Source: a virus
Taxonomy: Duplodnaviria; Caudoviricetes
Strand: one strand, 5' to 3'
Virus record (IMG/VR): IMGVR_UViG_3300022723_000184
Coordinates: 64,001 to 128,000 of that record
Length of the DNA: 64,000 nucleotides
Numbering within the stretch: position 1 is the stretch's first letter; every line of letters starts with the position of its first letter. Shown in pieces: positions 1 to 64,000 of the stretch. Below the pieces are notes generated by a model. It was given only the letters and a program-made list of their open reading frames with translations, was not told where the DNA came from and did not search any database. Made by a program: the position numbers and the translations under genes.

Positions 1-1
1 C

Positions 2-15
2 AAAAAGTACTTTTT
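2..15. repeat. AAAAAGTACTTTTT perfect 14-bp palindrome, copy 1
   Basis: Read directly; recurs at 25967 (one mismatch), 39642 and 61933. Confidence 0.9.
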
Positions 16-167
16 GGAATGAGAAGCAGGCCGCAGACTCGCCAGAGGCGGCGAGCTTGGCGGAAGAATACGCCCTCTATAAACTGGCAGCCCTCCACCG
101 TATCGCGGCCTATGATCAAGAGTTTCATTTGACAGGACGCTTTGCTCTGGCACAGAATTGTGTATGA
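3..167 (+). CDS. 3' end of an upstream gene truncated by the window edge (position fits a prohead protease or other head gene)
   Basis: Open frame from nt 3 reads KSTFWNEKQAADSPEAASLAEEYALYKLAALHRIAAYDQEFHLTGRFALAQNCV to TGA at 165-167. It contains the KQA motif seen in downstream head proteins. Function is inferred from position only. Confidence 0.55.
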   Translation, partial: KSTFWNEKQAADSPEAASLAEEYALYKLAALHRIAAYDQEFHLTGRFALAQNCV

Positions 168-238
168 TGTCCGGAACTCGTGGACACCGGCACAATCGCC
201 GCAGGCAAGGACGACCAAAAACGAGAAGGAGTCTCACC

Positions 239-1654
239 ATGAGCAGCGCCCAGGAGAGCATGCAGACCATCGAGAGCTTCCTCGATCAGGTCGGCGCTCA
301 ACCCGAGAAAAAGGCCGCCGAGGCCAACACCGAAGCCGGCGGTTACGACGGCGCTACCACCCACCCGGTGAAGGACGTCGACGACCGGACGGAGGACGCC
401 GACGAAGGCGCCCGCTCGTCCGAGAACTCCGAGGACACGAAGGACGACAAGATCGGCCCGGGCAAGCCCTCGGTCGACGCGACGTCCGAGGCCAAGGCCA
501 AGGTCGGTGCCGACGAGGGCACCGCGGCCAGCGACCAGACGCAGATCGGCACGAACAAGCAGCCGACCGGCGACGACCCCTCGAACGAGACGCAGGGCAC
601 CAAGCCCGGCAAGGAGGACGGTCAGTACGACGGTCCCTCCACCCACCCCGCCCGCACCGACAACAACGAGCTGGACGGTAACAAGTACTCGGCCGACCTC
701 TCGGGCATGTCGATCGCTCAGCTTGCCAAGGAGGCCGCGGATCTCGGCAACGAGATCTGCGCCGACATCGCCAACGAGGCCACCACGGCCAAACAGGCGA
801 TGGACAAGTGCCCCGGTTGCAAGGAAGACAAGGGTTCTTGCAAGTGCGGCATGTACGGCAAAGACAAGTACGACAAAAGCATGCACGGCAAAGACAAGTA
901 CGACAAAAGCATGCACGGCAAAGACGAGTACGACAAAGAGGCAGGCGATCAACTCTCGCAGCAGGTCGGCTGGGAGATGGCCGGCCTGGTGACCGGCAAC
1001 TTCGACAAGAAGGCCGCGGACTCGATGGTGCACAGCGCCCTCAAGGACGTGGTGAAGACGGCCAGCGACGACGCGGACAACGTTGTCGAGTACCTCTCGG
1101 CCTATGACCTAGCCGAAAAGGAGGCTGCGGAGAAAGCCGCGATGGGCGGCGATCCGCTGGGAGGTATGCCGGGCGGTGACGCCGGCGCCATTCCTCCCGA
1201 GGCCCTGGGCGCTGCGCCCGGAGCTGCGCCGGCCCTCGCTCCGGCTCCGGCTGGTCCCGAAGGCGGTGCTCCCGAAGGCGGTGCTCCCGAAGGCGGTGCT
1301 CCCGAGGGCGGTGCCCCTGAGGACGAAGCGGCCATGCTCGCCGCGGTCCTCGACGAACTGGGTGTGAGCCCGGAGGAGCTGGAAGCGGCCCTGGCCGCTC
1401 AGGGCGGCGGTGGCGGTCTCCCCGGTGCCGAGGCCCCCGCTGGCCCTGCTCCAGCGGGCGGTGAGGGCGACGAGGAAGCCGGTGCGATGGAGGCCCAGGC
1501 TTCGGCCGGCGCCACCAAGAAGGCCGGCGATCCGACCACCGAAGAGAAGAAGGCCGAGATGAAAAACTACATCTCGGAGATCGTCACCCGCTCCCGTCAG
1601 AAGCGGGCCGCGGACAAGGCGAAGAAGGACACGGAAGCCGCGAAGGGCTCCTGA
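239..1654 (+). CDS. acidic low-complexity head protein, probable scaffold/internal head protein (471 aa)
   Basis: AAGGAG RBS before ATG 239, GC-rich third positions, rich in D/E/A/G/P, many K-x-A motifs, upstream of decoration and capsid genes. Confidence 0.65.
   Translation: MSSAQESMQTIESFLDQVGAQPEKKAAEANTEAGGYDGATTHPVKDVDDRTEDADEGARSSENSEDTKDDKIGPGKPSVDATSEAKAKVGADEGTAASDQTQIGTNKQPTGDDPSNETQGTKPGKEDGQYDGPSTHPARTDNNELDGNKYSADLSGMSIAQLAKEAADLGNEICADIANEATTAKQAMDKCPGCKEDKGSCKCGMYGKDKYDKSMHGKDKYDKSMHGKDEYDKEAGDQLSQQVGWEMAGLVTGNFDKKAADSMVHSALKDVVKTASDDADNVVEYLSAYDLAEKEAAEKAAMGGDPLGGMPGGDAGAIPPEALGAAPGAAPALAPAPAGPEGGAPEGGAPEGGAPEGGAPEDEAAMLAAVLDELGVSPEELEAALAAQGGGGGLPGAEAPAGPAPAGGEGDEEAGAMEAQASAGATKKAGDPTTEEKKAEMKNYISEIVTRSRQKRAADKAKKDTEAAKGS
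851..940 (+). repeat. 3 x 30-bp in-frame tandem repeat (M[YH]GKD[KE]YDK[SE])
   Basis: Units at 851-880, 881-910 and 911-940 read directly. Confidence 0.95.
1256..1321 (+). repeat. 4+ x 15-bp in-frame tandem repeat (PEGGA)
   Basis: CCCGAAGGCGGTGCT units from 1256. Confidence 0.95.
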
Positions 1655-1715
1655 CCCTGCAGCGGATGAAGCAGCAACAGGAAACCCTTCGACTGCAAAG
1701 TCACGGAGGACTCAG

Positions 1716-2141
1716 ATGAACGCACAACTCGCCCAGAAGACGCTTCGTTTCGTGCAGCTCTCCAGCGAGCTGTCCAAGCGGGCGCTCGACGAGCGGAACC
1801 AGCTGACCGAAGATCGCGAGAAGGCGGCGGCCGGCCGGGACCAGCTCATCGGTTCGATGTTGGAGGCCGAGGCCATCAACGATAACCAGCAGACCAAGGT
1901 GGCCGAGATGCTCGGCTTCCATGATGGGACAACCAAGCTCCTCAAGTCGGCGATCGCCCGGATCGCTGAACTCAGCAAGACCCAGAAGCAGGCCGGTGAA
2001 CTCGGCGAAGGAGTCGATCCCTCCGTCGTGGATGGCTCGCCCAAGGAGGCCGCGGTGAACGACAACTACGTCGGCGCCCGGTCGTCCGAGAAGCGGGCGT
2101 CGGACCGGGCACTTCTCGAAGGCCTCGGCCTCGGGGGGTAA
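1716..2141 (+). CDS. small coiled-coil head protein, probable scaffold-like (141 aa)
   Basis: GGAGG RBS, helical/coiled-coil composition, six K-x-A motifs, directly upstream of decoration and MCP genes. Confidence 0.55.
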   Translation: MNAQLAQKTLRFVQLSSELSKRALDERNQLTEDREKAAAGRDQLIGSMLEAEAINDNQQTKVAEMLGFHDGTTKLLKSAIARIAELSKTQKQAGELGEGVDPSVVDGSPKEAAVNDNYVGARSSEKRASDRALLEGLGLGG

Positions 2142-2158
2142 CCCTAGATCGTGACGGC

Positions 2159-2178
2159 CCCGCGGTGTATACTGCGGG
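2159..2178 (+). promoter_or_regulatory. -10-like TATACT (2168-2173) inside inverted repeat CCCGCGG/CTGCGGG
   Basis: Intergenic, upstream of the decoration-MCP genes; no convincing TTGACA. Confidence 0.5.
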
Positions 2179-2242
2179 AGCCATTTAGGAACGGATTTCC
2201 TTGGGGCTGAAGCAGCCCTGAAAGACTCACGGAGGACACACG

Positions 2243-2782
2243 ATGGCAGCTCCTCGCCAAATGACCGCCCACACGCTCGACGCTCTCAAGGGTTGGCCGG
2301 CGCCGCACGCGCTGGACTTCGCTGCGGAGCTGAGCGAGTCGATTCCCGGCGCCAACCTTCCCGTACTCTCGGGCACGGTGGTCCGCCTCAACGCGTCCGG
2401 CAAGTTCGAGCTGGGCGTCGGCACCAGCTCGGTGATGCCGCTGTTCCTGTTCAGCAACAGCGACGACCCGGACGTCGAGAATGACGGCGGCGACGCTTCG
2501 ACCGACAAGGGTGTCTTCGTCCCGATCACGCCGTCGGGCAAGGCCATGGCCCTCGTGGCCACGGGCGCCTACGAGCTGACGAGCACCGAGTTCGTCGCCG
2601 ACACGTACGCCCCGAACGACGCGCTGACCGCGGCCACGGCCGGCGGCAACGCCGGCAAGCTCGCCAAGGGCACGATGTACACCGACATGATCGTCGGCAT
2701 CGTTTCCCGCGGTCAGGTCGACAACGGATACGGCACCGACGCCCTGGCGTTCTGGCCGCACCCGGTCTTCCCGACCCCGTAA
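2243..2782 (+). CDS. capsid decoration/cement protein (179 aa)
   Basis: GGAGG RBS, beta-rich G/A/T composition, size and position immediately 5' of the MCP typical of decoration proteins. Confidence 0.65.
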   Translation: MAAPRQMTAHTLDALKGWPAPHALDFAAELSESIPGANLPVLSGTVVRLNASGKFELGVGTSSVMPLFLFSNSDDPDVENDGGDASTDKGVFVPITPSGKAMALVATGAYELTSTEFVADTYAPNDALTAATAGGNAGKLAKGTMYTDMIVGIVSRGQVDNGYGTDALAFWPHPVFPTP

Positions 2783-2787
2783 ACCCT

Positions 2788-2813
2788 GGACTGACCCCGT
2801 AGTGGGTCAGTCC
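2788..2813 (+). promoter_or_regulatory. perfect 10-bp hairpin GGACTGACCC/GGGTCAGTCC without U-tract (likely mRNA stabiliser or processing site)
   Basis: Read directly between the decoration and MCP genes. Confidence 0.6.
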
Positions 2814-2853
2814 CGCACGGACGTACCCACAGAAGATCACGGAGGACACTTCG

Positions 2854-3792
2854 ATGTCGATCACCACCCAAGAGGAGAGCAAGCTCCTCAACGAGACGCT
2901 CTTCGAGAAGCTGTCGTCCCGCGACCCCGTGCTGGAGAAGCAGGCCGTCGACGCGGTCAACGACTTCACCCGCACGAAGATGCGTGAAGACGGCTTCTTC
3001 CGTCGGATCATGCCGCCGCTACCCATCTCGAACGACGAGCTGGACCGCCAGGTGGACACCGACAAGCCCGTGAAGGTCGTGGACAAGGAGCCGGACAGCC
3101 CGGCGGCCATCTCCATCCCCTTCGCCACCCTGCCCCAGAACCTCTACATCCGAGGCCCCCGGTACAAGGTGACGTTCGACCGCATCGTCACCCCTCGGTT
3201 CACCAAGGACGTAGACGAGCTGCGCACCTGGATCATGGACATTCGCCAAGTCCTTTCAGACAATGCAATTAAGGACATGTTGGCGGAAGAGGACGGTAAG
3301 TTCATGACCGCGGTGAACACCGCGATCGTGGGTGCCGGCCTTACGGTCCCGACCTCGGGCACCGTGCAGCACGAGGTGATCGCCGGTGGCATCACCCGCG
3401 ACACGCTGTTCGACGGCCTGAAGATCATGCCCAACACGCCCTCCAACCTGGAGGTGCACACGGTCCTGATCAACCACATCACCATCAAGGACGTGGCGAA
3501 GTTCAGCCGCAACGAGATGGGTGGTGACCTGTCGCAGGACATCATGCGGCAGGGTTGGACCCTGCAGGAGTTCCAGGGCAAGCAGTGGATCATCACGATC
3601 AAGAAGGGTCTGGTGCCCACCAACACACTGTACTACTTCGCCGATCCGAAGTTCATCGGCAAGTTCTACGTGCTGGAGGACACGACCATGTACATTCGCC
3701 GCGAGGCCTACATGCTGGAGTTCTTCGCGTACGAGACCATCGGCGCGACGATCGGCCACACCAGCGGCATCGCTCGGGCGGACTACGTCTGA
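2854..3792 (+). CDS. major capsid protein, HK97-fold, encapsulin/linocin-like size (312 aa)
   Basis: GGAGG RBS, strongest codon bias in the region, follows scaffold and decoration genes, followed by an intrinsic terminator; C-terminal ...EFFAYETIGATIGHTSGIARADYV resembles HK97 P-domain ends. Confidence 0.8.
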   Translation: MSITTQEESKLLNETLFEKLSSRDPVLEKQAVDAVNDFTRTKMREDGFFRRIMPPLPISNDELDRQVDTDKPVKVVDKEPDSPAAISIPFATLPQNLYIRGPRYKVTFDRIVTPRFTKDVDELRTWIMDIRQVLSDNAIKDMLAEEDGKFMTAVNTAIVGAGLTVPTSGTVQHEVIAGGITRDTLFDGLKIMPNTPSNLEVHTVLINHITIKDVAKFSRNEMGGDLSQDIMRQGWTLQEFQGKQWIITIKKGLVPTNTLYYFADPKFIGKFYVLEDTTMYIRREAYMLEFFAYETIGATIGHTSGIARADYV

Positions 3793-3814
3793 GCCCTGAT
3801 CAGCTGAACCGATG

Positions 3815-3846
3815 AGGGGCCTGGTCCTCGGGCCGGGTCCCTTTTT
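3815..3846 (+). terminator. intrinsic terminator after MCP
   Basis: 12-bp stem AGGGGCCTGGTC/GGCCGGGTCCCT with G-U pairs, loop CTCG, then T-tract. Confidence 0.8.
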
Positions 3847-3856
3847 CACGAACCGG

Positions 3857-3883
3857 GCCAGCCCGCCGGCTAAAAGGCGGGAC
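3857..3883 (+). promoter_or_regulatory. conserved hairpin motif copy 1: GCCAG-CCCGCC-GGCTAAAA-GGCGGG-AC
   Basis: Perfect 6-bp stem; same flanks and loop start as copies at 8759, 36881, 37895, 60139(-) and 61952. Confidence 0.75.
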
Positions 3884-3899
3884 CACGAAGGGAAGACCC

Positions 3900-4340
3900 A
3901 TGAGCGACCAGACCAAGCAAGCTGAGACGGCGTCGCTGCCCTCCCCGGAGGACGCGTACAACCACCTGCTCGGCAACGTCCACTCGCAGGTATTCTTCGG
4001 CAAGCTCGCCCAGGTCGGCATCCATCCCCAGACGGAGAAGGAAGCCAACGACCTGTTGGAGCTGGCCGGTAAGCTGCGGCTCGTCAACGACGACCCCGCG
4101 GTGAAGCAGGCTGCCGAAGCGGACAGCAAGTACGCCAAGGCCAACGCCGCCCTCGACGAGCTGTTCGGTAAGAGCGGCGCCATGAAGCAGGCCAGCGCCC
4201 AGGAGCAGGACGTCGCCCTCGACCAGGCTGCCCGCACCCTGGCCCAGGATCCCCAGATCTACAACTCCGTGCTGAGCATCAAGGCGGCCCAGGCCGAGGA
4301 GATCGCGAAGCAGCTGGGGCTCGGGCAGGACGCGGCCTGA
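3900..4340 (+). CDS. hypothetical head-associated protein (146 aa)
   Basis: Clean ORF with RBS; five K-x-A motifs like the scaffold proteins. Confidence 0.6.
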   Translation: MSDQTKQAETASLPSPEDAYNHLLGNVHSQVFFGKLAQVGIHPQTEKEANDLLELAGKLRLVNDDPAVKQAAEADSKYAKANAALDELFGKSGAMKQASAQEQDVALDQAARTLAQDPQIYNSVLSIKAAQAEEIAKQLGLGQDAA

Positions 4341-4396
4341 ATCTGAGCGAATCCGGACCGATCTAATCGGCCCGCATCCACGGAAGGAACACGACC

Positions 4397-4744
4397 ATGA
4401 GCGATTTCACGTTCGACATGAGCTGCCTCTTCTCGACCGTCAAGAACAACAGCGGTCAGAAGCGGAAGTTTGGCTTCCTGCCGCCGCACGGCCGGGAGCT
4501 GGACGTCGACGAGGAGTTCACCTTGTTCGGCCACGTCACCGAGGCGATGATCGCCTTCGAGCGTGTGACCAACAAGCGGAGCATCGACGCCCTTCAGCGC
4601 TCGCTGGACAGCGGCGACCTCCTGATCCTCAGCACACCGAACCCGGTCCTGCAGGACGTCACGACGGCCGCCGTCCAGATGATCCAGCTCGACAACGGTT
4701 CGCTGACCGTCGTCGACCCATGCTGGAAGGTCTCTGCCTCCTGA
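4397..4744 (+). CDS. hypothetical virion protein, paralogue of 5471-5842 (115 aa)
   Basis: Shares STVKN.SG...FGFLPPHGRELDVDEE and TPNP..QD...A.VQM...DNGS with the downstream ORF; ends VSAS. Confidence 0.7.
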   Translation: MSDFTFDMSCLFSTVKNNSGQKRKFGFLPPHGRELDVDEEFTLFGHVTEAMIAFERVTNKRSIDALQRSLDSGDLLILSTPNPVLQDVTTAAVQMIQLDNGSLTVVDPCWKVSAS

Positions 4745-4777
4745 GCGGCTGCCTGACGGCGACACATCGACACCAAG

Positions 4778-4810
4778 ACGGCCCGCAGGGATACCCTGTG
4801 GGCCGTTTTT
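4778..4810 (+). terminator. intrinsic terminator
   Basis: 13-bp stem ACGGCCCGCAGGG/CCCTGTGGGCCGT, loop ATA, then TTTT. Confidence 0.8.
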
Positions 4811-4830
4811 CGTAGGCCAGGGAGGGCGCT

Positions 4831-5409
4831 ATGACCGTCGAGGAAAAAAACGAGAAGAAGGGCAAGATGAGTCCGTTCGCCAAGGTCTGTGTCTACATCG
4901 TCACGGCCATAACCCCGGTCGCCGGAACCGCCGTGGTCAACTTCATCCGCGACCTGGATCAGCGGGTCGAGGACGTGGAGAAGACCCAGACCGCGGCGTT
5001 TCACACGATCTACGAGAACGAGACGATCAACCAGCGGCAGTGGGAGATTCTTGGGGCGGTCCGCACCAACTCCGAGGCCAACAGGCGTGTGCTGGACCTG
5101 TACAACCTGCTGCTGGTCAGCGACCAGATCGACATTGAGAAGCTGTCGGAGGCCATGGCCGTGGTCCGGGCGATCGAGCAGTCCGGGCTCTCAGAGGCCG
5201 AGATCAAAACGGCACTCCACACGCTGCAACGGCTCAAGTCGCTCAACCCGTTCGGACACAACGCCCCGAAGCCCGCGGTGCTCCCCACGCTACCGGCGCC
5301 GGTCCCCGTGCCCAACGTCCAGCAGCAGCAATCCACCCGCCCAGATCTCCTGTCGCCCGAGGAGCTTCAGCGGTACATCGAGCAAAAGAAGGGCGGCGTC
5401 AAGAAGTAG
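4831..5409 (+). CDS. single-pass membrane protein with coiled coil and Pro/Gln-rich tail (possibly lysis-related)
   Basis: Basic N-terminus, hydrophobic VCVYIVTAITPVAGTAVVNFI, then coiled-coil; lysis role is a guess. Confidence 0.5.
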   Translation: MTVEEKNEKKGKMSPFAKVCVYIVTAITPVAGTAVVNFIRDLDQRVEDVEKTQTAAFHTIYENETINQRQWEILGAVRTNSEANRRVLDLYNLLLVSDQIDIEKLSEAMAVVRAIEQSGLSEAEIKTALHTLQRLKSLNPFGHNAPKPAVLPTLPAPVPVPNVQQQQSTRPDLLSPEELQRYIEQKKGGVKK

Positions 5410-5414
5410 GTTTA

Positions 5415-5423
5415 TGCTATACT
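5415..5423 (+). promoter_or_regulatory. extended -10 TG-C-TATACT
   Basis: Intergenic; lies within inverted repeat AAGAAGTA(5401)/TACTTCTT(5420). Confidence 0.5.
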
Positions 5424-5470
5424 TCTTTCGGCTGCAGGGATGTAGCATGCTCACCGGATGGATCTGTTGT

Positions 5471-5842
5471 ATGAGCACCATCTGTCTTTACTCAACCGTC
5501 AAAAACACGTCCGGCATCCGGATGCGGTTTGGCTTCTTGCCTCCGCACGGCCGGGAGCTGGACGTCGACGAGGAACTGTCGATCTTCGGGTTCGTGGCTG
5601 AGCTGCTGGACGCCCAGGGGGCCAAGGCCTTCCAGCGGGCGATCGACGCCGGCTACCTGGAGATCCTCGATACCCCGAACCCCATCGTCCAGGACGCTGC
5701 GACGGCCGTCGTCCAGATGGTGCGGACCGACAACGGTTCGATCACCGTGGCCGACACCTGCTGGGGCGTTACCGCCAACCTGGTGACCGAGGACGACGAG
5801 GAGCTGTTGACCGAGGGCGATGACGAGATTGTCGTCGAGTAA
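5471..5842 (+). CDS. hypothetical virion protein, paralogue of 4397-4744 with acidic LVTEDDEELLTEGDDEIVVE tail (start uncertain, 5447 or 5471)
   Basis: Alignment by eye to 4397-4744. Confidence 0.65.
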   Translation: MSTICLYSTVKNTSGIRMRFGFLPPHGRELDVDEELSIFGFVAELLDAQGAKAFQRAIDAGYLEILDTPNPIVQDAATAVVQMVRTDNGSITVADTCWGVTANLVTEDDEELLTEGDDEIVVE

Positions 5843-5859
5843 GCAAGGAGGCTTATCCC

Positions 5860-7107
5860 GTGGCCGATCAAGTGAAGATTTCAGCGTTGCCCGCCGCCAC
5901 CACGCCGCTCGCCGGTACGGAGGAGGCGGTCATCGTCCAGGGCGGACAGTCCCGCAGGGTCGCGGTCAGCGAGTTCGCTGGCTCGGTCGCCGTGTTCGGT
6001 CAGGGCAGCGACGGCCTGGTACCCGGTCCGTCGTCCGGCGACGTGTCCGCCAACCGGCTGCTCCAAGCTGACGGTAGCTGGGTGGACCCGCCGACCACTT
6101 TCTCCCAGGACGTCGCGGGCCTGGTCCCCGGACCGACGGCGAGTGACGTCTCGAACAATCGACTGTTGCAGGCCAACGGCGCCTGGGTCGACCCTCCGTC
6201 CGGCGGCGGCATGAACCAGGCCGGCGCCGGTACGTTCAGTGTCACAGGTACCGGCGCCAACGCCGGAGGTCGATGCGACTCGGGCACGGTGACGGTCGAC
6301 GGCAGCGGCGCGCTGTTCAGCGGTTACAAGGCCGGCCCGGCGACGCTGAACGTGAGCGGCGAGGGCGCCACGGTGCTCGGCCTGATTGTGAGCGGCACCG
6401 TTGACTTGGACGCCGACGGCACGTTCGCGATGACGTATCACCTGGACGGCTCGCTGACCAACCCGAACGGGAACACCGGCGCGTCGTTCATGGGCCACAT
6501 GCAGGGCTCCTCGACGGCCGTCGTGCTACAGGGCGACGGCACCTCGGTCCGAGGCCACTTCACCGGCGGCACGGTCACGGTCAGCGGCTCCGGCGCCCGA
6601 TTCCGCGGTCGCTCGATCACGAGCGGCACTTGCACGGTGAGCGGCAGCGCGGCCGTGTTCGATGGGCTCACGCAGAACGGCGCGACCACCACTCTCAGCA
6701 GTGACGTGGCCCGGTTTGAGGGAGCCAACGTCGGCGGCACGGTGCTCGTTGATTCGACTGCGGCCAAGGCGTCGGGCTACTTGGACAATGCGAGTGCCGT
6801 GATGAATTCGACGGGGCTCGCATCGTTTGTGCATGCGTACATCCCCGGCGCCGGCACGGCCGAGGCTACCGCAAACGGCTCGTGGCAAATCGGTATCGGG
6901 TCCTGCACGGTTGCAAACGCTTTCCAGTTGGGTGCCGGTGTGTTGCACTGTCGATTTGAAGCCGGTAGCGAGACGTTCGCGATGTTCGGGGCAACTCCGG
7001 TGGCACAACAGAGCGATCCAGCCAGTCCGGCGGCCGATACCGGCGAGCTTAAGACGGCTGTCGACGCTCTCCGAACCATCATGCTCAACTACGGCATGAC
7101 GGCCTGA
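5860..7107 (+). CDS. fibre protein (probable head/neck fibre), 415 aa
   Basis: N-terminal KISALPAA adaptor, two GLVPGP.S.DVS.NRLLQA.G.WVDPP repeats, Gly/Ser/Thr beta-repeats, C-terminal MFGATPVAQQ...VDALRTIMLNYGMTA end of a type common in trimeric phage fibres. Confidence 0.6.
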   Translation: MADQVKISALPAATTPLAGTEEAVIVQGGQSRRVAVSEFAGSVAVFGQGSDGLVPGPSSGDVSANRLLQADGSWVDPPTTFSQDVAGLVPGPTASDVSNNRLLQANGAWVDPPSGGGMNQAGAGTFSVTGTGANAGGRCDSGTVTVDGSGALFSGYKAGPATLNVSGEGATVLGLIVSGTVDLDADGTFAMTYHLDGSLTNPNGNTGASFMGHMQGSSTAVVLQGDGTSVRGHFTGGTVTVSGSGARFRGRSITSGTCTVSGSAAVFDGLTQNGATTTLSSDVARFEGANVGGTVLVDSTAAKASGYLDNASAVMNSTGLASFVHAYIPGAGTAEATANGSWQIGIGSCTVANAFQLGAGVLHCRFEAGSETFAMFGATPVAQQSDPASPAADTGELKTAVDALRTIMLNYGMTA

Positions 7108-7149
7108 TGTCTGTTGGATTGTGTTAACCCATTCGGGTAACATCTCGGC

Positions 7150-7470
7150 ATGAACATCAACTTCGACCTTGAGGTCAAACGGCTGTCCGGGGCACCGTTC
7201 CTGGACGGAGGTGCGGCGAAAGAGGGGGAGGAAGCTCCCCCGCTCTTGCTGAAGAACGGCGTGGTCAACTGCCTGTTGGAACCGCAGCAGGCCGATGCCT
7301 CAGCCAAGGGTGCGACCAAGCTCGAACTCTACGAGCTGGCCCGCAAGATTTCGGCGGGCGGCGAGGTCGACCTGTCGGCCGAGGAGATCACCAAGGTCCG
7401 TGAGCGGGTGCAGGCCAGCTCGTACGGCATCGAGGTGATCGGCGCGATCTGCGACATGGTCAAGGCGTAG
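7150..7470 (+). CDS. small fibre-associated chaperone-like protein (106 aa)
   Basis: YELARKI...EVDLSAEEITKVRERV pattern common in small genes that follow phage fibres. Confidence 0.5.
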   Translation: MNINFDLEVKRLSGAPFLDGGAAKEGEEAPPLLLKNGVVNCLLEPQQADASAKGATKLELYELARKISAGGEVDLSAEEITKVRERVQASSYGIEVIGAICDMVKA

Positions 7471-7489
7471 ATGGAGGAGGGCGGTACAG

Positions 7490-8692
7490 GTGCTCTCCCT
7501 CTTCACTCCGACCCATGACCCGAAGCATCTCGAAGAAGCGTACGACTCCCTCCTGGTCCAGGACTACGAGGACTGGGAGTGGGTGTTGGTCCCCAATGGC
7601 GGCATGAAACAGCCGGTACCCGCCCGGGTCACGCAAGATCCCAGGGTCCGGCTGGTCGCCGATCCAAAGACCGACAAGATCGGGGCCCTCAAGAAACATG
7701 CCTGCGACCGCTGCCAGGGCGACGCGTTCATCGAGTTCGACCACGACGACCTGTTGGTGCCCGGGACCCTGGCCAAGATCGCCAAGGAGATTGAGGGCGG
7801 CGCGGGCTTCGTCTATTCGGACGCCGCGGTGTTCAACGACGGCAGCCTCAAGAGCTGGTCGTACAGCCCGACGCACGGTTGGGAGAGCTACGACCTACGG
7901 GTGTACGAGAAGCCCTTCCGGGCCACCAAGTGCTTTGAGCTGACGCCTCGCAGCCTGTGCGAGGTCTACTACGCCCCCGATCACGTCCGCGTCTGGAGCC
8001 GGGAGGCCTACGAGAAGACCGGGGGCCACAACCCGGACATGGGGGTGGCCGACGATCACGACCTGGTGTGCCGCACCTACCTGGCCGGCTTCGCGTTCGC
8101 CCACATCGGCTGCTGCGGTTATCTGTACCGGTACCACCAGAACAACACGGTCAAGGCCCGCAGCGACGACATTGCCCGGCTGCAGAACGCCAACCGGCAG
8201 CGGTACATGGCCCCACTGGCCGAGGAGTGGTCGAGGCGACAGGGGCTGAAGGTGATCGAGCTGCACGAGCTGTTCCGCTTGGGCAAGTGGGCCCCCGACA
8301 AGCCGATCCCGTGCGGCGACGGTGAGGCTGGGCAGGTGGTGGCCTGGGACGTCCTGCAGTTCTTCCCCCCGGGCCTTCAGGTGGCGGTGTTCAACGAGGT
8401 CTACCGGGTGCTGGCGCCGGCCGGGATCATGAACCTGGCGGTGCCCAGCTCCAATGGTCGGTACCAGGACCAGGACCCTCGCCACCGCACCCGGTTTAAC
8501 GAGAACAGCTTTCTCTATTACACGGTCAAGGACTTCGCTCGGGCCAATCCCGAGGTGGCCTGCAAGTTCCAGCTGGTCCAGGTCTACGATGGATTCCCGT
8601 CAGAGGAATACAAGAAGCACGACATGCGCGTGCTCTTCGCGGACTTATGCGCCCTCAAGGGGCAGAGACAGCCGGGACGAGTCCACATCTAG
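7490..8692 (+). CDS. GT2-family glycosyltransferase fused to a degenerate class I methyltransferase-like domain (400 aa)
   Basis: LSLFTPTH start, IEFDHDD DxD motif, ADDHDL acceptor motif; C-terminal DVLQF..EVYRVLAPAG..DP.H...FNENSFLYY. Confidence 0.75.
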   Translation: MLSLFTPTHDPKHLEEAYDSLLVQDYEDWEWVLVPNGGMKQPVPARVTQDPRVRLVADPKTDKIGALKKHACDRCQGDAFIEFDHDDLLVPGTLAKIAKEIEGGAGFVYSDAAVFNDGSLKSWSYSPTHGWESYDLRVYEKPFRATKCFELTPRSLCEVYYAPDHVRVWSREAYEKTGGHNPDMGVADDHDLVCRTYLAGFAFAHIGCCGYLYRYHQNNTVKARSDDIARLQNANRQRYMAPLAEEWSRRQGLKVIELHELFRLGKWAPDKPIPCGDGEAGQVVAWDVLQFFPPGLQVAVFNEVYRVLAPAGIMNLAVPSSNGRYQDQDPRHRTRFNENSFLYYTVKDFARANPEVACKFQLVQVYDGFPSEEYKKHDMRVLFADLCALKGQRQPGRVHI

Positions 8693-8713
8693 CTCGCCGT
8701 TCGGGACGGCCAG

Positions 8714-8722
8714 TGGTATAAT
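8714..8722 (+). promoter_or_regulatory. extended -10 TG-G-TATAAT
   Basis: Consensus hexamer plus TG, intergenic, flanked by GTGGT/GCCAC inverted repeat. Confidence 0.65.
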
Positions 8723-8758
8723 GCCACCAGGACTACGTTTGGCGAGTATCAGCGCAAT

Positions 8759-8786
8759 GCCCGCTCATCGGCCTGGAAGATGAGAC
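8759..8786 (+). promoter_or_regulatory. conserved hairpin motif copy 2: GCCCG-CTCATC-GGCCTGGAA-GATGAG-AC
   Basis: Perfect 6-bp stem immediately before the GGAGG RBS of 8799. Confidence 0.75.
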
Positions 8787-8798
8787 GCGGAGGCAAGG

Positions 8799-9158
8799 AT
8801 GCCCGATCTCTTTCCCATCTTGGACGACAAGCCTGAGACGTCCATCCGGGAGTTCGGGGAGATCGCCGCCCTGGCCGCGGATGCCACGGGCACGGTCCTC
8901 TCCTTTACCAACGCGGGTCCCGGTGTTGCCTGGATCGATGGCGTTCGTGGCGAGGGCGATGGCGACGCACGCTGGCAGCTGGTGATCGAGACCGTGGTTA
9001 AGGACTCGACCCGGACCAGCATTGCGACACCCAAGGCGGAGTTTTTGTTCCCAACGCCGCAGCGGTTGGAGGCCGGCGAGACCCTGGAGGTCAAGGTCAC
9101 CAACTGCATCGACGGCCTGGGCAAGTACAACGCCTCGCTCTTCGGCCACAGAGACTGA
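8799..9158 (+). CDS. hypothetical beta-sandwich protein (119 aa)
   Basis: GGAGG RBS, clean ORF, alternating hydrophobic beta-strand pattern. Confidence 0.6.
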   Translation: MPDLFPILDDKPETSIREFGEIAALAADATGTVLSFTNAGPGVAWIDGVRGEGDGDARWQLVIETVVKDSTRTSIATPKAEFLFPTPQRLEAGETLEVKVTNCIDGLGKYNASLFGHRD

Positions 9159-9160
9159 TC

Positions 9161-9472
9161 ATGGGAGACATCGTTCGCTCCGGCGACAACTCGCAGAAGA
9201 TCATCAAGGCCGACATCGGGCTGACGCTCAAACGGCTGCGGATCATGATCTCTGAGAAGGAGGTTCAGCTGGACGGGATCAACGTTCGTATCCAACAGCT
9301 CAAGAGCGTCGAGATTAAAAATCTGCAGCTGCAGCAGGACGTGATCGTCCGAGAGATTCAGGAGCTGAAGGTAGAGGCACAGGAGCTGACTCGGAAGGCG
9401 ATGGAGGAAGGTCGGGAGGACGCTATCATCGACGCCGAGTTTGAAGTGAAAGAAGATCAACCCACCGGTTAA
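9161..9472 (+). CDS. hypothetical coiled-coil protein (103 aa)
   Basis: Heptad pattern, tight gene packing. Confidence 0.6.
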   Translation: MGDIVRSGDNSQKIIKADIGLTLKRLRIMISEKEVQLDGINVRIQQLKSVEIKNLQLQQDVIVREIQELKVEAQELTRKAMEEGREDAIIDAEFEVKEDQPTG

Positions 9473-9503
9473 CGCCGGCTGACTGTTCAAGGAGGAACAG
9501 CTC

Positions 9504-10937
9504 ATGGTAGACATCCGAGCAGGCCAACGCGTCCGGATCTGGGACGACGACAACGATACAGAGGTGATGGTAGCCGTCCGCGACGTCGCGGCCGGCGGCG
9601 CCGAAGCCGGCATCACGGCCATGGCCGTCCGCGACGATGGCGGTGGCTCCCTGGTCTCGGCCGACGGTGACTACACCCCGCTCTCCGTCGACGCCAGCGG
9701 CAACCTCCGCGTGGTTGTGACCGGTGGCGGCAATGCCTCGGTCGCGGTCGATGACAGCGCGTTCACCCCGGCGACCGACTCGGTTACCGTGATCGGGGCG
9801 TTCGCCGACGAGACGACGCCCGATTCCGTGGATGAAGGCGACCTGGGTGCGGTCCGCATGACGCTCGACCGCCAGCTCCGCGTCCGTGTGGAGTCAGAGT
9901 ACCCCGAGTCGTCGACCCATTCGTCCGGCGACTTCGGCATTCTCAACCTCGCGGTCCGCAACGACGCCGGCACCCCGCTGGCCGCGGACGGCGAGTACAT
10001 CCCACTGACGACCAATGCCTCTGGCGACCTGCGGGTCGCGGTGGCCTCGGGTACGACCGCCCCGTCCAAGACTGACGACGACGCGTTCGCGATCGGCTCG
10101 GACCTGGTCAGTCCGTCCGGCTTCCTGGCCGACGAGACGGCCCCGGATTCCGTGGACGAGGGCGACGTGGGCCTGGCCCGCATGACCCTCGACCGTCGTC
10201 AGCTGATGGTCCTCACCGACGCGACCACCGAGTCGCAGCGGCTCGGGATCGACTCCGACGGCGAGCTGACGGTCAAGATCAACCAGACCGGCTCGAACAA
10301 CAATGTCCAGAACGACGAGACGATCGCCGACGATGCGGCGTTCGCCGTGGCCACGAGCCCTGTGTTCCCCATGGGCGCCCTGGCCGACGAGACGGCCCCG
10401 GACTCCGTGGACGAGGGGGACATCGGCGCTCCCCGCATGACCCTGGACCGGAAGCTCCTGGTTCGCGTCGTGGGTTCGACGGACGCCAACCGCCTGGAGG
10501 TTACGGCCTCGGGTGCCGTTCACACCAACCTCTCGGAGGTCAACGGCGCCACTCACAGCGAGACCAACCCGGTCTTCGTCCAGGTGGTGAGCACCGCGGT
10601 CAGCGGCAGCGAGATCCACGACTACAGCGTGGCGACCGTGGCCAAGGACGCGACGGACAACCACGACTACACCGTGGCCAACAGCACGTTCTTGCTCAAG
10701 AGCGTGGCGGTGACGGCCTCGGGCGCGATGAAGGCCGAGATCCAAACCGGCCCGGTGGCCGGTTTGGCGACGGTGGCCGTGATCTTCACCAGCCCGAGCA
10801 ACCCGTTCAACCAGATCTTCTTCGACCCGCCGGTCGAGGTCCCGGTGGCCTCCACGGGCACGGTCCGGGTGATCCGGCGGAACGATGACAACCAGAGCCA
10901 GGACCTGTACTCTACGATCATCGGCAACGACGTCTGA
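9504..10937 (+). CDS. repetitive virion fibre/appendage protein (477 aa)
   Basis: AAGGAGG RBS; three ADET.PDSVDEGD.G..RMTLDR repeats (9804, 10128, 10383) and two AVRND/AVRDD..G.LV..DG.Y.PL..DASG.LRV repeats; beta-sandwich C-terminus. Confidence 0.6.
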   Translation: MVDIRAGQRVRIWDDDNDTEVMVAVRDVAAGGAEAGITAMAVRDDGGGSLVSADGDYTPLSVDASGNLRVVVTGGGNASVAVDDSAFTPATDSVTVIGAFADETTPDSVDEGDLGAVRMTLDRQLRVRVESEYPESSTHSSGDFGILNLAVRNDAGTPLAADGEYIPLTTNASGDLRVAVASGTTAPSKTDDDAFAIGSDLVSPSGFLADETAPDSVDEGDVGLARMTLDRRQLMVLTDATTESQRLGIDSDGELTVKINQTGSNNNVQNDETIADDAAFAVATSPVFPMGALADETAPDSVDEGDIGAPRMTLDRKLLVRVVGSTDANRLEVTASGAVHTNLSEVNGATHSETNPVFVQVVSTAVSGSEIHDYSVATVAKDATDNHDYTVANSTFLLKSVAVTASGAMKAEIQTGPVAGLATVAVIFTSPSNPFNQIFFDPPVEVPVASTGTVRVIRRNDDNQSQDLYSTIIGNDV

Positions 10938-10981
10938 TAGGCGGGTGTCGGCCGATGCCAATCTCTTAGGAAGGATTTGTC

Positions 10982-11233
10982 ATGGCCGACATCCGAAGGA
11001 ACGACGACGAGCCTGGAGAGCAGCACGACCCCGTCCAGGTCGAGAAGAAGACGACCAAGAAGGACATCGACCTGGACGAACCCAAGGACTCTTTCAGGGA
11101 GATCCAGTTGAAGCTGCCTGAGACGGGCAACCTCGACGTCGTCCAGATCGAGCTGCTGGCCACGATCAACAAGCAGCTGTCGGAACTGATCAAGCTGAAC
11201 GACCGGATCGCCAAGGCCCTGGAAGCCAAGTAA
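10982..11233 (+). CDS. hypothetical protein with C-terminal coiled coil (83 aa)
   Basis: AGGAAGG RBS, clean ORF. Confidence 0.55.
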   Translation: MADIRRNDDEPGEQHDPVQVEKKTTKKDIDLDEPKDSFREIQLKLPETGNLDVVQIELLATINKQLSELIKLNDRIAKALEAK

Positions 11234-11245
11234 GGATGATGGCCC

Positions 11246-11653
11246 ATGGCCGACCTGCCACGCAGCGAAGGCGTCGAGACCAACATCAGTGGCCTGAACG
11301 AGGTCGGCACCGATGAGCGGCGTGCGGGTGTCACCGACCTTCTGGAGTTGAAGGTCGATGACGGGCCGGGCGACAACGTGCTGCACGGGAAGACGACTGT
11401 TACCACCGCGGGGACGGCCGTCTCCGTTATGGGGGCGGCCACCGCCACCCGGTCCATCACCATCCGGGCCAACCGAACCAACTCCCTCAGTTCGATCATC
11501 TACGTTGGCGGCTCGACGGTCAGCTCGACCGATGGCTTCGAGCTGGGCCGTGGGCAATCGGTGACCTTGGACGTCGACAACAGCCAGGACGAGATCTACA
11601 TCGACACCAACGTGAACGGCTCAGGCGTCAGCTGGATCGCCGTGGACAAGTAA
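11246..11653 (+). CDS. small beta-sandwich virion protein (135 aa)
   Basis: SITIRAN..N...IYVGGSTVS...G.EL..GQSVTL pattern common in phage panacea/decoration-type jelly-roll domains. Confidence 0.55.
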   Translation: MADLPRSEGVETNISGLNEVGTDERRAGVTDLLELKVDDGPGDNVLHGKTTVTTAGTAVSVMGAATATRSITIRANRTNSLSSIIYVGGSTVSSTDGFELGRGQSVTLDVDNSQDEIYIDTNVNGSGVSWIAVDK

Positions 11654-11656
11654 CGC

Positions 11657-12790
11657 ATGCCAGGAACTCGATCGACCGACGGTCTTGACGCAGTCGGTCT
11701 CATCCTTGGGGATGGGACCATTGTCGACATCGGCCCGGTTGCCGACGGCGAGGTGTTGCAGCGATCGGGCTCGCAGATCTTGGGGGCCGTCGTCGACCCG
11801 CGACTGGCCGCCGAATACTACTTCCTGGCCGACTTTCTGGAGAACATCAACCCGGCGGGCACCGACTGGGCGGTGAACGCGCTCTCCGAATTGTTGCCTG
11901 ACCCTTTCAACAACGGTATTCCTGTTCGACACTTTGACGATTCGGTGGAAGAAGGAGCCGGACTCACGCTCCGCATCCCGGGCGAGGCTGGACAAGTTAC
12001 GTTTGACCTGACGGCCCGGGCCTTGGCTACGGGCGGCGGTGACGTGCAGTGGAACCTGTACTGGAGAGAGATCACGGATGGCGCCGCTACAGGGGCCTGG
12101 TCTGCAGGCGTACCGTTCGCCACCCACAACTTCGAGCCCAACAACAACTGGTCGCGGGTCAGCGGTACGTTCGACCTGAGCGGTTCTGGGTTGAACGCGG
12201 GCAGTACATACCAGTTCGAGTTGACTCGTGACGGTACCGCCGGTGCCGATGATCTGGTGTCGGACGTCCTGCTCTACGACATCCGCGTGAGGTTCGACGC
12301 CGCCAAGTTCCGGCAGTACTTCGCCGGTCACTTCTCGACGCCAAAGAACGCCGACTGGGCGGTGAACGCGTTTGCCCCTGAGGACATCGATGACATCAGC
12401 GCAGCCCTCAACGTTCGATACTTTGACGACACGGACGAGGAGGGCGTGGGCTTCGAGGAGCGTGTTCCTACCTGGGCCAAGACCCTGAAGCTCGACTTCC
12501 AGTCCCGCGCCCAGGCCACGGGCGGCGGGGACGTCGCCCTCAACCTGTACTACCGCAAGATCGAGGCGGGCGGGACGACCGGGGCCTGGTCGTCGGCCTT
12601 TTCGCTGACGGACCTGACCTTCGGGGCGAACACCAACTGGGCTGACGACACGCAGCTGATTGCCTTGAGTACATTGGGCATTGACGCAGGCTCCCCCTAC
12701 CAGTTCCAGCTGACGCGTAACGGCGGGGACGCGGGCGACACCCTGGTGAGCGACTGGCTTCTCCATGAAATGGATGTGACCTGGATCTAA
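11657..12790 (+). CDS. tandem jelly-roll (carbohydrate-binding-like) domain protein (377 aa)
   Basis: Two copies of DWAVNA...FDD..EEG.G...DV...LY.R...G....WS...YQF.LTR...D.LVSD.LL; third copy at the C-terminus of 15408-17339. Confidence 0.6.
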   Translation: MPGTRSTDGLDAVGLILGDGTIVDIGPVADGEVLQRSGSQILGAVVDPRLAAEYYFLADFLENINPAGTDWAVNALSELLPDPFNNGIPVRHFDDSVEEGAGLTLRIPGEAGQVTFDLTARALATGGGDVQWNLYWREITDGAATGAWSAGVPFATHNFEPNNNWSRVSGTFDLSGSGLNAGSTYQFELTRDGTAGADDLVSDVLLYDIRVRFDAAKFRQYFAGHFSTPKNADWAVNAFAPEDIDDISAALNVRYFDDTDEEGVGFEERVPTWAKTLKLDFQSRAQATGGGDVALNLYYRKIEAGGTTGAWSSAFSLTDLTFGANTNWADDTQLIALSTLGIDAGSPYQFQLTRNGGDAGDTLVSDWLLHEMDVTWI

Positions 12791-12792
12791 CG

Positions 12793-13488
12793 ATGGCGGC
12801 TAACTTCGTTTCAGGCAGCTCGCAGTACCTTCAGCTCGATTCCGGGCTGGTGACGCCGCTCGGCGCTACGGCCTCGGTAGCGCTATGGTTCCGCACGACT
12901 CAGGCGGGCAGTGGCAGCTTTTGGGAGTGGCCCGGCCCCGGCGTCGGTGTTGAGTCGGCCGGCGACGGCAACGACTACTTCTACGGGATCATCGACACGT
13001 CCGGGCACCTGGTGATGAAGAACGGCGACGACGTGCAGAGCGTGTCGTTGGCCCCGGTCAACGCCGGCAACTGGCATCATGCAGTGATGGTCCGTGACAT
13101 CCCGAGCCTTGACGTGCGGCTGTCGGTCGACGGCGTTTTGCAAGAGCAGAACGTGCCAACGGACACCGCGACCAAGACCACCGACACCAGCAGCATCGGT
13201 CGTTTCGAGGACACCGGAGGTACCCCGGCCTACTACAACGGCGACCTCGACGACTTAAGGATCTACAGCCGCGCGATTTCCCCCGACGAGGCCCTGTCGC
13301 TATTCACCTATAACGGTGCGGACACCATCCGCCAGGACATGGTCTTTCGTTGGCGATTTAACGAGAGCCACGCTGGTCAGGTAATGGGCGGCGTGAAAAA
13401 CGAGACTCAAACGCCTAACGATGGAGCCGGCGTAAACTCTCCGATCTATACCGCCGGTTTTACCAAATGGCGGAGGCGGGTAGCGTGA
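12793..13488 (+). CDS. LamG/concanavalin A-like domain protein (231 aa)
   Basis: WHHAVMV, LSVDGVL, IGR..., G.LDDLRIYSRAIS..E motifs. Confidence 0.8.
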   Translation: MAANFVSGSSQYLQLDSGLVTPLGATASVALWFRTTQAGSGSFWEWPGPGVGVESAGDGNDYFYGIIDTSGHLVMKNGDDVQSVSLAPVNAGNWHHAVMVRDIPSLDVRLSVDGVLQEQNVPTDTATKTTDTSSIGRFEDTGGTPAYYNGDLDDLRIYSRAISPDEALSLFTYNGADTIRQDMVFRWRFNESHAGQVMGGVKNETQTPNDGAGVNSPIYTAGFTKWRRRVA

Positions 13489-14282
13489 GCATCGACTTCA
13501 TTCCCAACTCCAGTGTCTTGATGGGCCTGAACATGCCCTTCGCCCAGAACGTGTCTGGCGGCACGCTCATGGGCTGGGTCGAGCTAGACGCGTTGCCTGC
13601 TTCGGGTACCGACAGCTTCAACTCGATCTCGATTAACAACGGCGGGGCTGGTACCGCCAGTAGCCGGTTCAACATGGATGTGCAGAGCAACGGAGCGATC
13701 CGTGCCGGATACCGGACAGGCGACGGAGGCGCATTCCAAACTGTTTCGTCGGCAGCGGGTGTCGCGGTGGTTGGCGAGCGGGCTCATTTCTCGGTGACCG
13801 TAGACCTGCCGACGGGCGCCGTGGTGATTTACAAGGACGGCGTACAGGTGGCGACGGGGACCGGCGCGACCGCGGCAGCCTGGCCCGATACGACCAGCGA
13901 CAACAGTCGCATTGCTTCAAACGACCAGTCCAACGGCGAGTTCGTCGACGGCCGGATTGAGGACTACCGCCTGTATCACCGCGTGCTCAGCCAGGAAGAG
14001 ATTGCGGCGATTGCTACTGGAAACGGCCAGGACGGGATTGTGGATACAATGGTGTTTCGGTGGGAGATGCACGGCGAACGCGAGGCCGTGGCGCCCGAGA
14101 CACTCGGAACAGAGACGGGCGGCAACGAGGTCGGTACCGAGGCGTCCGACCAGATCGGCATTGCCGGATCGGGCGACGTGCTTGACGTCTCGAACAACAA
14201 GTACATCGGCCTCGGCGAGGAGCCGACCAACACTCCGCTAAGGCACTTCCGGTTCACCCGGTCGGTTAGGAGAACAGCATAA
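13485..14282 (+). CDS. LamG/concanavalin A-like domain protein (265 aa, GTG start)
   Basis: GGAGG RBS overlapping the previous gene end; IYKDGVQV and DGRIEDYRLYHRVLS.EEI motifs. Confidence 0.8.
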   Translation: MSIDFIPNSSVLMGLNMPFAQNVSGGTLMGWVELDALPASGTDSFNSISINNGGAGTASSRFNMDVQSNGAIRAGYRTGDGGAFQTVSSAAGVAVVGERAHFSVTVDLPTGAVVIYKDGVQVATGTGATAAAWPDTTSDNSRIASNDQSNGEFVDGRIEDYRLYHRVLSQEEIAAIATGNGQDGIVDTMVFRWEMHGEREAVAPETLGTETGGNEVGTEASDQIGIAGSGDVLDVSNNKYIGLGEEPTNTPLRHFRFTRSVRRTA

Positions 14283-14923
14283 TGGCGACCGTGCTCAAAA
14301 AAGACATGACCCAGATCCATCGGTCGGCCCCGACCCACAAGTTCCCGACCAAGGACTGGTTCATCAACCCTGACCTTACGGCTGTGGACGGTGTCCCAAT
14401 GAAGTACTGGAAGGACAGCGGCAACGTCAACGGCCGAGGTCAGGCCATCATCGAGCCAATGGTCAAGGGCGAGCAAGACGCTGTCGATGCTGCCAGGCTT
14501 CCTGCGTACAAACTGACCCGTATGAACCAGATCGACCAGAAGACCGGCGAGCTGATCGGCGAAGGCTTTGACTTCGACGATCATCACTTCTCGCTGTCGC
14601 AGAACGCCCAGATCAAGTGGTCTGGCCTCAAGCAGTTCTACGACGCCGGCATCATCCAGTTGCCTCGCAAGATCTCGACGGCCGAAGACCCGGACCGCGT
14701 CGAGTACGAGATCAACCCTGGGAACATCCCCGCCTTCTACATGGAGGGCGTGGCGACGTACGAGGCGATCGTTGACAGCGGCCGGGAGCTGAAGGTCTTG
14801 GTGTCCGCCGCCACGACGCCCGACGAGGTCGACGCGGTGGTCGACGATCGGACCCGGGAGAACTTGCAGAGCCGGATCGACGCGAAACTTGGGCAGTCGG
14901 TTTCAGATTCGGGCGGAAGATAA
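14282..14923 (+). CDS. fibre assembly chaperone-like protein (DUF4376-like C-terminal half; 213 aa)
   Basis: PDL.AV.GVP..YW N-terminus and R...ID.KT.ELI..GF.F....FSLS..AQ pattern; family call from memory. Confidence 0.45.
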   Translation: MATVLKKDMTQIHRSAPTHKFPTKDWFINPDLTAVDGVPMKYWKDSGNVNGRGQAIIEPMVKGEQDAVDAARLPAYKLTRMNQIDQKTGELIGEGFDFDDHHFSLSQNAQIKWSGLKQFYDAGIIQLPRKISTAEDPDRVEYEINPGNIPAFYMEGVATYEAIVDSGRELKVLVSAATTPDEVDAVVDDRTRENLQSRIDAKLGQSVSDSGGR

Positions 14924-14943
14924 CCAGAGCGTAGAGGTCAAGG

Positions 14944-15408
14944 ATGGCCATTGTCCCCATTTCAAGTTTGCCTGCGGCTTCTGCCCTCGACGGGACGGAG
15001 GAGATCGCTGCGAACCAGGGCGGGACTACGGTCAAGGTCACAGCCGAGCAGCTGGCTCAGCTGCAACCCAACCGCAACACGGTTACGACCTCCGACGCCA
15101 CCCTGACCACGATCGCCACGATCCCGCTGACCGACAACACGGTCTACTTCATCAACGTGGACATCGTGGCCCGACGTACCGACGCTCCGGACCGGGCCGT
15201 GTACAAGCGGTACCGAGCCTTCTACCGAGAGGGTGGCGGTGGGGCGACGGCGCTCGGCGCCATGCGTAACCGGTTCACCGAAGAGTCGGACACGAGCTGG
15301 ACTGTGCAGATGAACGTCTCTGGTAACAACGTACTGATCCAGGTGCAGGGGGCCGCGGCCAAGAACGTGAACTGGGCGGCCAACTACAGCGTGCAGGAGG
15401 TCGGCTGA
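14944..15408 (+). CDS. small virion protein with ISSLPAA adaptor N-terminus (154 aa)
   Basis: N-terminal ~35 aa match 5860-7107 (IS.LPAA..L.GTEE....QGG....V). Confidence 0.6.
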   Translation: MAIVPISSLPAASALDGTEEIAANQGGTTVKVTAEQLAQLQPNRNTVTTSDATLTTIATIPLTDNTVYFINVDIVARRTDAPDRAVYKRYRAFYREGGGGATALGAMRNRFTEESDTSWTVQMNVSGNNVLIQVQGAAAKNVNWAANYSVQEVG

Positions 15409-17339
15409 TGGCGGTTATCAGTGTCAACGATCTCGGCGATCACGTTCACGTTGTTCTGGTCGACCACGACCCGGAGAGCGTGGCGACCGACGCGCCCCTC
15501 GGCTCATTTATTGTCGAGACATCGACCGGTGACTGGTTTCACAAGAACGACAACGGCAGCTCGACAAACGTCACCCTGGTCAGTCCGTCGCCGGCCCCCG
15601 GCGGCGTGGCGGGCGGCGACCTGACTGGTACCTACCCGAACCCCACGGTCGCGGCCGACGCGGTGACCAACGCCAAGCTCGCGAACATGGCGGCGAACAC
15701 TGTTAAGGCCAACGCCACGGCCGGTGCGGCAGACCCCGCTGACTTGGCGGTAGGTACGAACACAGTTGTCGGCCGGGCGGCGGGCAACATCGTCGCCGCG
15801 CAACTCGTAACGGCTCAGATGGCGGACAACGCCGTCACCAACGCCAAGATCCGGGATTCGGCTGCCCTATCGGTGATCGGCCGCTCGGCCAACTCTACGG
15901 GCGACCCGGCGGACATCGCGGCGGGCACCGACGGTCATGTTCTGCGGCGAAGCGGTACTGCGCTAGGCTTTGGCACGGTGGCGACCGGGGGTATCGCCGA
16001 CAACGCGATCACCAACGCCAAGCTCAATGACATGGCCGCCAACACGATCAAGGCCAACCCCACCGCGGGCACGGCAGATCCCCAGAACCTGGCGGTCGGC
16101 ACGAACAGCGTCCTTGGCCGCGTGGCCGGTAACATCGTGGCGGCCCAGCTCGTCAGCGCTCAGGTGGCCAACGACGCTATCGGCAACACCAAGCTCGCCA
16201 ACATGGCCAACGCCACCATTAAGGGGCGGACCACGGCGGGCACCGGCGACCCTGAGGACCTGACCGCGGCCCAGGTCGTGGCCATTCTCAACACAACACT
16301 CAACGGCGAGTACCTTCGCCTGGACGGTACGACCACGATGACCGGCGACCTGTCGGTTAGCGCCGATGGTTCAACAACAGGCGCGCCGCGCGTCGTGGGT
16401 TTCGTCGATCTCACGTCGGGCGAGGCGTGTCGTATTCAGTTCGGTGACACCAGCAACGTCTGGCAGAACAGCCATGGCGGCGCCATGACGATGCACGCCT
16501 ACCACACGATCGAGATTCTGGGCAACCAGAACGGCGCGGTCGGCGGGTTCAGCACGCGGTCCGATGTCGGCGTGTACATGAAGCCGGGCAGCGCAACGGC
16601 CGCCCATCGATCGGCGGCGATTGCCCGGGGCAGTATCGGACAGACCGGCGCCCTGCTGGAGTTCCTCGACGAGTCGGACGTGGCCCTGCCCTTCTCGGTC
16701 CTGGCCGACGGTGAGATTGACGGGGACATCGTCGACATCACGTACACCCCGAGCAACTACGAGCCGGACACTACGCCGGCTGAGGCCTCGGACGCCGACG
16801 ACCTGACAGCTCACCTGGCGGGCATCGACAACAAGCTTGCGACGATCGTCGAGAAGTATTACGCCGATCAACTCGACTTCCCGGTGAACAGTGACTGGGC
16901 GGTTAACGCGAGGGCCGCGGCGGCCGTCGACAGCAACAACAACGGGATCAAGGTCCGGCTCTTCGACGACACGACCGACGAGGGCGTAGGCTTTAACACC
17001 CGGATCCCGGCCGGGGCCACGGGCTTTAACATACACACCGTGAGCCGCGCCGAGGCCACGCCGGCCGGGGCCGTGGCCGTTCGCCGCCAGCTCTACGCCC
17101 GCGATTTCCCGGACAACGCCGCGGTCGGCAGCTGGAACAGCACGGCGCTCGCCGACGCTGCCTTCACGACCAATGAACTGTGGCAGTACGACACCGACAG
17201 CGTCGCCCTCGCCTCGCTGAGTCTGACGGCCGGCGAGGAGATCCAGTTCGAGTTGGTGCGGGACGCCGACCACGCCAACGACACGCTGGTCAGCGACTGG
17301 GCGTTGTACAGCATCATGATCGAATGGACTTTCGACTGA
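15408..17339 (+). CDS. trimeric fibre protein with TNAKL repeats and C-terminal jelly-roll domain (643 aa)
   Basis: Four (D/N)A(V/I)(T/G)N(A/T)K(L/I) repeats at about 15655-16215, YLRLDG...MTGDL knuckle, DWAVNA domain at the end. Confidence 0.65.
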   Translation: MAVISVNDLGDHVHVVLVDHDPESVATDAPLGSFIVETSTGDWFHKNDNGSSTNVTLVSPSPAPGGVAGGDLTGTYPNPTVAADAVTNAKLANMAANTVKANATAGAADPADLAVGTNTVVGRAAGNIVAAQLVTAQMADNAVTNAKIRDSAALSVIGRSANSTGDPADIAAGTDGHVLRRSGTALGFGTVATGGIADNAITNAKLNDMAANTIKANPTAGTADPQNLAVGTNSVLGRVAGNIVAAQLVSAQVANDAIGNTKLANMANATIKGRTTAGTGDPEDLTAAQVVAILNTTLNGEYLRLDGTTTMTGDLSVSADGSTTGAPRVVGFVDLTSGEACRIQFGDTSNVWQNSHGGAMTMHAYHTIEILGNQNGAVGGFSTRSDVGVYMKPGSATAAHRSAAIARGSIGQTGALLEFLDESDVALPFSVLADGEIDGDIVDITYTPSNYEPDTTPAEASDADDLTAHLAGIDNKLATIVEKYYADQLDFPVNSDWAVNARAAAAVDSNNNGIKVRLFDDTTDEGVGFNTRIPAGATGFNIHTVSRAEATPAGAVAVRRQLYARDFPDNAAVGSWNSTALADAAFTTNELWQYDTDSVALASLSLTAGEEIQFELVRDADHANDTLVSDWALYSIMIEWTFD

Positions 17340-18019
17340 TGAGCTACGAGCACGACGGAACCGCAGCCGCACGCATCGCTGTGCCCCACGACACCGAACT
17401 GGACTTCGGCGGGACGGCCCAGCAAACCATTTCGGCCTGGGTCACGCTGCCATCGGGCGTCAACCAGATCCAGTGGGCGGCCTTGTTAGCCAAGCTCGAC
17501 AACACTTGGCGAGTCTCGGTGATCGGCAACAACGACTACGGCTGGCACTTTCACAAGGGCGGTTCGGCCCTCGATGTTACGCACAACAACAACGACGACA
17601 TCCTGCACCATTACTGCTTCGTGTCCGACGGCACGAACAAGATTCAGTACGAGGACGGGGTGAACACCGGCAGTAACGCCCAGGGCTCGGTGGGCACGAA
17701 CACCGGCGAGCTGTGGCTTGGCAACAACAGTCAGCAGCAGGACCGTGGGTTGCAAGGCCGCTTAGAGGACATCCGCCTGTACAACCGCGGCCTGAGTCTT
17801 GAAGAGGTGCAGGGAATTTACCACGGCCGAGGCCACGACGGGATCGTCGACGGCCTGGTGGCCCGCTGGATGTTCCAGGAGCTGCATCCGGGGCAGGGCC
17901 TGGCCAACGCCTATGACGTGGCGGCCAGCGCCACGACGCACGACGGGACCGATACGAGCCCGGCCGGCGGCGTGACCCATGGGGAGGGCGACCTGGCCTT
18001 CCGCCGGCGGTGTGCGTAA
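17339..18019 (+). CDS. LamG/concanavalin A-like domain protein (226 aa)
   Basis: TGATG coupling; HHYCFV.DG...QYEDG, LWLGN, G.LEDIRLYNRGLS.EEV motifs. Confidence 0.8.
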   Translation: MSYEHDGTAAARIAVPHDTELDFGGTAQQTISAWVTLPSGVNQIQWAALLAKLDNTWRVSVIGNNDYGWHFHKGGSALDVTHNNNDDILHHYCFVSDGTNKIQYEDGVNTGSNAQGSVGTNTGELWLGNNSQQQDRGLQGRLEDIRLYNRGLSLEEVQGIYHGRGHDGIVDGLVARWMFQELHPGQGLANAYDVAASATTHDGTDTSPAGGVTHGEGDLAFRRRCA

Positions 18020-18189
18020 GACCCTGGTCCGTGAGGCCCTGGCGGGTATCATGGAGGGATGGCCGACGAACCGCAGCAACCGCCGATCGGTGGTGGGCCG
18101 GCTTACAACATCTGCTCCAGGCCGTGTTTGGGGCATGACATGCTCACCCTGACGAAGGCGGGTGACTGATCGCACGGAGGCGATAGCCG

Positions 18190-19242
18190 GTGACCGAAGA
18201 CTTCACGCTAACGCTTCGCGACGGTCTGACGATTTACTATGTCGTCCATGACCTGAGCAACAACACGGTCTGGGACCAGGACGACAACGAGTTCCGGGCC
18301 CTGGTCGCTGCTGCGTCCCCCGCCATCCCGGCCCCGGCCACCTCTGTTTTCGGGGGCGGCCGGTTCGCCACGTACAACGCCCGCATCGAACTGGAGGACG
18401 TCCATAACGGGACGCAGAAGAGCTTTCACGTCGCGGCCTACCGCCAGGCCGGCGGGGCGCCCGATCCTTTGACCGACAGGCCGGCCGGGTACCTGAACAT
18501 CACGATCGAGCGTGGCCGCCTGAAGATCGCCTACTTCGATGTCCAGGACCTGATCGAGCAGACGGGCTCCGGCTCCGAGCTGGTCAACCAGGACTACGGT
18601 GGTCCCAACAATCTGTGCTACACACTGAACGGGGTCCCGGTGGACAACGCCGAGATCTTGATCTACCGCGAGAAAGACTACGAAGACTGCAACCGATCGA
18701 CCGAGAACGTGGTGGCCGCGAGCCGGACCGACGCGTTCGGGGCTTGGGTCAAGGCCGTCATGCTCGACCCTGGTCGATACGTGGTGCAATTCTACAAGCA
18801 GGAGGTGTCAGGCCCCGACGCGTTCCTGCTCGTGGTGAGTCAGGACCCCGACGAGATTTCGGTGACCCCGATCAACGTGCCGAGCTGCGGTGTGCTGCCT
18901 CCGCCACCCCCGCCCGACCCGTGCCCGCCGCAGGAGACCGAAGGCCTCGACGAGTTCGGGGGCGACGGTCTGGTGTTGGTGGATCAGGATTATGGCGGCA
19001 CTAACAGCCTCTGCTACCTGATCGACGGCACACCGGTGGCCGGCGCCGAAATCCTGCTCTTCGACGCAGCCAGCTACAACGCCGGAAACCGGCAGAACAC
19101 CTACGCCATCGCCGCAAGTCGACAGAAGTCAGATGGTGCGTGGGAGCTTCCCGTAAAGCTGGATCCGGGGGAATACGTGATCCAGTTCCATCGCCGGGGT
19201 GTGGCGGGACCTGACGCCTACCCGCTGACCGTCACCGCATAG
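18190..19242 (+). CDS. virion protein with two tandem Ig/prealbumin-like domains (350 aa)
   Basis: Duplicated LV.QDYGG.N.LCY...G.PV..AEIL.....AAS....G.W...V.LDPG.YV.QF.....GPDA unit separated by a Pro-rich linker. Confidence 0.6.
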   Translation: MTEDFTLTLRDGLTIYYVVHDLSNNTVWDQDDNEFRALVAAASPAIPAPATSVFGGGRFATYNARIELEDVHNGTQKSFHVAAYRQAGGAPDPLTDRPAGYLNITIERGRLKIAYFDVQDLIEQTGSGSELVNQDYGGPNNLCYTLNGVPVDNAEILIYREKDYEDCNRSTENVVAASRTDAFGAWVKAVMLDPGRYVVQFYKQEVSGPDAFLLVVSQDPDEISVTPINVPSCGVLPPPPPPDPCPPQETEGLDEFGGDGLVLVDQDYGGTNSLCYLIDGTPVAGAEILLFDAASYNAGNRQNTYAIAASRQKSDGAWELPVKLDPGEYVIQFHRRGVAGPDAYPLTVTA

Positions 19243-19252
19243 GAGTAAGACT

Positions 19253-20218
19253 ATGGGACTGGAAGGTACGCCCGTCATCAAACCCGCCCAAGGCGGCAGC
19301 AACTGCAACGACCTCGACGTGGTCAAGGAAGAGGTCGAGTTCCGTGACGGTTGTCCGGTCCTCCCTAAACTGCAAATCCACGCGACCGCTCGGGGTCAGT
19401 GTGCGACGTTGGAAAAGACGATCCGTGATCGAGCGGGCAATCCCGTGGACCTGACCAACTGCGTGTGTTCACCGGCCGGCAGCGAAAGCCTGTCAGACGA
19501 CGATGTGCAGTGTGGCGTGGTCGTGAAGATCATGGAGGCGACTGGTATTAGCTCAGGCGACCCGATCTACGACTTGCAGGGGACGGTGACCGACCCGGCC
19601 AACGGCATCGTTCGCGTGACGCTGCCCCGGAAGCTGGCCGACTGCCCTGGCGTCTACAAAGTGAGTTGGGGCGTGTACGAGTCGACCGGTATGCTGGCCT
19701 ATGTCCAAGAGGGTTGGCTGATCATCGAGAACAGTTTGTTCGGCATCGCCAACCCGGCGAGCGCCGAACGCAACTACGGACCGCCATCGCTCATGGAGCT
19801 GCGACTGGGAATCCGGGACAGCGCCCCGAGCGAGAACGTGCTGCTCGACGACGTCGAGTTCAGCAACATGGAGATCGGCTATGCCTTCCTCCGCCCGGTC
19901 CGAGAGTTTCACGAGGTCAACCCGCCTCTCAACATGTTCTGGACAACCAAGACCTTCCCGTGGAAGGAGCATTGGATCAAAGGCACCCAGGCCTACCTCT
20001 ATTCGATGGCCGAAGCCTGGTACCGCCGCAACCGTCTGGGGACCAGCGCGGGCGGCGTCTCGATCGACCCGGAGAACAAGGAACGCGAGTACATGCGGGC
20101 GTACCAACAATACGTCGGCGAGTACCGTGAATGGATGAAGCTCAAAAAGGTCGAGATCAACGCCGCGGCGTTCAGCGGTGTCGTGGGCTCAACCTATGGC
20201 CAGACGCTCAGAGGGTAA
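19253..20218 (+). CDS. head-tail adaptor/neck protein with N-terminal BppU-like domain (321 aa)
   Basis: D..G.PVDLT...G.V.VTL N-terminus; helical C-terminus ending in SAGGVSID...K..EY; position before sheath. Confidence 0.55.
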   Translation: MGLEGTPVIKPAQGGSNCNDLDVVKEEVEFRDGCPVLPKLQIHATARGQCATLEKTIRDRAGNPVDLTNCVCSPAGSESLSDDDVQCGVVVKIMEATGISSGDPIYDLQGTVTDPANGIVRVTLPRKLADCPGVYKVSWGVYESTGMLAYVQEGWLIIENSLFGIANPASAERNYGPPSLMELRLGIRDSAPSENVLLDDVEFSNMEIGYAFLRPVREFHEVNPPLNMFWTTKTFPWKEHWIKGTQAYLYSMAEAWYRRNRLGTSAGGVSIDPENKEREYMRAYQQYVGEYREWMKLKKVEINAAAFSGVVGSTYGQTLRG

Positions 20219-20221
20219 TAC

Positions 20222-21142
20222 GTGAGCCTTGAAGGTACGTCTGCAACTCCTCCACCGACCCCGCCGGTCGTCAAACCGGTGGAGCCCGACGTGTGCGCTA
20301 CAAGGGACCATGACTGTGAGTCGGTGTTCGACCGCGTCGTGGTCAACTATCTGATCCGCGGCGGCACCCGGGTCATGTGGGAGCTGCGTGACGACTTCAT
20401 GGATGGCCAGCCGTACACCTTCCAGCTGCAAATGGGCCAGACCAACGACAACAACGCCGACGACTGGCAGAACGTGGGCCTCCCGGTCCAGGACCAGTAC
20501 GTGGCGGTCGACGACGAGCAGCGGGCCTTCAACAAGTGGCCCAACCGGACCTTCTACCGCGTTGAGCTGAAGACGAAGAACGACACCTACTACTCGCTGC
20601 CCACGGACGGGGCCGGCACCCTCAGCAAACGGGACTGGCGGATCAGTCGTGAGATCGTCCGGCAGGAGCTGATTCGGTTCCGGCACCACGCCGGCCAGCA
20701 GGGGCTGTTGCTCAAGCGGCGGATCACGGGCGAGGACTGCCCGACGTGCCTCGACTACCAGACCAACGAGATCCGGGACCCCGACTGCCCCGACTGCTGG
20801 GGTACGGGCAAGCGGTGCGGGTACTTCTTCCCGATCGACTGCGTCTGGGCCGACATGAACCCTAAGACCTACCGGACCCACCTGGACGCCGGCCAGGGGC
20901 GGGGGACGATCAACGACGTGGTGGCCAGGGCCCGGATGCTCAACACGTTCCTGTTGGGCGAGGAGGACGTCTGGATCAACCTGGTGACCGACGACCGATT
21001 CTACGTCCACACGGTGCAGAACGTGGCCGAGTACCGGGGCATCCCGCTGATCGCTAACGTGGAGTTGCGGCCGGCGCCCTACACCGACATCATCTACGAC
21101 ATTCCGATCCCACAGCAGCTTGAACGACTGGGGTTTAGCTAA
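20222..21142 (+). CDS. neck/head-closure protein with CxxC-CxxCxGxG zinc motif (306 aa)
   Basis: CPTCLD...CPDCWGTG.R.GYF.PI; position in the neck cluster. Confidence 0.55.
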   Translation: MSLEGTSATPPPTPPVVKPVEPDVCATRDHDCESVFDRVVVNYLIRGGTRVMWELRDDFMDGQPYTFQLQMGQTNDNNADDWQNVGLPVQDQYVAVDDEQRAFNKWPNRTFYRVELKTKNDTYYSLPTDGAGTLSKRDWRISREIVRQELIRFRHHAGQQGLLLKRRITGEDCPTCLDYQTNEIRDPDCPDCWGTGKRCGYFFPIDCVWADMNPKTYRTHLDAGQGRGTINDVVARARMLNTFLLGEEDVWINLVTDDRFYVHTVQNVAEYRGIPLIANVELRPAPYTDIIYDIPIPQQLERLGFS

Positions 21143-21582
21143 TCACAGGTGTTACGAGTTAATTTGGTATGACAAGACTTGCACACAGGCACAACATCGA
21201 ACGCGCTGTCGCCGTCGTATCCGCGAGGGTGGTGGTACTCTACAGCGGGTTTACTGCATTTGCAGGTCAGCGTTTTAGGGTCTGGAAGCTTGCTCTTCAA
21301 GATCGCTTTTTGCACTCGCCAGTATGCTCTGACTCGATCCGGGTGTTTGATTGCATAGCGTTTAGAGGTCTTCGCGTTATTTCTGCGGCCCCTTATCGTT
21401 TGCCGGTACTTGCGGCCTGCCCGCCGGGCGGCAAGTTTTCCTCGTTTGGTACTGGCGTACGATTTGTTGGTCTTATTGCGGCATTGCTTACACCGGTGGT
21501 CTCGACCGCCTTTTCGGCTACGGTCTTTGTAGAACTCCTCGGCGGATTTGGTTTCCTTGCAGCGTGAGCAGGTTTTAGGCAT
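21139..21582 (-). CDS. free-standing HNH-type endonuclease with N-terminal zinc finger (147 aa)
   Basis: CSRC..K...F.....G....CKQC plus C.C...EYHH..Y...V.PVCKSCH; AT-richer than neighbours; the only credible minus-strand gene. Confidence 0.7.
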   Translation of the reverse strand: MPKTCSRCKETKSAEEFYKDRSRKGGRDHRCKQCRNKTNKSYASTKRGKLAARRAGRKYRQTIRGRRNNAKTSKRYAIKHPDRVRAYWRVQKAILKSKLPDPKTLTCKCSKPAVEYHHPRGYDGDSAFDVVPVCKSCHTKLTRNTCD

Positions 21583-21596
21583 ACGGAGAGTATACC

Positions 21597-21887
21597 GTGC
21601 CGCACATCCCCAAGAGCGTCACCCACGCCCCGACCAGGCTGACCCAGACCGGCAGCGCCACCCGGCCCGAACTGGTCGGGGTCCGCCCGCCCCAGCCCAA
21701 AGCCCAGATCCCAGTCCGCAGCAAGCCGAAGGCGACCAAGGCCCCGGGTGAGAGCTTCATGCCGCGGATCAACCCGATGACCTACGACGGGCCCGAGACG
21801 CATCCCGAGAACGTGTTCAAGGGCCTGTTCGGTCGTAGTTGGCCGAAGGAGAACGAGTTCGGTGTAGCCAACGGAGGCCGAGTGTGA
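21597..21887 (+). CDS. hypothetical Pro/Lys-rich protein (96 aa)
   Basis: GGAG RBS, GC3 bias, stop overlaps the next start. Confidence 0.5.
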   Translation: MPHIPKSVTHAPTRLTQTGSATRPELVGVRPPQPKAQIPVRSKPKATKAPGESFMPRINPMTYDGPETHPENVFKGLFGRSWPKENEFGVANGGRV

Positions 21888-22564
21888 GCCCGGAGACTCC
21901 AGCAGACTGGTGCGAGAGCGAGAGCCCGTCCCCTGATCCTCAGGATCGGCGACAGCTGATTGGTCCGCAGACGGCCAACGCCCTGTGCCATACGGGATGG
22001 GCGCCCATCATCCTGACCGGCCTTTTCCGGGATCTTTTGGTCCGCCACTTCTCCGACGCTAACTTCATCGAGACGCCTGAGCTGCGAAAAGCAATCTGGC
22101 AGGAGCTACCCCCCACGGGTATACTGATCGAGAGCGTACACAAGTGGCGCGGCGACCTTACGGAAAAACGACCCGCGATCACGATTAAAAGAAACGCCTA
22201 CCGCAACGTCAGGATGGCGATCCTCGACCGGGTGGGCACAGACGAAGAGGGCAACGACAACTTCTCGACTCTCTGGGTTGGAAGTCACACCCTCTTCTGC
22301 ATCCATGGAACGGGTGCAGGTGTTGAGATCTTGGCCACCGAGGTGCAGCGAGAGCTGACCCAATTCGCCCCGGTGATCACCAAGATGCTCGGCCTACATA
22401 AGTTCAAGGTGAACGAGGTCGGGCAAATCAGCGAGCTGGAAGAGGCGACAGAGAACTTCGTCGTGCCGCTCACCGTTGGGTGGGCCTACGAGGAGAACTG
22501 GCGACTCGAACCAGAAGCGCTCAGGCTTTCGTCGATCTCGATCGGCTTCAGCCTGGACTGCTGA
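21884..22564 (+). CDS. tail completion/terminator-like protein (226 aa, GTG start)
   Basis: GGAGG RBS; position immediately before the sheath; E.RPAI.IKR and alpha/beta pattern. Confidence 0.5.
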   Translation: MSPETPADWCESESPSPDPQDRRQLIGPQTANALCHTGWAPIILTGLFRDLLVRHFSDANFIETPELRKAIWQELPPTGILIESVHKWRGDLTEKRPAITIKRNAYRNVRMAILDRVGTDEEGNDNFSTLWVGSHTLFCIHGTGAGVEILATEVQRELTQFAPVITKMLGLHKFKVNEVGQISELEEATENFVVPLTVGWAYEENWRLEPEALRLSSISIGFSLDC

Positions 22565-22600
22565 TCAACACGTACGAACACTTTGGCATGGAGGCCTGAA

Positions 22601-25402
22601 ATGGCTACTTACGTTCTGCCCCAGGTCCTGGTCTTCCAGGATTTCCAGGCGTCGCCCGCCGCGGTCGCCAACCCGCTCCGAGCCCACATCGCCGGTCCCC
22701 ACGCGTTCGCCATCCGCTTCGACGACAACGACGAGCGTGAAGACGGACGTCTCGGGTTCTACGACGAAATCCTTGCCACCAACTACCTGTGGCCCAACCG
22801 CCCGGCCGGTGGCGACGTCGACGAGTCGTTCACCAAACTGTACGTGGTGGACGGTCTGCTTAAGTACTTCGAGGACACGGTGTCCGGCGGCTCGACCATC
22901 ACCCGCACCGGCCAGAACACCGTCCGCTCCGACACGGTCAACTTCGCCGAGAACGGGATCTACGCCCGCGACTCGTCGCTGCTCGATCGCGACGTCCAGA
23001 TCGGCGACATCGTCAAGGCCCGGTTCGTGCCGGTCGGCGACGACCCGGTCACCGTCTGGACGTTCGTCAAGGACCTGGTGGGCGACCCGATCGCTGCGAT
23101 CGTGGCCGCGGCCACCGCGGACGTGGACAACGCCGCGACCCAGGGCGCCTCCACGGCCGTCGCCAAGATCTCGGGCCCCGACAACTGCGTCACCCTGACC
23201 CCCGACGGCTCGTCCTACGACGGCCTGGCCGAAGGCGACATCACCGAGACCTACCGGATCACCGTGCTGGAAGGGTCGCTGGACGGCGACCTGACCCAGG
23301 CCAAGATCCGCGTCACCAGCGCCAGCGGCAACGACGACCAGGCCGAGGTGACCCCGAGCCCCGCCGGCAGCCCGACCCCGATCGGCACCCGCGGCCTGCT
23401 CGTGACGTTCTCCGACGACGACACGGCGGCGTGCTCGGCCTCGGCCAGCGACGACGACGTGTCGCCCAACGACCTGATTGCGGGCCAGGCCTGGGACGTG
23501 GCGGTCAGCCAGGCGTTCACCGCCCCGACCCCGACCTCGGGCGGCTCGTACACCGGCGCCCAGGACACCACGTACATCCTCGACGTGGTCCGCGGCGGCC
23601 TGTACGCCGACACCGACAAGCCCCAGATCCAGGTTTCGACGACCAACGGCACCGACGTCAGCGGTCCGACCAATATCACCGCGGCGGCCACTGCCGTGGC
23701 AGTCGGGACTAAGGGGACCACGGTGGCCTTCGACGGTACCGGCCTGCGCAAGGGCGACCGGTACTACATCGTGGTCACGGCCGAGGCCGAGGGCCCGATG
23801 CGGACCATCGTCCTGGGCAACACGATCCCCAGCGACATCACGGACGGCACCGAGTGCGACCTCACGCTGTTCATCCTCAAGCCTGAGGCCGAGATCCCGC
23901 AGAACCGGATCCAGTCGCCGCCGCTCCAGAACTGGACGACCAGCGACACCGAGATCACGGTCAACAGCTCGATTGAGCTATTCGATGAGACGTGGACCGA
24001 CGGCGGTGTCCCGCAGCCCCTGCCCCTGATCTCCGAGGACAGCCAGAACTACGGCATCCTCTACGTGGAGTACCGGGCCTGGCTGCAGGACCTGTGCAAC
24101 GAGGTCGGCACGATCAGCGACGTGGCCAACCTGAACGATCTGATCAGCGGCCCGCTGGACCCGATCAACCCCCTCAAGTGGGGCGTGTTCAAGGCCCTGT
24201 CGAACTCCAACGGCACCGAGGTGAAGTTCACCGCCGTCTGCGACCCGGACAGCCCGGAGAGCTGGGCGGACGTCCTGGAGCTGTTGGAGGGTCGTGACGA
24301 CGTCTACGGCCTCGTCCCGCTGACCCGGGACCGCACGGTCCTCGACCTGTACGCGGCCCACGTGGACGCCAACTCCACGCCGGAAGAGGGTCTGTGGCGG
24401 GTCGCCTGGTTCAGCCTGCTCGGGATCCCGACCAAGGCCATTGTCACCGCCGACAACTCGACGGACGGCGAGGCGGTCGAGGCGACGATCACCGACGACC
24501 CGAACACCTCGGGCACCCAGTACACGCTGGTCGAGGTGCCGGACAAGAACAGCGACTTCATCAAGAACGAGGTGCGGGCGGGCGACATCCTCCGCGCCAT
24601 CTACTCCTCGGACGGTTTCGGAAACGAGACCTACCAGGAGTTCGTGATCGACGACGTCCTGACCGAGGACAGCCTCCGCCTGCTCAGCGGGCCGGGCGCC
24701 GCGGTCAACGTCGCGGCCAAGATCGAGATCTGGCGGAACCTCTCCTTGAACGAAGAGGCCCAGGAGATCGCCCTTGACGCGGGCGCCTGGAACAACCGCC
24801 GCATCCGGGCCGTGTGGCCGGACACGATCGAGACCAGCGGCGTCGTGCAGGAGGGTTACCACCTGTGTGCCGCTCTGTCGGGCCTCCGCTCGGGCGTCCT
24901 GCCCCACCAGGGCATGACCCACCTGGAGGTCGCGGGCTTCACGGACGTGCCCCGCACGATCGACAAGTTCAACAAGCCGCAGCTGGACATCCTGGCGGCG
25001 GCCGGCACCTGGATCGTCACCCAGAACATCTTCGATGGCGAGATCTTTACTCGCCACGCGGTGACCACGGGCGACACCGAGGACATCGGCCAGCGCGAGG
25101 AGATGATCACCTCCAACGTGGACAGCATCAGCTTCCGGTTCAAGGACCACTTCGCTCCGTTCATCGGCGTGACCAACGTCACCCCGTCGATGATCGAGCT
25201 GCTGGGTCTGGAGGCCGAGTCGCTGATCGAGGTCCTCAAGACGGAGAACGCGACGCAGACGTTGGGCGGCCAGCTCATCGACGCGACGATCATCGAGCTG
25301 CGGCAGCACCTGACGTTGAAGGACAGGGTCGTCATGATCCTGGACACCGACATCCCGGTGCCGCTGAACAACTTGGAGATCCGCCTCCAGATCGTGTTCT
25401 AA
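22601..25402 (+). CDS. contractile tail sheath protein with inserted domains (933 aa)
   Basis: YVLPQVLV.Q start; C-terminal VYGLVPLT, NRRIRAVWP, LCAALSGL, HQG.T, L...G.WIV, RHAVTT, EE.IT.NVD typical of sheath domains; followed by the tube gene. Confidence 0.85.
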   Translation: MATYVLPQVLVFQDFQASPAAVANPLRAHIAGPHAFAIRFDDNDEREDGRLGFYDEILATNYLWPNRPAGGDVDESFTKLYVVDGLLKYFEDTVSGGSTITRTGQNTVRSDTVNFAENGIYARDSSLLDRDVQIGDIVKARFVPVGDDPVTVWTFVKDLVGDPIAAIVAAATADVDNAATQGASTAVAKISGPDNCVTLTPDGSSYDGLAEGDITETYRITVLEGSLDGDLTQAKIRVTSASGNDDQAEVTPSPAGSPTPIGTRGLLVTFSDDDTAACSASASDDDVSPNDLIAGQAWDVAVSQAFTAPTPTSGGSYTGAQDTTYILDVVRGGLYADTDKPQIQVSTTNGTDVSGPTNITAAATAVAVGTKGTTVAFDGTGLRKGDRYYIVVTAEAEGPMRTIVLGNTIPSDITDGTECDLTLFILKPEAEIPQNRIQSPPLQNWTTSDTEITVNSSIELFDETWTDGGVPQPLPLISEDSQNYGILYVEYRAWLQDLCNEVGTISDVANLNDLISGPLDPINPLKWGVFKALSNSNGTEVKFTAVCDPDSPESWADVLELLEGRDDVYGLVPLTRDRTVLDLYAAHVDANSTPEEGLWRVAWFSLLGIPTKAIVTADNSTDGEAVEATITDDPNTSGTQYTLVEVPDKNSDFIKNEVRAGDILRAIYSSDGFGNETYQEFVIDDVLTEDSLRLLSGPGAAVNVAAKIEIWRNLSLNEEAQEIALDAGAWNNRRIRAVWPDTIETSGVVQEGYHLCAALSGLRSGVLPHQGMTHLEVAGFTDVPRTIDKFNKPQLDILAAAGTWIVTQNIFDGEIFTRHAVTTGDTEDIGQREEMITSNVDSISFRFKDHFAPFIGVTNVTPSMIELLGLEAESLIEVLKTENATQTLGGQLIDATIIELRQHLTLKDRVVMILDTDIPVPLNNLEIRLQIVF

Positions 25403-25414
25403 ACCAGAACGCCG

Positions 25415-25442
25415 ACCCCGGGGCCTACGGGCCCCGGGGTTT
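25415..25442 (+). promoter_or_regulatory. perfect 11-bp hairpin with C-UACG-G loop and short T run between sheath and tube (weak terminator or stabiliser)
   Basis: ACCCCGGGGCC-TACG-GGCCCCGGGGT-TT read directly. Confidence 0.65.
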
Positions 25443-25494
25443 GATAAAGAAACGCCTCGGCACGCTGAGGCTCTTAGGTACGGAGACCTAGACC

Positions 25495-25947
25495 ATGGCC
25501 GACATCTTCAACCGAAACGTGAGCAAGCTCGGCGGCGTGTTTACCTCGGACGAGGCGAAGCTCACGCTTAAGGGCAACCTGGGCGTGCTCGTCCAGCAGC
25601 TCCAGTTCACCTATGCCCAGACAATCACCCACCTCTACGAGGTCGGTGGCGCGAACATCTACTACGTCGGCGGCCGGACCCAGGGCAACCTGAACGTCAA
25701 CCGCGTCATCGGCCCGACCGGCACAATCTGTGCGCTGTACTCGACGTACGGCGACGTGTGCAACGCCAAGCAGAATGTGATCACCCTGGCCCTGCAGCAG
25801 ACCGACTGCTCGACGGGCGCCGGCGGCAAGAACACCTACACGATGAAGAACTGCGTCATCACGCAGACTGGCATCGCGGTGGCTGCCCAGGACATGATCA
25901 TCAACGAGAACACCACGATGATGTACTCGTCGCTGGAGTGCTCGTAA
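25495..25947 (+). CDS. tail tube protein (150 aa)
   Basis: Size, position after sheath, Q.ITHLYEVG...YYV.GR.QG.L...RV.G pattern. Confidence 0.8.
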   Translation: MADIFNRNVSKLGGVFTSDEAKLTLKGNLGVLVQQLQFTYAQTITHLYEVGGANIYYVGGRTQGNLNVNRVIGPTGTICALYSTYGDVCNAKQNVITLALQQTDCSTGAGGKNTYTMKNCVITQTGIAVAAQDMIINENTTMMYSSLECS

Positions 25948-25958
25948 GACAACCACTC

Positions 25959-25988
25959 GCCGACCTAAAAAGCACTTTTTAGATCGGC
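25959..25988. repeat. AAAAAGCACTTTTT palindrome copy 2, within a 30-bp imperfect inverted repeat
   Basis: GCCGA-C-CTAAAAAGCACTTTTTAG-A-TCGGC; core at 25967-25980. Confidence 0.9.
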
Positions 25989-26064
25989 CTCAGGGTCGGC
26001 CCTCCTACGGTGGGGTCGGCCCGGGCCACGAGGCCCGCTTAGAAACGCACCGCAAGGTGAGCAC

Positions 26065-28809
26065 ATGGCGGATACCCCTCACGTAAGCCAGGGTGAGGCC
26101 GCGGAGCACACGGCAACTCCGGACAAGCGTATCGTCGACCTGGTCGACGGCCTTGAGGAGACCCTGGCCCGCCTCGACCCGAACCTCTCGTTCGCCGCCG
26201 ACCCTTTGCGGGCGGCCTTCGGCGGGCTCCTCGATTTCAACACCAACAACCCCGTCCAGTTTGGGCGGGTTGTTTATTCGGTTCCCTATTGCAACACGTA
26301 CCGCGTGCAGCTTGACCGGCTGTCGGGCGACCGGTGGTGCTGCGCGGCGGCCGACGGTTCACTGCTCCCGATCGGCGTCCGGTCCTCGACCGTGATCCCG
26401 CCGAACAGCCGGGTGATGGTCTGGATCCCTCCGGGCATCAACTGGGGCATCATCCTGGGCACGGTACCCGCCCAGATGTACGATCCGAACCTGGCGGTCC
26501 CCGAGTGGGTCCAGCAGGGCTCTGGCACCGGCATCAACCGGGAGAGCTGCTACACGTTCCCGTTCAAGAACCTGTTCCGCGAGGGCGGGATCATGGACTT
26601 CAGCAACGGCCGTCCCCTCGACGGCACGTCGCTGGACTGGGGACGGTTCGCTGAGACCGGGATCGGGATCCACATCGACCCGTTCCAGGCCTTTCTCCGC
26701 GTCAATGAGGCGTGCGGCCTGTTCCTCAACTACTTCGACAGTTACATGCGTCTGGCCGGGGTGAACCTCGACATCCAGAGCGCGGTGCACGAGCTGAACG
26801 TCCGGGAGGACTCGGGCGAGAACCGACTGTTCAAGGGCGTCGCCGTCTACCCCTGGGAAGCTCTCGGCCTGTTCAAGAACGGCGAGGAGCCCTGGGAGGA
26901 AAAGGACGACAAGGACGTTCAGTTCAAGAAGCACTATGGCAAGGTCGATCTGAAGGACGGCGACGAGGAGCAGCAGTCGTACTACCGGTACCAGGAGTAC
27001 GGTGGCTACCTGGGCCAGGGTTTCCGCCGGCTGCTCATCAGCCCCGCCGACAAGAGCGGCAAGCAGCTGTACTCGGACACGCCGGATTCTGCGGGCCCCG
27101 ACTTCGGTGTGTTCGAGGAGGGCCTTGGCCTCGATGGCTCGTACTGGGTCCGCTCGGCCAAAGGCATCTACATCTCCAAGCGGTGCCTGATCCCGGTGCC
27201 CAAAGAGATCCGGCTGCCCGAGGACCAGAAAGAGGGCGACGACAAGGACAAGGACAACTACAAGTTTTCCGGCACGTTCGGCGGCGGCGACGAGCACAAG
27301 GTCGGCGACATCGAGATCGAGGCCGAGGAAGACGAGAAACACCTGCTCCAGGCGGCCGGCCTGTTCGACGTGCTCGCCTACCACATGAACTGGAAGGGCC
27401 TGCACCCGTTCCATTACCACGGCGAGGACTACAAGACGCCTGAGGAATCGGCACCGGTCGAGGGCGGACCGACGGCGACCCAGGAGAACATTGACTTCAG
27501 CAAGCTGCAGGACGACATGTACCTGGGCTACCCCGAGCCCAAGATGGTCAAGATCGACGAGCGCTACGGCGAGGTCGAGTACTTCGAGCGGGAGGCGGGG
27601 ATCGCCGTGCTCCCCGACGGCAGCCTGGTGTTGTACGACGGCTACGGCTCGCAGATCACGATGACCGGCGGCGTCATTCGCCTCGACACGCCGGGCGACG
27701 TGCAGCTGATGCCGGGGCGCAACATCCTGCTGATGGGTGGCGACGACATCGTGCTCCGGTCCAAGAACAGCGTCGACATCTCGGCCGGTGACAAGGACGT
27801 GCGGATCAAGGCCGAGAGGAACATGCAGCTGCTCGCCGGCAACAGCGGCGAGGGCGGCATGCTCCTGGAGTCCAAGGCCTCTCGCACGGTCTACGACTTC
27901 GACAACAAGGTCGGCGAGGACGTGGTCAGCTCGGGCATCACGCTCAAGGCCGCCAAGTCGACGGTGGCCGCCTGGGCCGGCGACATCTACCTGCGAACCG
28001 GCAAGGAGGGCGACCCGCTGAACACGGGCGAGATTGTCCTCGACGCGTCGAAGGGCGACGCCGACGTCATCCTCAAGGGCCAGAAGGTCGAGGAGTATGT
28101 GAACGTCGGCCACGAGATCTTCATCGGCCCGCAGGATGAGAACTCGAACGTCAACAACTCGTTCGTCTTCGACCTGGGCGGCGCCCTGATCCCGGTGCAG
28201 CTGCGGGTGACCGGGCCGATCATCAACACCAGCGGGATCAGCACGCAGGGCTCGGTCAACTCGTTGGGCTCGTTCAACTCGAACTCGAACCCCGACGTCC
28301 TGCCCCTGGGCCCGGCCGCGGCCATCGTCGCCGCCCAGATTAGCCAGGCCCGCAGCAGCCAGGAGCAGGCCAACACGACCGGGACCCAGGAGCACACCGG
28401 CCTGTTCACCGACGGCTTGTACCAGGACGGCCAGCCGGGCAACGACAAGACGATCGAGCAGGCCTCGTTCAGCTACCGGGACGACGACGAGCAGGCCCAG
28501 TACAACACACAGAACTTCAAGCTCGCCGAGAGCCGCTGGCAGCAGATGGTCCGCCTCAACCTTGGGACGGGTGGCGTCGAGTGGGAGGAGCCCAAGGTCG
28601 AGTACCAGGCCCGCCAGCAGCTGCCGTGGCCCGGCAAGAAGAAGTGGGAGGACGAAGACACGCTGCTCCAGCTCGGGGAGCTGAGCATGTACGATACGTC
28701 CAACGGATACTCGAAGGATCGTGGTGACGACGGCGGCCCTTACCTGGAACCCAAGCTGGGTGAGCTGGAACGTATCGCACCGAAAACAGGTTTCAAGGTG
28801 CTCGGATAG
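26065..28809 (+). CDS. baseplate central spike/hub protein, gp5/VgrG-like (914 aa)
   Basis: N-terminal OB-like GRVV....TYRVQ...PPNSRVMV; beta-helix repeats DVQL.PGRNI.L..GDDIVLRS.NSVDISA..KDVRIKAERNMQLLAG. Confidence 0.65.
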   Translation: MADTPHVSQGEAAEHTATPDKRIVDLVDGLEETLARLDPNLSFAADPLRAAFGGLLDFNTNNPVQFGRVVYSVPYCNTYRVQLDRLSGDRWCCAAADGSLLPIGVRSSTVIPPNSRVMVWIPPGINWGIILGTVPAQMYDPNLAVPEWVQQGSGTGINRESCYTFPFKNLFREGGIMDFSNGRPLDGTSLDWGRFAETGIGIHIDPFQAFLRVNEACGLFLNYFDSYMRLAGVNLDIQSAVHELNVREDSGENRLFKGVAVYPWEALGLFKNGEEPWEEKDDKDVQFKKHYGKVDLKDGDEEQQSYYRYQEYGGYLGQGFRRLLISPADKSGKQLYSDTPDSAGPDFGVFEEGLGLDGSYWVRSAKGIYISKRCLIPVPKEIRLPEDQKEGDDKDKDNYKFSGTFGGGDEHKVGDIEIEAEEDEKHLLQAAGLFDVLAYHMNWKGLHPFHYHGEDYKTPEESAPVEGGPTATQENIDFSKLQDDMYLGYPEPKMVKIDERYGEVEYFEREAGIAVLPDGSLVLYDGYGSQITMTGGVIRLDTPGDVQLMPGRNILLMGGDDIVLRSKNSVDISAGDKDVRIKAERNMQLLAGNSGEGGMLLESKASRTVYDFDNKVGEDVVSSGITLKAAKSTVAAWAGDIYLRTGKEGDPLNTGEIVLDASKGDADVILKGQKVEEYVNVGHEIFIGPQDENSNVNNSFVFDLGGALIPVQLRVTGPIINTSGISTQGSVNSLGSFNSNSNPDVLPLGPAAAIVAAQISQARSSQEQANTTGTQEHTGLFTDGLYQDGQPGNDKTIEQASFSYRDDDEQAQYNTQNFKLAESRWQQMVRLNLGTGGVEWEEPKVEYQARQQLPWPGKKKWEDEDTLLQLGELSMYDTSNGYSKDRGDDGGPYLEPKLGELERIAPKTGFKVLG

Positions 28810-28820
28810 GAAGGAAAGTC

Positions 28821-30014
28821 ATGGCCAAGGAAATCGATCTGACAGGGCTGCGTAAACCGGATGGGGCGATGTCCACGCCTCCCCCGGCCTCCGCGCCGCA
28901 ACGAAACGGACCGCCGCTGGGCGTCGGGGAGGTGGTCAAGGCCATCGACCCGAAGGAACTGACGGCGGGCGAGCGGGCGACGCTCGAATCGGTGGGCTGG
29001 AAGGAAGGCGAGCCGGTGCCCGACAACATGCCCGAGATCCTCGCGGCTCAGGCCGAGGCCAAGGCCTCGGTCGGTGGGCCGCTGCCGCCCCCGGTCGACC
29101 CCAGCACGCCGCCCGTGAAGTTGCAGGTGCAAGACATCAGTGAGCTTCCGGCCGACAAGCAGGACGAGGTCCGGCAGAAGATGGCCGAGGCCCTGGGCCA
29201 GGCCGAGGCGGTCAAACAGGACGAGCAGCAAGCGGCCAGGGCCGCGGCCATGCCCGATGTGGCCAGGAAGATGGTCAGCGCCGCGATGAACCCCAAGGAC
29301 ACGGGGCCGGCCGAGCAAGTGGATCGCCCCGCGACCCGGACGGTGCCCGACGCCGATTACACGCCGGACCAGGGCAGCGTGGAGCGGGCCGAGCAGATCG
29401 AAGAGCAGCTGCCCAAGCCGCAGGCCGGCCCGGCCTACTGCCCCCATTGCAACTGGGACATGAGCCGCAAGGACATCGAGCCGCCGGGTGAGGCCGATCG
29501 GGCAAGCTTCTTGCAGGCGCTGCTCGGCATGAAGCCGTACACCAAGAAGGTCCCGCTCATGGGCGGGGCGTTCAGCGTCTCATTCCGGACCCTGACCACT
29601 GCGGAGTCCGACGCCGCGTTCAGCCAGGCGATGGCCGACCGCGACGCCCACGAGTTCATCAGCGAACTGGACTTCTGGGAGAAGGTCAACCGGTACCGGA
29701 TGTACCTGCAGATCTTCGAGATCGACCGGGAGGGTCGGCAGAAGATCGAGCTGCCCGACGGCCTGGACAAGGAGACCAATCCGAACTCCGCGGCCCACTG
29801 GAAGCTGCCGGAGGGCGTGGCCCCGCTCAAGGCGATCGAGCAGTACGTTTTGACCAACGTGCTGCCCAACGAGTCGGTGGCCAGGATCGTGCAGGTCGAA
29901 CTCAACCGGTTCAACCAGCAGGTATCTAAAATGGAGGCGATGGTAGACGACACGGATTTTTGGAAAGCGACCGGACAGCAGTCTTCCTCGTCGAAGCCCA
30001 CGTCAGGGGCCTGA
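28821..30014 (+). CDS. tail assembly chaperone (gpG-like, 397 aa)
   Basis: Precedes tape measure; FSVSFRTLT.AE.D motif; overlaps a -1 frame ORF at a slippery heptamer. Confidence 0.6.
   Translation: MAKEIDLTGLRKPDGAMSTPPPASAPQRNGPPLGVGEVVKAIDPKELTAGERATLESVGWKEGEPVPDNMPEILAAQAEAKASVGGPLPPPVDPSTPPVKLQVQDISELPADKQDEVRQKMAEALGQAEAVKQDEQQAARAAAMPDVARKMVSAAMNPKDTGPAEQVDRPATRTVPDADYTPDQGSVERAEQIEEQLPKPQAGPAYCPHCNWDMSRKDIEPPGEADRASFLQALLGMKPYTKKVPLMGGAFSVSFRTLTTAESDAAFSQAMADRDAHEFISELDFWEKVNRYRMYLQIFEIDREGRQKIELPDGLDKETNPNSAAHWKLPEGVAPLKAIEQYVLTNVLPNESVARIVQVELNRFNQQVSKMEAMVDDTDFWKATGQQSSSSKPTSGA
29954..29960 (+). promoter_or_regulatory. candidate -1 ribosomal frameshift heptamer G GAT TTT
   Basis: In frame with 28821-30014; the -1 frame is open from 29930 (TAA at 29927) to 30466. 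Confidence 0.65.
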
Positions 30015-30466
30015 TCGACTTCAGGGAAGCCCGGCTGAACGATCCCGCCTGGTGGCGGAGACTCCGGGCCGTCTTCAAGACGATGGCCCGGGAGAAAGAC
30101 CGGGAGATCTTCAAGGCAGTTTACGATCTGCAGCTTGCCTTGGTCGCGAACGGGAGTCTGACGGAAGAGAGCTTTGACGCGTCACAGGAGCGTGCGAATG
30201 AACTGAAGACCGACCTGATCAGCACCCACCGGCCATGGGAAGGCAAAAGCTATCAGGAGCGACAAAAGAAGCAGTTCAAGGACTGGCGTCAGCGGTACAT
30301 CGACGCGTTCGGCGTCGATCCCACGGACGAGAAGTTCAAGGAATGGGAGGCGAGCCAGATCGCCAAGATCGAATCAGGCGAGTTGTTCCAGGAGACCGAG
30401 TCGGACGAAGAACGAGTCACCCGCTTGCTGCGTGAGCGGGACGAGAAACAGAGGCAAGGACGCTGA
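29960..30466 (+). CDS. gpT-like extension of the tail assembly chaperone (probably made by -1 frameshift)
   Basis: TTG start with no adjacent RBS, begins at the slippery site, ends overlapping the tape measure ATG. Confidence 0.6.
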   Translation: MESDRTAVFLVEAHVRGLIDFREARLNDPAWWRRLRAVFKTMAREKDREIFKAVYDLQLALVANGSLTEESFDASQERANELKTDLISTHRPWEGKSYQERQKKQFKDWRQRYIDAFGVDPTDEKFKEWEASQIAKIESGELFQETESDEERVTRLLRERDEKQRQGR

Positions 30467-33036
30467 TGACTCAATTTGGGTCGCTCAATCCGTACACGAT
30501 GATGAACCCTGGCATGGCCGTGGGCCCGCACACCGGGTTCGAGGGCATGCCGGGGTCGAACAATTTCATCGGCAACCTCCTCTACGGCCGGCTGGCGCAG
30601 CACATGCAGGCGTCGGGCTTCCAGCCCATGGGGCTCAACCAGCAGAACCTGCTGGACCAGGCCCGCAACGCCCAATTCATGCAGATGCACCAGACGATGA
30701 TGCAGCGAGCGGCAATGCAGGATCAGGAGAACACGATCCGCACTATGCAGGGCCTTGCCCGGGCCGCGGGCGCCACTTTCGGCTCTGAGCAGCGCGAGGC
30801 GACCATGGCCATGCTCAACCGGATCATGCCCCACATCGGTGGGCTCGCCGCGGACCCCAACATCGCTAACGCCCTGGAGCTGCTGGGCGGCCCACGGGGC
30901 TCCCAGGCGGTCATGGCCCACCGCGTGATCATGGGCAGCCGGTTCCGGTTCGACCCGGCCACCGGTCGTCTGGGGCAGGGCCCCGAGGCGATCGGGGCGA
31001 CGATCGAGGCCATGGGCGACCTGGTGAACCGGGACGACATCGCCGGCCTCCGCGGCTTCACCGCGGGGCAGGTCGGCAGCATGCAGCAATTCCTGTTGAG
31101 CCGGGGACTTCTGTCTTCAGGCACGGGCCGGGGCGGCGACATCGCGGCCCTGAATGCTTTGAACGACGGGGAGAGCGCCGTTGGACGCTGGCTGGACCGC
31201 CGGGGGATCGGGGCGGGGACCGACATCGCCACGCTCCGCCAGAGCACGGTCGACGAGATGCTGTCCGACCGCGAGATCGGATCGCTGGTCAGGGACGCTC
31301 CAGAGGCCCAGGGAGCCCGCAGGCGGTTCGACGCCCGCCGGGTGGCTGAACGGACCAGGGAGTTCCTGGGGGCAGCCAGGGCCATCGGAGACCTGTTCGG
31401 ACGGCCCGACGCGCTGATCCCTGAGCTGATGGCGACGTTGGAACAGTTCGTGGGGCCCACGGCCATGGCCCAGTTGAGCCCGACCCGGGTCGCTCAGATG
31501 GTCAGGGAGACGGCCGAGATGTCCCGGATGGCCGGGATGACGCCGCAGGCCGTGCTCGGTATGAGGCAGCACATCGCCAACCAGGCGATGGCCATGGGCG
31601 TAGAGCCGATCTTCAACCAGGGCATCCTCCGGGACACCATGGCTTTCTCCGCGGCCTTTACCGGCGTGGGCTTCACCCCGGGCTTCGGCCGGATGAGTGC
31701 TGACCAAGCCCGTCAGGCCTTCACCAACCAGCGGACGGCGGGTGTCGCCTCGGCGGCCTCCAACCGATTGTCGGCCTTTCTCCGGCTCCGCGCCGCTTCG
31801 GGTGGGCAGTTCGCCGACCCCGAAGCCGAGCGGATGGCCCAGGACATCCAGGCCGGCCGCCTCGACCGGATCCCGACCGTGGGCGAGCTGCACCGGCTGG
31901 TCACCCAGTCCGGACATGACGGCGCCACGTTCAACCGGCTGCTGGGGCAGACCGGGGCCAACCGCGAGTTCGGGATGGACGAGGGCCTACGGGCATCGAT
32001 GGACCGGCTCCAGGTGGTCGAGGCCCAGCAGGCGGTCGGGATCTTCGCGGGCAACGAGGTGACCAGGGCCCTGCGCCTCAGTGATCTGGATCCACGTCGC
32101 CGCGCCGGCATGGGGTCACGGATCATACAGGCGCTGTCCGAGATGGACGAGCAGGATCGCACGGACCAGACCAAGCGGAACCAGGTGATCCAGCAGACGA
32201 TCCACGCCGAGATGGATCGGTTGGGTGTCGACAAGAACGATCCCCGCCGTTCCCGTGTGATCGGGGCCGTCGCCGAGAGCGTGTTCGGCGAGCTGACCCG
32301 GGGCGTCAGGTCCTCGCAGATCCTGGGCATCGACAACATCGAGGCCCTGCTCCAGATGTCGGACCCGCAGATACGTGAGGCCATGCGACGCGTGCAGTTA
32401 GAGTCGATCGCCGGCTCCCGGGTCCGTGGCGCCCTGGAAGGTCTGGGACGCGGCAGCTTTGCTCAGCGATTCATCGGGGCGATCCAGGAGTCGCCCACCG
32501 CTCAGCTCGACGACATCCTGTTCGGGACGCTGGGCGTGCCGAAGGACAAGGTCAGCAAGGCCCTTCGCTCATCGCTCAGCGACCTGCAGGGGCAAGCAGC
32601 CGAACTCAAAGACCTGGAGAAGCAGGTGCTGGAGGAGAACGACCCAGCCCGCCGAGACACGATCCGCGAGGATATCCGCGTCAAGCGGGCGGTCATCAGC
32701 TCGACGATCAACAAGGTCCGGGAGATCGTCGATTCCGAGGGCGGGTTCAAGAAACTGGACGAGGCCGCGGTCAAGGCCAGGGAGGCCAATGAGGCCGAGC
32801 AACAGAAGCTCAAGGAACAGACCGATAAAGTGAGCAAAGGGACGCAGACCGGTGTCCGCGATACCACGGCGGACTTGGACAAGGCCGAGAAGGCCAAGAA
32901 GGAGACGGGCTCGGCCGCCGCCGCGGCGATCGAGTGGCCGGACCGGTTGGCGGTCGAAGGGACCATCGAGATCCCAAATCTCGGCAAGGGCAAGATGCAA
33001 GGGTTCCTGCTGGGCAAGAACCAGGTGCCGGCCTAG
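30466..33036 (+). CDS. tape measure protein (856 aa)
   Basis: Long helical A/G/Q/M/R-rich ORF after the chaperone pair and before baseplate genes. Confidence 0.75.
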   Translation: MTQFGSLNPYTMMNPGMAVGPHTGFEGMPGSNNFIGNLLYGRLAQHMQASGFQPMGLNQQNLLDQARNAQFMQMHQTMMQRAAMQDQENTIRTMQGLARAAGATFGSEQREATMAMLNRIMPHIGGLAADPNIANALELLGGPRGSQAVMAHRVIMGSRFRFDPATGRLGQGPEAIGATIEAMGDLVNRDDIAGLRGFTAGQVGSMQQFLLSRGLLSSGTGRGGDIAALNALNDGESAVGRWLDRRGIGAGTDIATLRQSTVDEMLSDREIGSLVRDAPEAQGARRRFDARRVAERTREFLGAARAIGDLFGRPDALIPELMATLEQFVGPTAMAQLSPTRVAQMVRETAEMSRMAGMTPQAVLGMRQHIANQAMAMGVEPIFNQGILRDTMAFSAAFTGVGFTPGFGRMSADQARQAFTNQRTAGVASAASNRLSAFLRLRAASGGQFADPEAERMAQDIQAGRLDRIPTVGELHRLVTQSGHDGATFNRLLGQTGANREFGMDEGLRASMDRLQVVEAQQAVGIFAGNEVTRALRLSDLDPRRRAGMGSRIIQALSEMDEQDRTDQTKRNQVIQQTIHAEMDRLGVDKNDPRRSRVIGAVAESVFGELTRGVRSSQILGIDNIEALLQMSDPQIREAMRRVQLESIAGSRVRGALEGLGRGSFAQRFIGAIQESPTAQLDDILFGTLGVPKDKVSKALRSSLSDLQGQAAELKDLEKQVLEENDPARRDTIREDIRVKRAVISSTINKVREIVDSEGGFKKLDEAAVKAREANEAEQQKLKEQTDKVSKGTQTGVRDTTADLDKAEKAKKETGSAAAAAIEWPDRLAVEGTIEIPNLGKGKMQGFLLGKNQVPA

Positions 33037-33045
33037 GAGACGTAG

Positions 33046-33660
33046 ATGCCTGTCATTTTCCAAGGACAACCTGGCCGGGTGCTTGCGATCAAGGATCCCG
33101 CGGTCCCCTCGGAGATCCGACCGCTCGTACAGCCGGATCCCTCGATCGACATCCAAAGCGAGAAGTCAATCATCACCAACGTGGCGATCAACCAGCAGAC
33201 CAACCACCAGTTCTTGCACACGCTGGGCAACGACATCTACGTCTACGTGTTCGGCGACCGCATTGGCCAGATCAACATCATGGGCTTCTCGTTCATGGAG
33301 ACCTGCGGCGGCAGTGGCGGCGGTAACGGCCAGCACGGCCTGGAGCTGATGCTCAACTGGTACAAGCGGAACAAGCTCTCGTCCCGAAAGGAGCCGGTGA
33401 AGGTGGCGATCGGCGCCGTGACCTTCACCGCGTTCGTCACTGGCATCCAGACGCAGGTCCAGGACCCCAAGCTGTTCCTCACCTCGTTTAACGTGTCCAT
33501 GGCCTTGATCCCGGAGAAGAACGACGAGGGTGGAGGTGATCCGTCAGGTGGCGCCGGCACCATACCGGTTGGCGCCGCGCTGTCCGGCGGTCTGGGTACG
33601 GCAGGCACCCAGTTGTTTGAGACCGGGGGCATCTCCGGGGCAGGTACGGCAGTCGTATGA
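33046..33660 (+). CDS. tube-initiator-like baseplate protein (204 aa)
   Basis: Tube-like beta pattern N.QFLHTLGNDIYVYVFGDR.G.I.I.G; follows tape measure. Confidence 0.5.
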   Translation: MPVIFQGQPGRVLAIKDPAVPSEIRPLVQPDPSIDIQSEKSIITNVAINQQTNHQFLHTLGNDIYVYVFGDRIGQINIMGFSFMETCGGSGGGNGQHGLELMLNWYKRNKLSSRKEPVKVAIGAVTFTAFVTGIQTQVQDPKLFLTSFNVSMALIPEKNDEGGGDPSGGAGTIPVGAALSGGLGTAGTQLFETGGISGAGTAVV

Positions 33661-34460
33661 TCAACCACGTACGAACACTCCTGTTGAACGTCGACGGGTC
33701 GAACAACCCGGGCCCCACCTTCTTCGGCGAGGAGTACGTCCCGCCGGAGTTCAAGGCCGTGGACTACCCGTCGTTCATCGTCGACATCCGAGAGAAGCTG
33801 TTCGGGGCAGAACCCGACCGGGCGATGCTCAACTACCGCCTGTGGCAGTTCATGCAGGTACTGCACTCGACCGATGACCTGTCCCAACACGTCGAGGACT
33901 TCGACCCCCGCGTGACTTACGTCGACAGCAAGCGGATTGACCTCTACAACCCGGTGTCGTTCGAGCCGGTGGTCGACCAGATCTCCGGCGTGACCGCGGA
34001 GCTGTTCCCGCAGCAGGGGCCGGCAGTGCCCGATCAGAACGGCCGCGTGCGTCACCAGTACGAAGTTGACATTCTCAGCAGCTCCACGGTCCGCGTGAAG
34101 CAAGAGACGCAGCCCATTCGGCAGGAGATCGTCAGCTACACGTTCGCCGACGGTCTGAGCAGCCGCATCAACCTGCTCGACAGCGGGTGGGGCGTGTTGC
34201 TGGGTACGGACAGCGCGGGCACCTCGTGGAAGGTCGAGGTCCGCAACCGACCGCAGTACGACCTGGGCCAGCTCGTTGCGAGCGTGGCGGCCGTCGGTGA
34301 GCCGGTGTTCTTGGAACTATTCGGCCTGGCTCCCGAGGAGCCGATGCTGACCTTCAAGAACCTGTGGGAAACGAACAAGGAAACCCCGTACCGCCTGGGT
34401 GGCTTGCTGCTTGCACTGGCCCGGCGGTCCGATGAAGCACGGAGACAGGTGGTTGGCTAA
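33657..34460 (+). CDS. hypothetical baseplate protein (267 aa)
   Basis: ATGA coupling, clean ORF in the baseplate cluster. Confidence 0.55.
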   Translation: MINHVRTLLLNVDGSNNPGPTFFGEEYVPPEFKAVDYPSFIVDIREKLFGAEPDRAMLNYRLWQFMQVLHSTDDLSQHVEDFDPRVTYVDSKRIDLYNPVSFEPVVDQISGVTAELFPQQGPAVPDQNGRVRHQYEVDILSSSTVRVKQETQPIRQEIVSYTFADGLSSRINLLDSGWGVLLGTDSAGTSWKVEVRNRPQYDLGQLVASVAAVGEPVFLELFGLAPEEPMLTFKNLWETNKETPYRLGGLLLALARRSDEARRQVVG

Positions 34461-36156
34461 GGCCAAGAATTACATCTACACCGACCTGTCCGAGGACGAC
34501 GTCCTCGAAGTGGAGATTGACGGCCAGACGTACAAGGCCGTCAATTTCACGATGTCGTTTGCGCTCAACTCGATCCCCCAGGCCGCGGCCACCCTGGCCA
34601 TCGGCCGGGAAGCTCTGTCTGGCGAGCCGGCGAAGATCGCGGAGACGGCGGCCGAACTGACTTCGATGAAGCCAGTGAAGGTCACGTTCAACGCCGGCGG
34701 CGAGTGGGACTCCGAAGGCACCAAGTGGCCCGGCAAGCAAACGATCTTCGAGGGCTACTTCACCGGGTTTTCGTACAAGAAGCTCTATGGCAAGGTCCAG
34801 GTCGTGGCCAACTTCATCCATTGGCTCGTGGACCTGGGCTTCAGCTCCTGCCTCAACTCTCAGATGCACGTGGGCAACCCGGGCGTCATGCTGGGGCCGG
34901 CCGTCATGTCAGTGCAAATTAACTCGGCGGGCGGCGCAGGTGCCAGTGACAAGAACAGCGCCCTGGTCGCCAACCACATCGGTTACGACCTGATCGCCAA
35001 CAACGTCGAGTCCGATTGGTGGAAGACGATCAAAAGCTATCTGTGTGCACTGGCCGGGGTCTCCGGGTTGGCGACCAGCGCCACTGCTACGTGCGAGGGG
35101 ACCGGCGACATCACGGCGAACGACCGGGCGCTCAGAGCCCTGTCCCGGATTGAGGGAGAGGACCTGGCCGGCGAGTGCTCTCGCGACTACGAGTTCGGCA
35201 AGGCCCTGCCCCTCGAAAGCCGAGGCCAGCGGCAGGTGCCCGATGCCGTGGCGAAGTCTGTGGCCAACTCGTACATGCAGTCCTACTTCAACCAGACGTT
35301 CTGGGACCTGCTGGTTAAGGACCTGCTGCCGAGCTTTGGTGCTGCGGTCATGCCCCTGGTCGACCGGGCGGTGGTCATCGCCGACCTCCCGACCTGGCAG
35401 GGCGTCAGCAACCAGCCCTGGAAAGAGATTGGCCCCGACGAATACGTGGCGATGGAGCAGGACTCGAAGATCCCACAGCCGTTGCGGGGAATCGGCATCT
35501 ACGCTCCGGTCGCCGGTGAGACGAACGTCCAGTCAGTGTCCGGCCCTTACAAGCCGCAACTCGGCGGCTGCTACGTGTCGGACGCCGAGGAGGACTCGGA
35601 CGGCACACTCAAGTACGTGACCGCGCCCCGTTGGTTGTTGGGGGTCCCGTCCGAAGGCCTGTACGCCGGCGCCATGACCGGGAACAAAGAAGAGAAGTCG
35701 ATCAAGTCGGCGACCCACGGCCAAGAGGACAAGATCGACACCCCCGAAGACCCTAGCCCGGTGGATACGTTCGAGACGGTCAACGAGCTGATGGTGCGGT
35801 ACGCCCACTGGCTTTTCACGATGGAATCACTTCGTGGCCGGAGCGCCATCTTCTCTGGTAGACTGAGGTTCGACATCGCCCCGGGGTCCCACCTGAAGAT
35901 CGTGGGCTCACCGGAGCAGTTCCTGGAGACCGACGCCCTGGCCTCCGACGTCTACGGCATGGTCCGTGCGGTCACGATCGGGATCGACATCGAGGCGAGG
36001 GCGGCGGTTACCTCATACGTGCTGTCACACAATCGAAACGAGGCAGAGAACGAGGCCGAGCGGACGAGTATCGAGGAACATCCACTGTTCGGGTCAGCGA
36101 TCGTCAACGGGGCGCCGCTGGTCAAGGCCTTGGACCTGGGGAGCGAAGATGCCTGA
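34453..36156 (+). CDS. baseplate hub-like (gp27/gpD-like) protein (567 aa, TTG start)
   Basis: GGAG RBS 8 nt before TTG; FALNSIPQA...LAIG, IFEGYFTG and C-terminal GRLRFDIAPGS..KI motifs of hub proteins. Confidence 0.55.
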   Translation: MAKAKNYIYTDLSEDDVLEVEIDGQTYKAVNFTMSFALNSIPQAAATLAIGREALSGEPAKIAETAAELTSMKPVKVTFNAGGEWDSEGTKWPGKQTIFEGYFTGFSYKKLYGKVQVVANFIHWLVDLGFSSCLNSQMHVGNPGVMLGPAVMSVQINSAGGAGASDKNSALVANHIGYDLIANNVESDWWKTIKSYLCALAGVSGLATSATATCEGTGDITANDRALRALSRIEGEDLAGECSRDYEFGKALPLESRGQRQVPDAVAKSVANSYMQSYFNQTFWDLLVKDLLPSFGAAVMPLVDRAVVIADLPTWQGVSNQPWKEIGPDEYVAMEQDSKIPQPLRGIGIYAPVAGETNVQSVSGPYKPQLGGCYVSDAEEDSDGTLKYVTAPRWLLGVPSEGLYAGAMTGNKEEKSIKSATHGQEDKIDTPEDPSPVDTFETVNELMVRYAHWLFTMESLRGRSAIFSGRLRFDIAPGSHLKIVGSPEQFLETDALASDVYGMVRAVTIGIDIEARAAVTSYVLSHNRNEAENEAERTSIEEHPLFGSAIVNGAPLVKALDLGSEDA

Positions 36157-36874
36157 GACACCCGATATCGATTTCGACCAGGCGTATACGTCGTGGGCCT
36201 CGGACAGGTCTCCGCAGGCCAACGCCACGATCCTGAAGGTTCTCGACCCGGTGATCAGCCAGGCGGTGCAGACACACGTCGGTACGAGCAACCCGCTGCT
36301 CAAGGCCCGGGCCCGGAAGATGACGCTCGGCGCCCTGGGCTCGTTTGACCCGAAGCGGGGCCGGCTCAAGAGCCACTTGTATTCGCAGCTCCAAGGCCTC
36401 AAGCGGCAGCATGCCAAGCAGCAGAGCATCTTCCGGGTGCCCGAGCGGCTGATGTTGGACCGCCGAGGTCTGAAGGCGGCGCAGCAGGAACTGGAAGACG
36501 AACTGGGGCGGGAGCCGACGGACCAGGAGCTGGCGACGCGCACCGGGTTCTCGGTCGACCGGATCTCTCGCATCCGGCAGTTCAGCCCCGCGATGAGCGA
36601 GGGCTTCTTCTCGACGGTGGGCGAGGGCGGCATGGTCCCACAGTCCACGAGCCCGATCAGCCAGCAATCGTCGTGGGTCCAGGTGGTGTACGACGACCTG
36701 GGCCCGCTCGACAAGAAGATCATGGAGTGGACGCTGGGCCTCAATGGCCAACCCCGACTCTCGAACCAGGAGATTGCTTTGAGGCTCAAGAGGTCCCCGG
36801 GCGCCATCAGCCAGCGAAAGGCGCTGATCCAGCAGATGCTTGACGAGGAGCAGGACCTTTCCCCTTTTCTATGA
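36149..36874 (+). CDS. sigma70-family RNA polymerase sigma factor (regions 2-4, 241 aa)
   Basis: FDPKRG (region 2.2), IFRVP, ELGREPTDQELA (region 3), L...DKKI....GL....LSNQEIA..L.RS...ISQ (region 4 HTH). Confidence 0.8.
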   Translation: MPETPDIDFDQAYTSWASDRSPQANATILKVLDPVISQAVQTHVGTSNPLLKARARKMTLGALGSFDPKRGRLKSHLYSQLQGLKRQHAKQQSIFRVPERLMLDRRGLKAAQQELEDELGREPTDQELATRTGFSVDRISRIRQFSPAMSEGFFSTVGEGGMVPQSTSPISQQSSWVQVVYDDLGPLDKKIMEWTLGLNGQPRLSNQEIALRLKRSPGAISQRKALIQQMLDEEQDLSPFL

Positions 36875-36880
36875 AACTAT

Positions 36881-36907
36881 GCCAGCTCGTCGGCTTAAAA
36901 GCGAGAC
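36881..36907 (+). promoter_or_regulatory. conserved hairpin motif copy 3: GCCAG-CTCGTC-GGCTTAAA-AGCGAG-AC
   Basis: 5 bp including one G-U plus one mismatch; directly after the sigma gene stop. Confidence 0.7.
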
Positions 36908-36931
36908 AAGGCGAGACCTCTGAGGTAGACC

Positions 36932-37408
36932 ATGGGTACCGAACCGAAACCACAGTCCAAGGCCGAGATCGACTCGAACTTCGAGGGTCAGATCAAGAAG
37001 CTGCGTGAGCGGGCCAAGGACGAGGCCGACGCGAAGCTGGGCGGCGACAACGCCCAGTGGAACATCCCGGAGCTGGGCGATTGGGACGGCGACCTGTTCG
37101 CGGTCGAGGAGATCAGCGACGCGTTCAAGCGGGAAGAGGCCAACGAGAAGTTCGAGGAGGCGACCAAGGACTCCAGCTCGCCGGGTGTCGCCGGCGACCT
37201 CGGCGTTACCACACTGCAGGTTGACTACTTGGCCTGCATGGACCGGGCCTTCCGGGCCAGGCACACGATGCGACGGCCCCGGACCATGGCCCACATGACC
37301 GGCCGCCGCAAAGGCCACGGCAACGAGCGAGGTACGCTGACCCAGACGGCGTTGGAGTTCGCCCGCAACCTGCTTAAACAGGCCCAGGCGTCGGGAGGTG
37401 GTAGCTGA
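36932..37408 (+). CDS. hypothetical protein (158 aa)
   Basis: GAGG RBS, GC3 bias, coupled to the next gene. Confidence 0.6.
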   Translation: MGTEPKPQSKAEIDSNFEGQIKKLRERAKDEADAKLGGDNAQWNIPELGDWDGDLFAVEEISDAFKREEANEKFEEATKDSSSPGVAGDLGVTTLQVDYLACMDRAFRARHTMRRPRTMAHMTGRRKGHGNERGTLTQTALEFARNLLKQAQASGGGS

Positions 37409-37893
37409 TGACCGTGACCGGATCCGTTGCTGCCTACGCCGATCGTCAGATCGACATGCTGGCTTTCCAGAACCCAGGTATCGGGAGCCTGGAACTGGTC
37501 GACTTGATCCTCGTCCCCGACGGCGGCAGCGGGTTCAGCATCGCCGGCATCGCCAAGCTCGCCCAGCGGTTCTTGATCGAGCTGCTGACTGAGCAGGGAT
37601 CGATCCCGTACGACACGGTCCGCGGCTCGACGTTCCTCACCGAGCTTCGGCAGGGTAGGGTGCGTACGACGCCGGCCGCCGAGACCGCGTTCTACCTGGC
37701 GCTGGACCAGGTGAAGCTCCAGCTGCAGCTGGAGGAGTCCGACGACATGCCCGACGACGAACGGTACGGGCGAACGACCCTCGACTCGATCGTGCTGTCG
37801 CCGGCCGATACGGTAAAACTACGACTGACGTTGTTCAGCTTGGCGGGGACCGGCGTGACGCTGTTGCTCCCGATTGAGACTACGCTTGGATAG
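37408..37893 (+). CDS. baseplate wedge gp25-like protein (161 aa)
   Basis: GIAKLAQRFLIELLTE.GS......GS.F pattern; precedes the J-like gene. Confidence 0.7.
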   Translation: MTVTGSVAAYADRQIDMLAFQNPGIGSLELVDLILVPDGGSGFSIAGIAKLAQRFLIELLTEQGSIPYDTVRGSTFLTELRQGRVRTTPAAETAFYLALDQVKLQLQLEESDDMPDDERYGRTTLDSIVLSPADTVKLRLTLFSLAGTGVTLLLPIETTLG

Positions 37894-37894
37894 T

Positions 37895-37922
37895 GCCAGC
37901 TCGCTGGCGAATAGAGCGAGAC
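37895..37922 (+). promoter_or_regulatory. conserved hairpin motif copy 4: GCCAG-CTCGCT-GGCGAATAG-AGCGAG-AC
   Basis: Perfect 6-bp stem, upstream of the RBS of 37940. Confidence 0.75.
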
Positions 37923-37939
37923 GATAAGGCAGGGAAGCC

Positions 37940-39643
37940 ATGACGATTCAGATCACCAACCTGGACGACGTGAACCAAGAGCTTGTCGCGGACAACCTCG
38001 ACGAGATCATCACGCGCCTGCAAGAAGACAACCCATCACTCGACCTCCGGCGAGGCGTCCTCAAGGACCTGCTTGCCGGCTACCACGCGTCGCTGAGCGC
38101 TGCCGAGCAGCAGACGTTGGCCCGGTACCTCAGCGCCCGGTCGCTGCAGCAGATCGAGGCCGATCCGACGCTGGCCGACGAGGGGGTGACCGACGACGTC
38201 CTCTCCAACTACCGGGTCACCCGGCAGCAGGGGGCTACGGCCCAGGGTGAGATCACGATCGTCGTCAGTCAGAACACCACGGTGGTCATCTCCGAGGGAG
38301 CCATCTTCGAGGCCGACGGGCAGCAGTTCGCTAGCGATTCGGTGTTCACGGCCAAGACCGAGGCCGCCCAGATCAACACGTCGACCGACCGCCTGCTTCA
38401 ACAGCGATCGGACGGCAACTGGTTCTTCACCATCACGGTGACCGCGGCCGAAGTCGGGACCGAGGGGAACATCGCCAAAGACACTTTCATGGTGCCGGCC
38501 GTGCCCCCGCCCAACTACGTCACGTCGTTCGCGACCAACGACTTCGTGAGCGGGACCAACACCGAGACCAACACCCAGCTGCTCCAACGATTGCAGGAGG
38601 GGCTCGCGGCCAGGGCCCCGTCCAACCGCACGAACATGAAGGGGATGCTCCGAGAGATCTCCGACGAGGCGTACGCCGGCAACCTGCATAGCTCGATCGT
38701 CGGGTTCGGCGACGAGGAGATGCTCCGTGACCAGCACACGATCTGGCCCGGCAGCCTGGGCGGGCGCTCCGACTGGTACATTCGCACGGTCGAGCAGCTG
38801 TTCCGGCTGACGCTGCAGCGGGAAGCCACGCTCGTCCAGATCGGGACCCGTGGCGAGCTATCGAATAACTGCTCGCCCGGAGGCCCCAACGCCTCGGACA
38901 TCGTAACGGTCTGGCAGTTCGCCCTGGCCCGCGACGACGCCCCCGGTTTCTACGAGATCCGGACGGTACGCCCCCTGGGATTCGATGAGGCCAGCGGCAG
39001 CTTCGAGATCCTGGCCGACATCCGGGGCCTGGACCTGACGGGCGACGGCTTCGTCCCGGACATCGACACCGTGGAGGAAGGGGCGTACAGCCGCTACCAG
39101 ACCACGGTCATCAAGTTCATTGACGACCAGGTTGACCCGACCACGGTCGCGGTCGGGGACACTAGCGCCTACGACGTGTCAGTGGCCATGATGCCCCAGA
39201 TCGGCGACATCCAGGACGACCTGAACACCCGCGACATCCGCAGCTACGGGTCCGACGTCCTGATCAAGGCCCCGGTACCCTGCTTCGTGTCGCTCTCGTT
39301 CACGATCAACAAACAGAACAACGTGCCGGACCCGGACCTCGATGCGATCAAGACGGCGTTGGCCAAAGAGGTCAACACGATTGCGTTCCTAGGCCGGCTG
39401 TACGCTTCGCAGCTGCACGACGTGATCCAAGGCCTGCTCGGAACCACGACCAGCGCCGGCAAGATCGACATGTTCGGTCGCCTGCGTTACCCGGACGGCA
39501 CGACCAAGTACGTCCGTGACTTTGAGGTGCTGGCGATCGACGGGCCGGCCGGGCAAATGGTCAGCCCGAAGACCGTGCAGTTTTATCTGGACGTCGAGGA
39601 CATCTCGATCTCGATCGCGACCAGCGTCCCCGTGCCCTCTTAA
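37940..39643 (+). CDS. baseplate J/gp6-like wedge protein (567 aa)
   Basis: DLRRGVLKDLL, A.G.ITI, A.EVG..GNI, F.SG...ET...L..R motifs of baseplate J proteins. Confidence 0.8.
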   Translation: MTIQITNLDDVNQELVADNLDEIITRLQEDNPSLDLRRGVLKDLLAGYHASLSAAEQQTLARYLSARSLQQIEADPTLADEGVTDDVLSNYRVTRQQGATAQGEITIVVSQNTTVVISEGAIFEADGQQFASDSVFTAKTEAAQINTSTDRLLQQRSDGNWFFTITVTAAEVGTEGNIAKDTFMVPAVPPPNYVTSFATNDFVSGTNTETNTQLLQRLQEGLAARAPSNRTNMKGMLREISDEAYAGNLHSSIVGFGDEEMLRDQHTIWPGSLGGRSDWYIRTVEQLFRLTLQREATLVQIGTRGELSNNCSPGGPNASDIVTVWQFALARDDAPGFYEIRTVRPLGFDEASGSFEILADIRGLDLTGDGFVPDIDTVEEGAYSRYQTTVIKFIDDQVDPTTVAVGDTSAYDVSVAMMPQIGDIQDDLNTRDIRSYGSDVLIKAPVPCFVSLSFTINKQNNVPDPDLDAIKTALAKEVNTIAFLGRLYASQLHDVIQGLLGTTTSAGKIDMFGRLRYPDGTTKYVRDFEVLAIDGPAGQMVSPKTVQFYLDVEDISISIATSVPVPS

Positions 39644-39656
39644 AAAGTACTTTTTA
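39641..39656. repeat. TAAAAAGTACTTTTTA palindrome copy 3, overlapping the stop codon
   Basis: Read directly; followed by GATC and the ATG at 39661, which has no SD. Confidence 0.9.
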
Positions 39657-39660
39657 GATC

Positions 39661-41211
39661 ATGGCCGACTTCCTCTATCCGACCAACGACTTCGACCGCC
39701 GCAACCGGCTGCTGGCTGAGGTGGCGTCGTTCTGGAACAACGTGTTCGGGCAGCGGGAGTTTGTCCGCGACATCCTGTTCGCCAAGGGTCAGCTGGAGCA
39801 GCAGACGGTTCAGCAGCTGACCGAGCTGTTCGATTCGGTCAGTCGCTTCAAGCTGCCGCCGTTTCATTTAGAGCGATGGTATCTGATCACGCTGCTGGAG
39901 TCTGACCTCAACCAGGGCAAGGCCGCCCAGCTGCTGTACGACGGTGAGGTCGACTACGACCCGACCGGCCCTTTCAAGTACGGGGTCCCCCGACAGCTCA
40001 ATCAGTTCACGTGGGATGCGCCGGCCGAGCTGGTCGACACCGGTGTCCTGGTCAACCGGATCCACGACGCCAGCCTGACGATGACCCGGGGCGTCGACTT
40101 CCTGTTGGAGGACGGGAGCCTGTTCTTCAGGGAGAACCCGTTCGACAACCCGCTGGTCCCGGTCCGCGACATCGTCGTCGGCCAGGAGGTCGTCGACCGG
40201 CAGATCGGTCTGTGGGTCTTCCAGGCCAAGTTTGACTGGGACTACATCTTCGAGCAGTTCGGGTACGTCATCCAGCTGTCGCTGGAGAGCGGCGACGAAT
40301 ACAAGGGCATGATCAACGCGGTGTTCGACGCCCTGGTCGAGGGCACGACCCAGCGGTCGGTCGAGAACGCCTTCGAGGCGATGACCGGCTCCACCCTGGT
40401 CCAGAACCCGACGGAGACCGTCAAGGCGATCGTCGACGAGCCGGGCAGGCAGCTGGTGATCACCGACCAGGTCGTCTACGAGTACAGCGACCTGGTCAGC
40501 GTCATCGTTTCTGTGGGCGACAAGGTCATCGAGGGCCAGGCTCTGGTCGACACGCTCCAGTTCTTCGAGTTCAACCGGGGCCAGTGTCCGACGCAGGAGC
40601 AGTGCCAGGCGGTCGCCTTGGGTCGTGGTTTCCTGGGTCGCGGGTTCTTCGGTGACCTGGTGTTCGAGAACAAGAGCACGCCACTCGTGGTCGAGACCGA
40701 CGACGAGGGGTACACCAAGGTCAGTTGGGAGATCGGCGGGTTCCCGACCGACGTCGTGAAGTTCTTCGACGACCTGCACGCTAACGGGCTTGCCGCCGGC
40801 CAGACGCTGGCCAACCTGCTCGACACCCGGACCAATAAGGTCGGCGAGCCGCAGGCGAGCAACCTACCGACCACAATCAACCCGTTCGAGTTTCTGTGTC
40901 AGAACGTGCTGAGGAACCACGCCTACCTGGCCAAGATCCGGACGGCCGGCTTCGGGCCGGGCGCCGTGGGCATGAACGCCGGAAAGATCCTGAGAAAGGT
41001 ACATCCACCGCAGACTGCTCTAATTATCGCCGCGGAATTGGCTCACACGGACGATCCGATTATCATGGAAGATCCGGGTACGGAGACCGCGCCGGGCTAC
41101 GAGGAGACCGTCTCGACCTACACCGGAATGGTGCAAGCCGAGACGATTTCACCGGATACGGCGATGGACGAGTGCGTGCGGGTCAAGCTGATCTCGGGCC
41201 GCTGCACCTAA
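39661..41211 (+). CDS. baseplate wedge protein, gp7/gpI-like (516 aa)
   Basis: Follows the J-like gene; YK..INAVFDAL..G.T...VE.A pattern. Confidence 0.55.
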   Translation: MADFLYPTNDFDRRNRLLAEVASFWNNVFGQREFVRDILFAKGQLEQQTVQQLTELFDSVSRFKLPPFHLERWYLITLLESDLNQGKAAQLLYDGEVDYDPTGPFKYGVPRQLNQFTWDAPAELVDTGVLVNRIHDASLTMTRGVDFLLEDGSLFFRENPFDNPLVPVRDIVVGQEVVDRQIGLWVFQAKFDWDYIFEQFGYVIQLSLESGDEYKGMINAVFDALVEGTTQRSVENAFEAMTGSTLVQNPTETVKAIVDEPGRQLVITDQVVYEYSDLVSVIVSVGDKVIEGQALVDTLQFFEFNRGQCPTQEQCQAVALGRGFLGRGFFGDLVFENKSTPLVVETDDEGYTKVSWEIGGFPTDVVKFFDDLHANGLAAGQTLANLLDTRTNKVGEPQASNLPTTINPFEFLCQNVLRNHAYLAKIRTAGFGPGAVGMNAGKILRKVHPPQTALIIAAELAHTDDPIIMEDPGTETAPGYEETVSTYTGMVQAETISPDTAMDECVRVKLISGRCT

Positions 41212-41224
41212 AGGCAGGGAAGCC

Positions 41225-41815
41225 ATGCAAGAAATCATCCTCCCAAACAAGAGCGTCTCTGGTCGGGTCCGCGCCCACGAGGTTCGTGGCGACGTCTGGG
41301 ACCTTCTGACCGCGTGGGACCACAACCAGGTCCTCTACGGCTGGGGGACCGTGGTCGGCACGCTGCTGACCAAGGGCCTGTCCAACTACCGCATCGGTGG
41401 GATGTACCTGGAATACGAGAACGTCGCGGACCCCGACGACCCGGTGTCGGCCCCGACCTTCGACCGGAGCGGCGGCAAGAGCTACTACGACGGCCTGGGC
41501 CTCAGCGCGACCCGCGACTACCTCCGCGTCCCGCTGACCGCCTCGCTCTTGAGCAGCAGCGATGAGACGCTGTTCCCGGACGGCAACGTGATGACGTTCT
41601 TCGCCCAGTCCCAGGGCGTGACGGGGGCCAACGGCAAGGCGTTCAGCGACACGGTCAACTCCAAGATCTACGGAGGGGCCCTGGTCGCTTTCCTGGATGA
41701 GGCGGACGCGGATCAGGATATCGTCTTCAGCCGCTTCTACTTCTCGGTGGCGAACCAGCAGGTGAAGTTGCCCACCTCCCAGATCGGGTTGGAGTGGGAG
41801 ATCACGCTGCAGTAG
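41225..41815 (+). CDS. baseplate/fibre attachment protein (196 aa)
   Basis: G.V........HNQV...W and FSRFYF......K....IG.EW.I.L pattern of fibre-anchor domains. Confidence 0.5.
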   Translation: MQEIILPNKSVSGRVRAHEVRGDVWDLLTAWDHNQVLYGWGTVVGTLLTKGLSNYRIGGMYLEYENVADPDDPVSAPTFDRSGGKSYYDGLGLSATRDYLRVPLTASLLSSSDETLFPDGNVMTFFAQSQGVTGANGKAFSDTVNSKIYGGALVAFLDEADADQDIVFSRFYFSVANQQVKLPTSQIGLEWEITLQ

Positions 41816-41888
41816 CGGCTAGAGTCACACCTTGTAAGCCGGTGCGCTGGCATGGTGACGCTAGTATAGCTAGATAAGGGGCTCAAGG

Positions 41889-43679
41889 ATGAGCGGCTGG
41901 AAAGATCTGATCCAGTTCATCAAGACCGGCGAACCCGTCTTGCCCGGCACCCCCAACCGGGTGACCCGGGACCTCGACGGCAACATCCGGTTCTTGCGTG
42001 ACCTGCTGGAAGCGGCGGAGATCGGCGAGGCCGTCTTCGCCCGTGACGTGACCGTCGAGGCCGGTGCCTCGGTCGGCATGCCCGTCTACTGGGACGTCCC
42101 CTCGAACTCGTTCAAGCGGGGCCTGGCCCAGGTCGACGTCGATCAGGCGTCCGGCGCCATCGAGACCGCGACCACCGCCCAGATCTGGGGCGTGGTCTAC
42201 GAGAAGACCAACACCACCCTCGGCTGCATCCAGCTCTTCGGGTTCACCGACCTCGACCTGAGCCTTGCGGTGGACGGCGACGTTGAGGCCGGCGTCTACT
42301 ACCTGTCTGCCGTGACCCCTGGCAAGCTGGTCAAGCAGAAGCCCGCGGTCAGCGTGGCCGTGCTGGTCGCCGACGGTCAGGGCGGGGTGTTCGTCAACAC
42401 GACGATCGCCAACTTCGTCAACGACCACGTCCATTTCAAGTACAACCTCGTGGCGGCGCCGGCCGGCGACACCAGCCCGCCGACCGTGGGCGACCCGCAC
42501 ACAATCACGTCTCCGGACAGCACACTCGAAGGCTGGCTGCCGGCCGACGACGCGATTTTCGGGGGCAAGGCCCCGGCCGGGGCCGTGTTCGGCTACAACC
42601 TCTCGGCCAACAGCCAGCTGGTCAACCAGTGGCCTCCGGTTCCTTACAACAGCGCGGTCCTCGAATGGGACCGGGGCGAGACCAAGGAGCTGGGCTACAT
42701 CGGGGTGGCCGACAACCTGGTTGTGCTCGACCAGAACGGCATCTGGTGGATGAGCGACTGTTACGGTGACGTGCCGTGGCCCACGGACCTCGACACCAAC
42801 AGCTCGTTGTCGGTTAGCGCGTCCGACGACTGCCCCCGAGAGTTGGAGTTCAAGCTCCGCCTATGGTTTACCAAGCTCTCGTTCCTGACCGATGGCTCGG
42901 TCGTGACCAGCCTGGCGACGGACGACGATCGCATCCAGATCCTGTGCGAGAACGACCCGAGCCAGACGGCCCGGACCGGGCCCCTGCTGCTCCGCCTGGC
43001 TCTGGAGTTCATGATCGATCAGACGGACGTCCGCGGAGGCCTGGCGTTCAAGGAGTTCGACGAGACCACCAACAAGTTCAACCTGGGCCCGATCTGCGAG
43101 GGCATCTTCGCCCTGAGCAGCAACCTGACGCTGACCGGAGAATCGAGTCAGGTGTTGAACGTGGGCGGCACCGACCGGACCGTGCACCAGGGCCTCGTGG
43201 GGATCGCTGTCGACACCCAGGGCGACCAGGAGCAGCCGGTGCAGCTGATCCGGTTGGACGGGGCGACCGAGGAGTTCTACGAGGACGTCCCGTACATCGG
43301 GTTCCCGGACGACGAGCTGACCCGGATCCGTTCACAGATCAACATCCCGGCCACCCTCGCCCTGGTGAGCCCCAAGCTCAAGGTCCGCCTCCGGATCCTG
43401 GGTCGGGCTGCAGGCAGCTTGCCGGCCCTGACCCTGACTGGCCGCCGCCTGCCTCGCGACGCAAGCAGCGCCACGCCGCTGCCCACCGTCGACAGTCCGA
43501 TCACCATCGACACGACCGGGGCCGTGGCGGCCGACGAGTACATCGAAGCCGAGTCCGACCCGATCGACGTGGCGGCCGGCGACGTCTTCCTGTTCACCGT
43601 TGAGCGGAGCGACGCGGATGGCTACACCGGCGAGCTGGGCATTATCCAGCAGACCGGGGTCATCACTACAGGTACCTGA
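41889..43679 (+). CDS. baseplate/fibre structural protein (596 aa)
   Basis: I..GEPV..G..NR....L..N...L N-terminus; V.VG.PVY...G.LV.Q.P capsid-fibre-like domain. Confidence 0.5.
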   Translation: MSGWKDLIQFIKTGEPVLPGTPNRVTRDLDGNIRFLRDLLEAAEIGEAVFARDVTVEAGASVGMPVYWDVPSNSFKRGLAQVDVDQASGAIETATTAQIWGVVYEKTNTTLGCIQLFGFTDLDLSLAVDGDVEAGVYYLSAVTPGKLVKQKPAVSVAVLVADGQGGVFVNTTIANFVNDHVHFKYNLVAAPAGDTSPPTVGDPHTITSPDSTLEGWLPADDAIFGGKAPAGAVFGYNLSANSQLVNQWPPVPYNSAVLEWDRGETKELGYIGVADNLVVLDQNGIWWMSDCYGDVPWPTDLDTNSSLSVSASDDCPRELEFKLRLWFTKLSFLTDGSVVTSLATDDDRIQILCENDPSQTARTGPLLLRLALEFMIDQTDVRGGLAFKEFDETTNKFNLGPICEGIFALSSNLTLTGESSQVLNVGGTDRTVHQGLVGIAVDTQGDQEQPVQLIRLDGATEEFYEDVPYIGFPDDELTRIRSQINIPATLALVSPKLKVRLRILGRAAGSLPALTLTGRRLPRDASSATPLPTVDSPITIDTTGAVAADEYIEAESDPIDVAAGDVFLFTVERSDADGYTGELGIIQQTGVITTGT

Positions 43680-44632
43680 TGCCAACACCCACGTGGAACA
43701 TCGAGTGGCTGAACCACAACTCGCAACGGCGATACCCGCTGTTCGACGACAGCAGCGCCGTTGACGACACCGGCTCGTTCGAGATCCCCAACGACTTCCT
43801 CGTGGAGCTGGACTTGCCCGTCCACGCGGGGCTCGACGTGGACCCGGCCCGCTTCTTCATCAAACACATCGGCGCCTACGCCACAGGGTTCAGCGTTGTG
43901 GTCGGCTACCAGCCGGAGGTGGGTGACGCGGTCGACGTGGCCACGGCCCTGATCAACAGCGACACCCACGCCAAGAACACGCCTTATCAGCTGGGCGGTG
44001 TCGGGGATTTCTCGGATACCAATGGCAAGCTGGTCATCGGACGCCTGGAAGAGATCCTGAAGCAGCCGGCCGGGTTCTTCACGTTCACGCTGGACAACGG
44101 CCGGCTCACTCCGGACACGACCCGGCCCATGATCCGCGGCATCAGCTCGATCCAGATCCGGTCGGGCGACGACGTGAGCGAGCGGATGTACGGTGACATC
44201 GAGCTGCAGCCGTTTGACAACATGCAGATCGTACCGATCATCGTGGCCGGCCAAGACCCGATCATCCGGTTCAGCGCCGTCGACGGCGAGGGCTTGGCCG
44301 AGGTCTGCGACTGCGAGGGCAACGTGCTGACCGCTCCGATCCGCCGGATCAACGGCGTGCCGCCGACGGCGGCCGGCGACTTCACGATGCTGGGCAACGA
44401 TTGTTTGGTGCCGACGCCGATCGAGAACGGCCTTAAACTTGACGACATTTGCTCCGAGCCCTGTTGTGGGTGCGAGGAGTTGGAAGCGATCACCCGCGAC
44501 CTCGAAGCGTTCGGGGCCAAAGCAACGACCCTGGAGAACTTCCTGGTTCGTCTGGAATCCTCGGTGACCCAGATGGACAGCGTGGTTCTCTCAGCGCAGC
44601 TCAGGGACAAGGGCTGCATCGACTGCGACTAA
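43679..44632 (+). CDS. Cys-rich baseplate/fibre paralogue 1 (317 aa)
   Basis: WLNHNSQRRYPL start, IRRINGVPP..AGDF, CSEPCCGCEEL plus coiled coil. Confidence 0.6.
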   Translation: MPTPTWNIEWLNHNSQRRYPLFDDSSAVDDTGSFEIPNDFLVELDLPVHAGLDVDPARFFIKHIGAYATGFSVVVGYQPEVGDAVDVATALINSDTHAKNTPYQLGGVGDFSDTNGKLVIGRLEEILKQPAGFFTFTLDNGRLTPDTTRPMIRGISSIQIRSGDDVSERMYGDIELQPFDNMQIVPIIVAGQDPIIRFSAVDGEGLAEVCDCEGNVLTAPIRRINGVPPTAAGDFTMLGNDCLVPTPIENGLKLDDICSEPCCGCEELEAITRDLEAFGAKATTLENFLVRLESSVTQMDSVVLSAQLRDKGCIDCD

Positions 44633-44643
44633 GGAGAAAAGTT

Positions 44644-45273
44644 ATGCCCTATTCGACTGCCGGCAAAAACCTGATGCTTGACGCGCTGAACGCCGTCAAC
44701 CCGACGACGCCGATCACGCATGCGTCACTGCACGACGACATCCCCGACGACACGGGATCCAACGAGATCTCTGGCGGCACCCCGGCCTACGCCCGCCAGG
44801 CGATCGACTTCGACGCGGCGGCCGGCGGTTCGATGGCCAAGAACGCGACCGACCCGGTGTTCGACGTTCCGGCCTCGACCGACGTCTTCTACGTCGGCTT
44901 TTGGTCGGCGGTGTCCGGCGGCACCTTCCTGGGCTATGCTCCGATCAACGGCGGTGCCATCGACGGGGTGGGTGACGGCCTGGACACCGGCGACATCATC
45001 AACGCGTCGAACCACGGGCTGAACGACGACGACCGCGTCGTCTTGTACGCTCCGGTCGGCCAGTCGCTGCCCGGCGGCCTCAACAGTACGACGCTCTACC
45101 ATGTGGTCAACCGTGTGGCGAACGTCAGTTTCCAGGTCTCGCTGACCCAGGGCGGTGGTGCGGTAACCATCACCAGCGACGGCACCGTCTACTTCCAGAA
45201 GGCCACGCCCGAAAGCTTTGCCTCGCAGGGCCAGCTGACGCTGGACACGGCGACGCTCAAGCTCGAAGAGTAG
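44644..45273 (+). CDS. phage tail protein with inserted HGL..D.V domain (209 aa)
   Basis: AAGGAG RBS; LH...P...G.NEI.G..YARQ.I.F and ..GFWSA.SGG.FL pattern. Confidence 0.55.
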   Translation: MPYSTAGKNLMLDALNAVNPTTPITHASLHDDIPDDTGSNEISGGTPAYARQAIDFDAAAGGSMAKNATDPVFDVPASTDVFYVGFWSAVSGGTFLGYAPINGGAIDGVGDGLDTGDIINASNHGLNDDDRVVLYAPVGQSLPGGLNSTTLYHVVNRVANVSFQVSLTQGGGAVTITSDGTVYFQKATPESFASQGQLTLDTATLKLEE

Positions 45274-45306
45274 TCGGGCATCGGCACCTGTTGAAAGGAG
45301 GTCAGG

Positions 45307-45792
45307 ATGGCTGCAGGGCCCCTGGCACCATATTCCCGTTACCCTGTGACCGAGTCACGGGTGTTCCCCAATATCCATGAGGGCGCGGGGGCGAACTCGA
45401 AGCACGAAGAGGGTATGGGCGTCGAGGCGTCGGTGGGTGCCGATTCAATTTGGCGACTCAGGTTCCAACTGCCGCCGCTTCTTCCGACAGGTACACCCAA
45501 ATTACTGTTGAAGGCGTTGGCTGCGGCGACCAGCGGCAATGCTCAGGTCAATCCTAAATGGGCCTCGGTTGCAGCCGAAGAGGACGCCTCGTCGGCGACG
45601 CTGAATGCAGAAGGTACGACGCAGGTTACTTGGGCGTCTGGTGACTCGGACGTTTACAAAGAGACGAAGATCGATCTGGACGCCGACACATTGGTGGCCG
45701 GTGAAGTCGTCGTCATGGACCTGACCTTCGAGACCACCAGCTGGACGCTTGCAGTGGTGAGCACATGGAACGCTTTCATTATTTGGGAGTGA
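45307..45792 (+). CDS. jelly-roll virion protein distantly like the DWAVNA domains (161 aa)
   Basis: AAAGGAGG RBS; GEVV.MDL..E......L motif; lower GC3. Confidence 0.5.
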   Translation: MAAGPLAPYSRYPVTESRVFPNIHEGAGANSKHEEGMGVEASVGADSIWRLRFQLPPLLPTGTPKLLLKALAAATSGNAQVNPKWASVAAEEDASSATLNAEGTTQVTWASGDSDVYKETKIDLDADTLVAGEVVVMDLTFETTSWTLAVVSTWNAFIIWE

Positions 45793-45795
45793 TCC

Positions 45796-47634
45796 ATGGC
45801 CCGCAATCTACCGGCAGGCGGCACTACCCGGATCAACTTCGGTAACCCCACGTCGCTTGACATTACTGGTGACCAGCTCACCATGATGTTCTGGGTGAAG
45901 CGTGCGTCGAGCAGTACGAACCGGTTCATGGCGTTGGCCAAACGCAACAATTCCGGTGACAACGCTTACGACTTCAAATGGCAGCCGACACCTAACGGAA
46001 ACACTCTGCGGTTTTGCCTGGATACAGGTAGCGGTATCGTCTGTCATAACAGCAGCGCAGCTCATACTGAGACCGGCAGCTGGCACCACGTGGCCGCTAC
46101 GTACGACGGCAGCAACAAACGCATGTACTTCGACGGGGTCGAAGATGCGAACACCCCAGCTGAGTCGGGCAATATTATTTCGGTCGCTGAGCCCCTTCTG
46201 CTCGGGGCCAACGACGACACATCACCGGGCGACGAATCCGACGGCGATTACGCCGAAGTCGCCGTGTGGGCAGCACGGTTGACTGCAGCCGAGATTGCAG
46301 CGATCGCCTCTGGTGCCGTTGCTCCGTGGCAAGTCCGCTACAGCGATCTTCGCGGCTACTGGCCGTTATGGGGCACACACGCAACCGAGATTGATCTGTC
46401 GCCGCACCAAAACGGCGGTACGCTCGTCGGAAGCCCCGCCCGTGCCACCCACGCCCCTGTAGCCCCGTTCCAGTCGTTGCGGCACATGTTCAACCTGGAG
46501 GTTGAAAGCCTATTCACCGTCGAACAGAGCAAGGCGACATCGACCGGGACGAATGACGCAGCAATCACCGCCACGCTGGACAGCAGTCCGACTGTCGGCA
46601 ACGTACTGGTCGCAATTTGGGCAAATCGCGGCAACAACGCTGCGGGCTATCCGACGATGCCTGCAGGTTGGGAACGGATGGCTTTGGTTCGCGGCGAGCC
46701 GAACATTGCGATGTTCGTCAAGGAAGTCGAAGCCGGCGAGGCGACCGGCGTCACTGTGACGCACGAGAGCGGTACCGACCGCCAGTGCCTGCAGGTGCTG
46801 GAGATCTCGGGGGCCGATATTCAGAGTATTCGGGCCGCCGCTGCCGACAGTGCTCCGCCGTCCGCGTCGGTAACCTCGAAGACCGCGGGCACGGCGACGG
46901 ATGCACGTATCGCGGCCAAGGTATTTGCCGTAGCAGGTATGGCCATTCGCGATACACCAGGGACCTCCGGCGGTTGGACCAACGGATTCTCCGAGGTGGC
47001 TCAGGTCGGCGACGGTAGTTCGCAGGTGCATCTGGCCGTATCGACGTCGGAGGTACCGTCAGGGACCATCGAGACCACCCGGTCGTGGGCGACGGCTCGG
47101 AACGCCGTGGGGGCACTGCTCCTCATTCGCGAGGCCCAGACACGTAGCGGCGTCCAGAGTCGCCTGCTACCACGACAGTTCCTCGACTTCGGGTCGTCGC
47201 TCAACGCCATGGCCAACGGGGCGGCAGCGGGTTGTGCAGCAATCGATAACACGTCTGATGCGGCACAGCAGGCGTACATCGGCGGCAAGCTGCAAGTCGG
47301 TACGTCGCCGACCGACAATGCACAGATCCGGCTGTATGCCGTTGGCTCCAACGATAACGCGTTTTGGGATGACAACTACAGCGGGGCGTCGGGCAGCCAC
47401 ACACTTACAGCGAACGCAAGACAACTGAAAACACTTCTTGTCGACAGCACTACTGATAAGATCTACGAGTTCGGGGGTATCGATCTGGCCAAGGCCTTCG
47501 GTGGTCGTGTGCCGCGATACTGGGCGATCATCGTCGAGAACCGGACGGGGCAGGCGTTTGAATCGCTGGCCGCGGCAGACGTCAGGGACGGCTTCGAGCT
47601 GCATTACCAGCCGGTCGTTCGACAGCGGAACTAA
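45796..47634 (+). CDS. three-domain receptor-binding-like protein: LamG + beta domain + domain duplicated in 47652-48125 (612 aa)
   Basis: WHHVAATYDG..KRMYFDG and GDYAEVAVW...LTA.EI; C-terminal WDDNYSG...YEFGGI..A.AFGG..PRYWA.IVEN. Confidence 0.7.
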   Translation: MARNLPAGGTTRINFGNPTSLDITGDQLTMMFWVKRASSSTNRFMALAKRNNSGDNAYDFKWQPTPNGNTLRFCLDTGSGIVCHNSSAAHTETGSWHHVAATYDGSNKRMYFDGVEDANTPAESGNIISVAEPLLLGANDDTSPGDESDGDYAEVAVWAARLTAAEIAAIASGAVAPWQVRYSDLRGYWPLWGTHATEIDLSPHQNGGTLVGSPARATHAPVAPFQSLRHMFNLEVESLFTVEQSKATSTGTNDAAITATLDSSPTVGNVLVAIWANRGNNAAGYPTMPAGWERMALVRGEPNIAMFVKEVEAGEATGVTVTHESGTDRQCLQVLEISGADIQSIRAAAADSAPPSASVTSKTAGTATDARIAAKVFAVAGMAIRDTPGTSGGWTNGFSEVAQVGDGSSQVHLAVSTSEVPSGTIETTRSWATARNAVGALLLIREAQTRSGVQSRLLPRQFLDFGSSLNAMANGAAAGCAAIDNTSDAAQQAYIGGKLQVGTSPTDNAQIRLYAVGSNDNAFWDDNYSGASGSHTLTANARQLKTLLVDSTTDKIYEFGGIDLAKAFGGRVPRYWAIIVENRTGQAFESLAAADVRDGFELHYQPVVRQRN

Positions 47635-47651
47635 GCACGGAGGCTACCCAC

Positions 47652-48125
47652 ATGACCACTATCAACTTGGATTACGGGACGGAGGTCGAACACGCGATCA
47701 CGCTGGCCAGCCTGGCGAACAACGGCGCTCGCGGCGGCGATTCGATCGACAACAGCAGCGACCAGAACATCGACGCACAGCTGGGCGGCGTGATCCGGAC
47801 CGGTGCCGTGGCGCCGACGGCCGACAGCCCGATCAACATCTACGTGGTCGGGTCAAACGACGACGTGCTGTGGGACGACAACTACAGCGGCAGCGATGCG
47901 GACCACACGCTCGGAGGTAATGCGAAGCTCGTCCACACAATCCGGGTCGATACGACCACGGGCAAGGACTACGAGTTTGGCGGGATCAGCGTGGCCCAGG
48001 CCTTCGGCGGCGTGCTGCCTCGATACTGGGCGGTGATCGTCGAGAACCTGACCGGACAGACCTTGGACACGACCGGCTCGAACTTCGAGATCAATCACGT
48101 CCCGGTGAACTTTCAGCAGAACTAA
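47652..48125 (+). CDS. small beta-sandwich protein, paralogue of the C-terminal domain of 45796-47634 (157 aa)
   Basis: GGAGG RBS; alignment by eye. Confidence 0.7.
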   Translation: MTTINLDYGTEVEHAITLASLANNGARGGDSIDNSSDQNIDAQLGGVIRTGAVAPTADSPINIYVVGSNDDVLWDDNYSGSDADHTLGGNAKLVHTIRVDTTTGKDYEFGGISVAQAFGGVLPRYWAVIVENLTGQTLDTTGSNFEINHVPVNFQQN

Positions 48126-48128
48126 CCA

Positions 48129-51100
48129 GTGGCTACGTACGACCGTCATTACGGCCGTGTGAAGCCACCGCTTCACGCGAAGATCGACTGGGCTCATCCG
48201 CTTGCGGACAAGCTCACGAACATGTGGTCGTTCCGCGAAGGCGCCGGCAGCATCATCCACAACGACGTGCCCAACGGCCTTGAGGGCATGGTCAACACCC
48301 TGACCACGGGCTTCTGGAAGGAAGCGGCTCCTGGCGAGGAGGCCTACCAACACGGCGTGGGTAGGGCGGTGTTCATTGACGCCATTGCCCAACGGATAGA
48401 GCTTGACGATACGGCCATCGTCATCAACGAGGACGATCCGTTTACGGTCTCCGCTCTCTGCCGACCGGACACTGAGCACCCAACGTTTGCTGGCCTGTTG
48501 GCGTTGCGGACTGACACCAGCAACATGTTGGAGATTTTTGCGTCGAGGTCTAGTAGTTACACCCACTTCTCTTTTGGTATCTCGGGCGTCATCGTTCGCC
48601 GGGATGGGCTGCCCGCTGCCAGCGAAGACAACAAATGGAAGCGAATTACGATCACTTACACGGGCGGCGGTTTTGGCGACTCCAACCACTGGCGGATGTA
48701 CCTCGATTCCGAGGAGATTGCCCACGTCAGCAGCAGCGGGTACTCGAACCGTTCCGAGCAGAACCGCATTGGTAGCGTGGGCAGTGATTCGCGTCAATGG
48801 GACGGCGACATCGCGGAAGTTCGGACCTATGCCCGAGAGCTGACGCCCGCCGACGTGCGGGAGATGACGATCAACCCATACGGCATCTACCTGATGTCGC
48901 CGATCGTCTTGGGCTTCTCGCCGCTGGAGGCCGGCGAGGCCGCGGAAGGCACGGGCCGAGGGCACCTCGAAGCCTCGTCGACCAAGACCGCGATCAGCGA
49001 CCCGGCTGAGGGTACGGGCCGGGGTACGGCAGAAGCCGTTTCGACAAAGAACGTTGAGGTTAATGCTGAGACCACAGGCCAAGGTACGACCCAGGCCTTC
49101 GGCCCCAAAATCCGCCTGGCTTCTGCCGAGGTCACGTCGCAGGGCACGGCCCAGGCGTCCGGGTTCCGTGCGGCGTTCCCCGAGGGTACTGGCCGCGGCC
49201 ACATCGAGACGGTGAGCGTCAAGCAGGTCGAGGGCAACGCTGCGGCGTCGGCCCAGGCCACGGGCGAGGCGATCTCGGTCAAGAACGTGGTGGCCGACGG
49301 CCAGGCGACGGCTCAGGCCACGGCCGAGAGCAGCTCAGTCAAACAGGTTACGGCTCAGGTCGAGGTCGCGGCTCAGGGTGCGGCCGACGCCCAAAGCATC
49401 TTCAGCGTCTCGGCCTCGGTCGAGGTCACGGCCCAGGGCCACGGCGAAGCCGTGATGTTCGTCGTGGCCAACGCCCGCCTCGCTGGCGCCCAAGGCCACA
49501 TTGAGGCGGTAAGCACCAAGACCGCGGTCTCGGTTGGGGTCGAGGTCACGGCCCAGGGCCACGGCGAAGCGTCCGGCGAGGCCATCTCGGTCTCGACCGT
49601 CAAGGTCTCGGCCCAGGCCCACATCTCGGCTACGTCCTCGTCGTACCAGCTCAGCCCGACCGGACGTAAACCGATCGGTCCCGACCAACCACCGCACGGT
49701 GCCAACTCGAACTACCCGTTCGTCAAGCTGTCGACCGACATCCAGAAGATGTTGGGTGATTTCTACCTGAGCTACGACGACCCGGACTGCGAGTACGCCC
49801 TGCCCTTCCGCATCGCGTGGATGGCCGGCTTTGGCAGCCTCGACGTCCCGGAGCCCCCCGGCTTCCCGACCAAGGTCCATAAGAAAGACTTGCTGGTGGT
49901 GGATGCCAACGACAAGGTGGTCTTCGACAGCACCAAGGCCATCGACTACGTCGAGATCCCGTGGGCCGGCCGCCTCGAATCGATCGAGTGGACGACCAAC
50001 AACAAGATCTGCCGGGTCACCCGCCACACGGCGTTCAAGCCCGGCGACACGCCGATCTTCTACGACACGTTCATCACTCCCGAGAACGGGCAGCTCGACG
50101 AGCGGACGTACCGCGCCAACCCGCGGCGGGTCACCTCGTTCAAGGTCGGCCTGGTGACGGTGAAGGCCGAGAACGTGATCTGGGACGAGGGTTTCAACCT
50201 GAGCATGACGCCGCAGGACCCGGTTTCCGCCGAGGGCGGGCGCCGCGTGCAGCCGATCGTGTTCACGGCCCGGCCCGGTGACGGCATCGGGCGTGTCCCG
50301 GCCTGCGAGGACGTCGACCCGCTGGTCCGCCGGATCAACAACATTCAGCCGGACGGGGCCGGCAACTTCGTGCTCGACACCTCTGGCTGCTACCGCATTC
50401 AGCGACCGACGCAGCTGGTCAACGACCGGCCGCGGACCGTGGAGCTTGGGCACCCGGACCTGACGGCCGAGCAGGCGGCTGCCGCCATCCAGGTGTTCAA
50501 CGATTGCGGCCCGTGCTGCGAGTGCGACGACTTCGTCAACACGTACGAGGGTGTGCGTCGCCTGGAGAACCGGTACTTCGGCCTGGGCCAGCGTGCCGAG
50601 GCGGCCCGGGACCAGTACGCTCTGAACTTGGCACGGTGGAACGCCGGCCGCGACTGTCGGATCAACAACCCGTTTCGCCTGGTCGTGCAGCAGGAGTACG
50701 GGTGCACGGTGGCCCTGGGCCTCAACCACTGCAACCTGACCGAGGGCTGCATCCGGCCGCTGTACATCCGCCTGACGCTGCAGGTGTACAAGGACGGGGT
50801 GATCGACCCGAGCGTTACGGCCACGACCTTCGTCTGCCCGGAGACCGTCCGCAACGGTACGGACACCGGGTACGAGGACGACGTCTACGAGATGGCCGGG
50901 ACCTACCCGGTGTTCGACACCAAGTTCGGCCTCGCCGACCCGCAGCAGCCGGCCAAGCTCCGGACTCGACTCAAGTTTTCGGGCTGCGACAATGGGCACG
51001 CCCTGAAAATCACGATGAGCGCCCACTACGAGGACGTGCTCAAGGACGATGGGACGCCGGCCAACACCCCGCCCGTCCTCACGCCGGGCGGCGACATTGC

Positions 51101-51194
51101 GACGCTGTGGGACGGGGCGGATGACGAGCTGCCGCCGGCCCGGGCGATCGTTCAGGACACCGTGGCCCTGACACTGGAGGATCCGTGTAGGTAA
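48129..51194 (+). CDS. LamG + Ala/Ser/Thr beta-repeat stalk + Cys-rich baseplate paralogue 2 (1021 aa)
   Basis: IDW.HPLA..L...W.F.EG.G start, GDIAEVR.Y.RELT; ~20-aa (A/V)..TAQG..EA repeats at about 48940-49640; NYPF, VRRINNIQPDGAGNF, CGPCCECDDF. Confidence 0.65.
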   Translation: MATYDRHYGRVKPPLHAKIDWAHPLADKLTNMWSFREGAGSIIHNDVPNGLEGMVNTLTTGFWKEAAPGEEAYQHGVGRAVFIDAIAQRIELDDTAIVINEDDPFTVSALCRPDTEHPTFAGLLALRTDTSNMLEIFASRSSSYTHFSFGISGVIVRRDGLPAASEDNKWKRITITYTGGGFGDSNHWRMYLDSEEIAHVSSSGYSNRSEQNRIGSVGSDSRQWDGDIAEVRTYARELTPADVREMTINPYGIYLMSPIVLGFSPLEAGEAAEGTGRGHLEASSTKTAISDPAEGTGRGTAEAVSTKNVEVNAETTGQGTTQAFGPKIRLASAEVTSQGTAQASGFRAAFPEGTGRGHIETVSVKQVEGNAAASAQATGEAISVKNVVADGQATAQATAESSSVKQVTAQVEVAAQGAADAQSIFSVSASVEVTAQGHGEAVMFVVANARLAGAQGHIEAVSTKTAVSVGVEVTAQGHGEASGEAISVSTVKVSAQAHISATSSSYQLSPTGRKPIGPDQPPHGANSNYPFVKLSTDIQKMLGDFYLSYDDPDCEYALPFRIAWMAGFGSLDVPEPPGFPTKVHKKDLLVVDANDKVVFDSTKAIDYVEIPWAGRLESIEWTTNNKICRVTRHTAFKPGDTPIFYDTFITPENGQLDERTYRANPRRVTSFKVGLVTVKAENVIWDEGFNLSMTPQDPVSAEGGRRVQPIVFTARPGDGIGRVPACEDVDPLVRRINNIQPDGAGNFVLDTSGCYRIQRPTQLVNDRPRTVELGHPDLTAEQAAAAIQVFNDCGPCCECDDFVNTYEGVRRLENRYFGLGQRAEAARDQYALNLARWNAGRDCRINNPFRLVVQQEYGCTVALGLNHCNLTEGCIRPLYIRLTLQVYKDGVIDPSVTATTFVCPETVRNGTDTGYEDDVYEMAGTYPVFDTKFGLADPQQPAKLRTRLKFSGCDNGHALKITMSAHYEDVLKDDGTPANTPPVLTPGGDIATLWDGADDELPPARAIVQDTVALTLEDPCR

Positions 51195-51199
51195 GTCGT

Positions 51200-52819
51200 A
51201 TGGCGGTAAGAAATAACCACTGGTACAACGCCAACGAGACTCGCAGCTACCCGCTGGACGAGTCGTCCACGTTGCGCTCCGACCAGGGCGACCTGCTGCC
51301 GAGCGACATCATCACGGACATTAACCTCCGCTACCCCGGCATTTACGGGGACTACCCGTTCCTGGCCAGCGTCGGGATCACCGAGAACCTGGTCAGCCTG
51401 ACGATCCAGGCGGCCACCGCGCCGACCGGAGGACCCGGGCTCAACCCGCTGGCCGTGTTCAGCTTGGCCAAGGACGACCTCGTCGAGGGTCGCCCCTACG
51501 CCCTGGAAGGGCAGGTGGACGGCGCCGGCGGCTGGATCGTCTTCGGGTCGGGCATCCAGGAGCCGTTCACCGGACGCTTCTCCGGGCCCGCACAGGCCCT
51601 CCTGGCCCCGAGGGCGGCCAGGGCCTACAGCACCCTCCCCCTGACCTCCCTGGCCAAGCTGGGCAACCAGCAGGCCCTGACCGGCGTCGTGCAGCTGCTG
51701 GCCGAGGACCCCCTCCAGATCGTCCGTGAGAGCCGGGAGATCGACGGGGTGGAGCGGGACGTGATTGTCCTTCGCCTCTACCAGGCGGGCAACGTGACCG
51801 TGGACGGCCGCGAGGTCAACGTGTTCCAGGCCCTCGGTGGGCCGTGCGTCGGCCGCCCTGAGAGCCAGACGTGCGGCGACCCCACGCCCATCGAGTTCAT
51901 CAACACGGTGGGCCCGGACTGCGACGGAAACCTGACCCTGGTCTTCCAGGGCTGCGCCGAGATCGCCAAGATCATCGACGAGTGCGGGATCGTGATCGAC
52001 TGCGACCAGGGCCTGACCGAGGCCTGCGTGCCCAAACGGCTGCCGGGCGCCGACGGCACCCTGCCCAATGAGTACCCGGACCTCTGCTTCTTCTCCGAGA
52101 GCCCGGAGCCCGAGGAGTCAGAGAGCCCGGAGCCCGAGGAATCGATCAGCGACATTTCTGAGTCACCGGTCGTGGTCGGCGAGCTGCCGTTCATCGAGTG
52201 CTTCGTCCCCGGCGACCTGAGCGCCGGCTGGGATACGAAGGAGGGGCTGTTCGCGTTCATCGACGACAACAGCCCGGACATCTCGATCAGCTGCGAGGCG
52301 GACACCGGTCAGAGCTACGCGTCGCTCGACACGGCGAAAGAGAACATCGCGATCTGGGAGGGCTTCGACGACTCCACGGTCAACCGAGTGGTGACCACGG
52401 ACTTCAAGATGACGATTGGCCCCACCGGCTCGAAGCAGAACGCCGGCGTCATCTTGAACTACCGTCCCGACCTGGCGCTGCAAGGGGCCAACGAATACTT
52501 CTTGGTCCGGGCCGACTACGACACGCAGCGGTTCGAGATCGTTCGGTTCGACGGCTCGTCACTCGTCTTGACCAGCGCCTTCGTCTTCCTCCCAGGCCTC
52601 AAGCTCGACGCTTGGTACCGGATTGTGGCCACGGTCACGATGTCCGGGTCCAAGGTCCTGATCTCGGCCACGATCGAGTCGTTGGACGACAGCAGCCTGT
52701 TCGCTTCGATCGGGCCGATCACTTCCACCCTCTACCTGCCGGACACCGGGTACATGGGGATCTATGCTGACCACGCGCTCAGCCGGTTCTCGTGGTTCGA
52801 GATCAAGGAGGCTCCCTGA
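51200..52819 (+). CDS. Cys-rich baseplate/fibre paralogue 3 with C-terminal lectin-like domain (539 aa)
   Basis: WYNANETRSYPL, IEFINTVGPDCDGNL, SESPEPEES linker, C-terminal jelly-roll (WYRI...V...G). Confidence 0.6.
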   Translation: MAVRNNHWYNANETRSYPLDESSTLRSDQGDLLPSDIITDINLRYPGIYGDYPFLASVGITENLVSLTIQAATAPTGGPGLNPLAVFSLAKDDLVEGRPYALEGQVDGAGGWIVFGSGIQEPFTGRFSGPAQALLAPRAARAYSTLPLTSLAKLGNQQALTGVVQLLAEDPLQIVRESREIDGVERDVIVLRLYQAGNVTVDGREVNVFQALGGPCVGRPESQTCGDPTPIEFINTVGPDCDGNLTLVFQGCAEIAKIIDECGIVIDCDQGLTEACVPKRLPGADGTLPNEYPDLCFFSESPEPEESESPEPEESISDISESPVVVGELPFIECFVPGDLSAGWDTKEGLFAFIDDNSPDISISCEADTGQSYASLDTAKENIAIWEGFDDSTVNRVVTTDFKMTIGPTGSKQNAGVILNYRPDLALQGANEYFLVRADYDTQRFEIVRFDGSSLVLTSAFVFLPGLKLDAWYRIVATVTMSGSKVLISATIESLDDSSLFASIGPITSTLYLPDTGYMGIYADHALSRFSWFEIKEAP

Positions 52820-53646
52820 TGGCTAAGCGGATCCTCCACCCCGAGTGGCGGGACGAATACGAGACGACCAAGTATCCGTTCGGCGCCGGCGCGACGCTGA
52901 CCAACGGGGTCGACGTGTTCATCGAGGGTCTGTTCCTGGACGCCGTCGTCTACCCGATCGGCGGCCAGGCCCGCATGTACATCTCGAAGGTCAACGTCAC
53001 CCACAACCGCGTGACGCTGACCATCGGCGACCCGTTCAACGCGAACCTGGCTACCGGGTCGTTCGACCTCATCAACCCGCCCGACCGCTTCAAACTGGAA
53101 GACCAGTACGGCAGGCCGGCGGGCATCTTCATCTCTGAGACCCTACGGCTATCGACGTTCCAGAGCTGGGCGGTCGGCGATCACCTGTTCAGCGTGGACC
53201 AGTCGGAGCTGGCGGCCACGGTCTGCGTGCCGACGCCGGAGGTCGGTGTGCGGGGCATCCAGCTGGCCGACGGCAGCCTGTTCACGGGCGACGTCTACCT
53301 GGTGGGCGACGACGGCGTGGTGCTGAGCACCGAGGAGATCGAGGAGCCGACACCGTGCGGCCAGCCCAACCGACTGGTCACCGCGATCCGCGTGGATCTG
53401 GTGGGCGACCCGTTGTTCCGCAGGCGACTGTGTCAGGGCAACAACCTGTTCGCCACGCCCAGGTTCATCAAGACGATCACGTTCGACGACGGCAAGCAGC
53501 AGGTGACCTGTTCGCCCGACCAGGTGGGCGACGTGAAGGTGACGCCGAACAATGATCTGGCCGAGGACACCGTGCTCCGGATCAAGGCGACGGAGGACGG
53601 TATCGTGGTCAGGGCCGAGGGCACGACGCTCTCCGGCGTGAGGTAA
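52819..53646 (+). CDS. baseplate/fibre paralogue 4 (275 aa)
   Basis: TGATG coupling; WRDEYETTKYPF; G..GDV.LV.DDGV.L. Confidence 0.6.
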   Translation: MAKRILHPEWRDEYETTKYPFGAGATLTNGVDVFIEGLFLDAVVYPIGGQARMYISKVNVTHNRVTLTIGDPFNANLATGSFDLINPPDRFKLEDQYGRPAGIFISETLRLSTFQSWAVGDHLFSVDQSELAATVCVPTPEVGVRGIQLADGSLFTGDVYLVGDDGVVLSTEEIEEPTPCGQPNRLVTAIRVDLVGDPLFRRRLCQGNNLFATPRFIKTITFDDGKQQVTCSPDQVGDVKVTPNNDLAEDTVLRIKATEDGIVVRAEGTTLSGVR

Positions 53647-53650
53647 CTGC

Positions 53651-54196
53651 ATGAAGCACTGTACTAAATGCAACAAAAGGAAAAGCAACAAGGCTTTTTC
53701 GTCGGACGCGTCTAAAGGTGACGGGCTGTATCCTTACTGCCTTGAGTGCCAGAGAGCGTATCACCGAACCAGAAGGAAGCGAAGAAAGCACGCGGTGTCT
53801 GTGGCAGAAAAAACCTGCGCCAAATGCTCTCAAGAGAAAATAGCGTCCGAGTTCTCGACCAATCCGACCAACAAGGACGGGCTACACGCGTACTGTCACA
53901 CGTGTGCGGCAGAAACACGCCGGCGGCGTTACCTAGAACACTCGGACTACTACAAGTCTTTAGCAGCTAAACGAAGAGCCATACGTAGAGGTGCTCGGGT
54001 CGAGACCAATATAAGTCGAAAAGAAATCTGGGAACGTGACGGTGGTATTTGTCAGCTGTGCTTTAGTCCGGTGCTGTTTGAAGATATGCACCTAGATCAC
54101 AAGGTGCCTTTGTCTCGCGGCGGCTCGCACTCGAAAAAGAATACTCAGGTGGCTCATTCCAGATGTAACTTGAGAAAGCACGCTAAGGTTTTCTAG
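53651..54196 (+). CDS. free-standing HNH endonuclease with two zinc-finger repeats (181 aa)
   Basis: Two C..C...K....F.......DGL..YC..C units, then CQLC...HLDHKVPLSRGG....N.Q.AH..CN..K; AT-richer. Confidence 0.9.
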   Translation: MKHCTKCNKRKSNKAFSSDASKGDGLYPYCLECQRAYHRTRRKRRKHAVSVAEKTCAKCSQEKIASEFSTNPTNKDGLHAYCHTCAAETRRRRYLEHSDYYKSLAAKRRAIRRGARVETNISRKEIWERDGGICQLCFSPVLFEDMHLDHKVPLSRGGSHSKKNTQVAHSRCNLRKHAKVF

Positions 54197-55212
54197 TGGG
54201 AAAAGTAGACTTCTACAACGACAACGCCAACCGGGCCTACCCGTTCGTTACGGGTACGGTGCACAGCCGTCCGCCCGGCGTGCCGCTCACGGTCAAGGAC
54301 CTGCCCAACGGGCTGATCGTTGACGCCGGCTTCCTCATGGGCCTGCAGTCAGGTTACGACGCGGAGCTGCACGAGGTGTACCTGCACGAGATCCGTCGGC
54401 AGGGCACCACCTTCTTCATTGAGTTCCGATCGACGGCACCCGGCCTCTTCGAGAGGCCGCTGATCTTCACCCGGGAGATCGGCGACAACACGTACGCCGT
54501 GGAATACGTCGACAACTTCCAGGAGCCGGTGTCCAGCGAGTCGGCGTCGTCCTCGTTCTCCGCCTCGGGCAGCGAGGGACCGTGCCCGCCCGAGCCCTTG
54601 TGGTCCGGGTTCCTGGTGACCGGCAAGCTCTCGGCCTTCGAGACGGCGTTGCCCGCGGACGACGAGATCACCCGGACCGACGATGACGACGGCCTGCTGG
54701 AGCCGGCCCTGATCCAGAGCATGGTGGTCGGGTACATCGATTCGCTGAACGTGGCGAACAACGACCGGACCCGGGTCACGGCGCCTGAAGACTGCCCGCC
54801 CGTGGTCTGGGACTACCCAACGGACATCGTGTACGTCCGAGATACTTGCATCCGAGGCGACGTCCGGCTGCGGCCCGGATTCAACACGATCATCGTTCAG
54901 AATCAGTTCGAGAACTCACTGACCATCACGCCGTCGGTCGGGGCCGGTGCCGGCCAGCCCTGCGAGTCGGTGCCCTTGTTCAACGGCGAGATGCCGCCCG
55001 ACGACAGCATCCTGCTTGAAGGCGGGCCGACGTGCGGCGACGTGCTACGATCGATCAACGGCAAGAGCGGCCGGGTCATTGAGTTCTTGGCCGAGCAGGG
55101 CGTGACGATCTCGCCCGACCCAGAAAACCACAGGCTTACGATCAACGTCGACATGACGGGCCTGGCCCTGTGCTACGAGTCCGACGTGTCCCAGGTGTCT
55201 GAGCAACTGTAA
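54196..55212 (+). CDS. baseplate/fibre paralogue 5 (338 aa)
   Basis: FYNDNANRAYPF, GDVRL..GFN, LRSING. Confidence 0.6.
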   Translation: MGKVDFYNDNANRAYPFVTGTVHSRPPGVPLTVKDLPNGLIVDAGFLMGLQSGYDAELHEVYLHEIRRQGTTFFIEFRSTAPGLFERPLIFTREIGDNTYAVEYVDNFQEPVSSESASSSFSASGSEGPCPPEPLWSGFLVTGKLSAFETALPADDEITRTDDDDGLLEPALIQSMVVGYIDSLNVANNDRTRVTAPEDCPPVVWDYPTDIVYVRDTCIRGDVRLRPGFNTIIVQNQFENSLTITPSVGAGAGQPCESVPLFNGEMPPDDSILLEGGPTCGDVLRSINGKSGRVIEFLAEQGVTISPDPENHRLTINVDMTGLALCYESDVSQVSEQL

Positions 55213-56087
55213 TGGCGAACGGCTCCCAAGATCCTGTTTTCGATCCAGACAAATGCCCTGTGCCATTTGTCCAGCGTATCCCTCAGCGGGACATCATCGA
55301 AGACTGCGACATTCCAGGGCCGCCGGACCCGATCTTTGATTGCCCTGACGCCTCCATCAACATCCCGCCCCCAGTCATCAACCCGATCGTCCCGTGTCCC
55401 CAGGTCGAGACCGAGGTCACGGTCTCTGGCGCCACGTTCACGGTGGAAGTGGAGAAAGAGGATCCGTGTCTCCTGACGTTCAAATACGATCTGACTGTTA
55501 CCGGTGGCGGAGGCGACTGCCCTGAGATAACCGCTGAGGCCTCGATCGATTGCGATACAGAAGAATGCGGGGTGAGCGTAGAAGTAACTAAAGACGCGCA
55601 GCAATGTGCGTATGAGTTTGATTTTGCATTTTCCGTACCAAAAGGTGCCGACGGCGCCCAAGGCTCGCAGGGTCCACAAGGCCCGCAGGGCTCGAAGTTC
55701 GCGATCATCGAGGTGACCGACGACCAGGGCGACGAGCAGTTCCTCGGCCTGTTTTGCACCGAGATGCCTGAGTCGTACTTCATGGACATCATGGATCTGA
55801 AGGTGCAGGCCTATCAGACCGCGGTGCCCATGGACCGAAACTTCCTGAAGGCGTGCGAAGGGAACAGCTTCCGGGTCGTGAGCGTGGTGCCCACGGACCC
55901 GATCCAGTACGGTGCGTTCATCGACGACGACAAGGTGGTGCTCCGCACCCAGGAGCACGCCAAGTGCGACAGGGCGACGGTCATGGTCGCCGGCATCCGC
56001 AGGCACTTCGCGGGCCAGAGATTCCCGGTCTTCTCCCGCGAGCAGAAGGCACAGAACGACCGGTTCTGGGGCTCGGCGTTCGAGTAG
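55212..56087 (+). CDS. short fibre-like protein: Cys/Pro-rich N-terminus, collagen-like triplets, chaperone-like C-terminal domain (291 aa)
   Basis: KGADGAQGSQGPQGPQG; LFC.EMPE.YF.D.......D..FL.AC pattern. Confidence 0.55.
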   Translation: MANGSQDPVFDPDKCPVPFVQRIPQRDIIEDCDIPGPPDPIFDCPDASINIPPPVINPIVPCPQVETEVTVSGATFTVEVEKEDPCLLTFKYDLTVTGGGGDCPEITAEASIDCDTEECGVSVEVTKDAQQCAYEFDFAFSVPKGADGAQGSQGPQGPQGSKFAIIEVTDDQGDEQFLGLFCTEMPESYFMDIMDLKVQAYQTAVPMDRNFLKACEGNSFRVVSVVPTDPIQYGAFIDDDKVVLRTQEHAKCDRATVMVAGIRRHFAGQRFPVFSREQKAQNDRFWGSAFE

Positions 56088-56094
56088 GGTCCGC

Positions 56095-58077
56095 ATGGCT
56101 AGGCAACCCATACTGCTGCAGCACCGCTGGGCGCTGGGCGACGCAGTCCTGTTCACGGGCCTGTGCCGAGACATCCAGCTCAACCACCCCGGCAAGTACC
56201 AGGTCTACGTCGACACGCATTTCCGAGACGTGTTTACCAACAACCCCAACGCCACGCTCAAGGAGCGGATGCCGGCCCGTGAGGCTCGACGCATGCGTCC
56301 CGTCAAGATCTCGTACAAGGACGGGATCCGGATGGCCGGACGCGGCAACAAGATCCACATGCTCAGCGAGTACCACCGGGACTTCGAGAAGAAGACCGGG
56401 ATCAGGTGCCCGGTCCGTCGGCCCAAGGGAGACATCCACCTGGTCGGCGAAGAGAACGAGCCGATCGTCAAGGGCCGCTACTGGGTGATCCAGGCCGGCG
56501 GCAAGCTGGACATGACCAACAAGTTCTGGTGGTACAGCCGCTATCAGCAGGTCGTCGACCGCCTGGCCAAGCAGGGCGTCAGCTGCGTGCAGAGCGGGGT
56601 GCGGCACAACAACCACCGGCATCCCGATCTCCGCAACTGTCTGAATCTGGTCAACAAGTTTCAGTCTGCCCGGGAGTTCTTCAACCTGATCAAGTATGCC
56701 GACGGCTTCATCGGTCCGATTACCGGGGGCATGCACGTCGCGGCCTGCTTCGACAAGCCGTGCGTCGTCCTGGCTGGAGGTCGTGAGGAGCCTTGGTGGG
56801 AGGCGTATACGAACGCGTACAATGCGTTCGGCCCCCAGTGCGACCCGGTCAAAGTGGAACACCGGTTCCTGCACACCGTGGGCCTGCTGAGCTGTTGCGA
56901 GGCGAAGGGCTGTTGGAAGAAGCGGGTGGTGCCCTTGGACCCGGCCGACACACTTAAGAACGCGGACAAACTGTGCAAGATGCCTGTACAGCACAATGAC
57001 CAGGCGGTCGGCCAGTGCATGGACATGATTTCGGTAGATCACGTGGTGGAGGCGATAATGAGCTATTACGAGGATGGAGCGATACCGCCGGTTGGCGACA
57101 CGAGCGGGAAGTACCGGGACGAGGATGACGACGAACAGTTCGAGACCCCGAAGCTCGTCGACCCCGGCAACCTCCCGCCGGTGATCAGCACGCCGCCCAT
57201 CGTCCGGAATCGGCCGCAGCTGATAAAGAAGCCGGCGGCCCGCCCTGAGCCCGAGAAGCCCAAGATCCCGTCACCGGCACAGGCCCCGCCCCCACCCTCG
57301 TTCAAGGTCGCGGCGAGCCCTATTATCGGCGGCAAGTTCACGGTCTTCGTCCTGTGCTACGGGCCGTTCCCCGAGCTGGCCAAGCGGTGCCTGGGTTCGA
57401 TCCTCGACACGACGCCGCCCGAGATGCTCGACATCCGCGTGGCCTGCAACGAGTGCTCGCCCGACACGATCAAGTACCTGAGCACGCTGCCCATCACCAA
57501 GACCTACGTCAACCAAAAGAACCGCAAGAAGTACCCGGTGATGCGGGAGATGTTCTGGGACCAAACCTGCCCGATCACCACCAACTACGTGTTGTGGTTC
57601 GACGACGACACGCAGATCGTCGATCCCAACTGGCTGGTCCGGCTCAGCGAAACGATCGTGGCCAACCACCCACACGGCAACCGGATGTTCGGCACCCGGC
57701 TGATCCACGACATGCGGGTGTTCGCCAAGAACGGCAACCGGCCCGACACGTGGTTCCGACAGGCCGATTGGTTTCAGGGCCGCAACTTCCGGGTGCGTGG
57801 CAGGAACATAGAGGCGCCCAACGGCTCGATCATCGAGTTCGCCGTCGGCTACTTCTGGGCTCTGGCCACCGAGACGATCCGGAAGGCGAACATCCCGGAC
57901 CCCCGACTCAACCACAACGGCGGCGACATCACGATCGGCGAGCAGGTGCACCAGGCCGGGGCCAAGATCAAGATGTTCAACAAGGACAAAGTGTTCGTCT
58001 GGTGCCCGAAGAGGGAGGCAGGTGGAAGACGAGGTTACGCGGAAAATTTTCCTTGGTCGGCGGGGCGTGGCGTATAA
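56095..58077 (+). CDS. bifunctional glycosyltransferase: GT9 (heptosyltransferase-like) + Pro-rich linker + GT2-like domain (660 aa)
   Basis: ALGDAV and FIGPITGGMHVAACFDKPCVVLAGGRE (GT-B/GT9); FTVFVLCYG, YVLWFDDD, NHNGGD (GT-A). Confidence 0.75.
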   Translation: MARQPILLQHRWALGDAVLFTGLCRDIQLNHPGKYQVYVDTHFRDVFTNNPNATLKERMPAREARRMRPVKISYKDGIRMAGRGNKIHMLSEYHRDFEKKTGIRCPVRRPKGDIHLVGEENEPIVKGRYWVIQAGGKLDMTNKFWWYSRYQQVVDRLAKQGVSCVQSGVRHNNHRHPDLRNCLNLVNKFQSAREFFNLIKYADGFIGPITGGMHVAACFDKPCVVLAGGREEPWWEAYTNAYNAFGPQCDPVKVEHRFLHTVGLLSCCEAKGCWKKRVVPLDPADTLKNADKLCKMPVQHNDQAVGQCMDMISVDHVVEAIMSYYEDGAIPPVGDTSGKYRDEDDDEQFETPKLVDPGNLPPVISTPPIVRNRPQLIKKPAARPEPEKPKIPSPAQAPPPPSFKVAASPIIGGKFTVFVLCYGPFPELAKRCLGSILDTTPPEMLDIRVACNECSPDTIKYLSTLPITKTYVNQKNRKKYPVMREMFWDQTCPITTNYVLWFDDDTQIVDPNWLVRLSETIVANHPHGNRMFGTRLIHDMRVFAKNGNRPDTWFRQADWFQGRNFRVRGRNIEAPNGSIIEFAVGYFWALATETIRKANIPDPRLNHNGGDITIGEQVHQAGAKIKMFNKDKVFVWCPKREAGGRRGYAENFPWSAGRGV

Positions 58078-58078
58078 T
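58073..58078 (+). promoter_or_regulatory. consensus -10 TATAAT overlapping the GT stop codon
   Basis: Read directly; 8 nt upstream of the structured element; no clear -35. Confidence 0.55.
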
Positions 58079-58086
58079 ACTTCCAT

Positions 58087-58197
58087 GGGTAACGGTAACG
58101 CAAAAGACATGGCCGGTTAACGGTTTGGTCGCCTCCTGGTCCTTCAACGAGAAGCGGTTGACGGAGCCAAGAACGCCATGTGGTTGGTCCGTTACCC
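58087..58197 (+). ncRNA. candidate rod-like structured RNA or 5' leader (~111 nt)
   Basis: Nested helices GGGTAACGG/CCGTTACCC, ACATGGC/GCCATGT, TTGG/CCAA, CTCC/GGAG, TCAAC/GTTGA. Confidence 0.55.
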
Positions 58198-58228
58198 GAG
58201 CCCTGACCACCCCCGTCGGGGGTCGCGA

Positions 58229-58588
58229 ATGAAAACTGGTCCGCAGCTAGTCATCAACCACATGATCTTCTTCGACATGATCGGAGACCCCGCCTTCTAC
58301 TCGAAGGTGCCGGCCTTCTTCTTCATGCGGGACCAGGGTCTGGCCATCCACAAGAAGATCACCGACGCGGTCCTGGAGAAGGCAGGGTGCCGGGGCTGCA
58401 CGAACATGCGCCAGCAGGTCTGGCCGATCTTCCAGGTCTTCGCTCAGCAGGCCTTCCTGCTTGGCCAGGAGAATCCGGAAGCTCTAAAGCCTTTGGGGGA
58501 TTACATTGCAGGGAAGAAGGGCTACCGACCTACAGAAATACTGCTGTATTTCAGATATCAAGGAATAACGCATAAACTTGTAATATGA
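58229..58588 (+). CDS. small CxxC protein, paralogue of 59723-60037 (119 aa)
   Basis: LVI..M.....F....P.F, GCRGC, C-terminal YF.YQG....L.I. Confidence 0.6.
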   Translation: MKTGPQLVINHMIFFDMIGDPAFYSKVPAFFFMRDQGLAIHKKITDAVLEKAGCRGCTNMRQQVWPIFQVFAQQAFLLGQENPEALKPLGDYIAGKKGYRPTEILLYFRYQGITHKLVI

Positions 58589-59244
58589 AAACTACAACGA
58601 AACCAAAACACGGAAGATTTAACGACCTAGAAGGTCGCAAATTTTCTAGATGGGCCGTAGTAGGTTATGCAGGCAGGAAACTTACCGGGAAACAGATGAA
58701 GACTTTCTGGTGGTGCCGTTGCTCTTGCGGTACCACTCGGCAGGTGGAGGCGCAATCTCTGAGTTCCGACGGATCTAAGTCTTGCGGATGTTACGAACGC
58801 GAGGTTGCGGGCGAGCACAGGCGAGTACACGGCGGCACAGGAACAGTAGAGTACACAACCTGGAAAAGGCTTCGCAGCAGATGCAACAATCCAAAATCGC
58901 CTGACTGGAACAATTACGGGGGAAGAGGAATAAGGGTATGTGCCGAGTGGGACGCTATTGAAACCGGATTCTCCAAGTTCTTGCTCGATATGGGTCCCAG
59001 GCCAGGCGACTATTATTCCGTAGAGCGCAAGGACAACGACGGACCGTATAGCGCGGAAAACTGCGTATGGGCGACAAACTACGAACAGAGCCGAAACAGG
59101 CGAACTAACCACATGTTTACCTGGGAAGGTGAAACTCTGTGTCTGAAAGACTGGGCAAATCGTTTCAACATTAAATACGACAAGTTGCGTCGCAGGTTGT
59201 TAAAATACGGATGGCCTTTTTACCGGGCAATCACGACAGCGTAG
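58585..59244 (+). CDS. free-standing HNH endonuclease (YGGRGI.VC family, 219 aa)
   Basis: DL.G.KF.RW, W.CRC.CG, SCGC, YGGRGIRVC..W, ERKDNDGPYS.ENC.WAT..EQ.RNRR; AT-richer. Confidence 0.9.
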   Translation: MKTTTKPKHGRFNDLEGRKFSRWAVVGYAGRKLTGKQMKTFWWCRCSCGTTRQVEAQSLSSDGSKSCGCYEREVAGEHRRVHGGTGTVEYTTWKRLRSRCNNPKSPDWNNYGGRGIRVCAEWDAIETGFSKFLLDMGPRPGDYYSVERKDNDGPYSAENCVWATNYEQSRNRRTNHMFTWEGETLCLKDWANRFNIKYDKLRRRLLKYGWPFYRAITTA

Positions 59245-59261
59245 ACGCAAGGAGGCCAGGG

Positions 59262-59714
59262 ATGGCCAGAGGCATCAGGCTCACACGACACTCGGTCAAG
59301 AACGCCAACCACTGGCACCTCCGCGCCTTCCGGCTGCGGATCGAGGTGGCCGAGACCAGCCCCGACATGAGCCGATACGTCTTCGTCTACCGGCGGCACC
59401 CTCCGGACCCGTACACCGGCGAGGTCTTCGACGAGTTCTGCACCGTCGCGAGCCCCGTTGACATGAGCGAGTACCCGGTGGGCGCCCCCGACCCCAACCT
59501 GCCGTTCCCGTTCTTCCGAAAGGATTTCATTGAGGTCGACGTCCGGTCGCTCAAGGACTTCGACGAGACGTGGGACCTTGTCGTGAAGCAGGTCTGCGTC
59601 CTGACCCAGGCCCTCGACGACATGGAGAACCTGGTGCAGGACGAGGAGGCGGTATGCGGTACGCTGCCCAGCGGTTCCGAGTCAGTCTCCGAGTCCGAAT
59701 CGGTCTCGTCGTAG
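59262..59714 (+). CDS. hypothetical virion-type protein with Ser-rich tail (150 aa)
   Basis: AAGGAGG RBS; ends SGSESVSESESVSS. Confidence 0.65.
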   Translation: MARGIRLTRHSVKNANHWHLRAFRLRIEVAETSPDMSRYVFVYRRHPPDPYTGEVFDEFCTVASPVDMSEYPVGAPDPNLPFPFFRKDFIEVDVRSLKDFDETWDLVVKQVCVLTQALDDMENLVQDEEAVCGTLPSGSESVSESESVSS

Positions 59715-59722
59715 GAGCGGCC

Positions 59723-60037
59723 ATGGCCACAGCAGCACACAAGCTGGTCGTGATCCAGGACAACACCCTGAAGAACATGGCCAAGCAAACGCGGTTCACC
59801 AAGGAGTTCCCGTTCCTTCAGTCGCTCAACCGACTGAACCAGGGCGCCCCGAAGCGAGGTTGCGGCGGGTGCCGATCGAGCAACAACCGGGTGTCCGAGG
59901 TATTCGCTGCGGCAAAGCGTGCGCTGGCCTCGCTGCCGGCCTCGAAGAAGCGGGTGCTCAAGGAGCTGCTTGGGGCTAAGAAGGTGCGGGTTACCTACCG
60001 TCAAGCAGGCGGGAAGACGGTCGAACTGACCTTTTAA
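59723..60037 (+). CDS. small basic CxxC protein, paralogue of 58229-58588 (104 aa)
   Basis: AGGAG RBS; LVVI...L..M....F..EFPF, GCGGC, VTYRQ.GG..V.L.F. Confidence 0.65.
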   Translation: MATAAHKLVVIQDNTLKNMAKQTRFTKEFPFLQSLNRLNQGAPKRGCGGCRSSNNRVSEVFAAAKRALASLPASKKRVLKELLGAKKVRVTYRQAGGKTVELTF

Positions 60038-60138
60038 AGTCACGCCTTTTGAACCGGTATGCCGGCATGTTGACACCAGTACGGCTACCTAAATAAACGT
60101 GTTTTTTGCGTCAAAATACATGCAGGCAAATTAGCCCG

Positions 60139-60166
60139 GTCTCATCTTCTAAACCGATGAGCAGGT
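60139..60166 (-). promoter_or_regulatory. conserved hairpin motif copy 5 on minus strand: ACCTG-CTCATC-GGTTTAGAA-GATGAG-AC
   Basis: Reverse complement of 60139-60166; perfect 6-bp stem; minus-strand TATAAT at 60182-60187 upstream. Confidence 0.7.
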
Positions 60167-60196
60167 ATTAAGATCCTCGGTATTATAGCCGAACCG

Positions 60197-60227
60197 CACC
60201 CGGCACATCGCCGGGTGTTTTTCTTTT
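60197..60227 (+). terminator. intrinsic terminator closing the structural operon
   Basis: CACCCGGC-ACATC-GCCGGGTG followed by TTTTTCTTTT. Confidence 0.8.
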
Positions 60228-60328
60228 CACCCCACCCCTCGTCCCGGTAGGCGTCCTGCTTGCCGGGGCTTTCGTCGCGGGCCTGTTGTCCGCGACTACT
60301 ACCACCTCCTCCAGAAGGGAAAATTGTC

Positions 60329-60613
60329 ATGATCGATCACAACCCCGTCCCCGCCATCCTCGTCCAGGACATCATCGACAACCAGGATCTGGGCCGTGCG
60401 ACCAACTTGGTCGCCTACGTCCGCAAGAATCTGCTGACCTCAGCCCGCGAAACAGGCCTCAGCAATATTGCGGTTGAGCGTTTAATCTCCAGCACGTTGG
60501 AACGGCTGACCCGTGGGGTGCGTGAGAATGCACCAAAAGACCGTCGATTTTTGTTCTGGGTCAACGACCGTCTCCTGCGGCGTGAGATCCTCGAAGGCCG
60601 GATCGCCGCGTAA
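60329..60613 (+). CDS. hypothetical helical protein (94 aa)
   Basis: AAGGGA RBS, ATG 60329. Confidence 0.5.
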   Translation: MIDHNPVPAILVQDIIDNQDLGRATNLVAYVRKNLLTSARETGLSNIAVERLISSTLERLTRGVRENAPKDRRFLFWVNDRLLRREILEGRIAA

Positions 60614-60648
60614 GCGATCGGCATCGATCCTTCAGAGAAAGGGACAAC

Positions 60649-61113
60649 ATGTTCAAATTCGCACCGTTCCTGCTACTCGTCGTCTGTTCGGCGACACTGG
60701 CCGACCAGTCTGCCGACGAGTCACAGATCAACTGGAATCTGGTCTTCAAGTGCCTTCACATGAAGGAGGCCAGCGGTAAACTGAGCCCCGATCGTGGGGA
60801 CGACGGTAAGGCCCTTGGACCCTACCAGATCCACGAGGTTTACTGGAAGGACGCGCTCAAGGGTGATCCGTCGATCGGCGGGAAGTACGAGGACTGCAGC
60901 GACAAGGCCTACTCCGAGAAGGTGATCAAGGCTTACATGCGACGGTGGCTCGTGGTGAGCCGGGTCGGCAAGGTGATGACCTACGAACTCATTTGCCGGT
61001 CCCACAACGGGGGAGGCCCTAGGGCCTGGCCCAAGCACCCCGGCCACATGCGGTGGCTTCAGGCCTCCCAGGCGTACTGGGAGTCTGCGGTCTTCGATCC
61101 CCTGCGGAAATAG
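60649..61113 (+). CDS. secreted lysozyme-superfamily protein resembling i-type (destabilase) lysozyme (154 aa)
   Basis: Signal peptide MFKFAPFLLLVVCSATLA; KEASG, GPYQIHEVYWKDA, GG.YEDC, YM.R., HNGG motifs. Confidence 0.65.
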   Translation: MFKFAPFLLLVVCSATLADQSADESQINWNLVFKCLHMKEASGKLSPDRGDDGKALGPYQIHEVYWKDALKGDPSIGGKYEDCSDKAYSEKVIKAYMRRWLVVSRVGKVMTYELICRSHNGGGPRAWPKHPGHMRWLQASQAYWESAVFDPLRK

Positions 61114-61194
61114 ACCGAAAATCACAGGTCCCGATTGACCTTGATTGACGACGCAATACCGGCTCATCAGCCGGGAAAACTAGGAGAAGCTATC

Positions 61195-61929
61195 ATGAAG
61201 ACTCTGATCATCGCTATCGCTGCCGTGCTGCTCGTGTGTCCGGCGTTCGGGCAGGAGCAGGAGACGAAACTTCAATCACTCGGCGCTCGTCGGGCCATGG
61301 TCCGCTACAAGGCCAAGGTCGCGAACGCAGAGCGCCTGTACAAGGCCGCACTGTTGCGAGCGGCGAAAGACCTGAAAGAAGAACTTCAAGCCGACCTCAT
61401 CAAGGTTACGAAGACCGGCAACCTGGAGTCCGCCAACCAGGTGAAGGCCGAGCTGGATCGCATTCAGGCGGAAATCGAAAAGATGACCAACCCTGACGCT
61501 AAGCCGAGCAATACGCCCAGCGACTCCGTTGAAATCACTGAGGGCGATCCGAATGTCAAAGTCGGGAAACTCAAGCCCACTCGCGACTGGTGGACGCTCG
61601 CCCAACTCAAAGCAGGTGACAAAGTTTACTTCCGGGCGGCTGGAACATGGGAGATCTTTGGCGTCGGCACCTGCGGGCCTGACGGCGGCCGTGGAAGCAA
61701 GGGCGACAAGAACGACCCGCTCCCCGGCGCTCCAGTGGGCGCAATTCTCGGCAGGCTTCCTGGCTCCACCGACGAGAAGCGGGCTACTGGCTTTGTGATT
61801 GGGCGCAGCGCCGTATTCACTGCCAAGGAGGATGGCGCGTTCCAGCTTCGCGTCAACAAGACGAGCGGCTACATCTACAAGTGCGATGGCGAACTGGCCT
61901 ACAAAGTCAAGGTCGTTCCAGCCAACTGA
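61195..61929 (+). CDS. secreted coiled-coil + LecA/PA-IL-like lectin-domain protein (244 aa)
   Basis: AGGAG RBS; signal peptide MKTLIIAIAAVLLVCPAFG; W....LKAGD.V...A.G.W...GP.G...PL..AP.GA.LGR...F.IG...G.F.L.VN. Confidence 0.55.
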   Translation: MKTLIIAIAAVLLVCPAFGQEQETKLQSLGARRAMVRYKAKVANAERLYKAALLRAAKDLKEELQADLIKVTKTGNLESANQVKAELDRIQAEIEKMTNPDAKPSNTPSDSVEITEGDPNVKVGKLKPTRDWWTLAQLKAGDKVYFRAAGTWEIFGVGTCGPDGGRGSKGDKNDPLPGAPVGAILGRLPGSTDEKRATGFVIGRSAVFTAKEDGAFQLRVNKTSGYIYKCDGELAYKVKVVPAN

Positions 61930-61932
61930 TCC

Positions 61933-61946
61933 AAAAAGTACTTTTT
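61933..61946. repeat. AAAAAGTACTTTTT palindrome copy 4
   Basis: Read directly, 3 nt after the stop at 61929. Confidence 0.9.
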
Positions 61947-61951
61947 AAAAT

Positions 61952-61979
61952 ACCCGCATATCGGCTTAAAAGATATGAC
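61952..61979 (+). promoter_or_regulatory. conserved hairpin motif copy 6: ACCCG-CATATC-GGCTTAAAA-GATATG-AC
   Basis: Perfect 6-bp stem of quite different sequence, immediately before the GGGAGG RBS. Confidence 0.75.
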
Positions 61980-61995
61980 GAAAGGGAGGCACACG

Positions 61996-62190
61996 ATGCT
62001 GTGCGCTACCGAAGGCAAGGCGTGCGTCCTCGTCGGATTCATCGCCACACTCGCAGGGATCATCGTGGCAGCGTACACCACGCCGCTAACCGGGATCGCC
62101 TGGGGCATGGTTGCTCTGCTGGGCCTGTTGGCCTGGGTGAACACCAAGCTCGAACCCGCGGACCGCGATGGTCCCGGGAAACGAAACTAA
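61996..62190 (+). CDS. small two-TM membrane protein (64 aa)
   Basis: GGGAGG RBS; two hydrophobic segments VLVGFIATLAGIIVAAY and LTGIAWGMVALLGLLAWV, charged tail. Confidence 0.65.
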   Translation: MLCATEGKACVLVGFIATLAGIIVAAYTTPLTGIAWGMVALLGLLAWVNTKLEPADRDGPGKRN

Positions 62191-62193
62191 ACC

Positions 62194-62297
62194 CAGGACC
62201 CTGGGTAGCCTCGTCATGTAGGACGAGCGAGAGAGCGACATGGCGTCGCGCATTACTCCCGCTACGTCCCTACCGACAAGGCTACCCCAGGGTCCTG
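62194..62297. ncRNA. long rod-like inverted repeat (~104 nt, about 40 bp), candidate structured 3' UTR or sRNA
   Basis: CAGGACCCTGGGTAGCCT pairs with AGGCTACCCCAGGGTCCTG (one bulge); inner helices GTC/GAC, GTAGGACG/CGTCCCTAC, AGCG/CGCT, GAG/CTC, GCGAC/GTCGC. Confidence 0.6.
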
Positions 62298-62310
62298 ACA
62301 ACCGCTCCTT

Positions 62311-62334
62311 AGCCCCAGAAGGGGGCTTTTCTTT
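62311..62334 (+). terminator. intrinsic terminator
   Basis: AGCCCC-AGAAG-GGGGCT then TTTCTTT. Confidence 0.7.
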
Positions 62335-62395
62335 ACCTATTGCAGGGGCGGAGGTAGGATGAGAAGCTCAACCCTTTTCTGAAGGAGACCGCGTC

Positions 62396-62761
62396 GTGAA
62401 CACCCCCAACGCCGCACATCAGCAGAGCCTCCACGTGGTGGAGAAGGCCTGCAAGTTCGCCCCCGACATGTCGACGGGCACCATCGTGATCGAGTCGTCC
62501 AACGACGAGCAGTTCAACCTTGCGATCGAGGAGCTGCAGAGCGCCGCGGCCCGCAACCTGGCCGCAGGCTACGCCTCGTCGAAGGGCATGGGCGACGCTC
62601 GGATCAACGGGAACGTCGTCGGCCCCTACCCGATCAACGCCAAGGGCGTGCCCCTGGACCAGGTCAAGGACGAGGCCGGCAACACGCTGCCCCCGCAGCA
62701 CCCGGAGATGCAGCCGGCCGCCTACCGGGCGGACATCCCGGTCTGCCGCAAGCTCGTATGA
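62396..62761 (+). CDS. hypothetical protein (121 aa)
   Basis: AAGGAG RBS, GTG start, strong GC3 bias. Confidence 0.65.
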   Translation: MNTPNAAHQQSLHVVEKACKFAPDMSTGTIVIESSNDEQFNLAIEELQSAAARNLAAGYASSKGMGDARINGNVVGPYPINAKGVPLDQVKDEAGNTLPPQHPEMQPAAYRADIPVCRKLV

Positions 62762-63252
62762 TCGAGCAGATCACGGCCAAAGAACTCAGGATACAAATGG
62801 AAGCGTTGCCCGAGCAACGCTTCTGTTTTTTGGTGAAGCACGTGCTGCAGGTCGACGACGGCATGGACTGCGAGTCGATGCAGTTGACCGACGTCCTCAA
62901 GCTGGGCCTGGCTGACTGGATGACCAAGCTCAGCGTGATGGACGGAGACAATCAGCAGAAGATCTTCGCCGAGTTCTCCGGCGCCTTTCAGAAGTACGTG
63001 CTGCAGAAGGCCGACACCGGCCGCTGGCCCGTGGCGCAGCTGGGAATCCTGGATTTCCGGTGGGTGGTCCTGAACCCCGTGTTCACCGACGGAAAGGGGT
63101 TCTACGACCTGCAGAAGGATCGCTGGACCAGGAGGCTACCGTACCACGCCCTCACGCTGCTATACTGTGACCTGTCGGCCCTGCTCAGCCGCCTGAGCGA
63201 TCGAATCGAACGGACTCGAAAAAAGGTCGAAGAGCTGACGGATGGACCCTAG
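62758..63252 (+). CDS. hypothetical protein (164 aa)
   Basis: ATGA coupling with the previous gene. Confidence 0.6.
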   Translation: MIEQITAKELRIQMEALPEQRFCFLVKHVLQVDDGMDCESMQLTDVLKLGLADWMTKLSVMDGDNQQKIFAEFSGAFQKYVLQKADTGRWPVAQLGILDFRWVVLNPVFTDGKGFYDLQKDRWTRRLPYHALTLLYCDLSALLSRLSDRIERTRKKVEELTDGP

Positions 63253-63970
63253 CGGCAACAACCTGCTGTACGACCAGTCGTTCCGGCGATCGTACCCCAA
63301 ACCCAAAAGCCCGAGATCCAGGCTGCAGCAACTGCTGCACAGCGAGGATACGTACGCGACGACACTGCTCGTCCTATTCGCTGACCGGTACGGGATGGAG
63401 GGCTTGGACTGGCACCCGGAGACCATCCGGCTCCAGCTCCAGAGCGACTTCGGGGTGCAGATCCCGAAGCACACGTTGGACAAGCTGATGGCCGCGATCG
63501 CAATCGTGACCACCGATGCGTTCTACAAGGACCTCACCAGGTTCATCGAGCTGTCGAACATCTTGGCCGGGGACGACTTTGACCCGACCGTGTTCGAGCC
63601 CGCGGACTCCGCCGAGATGGCATGGGCCGTGGCCGAGGCCACGCTGCTTTTTCCGCCGGAGGACGAGACGTTTTCAGACGAGATCAAGGGGTACGTCGGG
63701 TCCGTACTCCGCGACGAGGGCTACGTACGCCCGCCGAAAATCCTGAGCTTTGCGACCGACGCCGACTTCGCGTCCAAGGTCGAGCATGACTTCCAGGATG
63801 ACCCAGAGATGTTCCAGGCGGTATACGCCAACCAGTCGGCGAAGGCCGACGAGATCGACACCCTGGTCATGGACAACCTCCGTGAACTCTTCGGCCAGGT
63901 GACCTCCCTTCCCCTGAAAAACGGGGACACCAGCCAGATTGCCGAACGGATCAAGAAGACCATCGGCTGA
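63242..63970 (+). CDS. hypothetical helical protein (242 aa)
   Basis: Clean ORF with GC3 bias, overlaps the previous stop. Confidence 0.65.
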   Translation: MDPSGNNLLYDQSFRRSYPKPKSPRSRLQQLLHSEDTYATTLLVLFADRYGMEGLDWHPETIRLQLQSDFGVQIPKHTLDKLMAAIAIVTTDAFYKDLTRFIELSNILAGDDFDPTVFEPADSAEMAWAVAEATLLFPPEDETFSDEIKGYVGSVLRDEGYVRPPKILSFATDADFASKVEHDFQDDPEMFQAVYANQSAKADEIDTLVMDNLRELFGQVTSLPLKNGDTSQIAERIKKTIG

Positions 63971-64000
63971 CGGCTAAGAGAACAACCGAGCAACAAGGGG

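Follow-up and report, generated by a model that had tools for sequence, protein, structure and literature searches.

Type V-M effectors such as Cas12m2 of Mycolicibacterium mucogenicum (PMC10442227) and GoCas12m (PMC11013384) are proteins of ~590 aa encoded beside a CRISPR array with 36-nt repeats, and they do not need a tracrRNA. Cas12m is known to bind DNA, and a role on messenger RNA has not been described (PMC11013384). In the structure of Cas12m2, the crRNA handle consists of a 6-bp helix, C(-22..-17):G(-8..-3), that the protein touches through the backbone alone, a G(-23):A(-2) closing pair, a terminal C(-1) and a short second helix of 3 bp (PMC10442227). A phage-borne Cas12m has been reported from the myxophage MV-1 (bioRxiv 10.64898/2026.09.14.751636), where a 610-aa protein with a D-E-D RuvC triad adjoins a small array of 8 spacers, with no adaptation genes and no protospacers identified; solitary repeats are not mentioned in that report, and the sizes of protein and array mark it as another system than the one described here. 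Single intergenic repeats, many of them promoter-adjacent, are known as viral solitary repeat units or RNA anti-CRISPRs (Racrs), which mimic host repeats and, in the accounts as summarized, typically come without cas genes (Faure 2019 via PMC10651486; Camara-Wilpert 2023). Finally, repeat-like elements lie upstream of the effector gene inside cas loci, namely the SRUs of cas12a (type V-A), CreA/CreR and crlRNAs, whose DNA targets have a PAM (bioRxiv 10.1101/2023.03.03.530964, 10.1101/2024.12.27.630466).

The phage analyzed here has a genome of 202 kb, of which a stretch of 64,000 nt (hereafter the window) had been reported in a preliminary description to contain intergenic hairpins of no known family. 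A Cas12m locus is located beyond the window end, with cas12m ~21.5 kb and the array ~23.5 kb past it. The array (genome positions 151503-152247) comprises eleven 36-nt repeats separated by unique spacers and preceded by a leader with a TATAAT box. The 589-aa protein encoded directly upstream matches Cas12m from end to end (PDB 23vw, E 5.9e-67; Cas12m2 8hhl, E 1.5e-26); it retains R237, R241, R245 and H269-R270, the handle-reading residues of Cas12m2 (PMC10442227), and like the MV-1 protein has a D-E-D RuvC triad and no accompanying adaptation genes. The hairpin motif is the 3′ 29 nt of the array repeat. We regard it as near certain that the phage's type V-M CRISPR-Cas12m repeat, and with it the crRNA handle, recurs in the hairpins as solitary copies, while their function is what we infer from this identity and their placement; the joint statement that they are solitary Cas12m handles and exert cis control over downstream messages we put at roughly 55%. 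Unlike in the described Cas12m systems, the copies are mostly solitary and dispersed over the phage genome, their stems differ from those of the array, and they are followed by local phage DNA, often a ribosome-binding site, instead of an acquired spacer. The loop has 9 nt in most copies versus 8 in Cas12m2.

A covariance model (R1) gave 26 strong matches genome-wide, and the genome holds 15 strong and 3 weak solitary copies plus the array. All units lie outside coding sequences or at their very edge. Eight solitary copies are in the window (Table 1). The six first noticed are all real, with the arms and pairing originally given, and S1 does follow the MCP terminator as first described, but the count missed A5 and A6, and two weaker copies suggested at 1654-1678(+) and 3794-3820(-) found no support in the covariance-model search. 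The motif is also far commoner than chance: an anchor-only pattern that leaves the stem pairs free, [CT]CNG-C....C-GGY-loop-G....G-AC, matched 24 times in the genome versus 1.84 ± 1.2 times in 100 second-order Markov genomes (~13×), and at least three of the four inner stem pairs formed in 23 of these 24 matches, compared with 0.38 in the simulations. In bacterial genomes, a tighter pattern (CCNG flank, loop GGYTTNRAA) showed pairing at chance level, with 2 of 120 fully paired among the matches listed.

Table 1. Solitary repeats in the window and features adjoining them.
Feature	Position	Strand	Stem or motif	R1 bits	E	Start codon (distance)	Context
Intrinsic terminator	3823..3847	+					Terminator scan (3823-3839); 3′ of major capsid gene 2854-3792 (major head protein, PHROG, E 7.8e-9)
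S1	3848..3883	+	CCCGCC/GGCGGG, 8-nt loop	30.6	7e-5	3900 (16 nt)	5′ leader of 146-aa gene, between capsid gene terminator and Shine-Dalgarno
S1 'guide' position	3884..3902	+	AAGGGAAG				Shine-Dalgarno (sequence given) and ATG of downstream gene
Extended -10 box	8714..8722	+	TGGTATAAT				27 nt upstream of S2; read by eye
S2	8750..8786	+	CTCATC/GATGAG, as in array; full 36-nt repeat	45.3	2e-8	8799 (12 nt)	
S3	36872..36907	+	CTCG(T)C/GCGAG, one bulge/mismatch	40.6	3e-7	36932 (24 nt)	Second GCGAGAC after the unit
S4	37886..37922	+	CTCGCT/AGCGAG	33.7	1e-5	37940 (17 nt)	Overlaps stop codon of upstream gene; precedes baseplate-J-like gene 37940-39643 (Baseplate_J Pfam, E 2.6e-11)
A5	41824..41860	-	CGCACC/GGTGTG	45.3	2e-8		Promoter-fused, TATACT at 41863-41868(-); between two + genes, antisense into 3′ end of gene 41225-41815
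A6	60039..60075	-	CATACC/GGCGTG, 5/6 pairs	34.3	1e-5		63 nt downstream of A7; preceded by promoter-like TTGACG-17-TAGGTA
A7	60139..60175	-	35/36 identical to array repeat	49.7	2e-9		Promoter-fused, TATAAT at 60182-60187(-), 6 nt before repeat, array-leader-like
S5	61943..61979	+	CATATC/GATATG	42.7	9e-8	61996 (16 nt)	64-aa protein with two hydrophobic helices

The copies reproduce the Cas12m2 handle feature for feature, from the 6-bp helix, the closing pair and the terminal C to a second helix of 3 bp, in which RCC of the 5′ flank here pairs with GGY at the beginning of the loop. The bases that are specifically recognized in the Cas12m2 structure, G(-23), A(-2) and C(-1), are invariant in all copies, and the covarying pairs are those contacted via the backbone alone. 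Stems differ at up to four of six pairs with pairing kept; free variation is seen in the 5′ part, which is disordered in the structure. Paired cells amount to 98.1% versus 25-41% in slid controls, and double-change cells to 41 versus 10.7 ± 2.5 in shuffles; in the second helix, 16 sequences have a GC pair where 6 have AU. Isolated hairpins have modest stability, with z between -0.7 and -2.6 for seven copies and +0.36 for w36886, and A6 prefers an alternative fold, so the case rests on covariation and not on folding energy. The proposal of selection on RNA structure is thus borne out by covariation of both helices, and the recognition element postulated for a phage factor would be the handle of a Cas12m encoded in the same genome; given these features, any RNA with a copy should be bound by the phage Cas12m. 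A hairpin family read by another factor, such as a sigma factor, a boxB/put-type antiterminator or an N4-like single-stranded DNA hairpin promoter, would accord with covarying stems between fixed flanks and with the lack of an Rfam match within the window. We nonetheless judge it highly improbable: the genome's own Cas12m locus has the motif as its array repeat, the motif fits the solved handle, its loop of 8-9 nt pairs with the 5′ flank whereas boxB has a pentaloop and the N4 loop has 3 nt, and relatives without Cas12m carry no copy. The gene at 61135-61929, thought earlier to encode a sigma factor, had no Pfam or PHROG support, and no link to it emerged.

Two builds can be distinguished. Promoter-fused copies, three of which are in the window, run antisense to their neighbors, and sense-strand copies lie in the 5′ leader before a start codon; roughly half of all units lack their own promoter and are located in mRNA leaders. 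Nine units are built like the array leader, with a -10 box followed by the repeat, and six of these have the box within the scored interval of 4-12 nt before the repeat, as do 0.3% of random positions. A7, initially grouped with the plus-strand copies as 60139-60166, has the same motif but is promoter-fused and antisense. Sense copies number seven: five in the window, one upstream of a recA-like gene and one, degenerate, upstream of cas12m. Every one of them ends 11-24 nt before a start codon and has a Shine-Dalgarno within 'guide' positions 1-18. The spacing of 12-24 nt first given for the plus-strand copies agrees with the distances we measured between the last AC and the start codon (Table 1). 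A strict two-hexamer sigma-70 scan made no call for the -10 box upstream of S2. Two units share an identical 56-nt cassette, and S3 and the weak unit at genome position 129550 have the same odd duplicated 3′ arm.

Each unit together with the adjoining DNA could yield an extra crRNA with which the DNA-binding Cas12m silences transcription at matching sites, possibly paralogous sites of the phage itself, insert-free competitor phages or the host. The leader-like geometry of the nine units speaks for such guides, as do the silencing by Cas12m orthologues through DNA binding without cleavage (PMC11013384, PMC10442227) and the existence of regulatory mini-arrays with partly matching spacers (bioRxiv 10.1101/2023.03.03.530964). 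A7 and A6 may form a similar mini-array, with a spacer that in part matches a promoter-like site at another genome position. The A7 guide agrees with a promoter-like site at genome 189.1 kb at 29 of 31 positions, but this match belongs to a longer paralogy and is therefore not evidence of selection for pairing. Similarly, the S4 'guide' is identical over 17/17 nt to the start region of gene 105225, a single outlier among 20,301 start-region pairs, yet guide positions 1-3 are excluded from the match. The guides are local DNA and not acquired spacers, the first 8 positions of the A5 guide include 7 that differ from the orthologous site in another phage (G006), and protospacer searches of three whole relatives, the capsid neighborhoods of 69 relatives and the phage collection yielded none. 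Candidate targets are flanked by GAG, CAC and GGT, and the unit's own locus by GAC, which gives no common PAM and nothing T- or C-rich. The units differ from SRUs, CreA and crlRNAs in having no consistent PAM or target and in being genome-wide, mostly in structural-gene regions. We consider extra guide RNAs unlikely.

Comparison with other phages ties the units to Cas12m and presents several of them as insertions. The search that recovered copies in other Cas12m-bearing phages found none within 8 kb of the capsid gene in 69 relatives. In the five most closely related near-complete genomes, both Cas12m and the repeat copies are absent throughout. S4 is a clean 35-nt insert relative to a 72%-identical relative (L299); S3 lies within an insert of ~50 nt relative to the same phage, whose orthologous junction is 7 nt long without the unit; and the paralogous locus at 189.1 kb is devoid of the ~59-nt insert of -10 box and repeat that contains A7. 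The S3 and S4 inserts both precede ribosome-binding sites older than themselves. This insert-like structure at three sites, the shared cassette and the shared duplicated arm would fit a selfish or neutral repeat, with or without a -10 box, spread by recombination or other copying and tolerated at gene junctions. Such a repeat appears very unlikely, since variable stems that stay paired, fixed protein-read bases and a free 5′ part indicate purifying selection on the handle and not decay, and since the units all lie outside coding sequences or at their very edge.

The solitary repeats might also be Racr-like decoys that titrate the Cas12m of a host or competitor, or buffer that of the phage itself, whatever sequence follows. 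Solitary repeats that viruses carry immediately behind promoters act as RNA anti-CRISPRs (PMC10651486), some stem variants resemble the array repeats of other phages (for example CGCACC in G004), and a complete phage genome of 437 kb (G003) has eight promoter-driven units and no Cas12m. Units of this kind can therefore function with neither a cis role nor an effector in the same genome, which also counts against cis control. On the other hand, this phage differs from Racr carriers, as summarized to date, in having its own Cas12m with a matching array and 15-18 units, about half of them promoterless in mRNA leaders. Several units match its array repeat exactly or almost exactly, which would make decoys compete with the phage's own array too. 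The five closest relatives are without both Cas12m and units, the bacterial scan gave chance matches only among the matches listed, and a decoy does not need the sense units' position exactly beside ribosome-binding sites. Decoys therefore seem to us a rather doubtful explanation.

We favor cis control by Cas12m, in which sense-leader units would subject processing or translation to Cas12m at the RNA level; taken by itself, this part is tentative and falls somewhat short of even odds. On this view, the sense units were inserted as bare handles directly upstream of pre-existing ribosome-binding sites, such that the 17-20 nt in the place of a Cas12m 'guide' are the Shine-Dalgarno and start codon of the next gene. 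Cas12m would bind these leaders, might cut upstream of the handle as in pre-crRNA, and would control in cis how far the downstream message is translated or how stable it is; the promoter-fused antisense copies, built like the array leader, may be stand-alone crRNA-like transcripts. Translational operators that mimic the RNA ligand of a protein are well known from the MS2 coat protein operator, T4 RegA, gp32 and ribosomal-protein feedback. The sense copies would resemble these in placing a hairpin beside the Shine-Dalgarno for a phage RNA-binding protein whose own message is included, although here the ligand is a CRISPR handle and the protein a CRISPR effector, which makes this an analogy and not family membership. 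If so, the phage may handle its own messenger RNAs with a CRISPR protein, and the coordination of head, baseplate and accessory genes envisaged in the preliminary description would be plausible for the sense copies. Against cis control, short intergenic regions would bring any inserted element near a start codon, most copies in other phages have a fused promoter or lie farther from start codons, and the leaders of four other phage cas12m genes contain no repeat-like hairpin. In this phage, a weak model match (E 3) with the array's own stem and a degenerate loop lies 20 nt before the cas12m ATG, where it could provide feedback on Cas12m synthesis. The S4 start region, AAGGCAGGGAAGCCATG, predates the insert, as it is also present in another relative (G008), and the 5′ end of S5 overlaps a AAAAAGTACTTTTT palindrome.

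A hairpin scan of the whole source record (201,946 bp, 62.5% G+C, with the window as its bases 64001-128000) revealed many further copies of the motif and an 11-copy run with a period of 72-73 bp, which is a CRISPR array. Its eleven 36-nt repeats have the form ...AATACCTG-CTCATC-GGTTTAGAA-GATGAG-AC, its ten spacers are all unique (34-37 nt, plus one of 20), and its leader has a TATAAT box 7 nt 5′ of the first repeat. The adjacent ORF aligns along its entire length with solved structures of Cas12m (23vw, E 5.9e-67; Cas12m2 8hhl, E 1.5e-26), has the RuvC triad D-E-D and is the single such gene in the whole genome. A cognate Cas12m gene and a repeat-spacer array are present in the same genome as the dispersed copies, both outside the window, respectively ~21.6 kb and ~23.5 kb past its end. 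The nearest Cas12m homologue (46% identity) lies on a JGI contig that carries an array and zero solitary units within 21.7 kb. A peptide search of IMG/VR returned no near relative of the protein, and neither megablast of 20 kb of the window nor blastn of the array gave a match among 50,697 phage records.

In the structure of Cas12m2, a 6-bp helix between C(-22)-C(-17) and G(-8)-G(-3) is contacted solely via its backbone (R237, R241), G(-23) and A(-2) form a pair, A(-24) is flipped out, H269 and R270 read C(-1), and nucleotides 1-7 of the 36-nt repeat part are disordered (PMC10442227). The consensus given in the preliminary description, (T)RCCNG-[C....C]-GGY...-[G....G]-AC, matches this layout exactly. 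We consider it practically settled that the hairpin motif is the Cas12m crRNA handle, that is, a type V-M CRISPR repeat, and no longer an element of no known family. The phage protein retains the handle-reading residues R237, R241, R245, H269 and R270 at the aligned positions, which indirectly supports the predicted binding and processing of the solitary units by the phage Cas12m. Characterized Cas12m proteins, D-E-D ones included, process their own pre-crRNA and bind PAM-flanked DNA but do not cleave it (PMC11013384).

Across 25 aligned units, 17 of this phage and 8 of other phages, G(-23), A(-2) and C(-1) (columns G14, A36 and C37) and the loop GG are invariant (25/25). The 6-bp helix is paired in 97.9% of cells, with 5/6 pairs changed on both sides; a second helix, RCC with GGY, probably the “stem” of the Cas12m2 structure, is paired in 98.6%, its variable pair being GC in 16 sequences and AU in 6. 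Both helices together reach 98.1% of cells paired versus 25-41% with the partners slid, and contain 41 double-change cells versus 10.7 +/- 2.5 in shuffles. The structural selection deduced earlier from the covarying stems is thus borne out for both helices, and these compensatory changes contradict a neutral spread of the units. Because the units had been picked partly on pairing, a control search was run with the anchors alone. This pattern had 24 matches in the genome (23 of them paired) versus 1.84 +/- 1.2 in simulated genomes, which answers the concern that it might occur as often in shuffled sequence. As a negative control, a tighter pattern (CCNG flank, loop GGYTTNRAA) was searched in bacterial genomes, where pairing was at chance among the first 120 matches listed. 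Rfam gave no match in the window at the gathering threshold, and folding energy by itself did not set the copies apart.

A boxB hairpin has a short GNRA-like pentaloop and is accompanied by boxA, and an N4 hairpin promoter has a 5-7 bp stem and a 3-nt loop at the transcription start on single-stranded DNA. The suggested likeness to boxB/nut, put and N4 elements does not hold, as the loops here measure 8-9 nt and are engaged in the second helix, and most sense copies are without promoter geometry.

The covariance model of the unit (R1) yielded 26 strong matches in the genome, comprising the 11 array repeats and 15 solitary units, as well as weaker matches, one of which precedes cas12m. The latter keeps the CTCATC/GATGAG stem of the array, G(-23) and AC, and has a degenerate loop. 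All six copies reported in the preliminary description were found at their places and with the arms described; their number was too low as a total for the window, which contains eight units with the addition of 41824-41860(-) and 60039-60075(-). Two weak candidate copies that had also been proposed failed in the R1 scan, and the gene at window 61135-61929, previously labelled a sigma gene, matched nothing in Pfam or PHROG, lenient thresholds included. The 3′ arm is duplicated in both the leader unit S3 and the weak match at genome 129550 (..AGAC-AAG-GCGAGAC; window 36900-36917 in S3); the duplication provides two alternative closing arms and suggests a common ancestor.

Coordinates of the handle units, the CRISPR locus and neighbouring elements
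Feature	Location	Distance before start codon	Description
cas12m ORF	genome 149596-151365		589 aa, directly upstream of array; Cas12f1-like TNB domain
CRISPR array	genome 151.5-152.3 kb		
Leader unit S1	window 3848-3883(+)	16 nt	gene after capsid terminator
Leader unit S2	window 8750-8786(+)	12 nt	119-aa gene
Leader unit S3	window 36872-36907(+)	24 nt	158-aa gene
Leader unit S4	window 37886-37922(+)	17 nt	baseplate J
Leader unit S5	window 61943-61979(+)	16 nt	64-aa protein with two hydrophobic helices
Sixth leader unit		11 nt	further gene
Seventh leader unit	genome 149551-149575(+)	20 nt	cas12m (ATG); weaker R1 match, E 3
Minus-strand units	window 41824-41860(-), 60039-60075(-), 60139-60175(-)		
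Weaker R1 matches	genome 163592-163628(-), 129550-129594(-)		
Start-region 17-mer AAGGCAGGGAAGCCATG	window 37926-37942, 41211-41227		baseplate J and 196-aa gene, 3.3 kb apart
TTGCCTGCATGTATTTTGACGC-N17-TAGGT regions	window 60076-60138(-), genome 189080-189230(-)		paralogous, promoter-like
AAAAAGTACTTTTT palindrome	window 61935-61945, 39644-39654, 25968-25978(-), about 4-14		
AAAAAGTACTTTTT palindrome	genome 660, 10521, 29723, 46826, 144101, 158498, 176722, 185328 and others		
Units of phage G003	L033, L038, L043, L048, L053, L057		

The solitary units occur in two builds. Promoter-fused units have a -10 box (TATACT, TATAAT, TACAAT or TACACT) 4-6 nt 5′ of the repeat, like the array leader, while such a box occurs at random positions at a rate of 0.3%; all are antisense or convergent to neighbour genes, and a 56-nt cassette is identical in two of them. 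Leader units, which are on the sense strand, come without their own -10 box; in S2, such a box is located 27 nt upstream. The proximity of the plus-strand copies to start codons, already pointed out from the sequence, was confirmed for S1 to S5. In every leader unit the Shine-Dalgarno site falls within positions 1-18 past the AC, which, by analogy with the 17-bp guide-target heteroduplex of Cas12m2 (PMC10442227), would be the stretch that Cas12m holds as guide. Leader units retain only repeat positions -29 to -1, corresponding to the ordered part of the Cas12m2 structure. In four further phage cas12m genes, the leader contained no repeat-like hairpin.

A capsid-protein search (57-88% identity) identified 69 relatives with genomes of ~200 kb, none of which (0/69) has units within 8 kb of the capsid gene. 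In the five closest relatives (93-100% complete), units and Cas12m are absent throughout, and the same tools do detect both in other phages. In a metagenome relative (L299; baseplate J, 72% identity), both orthologous junctions are without units and measure 7 nt and 11 nt versus 57 and 46 nt in this phage. Compared with this relative, S4 stands out as 35 nt cleanly inserted after the stop codon and before the start region GCAGGGA.GC.ATG. Another relative, G008, has no CRISPR parts, and the 17-mer start region AAGGCAGGGAAGCCATG is also found 5′ of its baseplate-J orthologue. At 189.1 kb lies a paralogue of the unit 60139-60175(-) locus that shares its flanks and lacks the ~59-nt insert made up of -10 box and repeat. 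Acquired foreign spacers are confined to the array, and solitary units are followed by local DNA: S4 by the older start region, and unit 60139-60175 by sequence shared with the paralogue at 189.1 kb. Taken together, the unit-less relatives, junctions and paralogue indicate that the units are derived insertions and that their “guides”, the DNA directly 3′ of the AC end, are whatever DNA adjoined the insertion point. Alignment of the region after the capsid gene with relatives revealed a divergence too great to define an insert.

Both TTGCCTGCATGTATTTTGACGC-N17-TAGGT regions are located behind reverse-complement terminators; the one in the window drives the unit at 60039-60075(-), and the other runs antisense into the end of the gene at genome 188487-189113.

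As to what the solitary units do, we infer, and favour, control in cis at the RNA level for the leader units, because bare handles were inserted immediately before functioning ribosome-binding sites, are under structural selection and lack promoters of their own, and because one of them lies on the effector's own message, a layout classic for feedback by ligand mimicry. In the proposed mechanism, bare Cas12m handles inserted one guide-length 5′ of the start codons of head, baseplate, small-membrane-protein and cas12m genes would let Cas12m grip the ribosome-binding site like a spacer and thereby set translation or processing of a regulon that includes its own message; promoter-fused antisense handles would form a second, guide-RNA arm of the same network. 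The effect on the leader messages may be occlusion, cleavage or stabilization. To the whole reading, in which the phage co-opted a CRISPR effector to regulate phage genes via inserted handles, plus the guide-RNA arm, we assign a probability of about one in three.

A rival interpretation is that the units and their adjoining DNA act as guides. The guide of unit 60139-60175(-) indeed matches the 189.1-kb site at 29/31 positions, and that of S4 matches the start region of gene 105225 at 17/17, the sharing of AAGGCAGGGAAGCCATG being the sole outlier among 20,301 start-region pairs. However, the former match belongs to paralogy, the latter leaves out the seed, their flanks have no common PAM, and no protospacer was found in the searched genome, relatives and phage collection. 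Matches of the array spacers and all guides to this genome, the capsid regions of the 69 relatives, the other Cas12m phages and three whole relatives were at chance level, these two internal matches excepted, and therefore no PAM could be derived. Nucleotide identity to the relatives is only ~69% and extends over 13-27% of the genome. Targeting of insert-less relatives by the guides was rejected, as the guide of unit 41824-41860(-) differs from the orthologue in relative G006 at 7 of the first 8 positions.

Three other IMG/VR phages (G001, G002 and G004) encode a Cas12m of 32-33% identity with adjoining arrays of the same repeat architecture and other stems, and solitary units also occur in G002 and G004. 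A fourth (G003; complete, 437 kb) carries eight dispersed units, each consisting of a TTGACA-17-AGAAAT promoter, a type V-M repeat and unique sequence, and no Cas12m gene; these are candidate decoys, or guides relying on a host Cas12m. Units acting as RNA anti-CRISPRs (Racrs) would fit G003 and the promoter-fused units of our phage, but this rival leaves unexplained both a resident Cas12m with a matching array and the placement beside ribosome-binding sites. Viral solitary repeat units and Racrs are on record (PMC10651486). Such units are intergenic and directly behind a promoter, as are the promoter-fused units, unlike S1, S3, S4 and S5; furthermore, a Racr mimics a host repeat without own cas genes of the type, whereas this phage has its cas12m together with an array that matches. 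Also described are regulatory mini-arrays, and standalone repeats 5′ of cas12a (bioRxiv 10.1101/2023.03.03.530964). In the mini-arrays (CreA, CreR, crlRNA) the spacer partly matches the PAM-flanked promoter that it represses; this phage has the 29/31 and 17/17 matches, with no PAM common to their flanks.

Among CRISPR repeats found outside arrays, anti-CRISPR decoys and cas-locus regulators have been described; Cas12m is on record as a DNA-binding silencer (PMC11013384), and one phage-encoded Cas12m has been reported (myxophage MV-1, bioRxiv 10.64898/2026.09.14.751636). In the literature searched, we found no Cas12m phage described with a dispersed handle family in mRNA leaders. New with respect to that literature is a Cas12m phage with ~18 structurally maintained handle copies genome-wide, many of them inserted directly before ribosome-binding sites. 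Should the handles be bound on mRNA, the phage would offer a natural example of a class 2 CRISPR effector that regulates translation or processing by binding RNA, and would illustrate how insertion of a 29-35-nt element lets a virus assemble a regulon. Should the units instead serve as guides or decoys, the known virus-encoded mini-CRISPR warfare would extend to type V-M. Either way, the stem variants reveal at which positions the Cas12m handle can vary, information of use in designing guides for Cas12m tools.

A second dispersed element, the perfect palindrome ..AAAAAGTACTTTTT.., occupies ~13 intergenic sites, usually 5-25 nt 5′ of a start codon or -10 box, and is a candidate operator or phage promoter element. 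It adjoins three units (S5 and those at genome 46795 and 53605). The 64-aa protein encoded behind S5 (window 61996-62190) is holin-like or toxin-like and had no family matches; a long hairpin and a terminator lie 3′ of its gene (window 62190-62340). Finally, the ends of the record (genome 1-150 and 201797-201946) repeat each other: one sequence recurs at positions 76 and 201873, which fits either a terminal repeat or a circular assembly.
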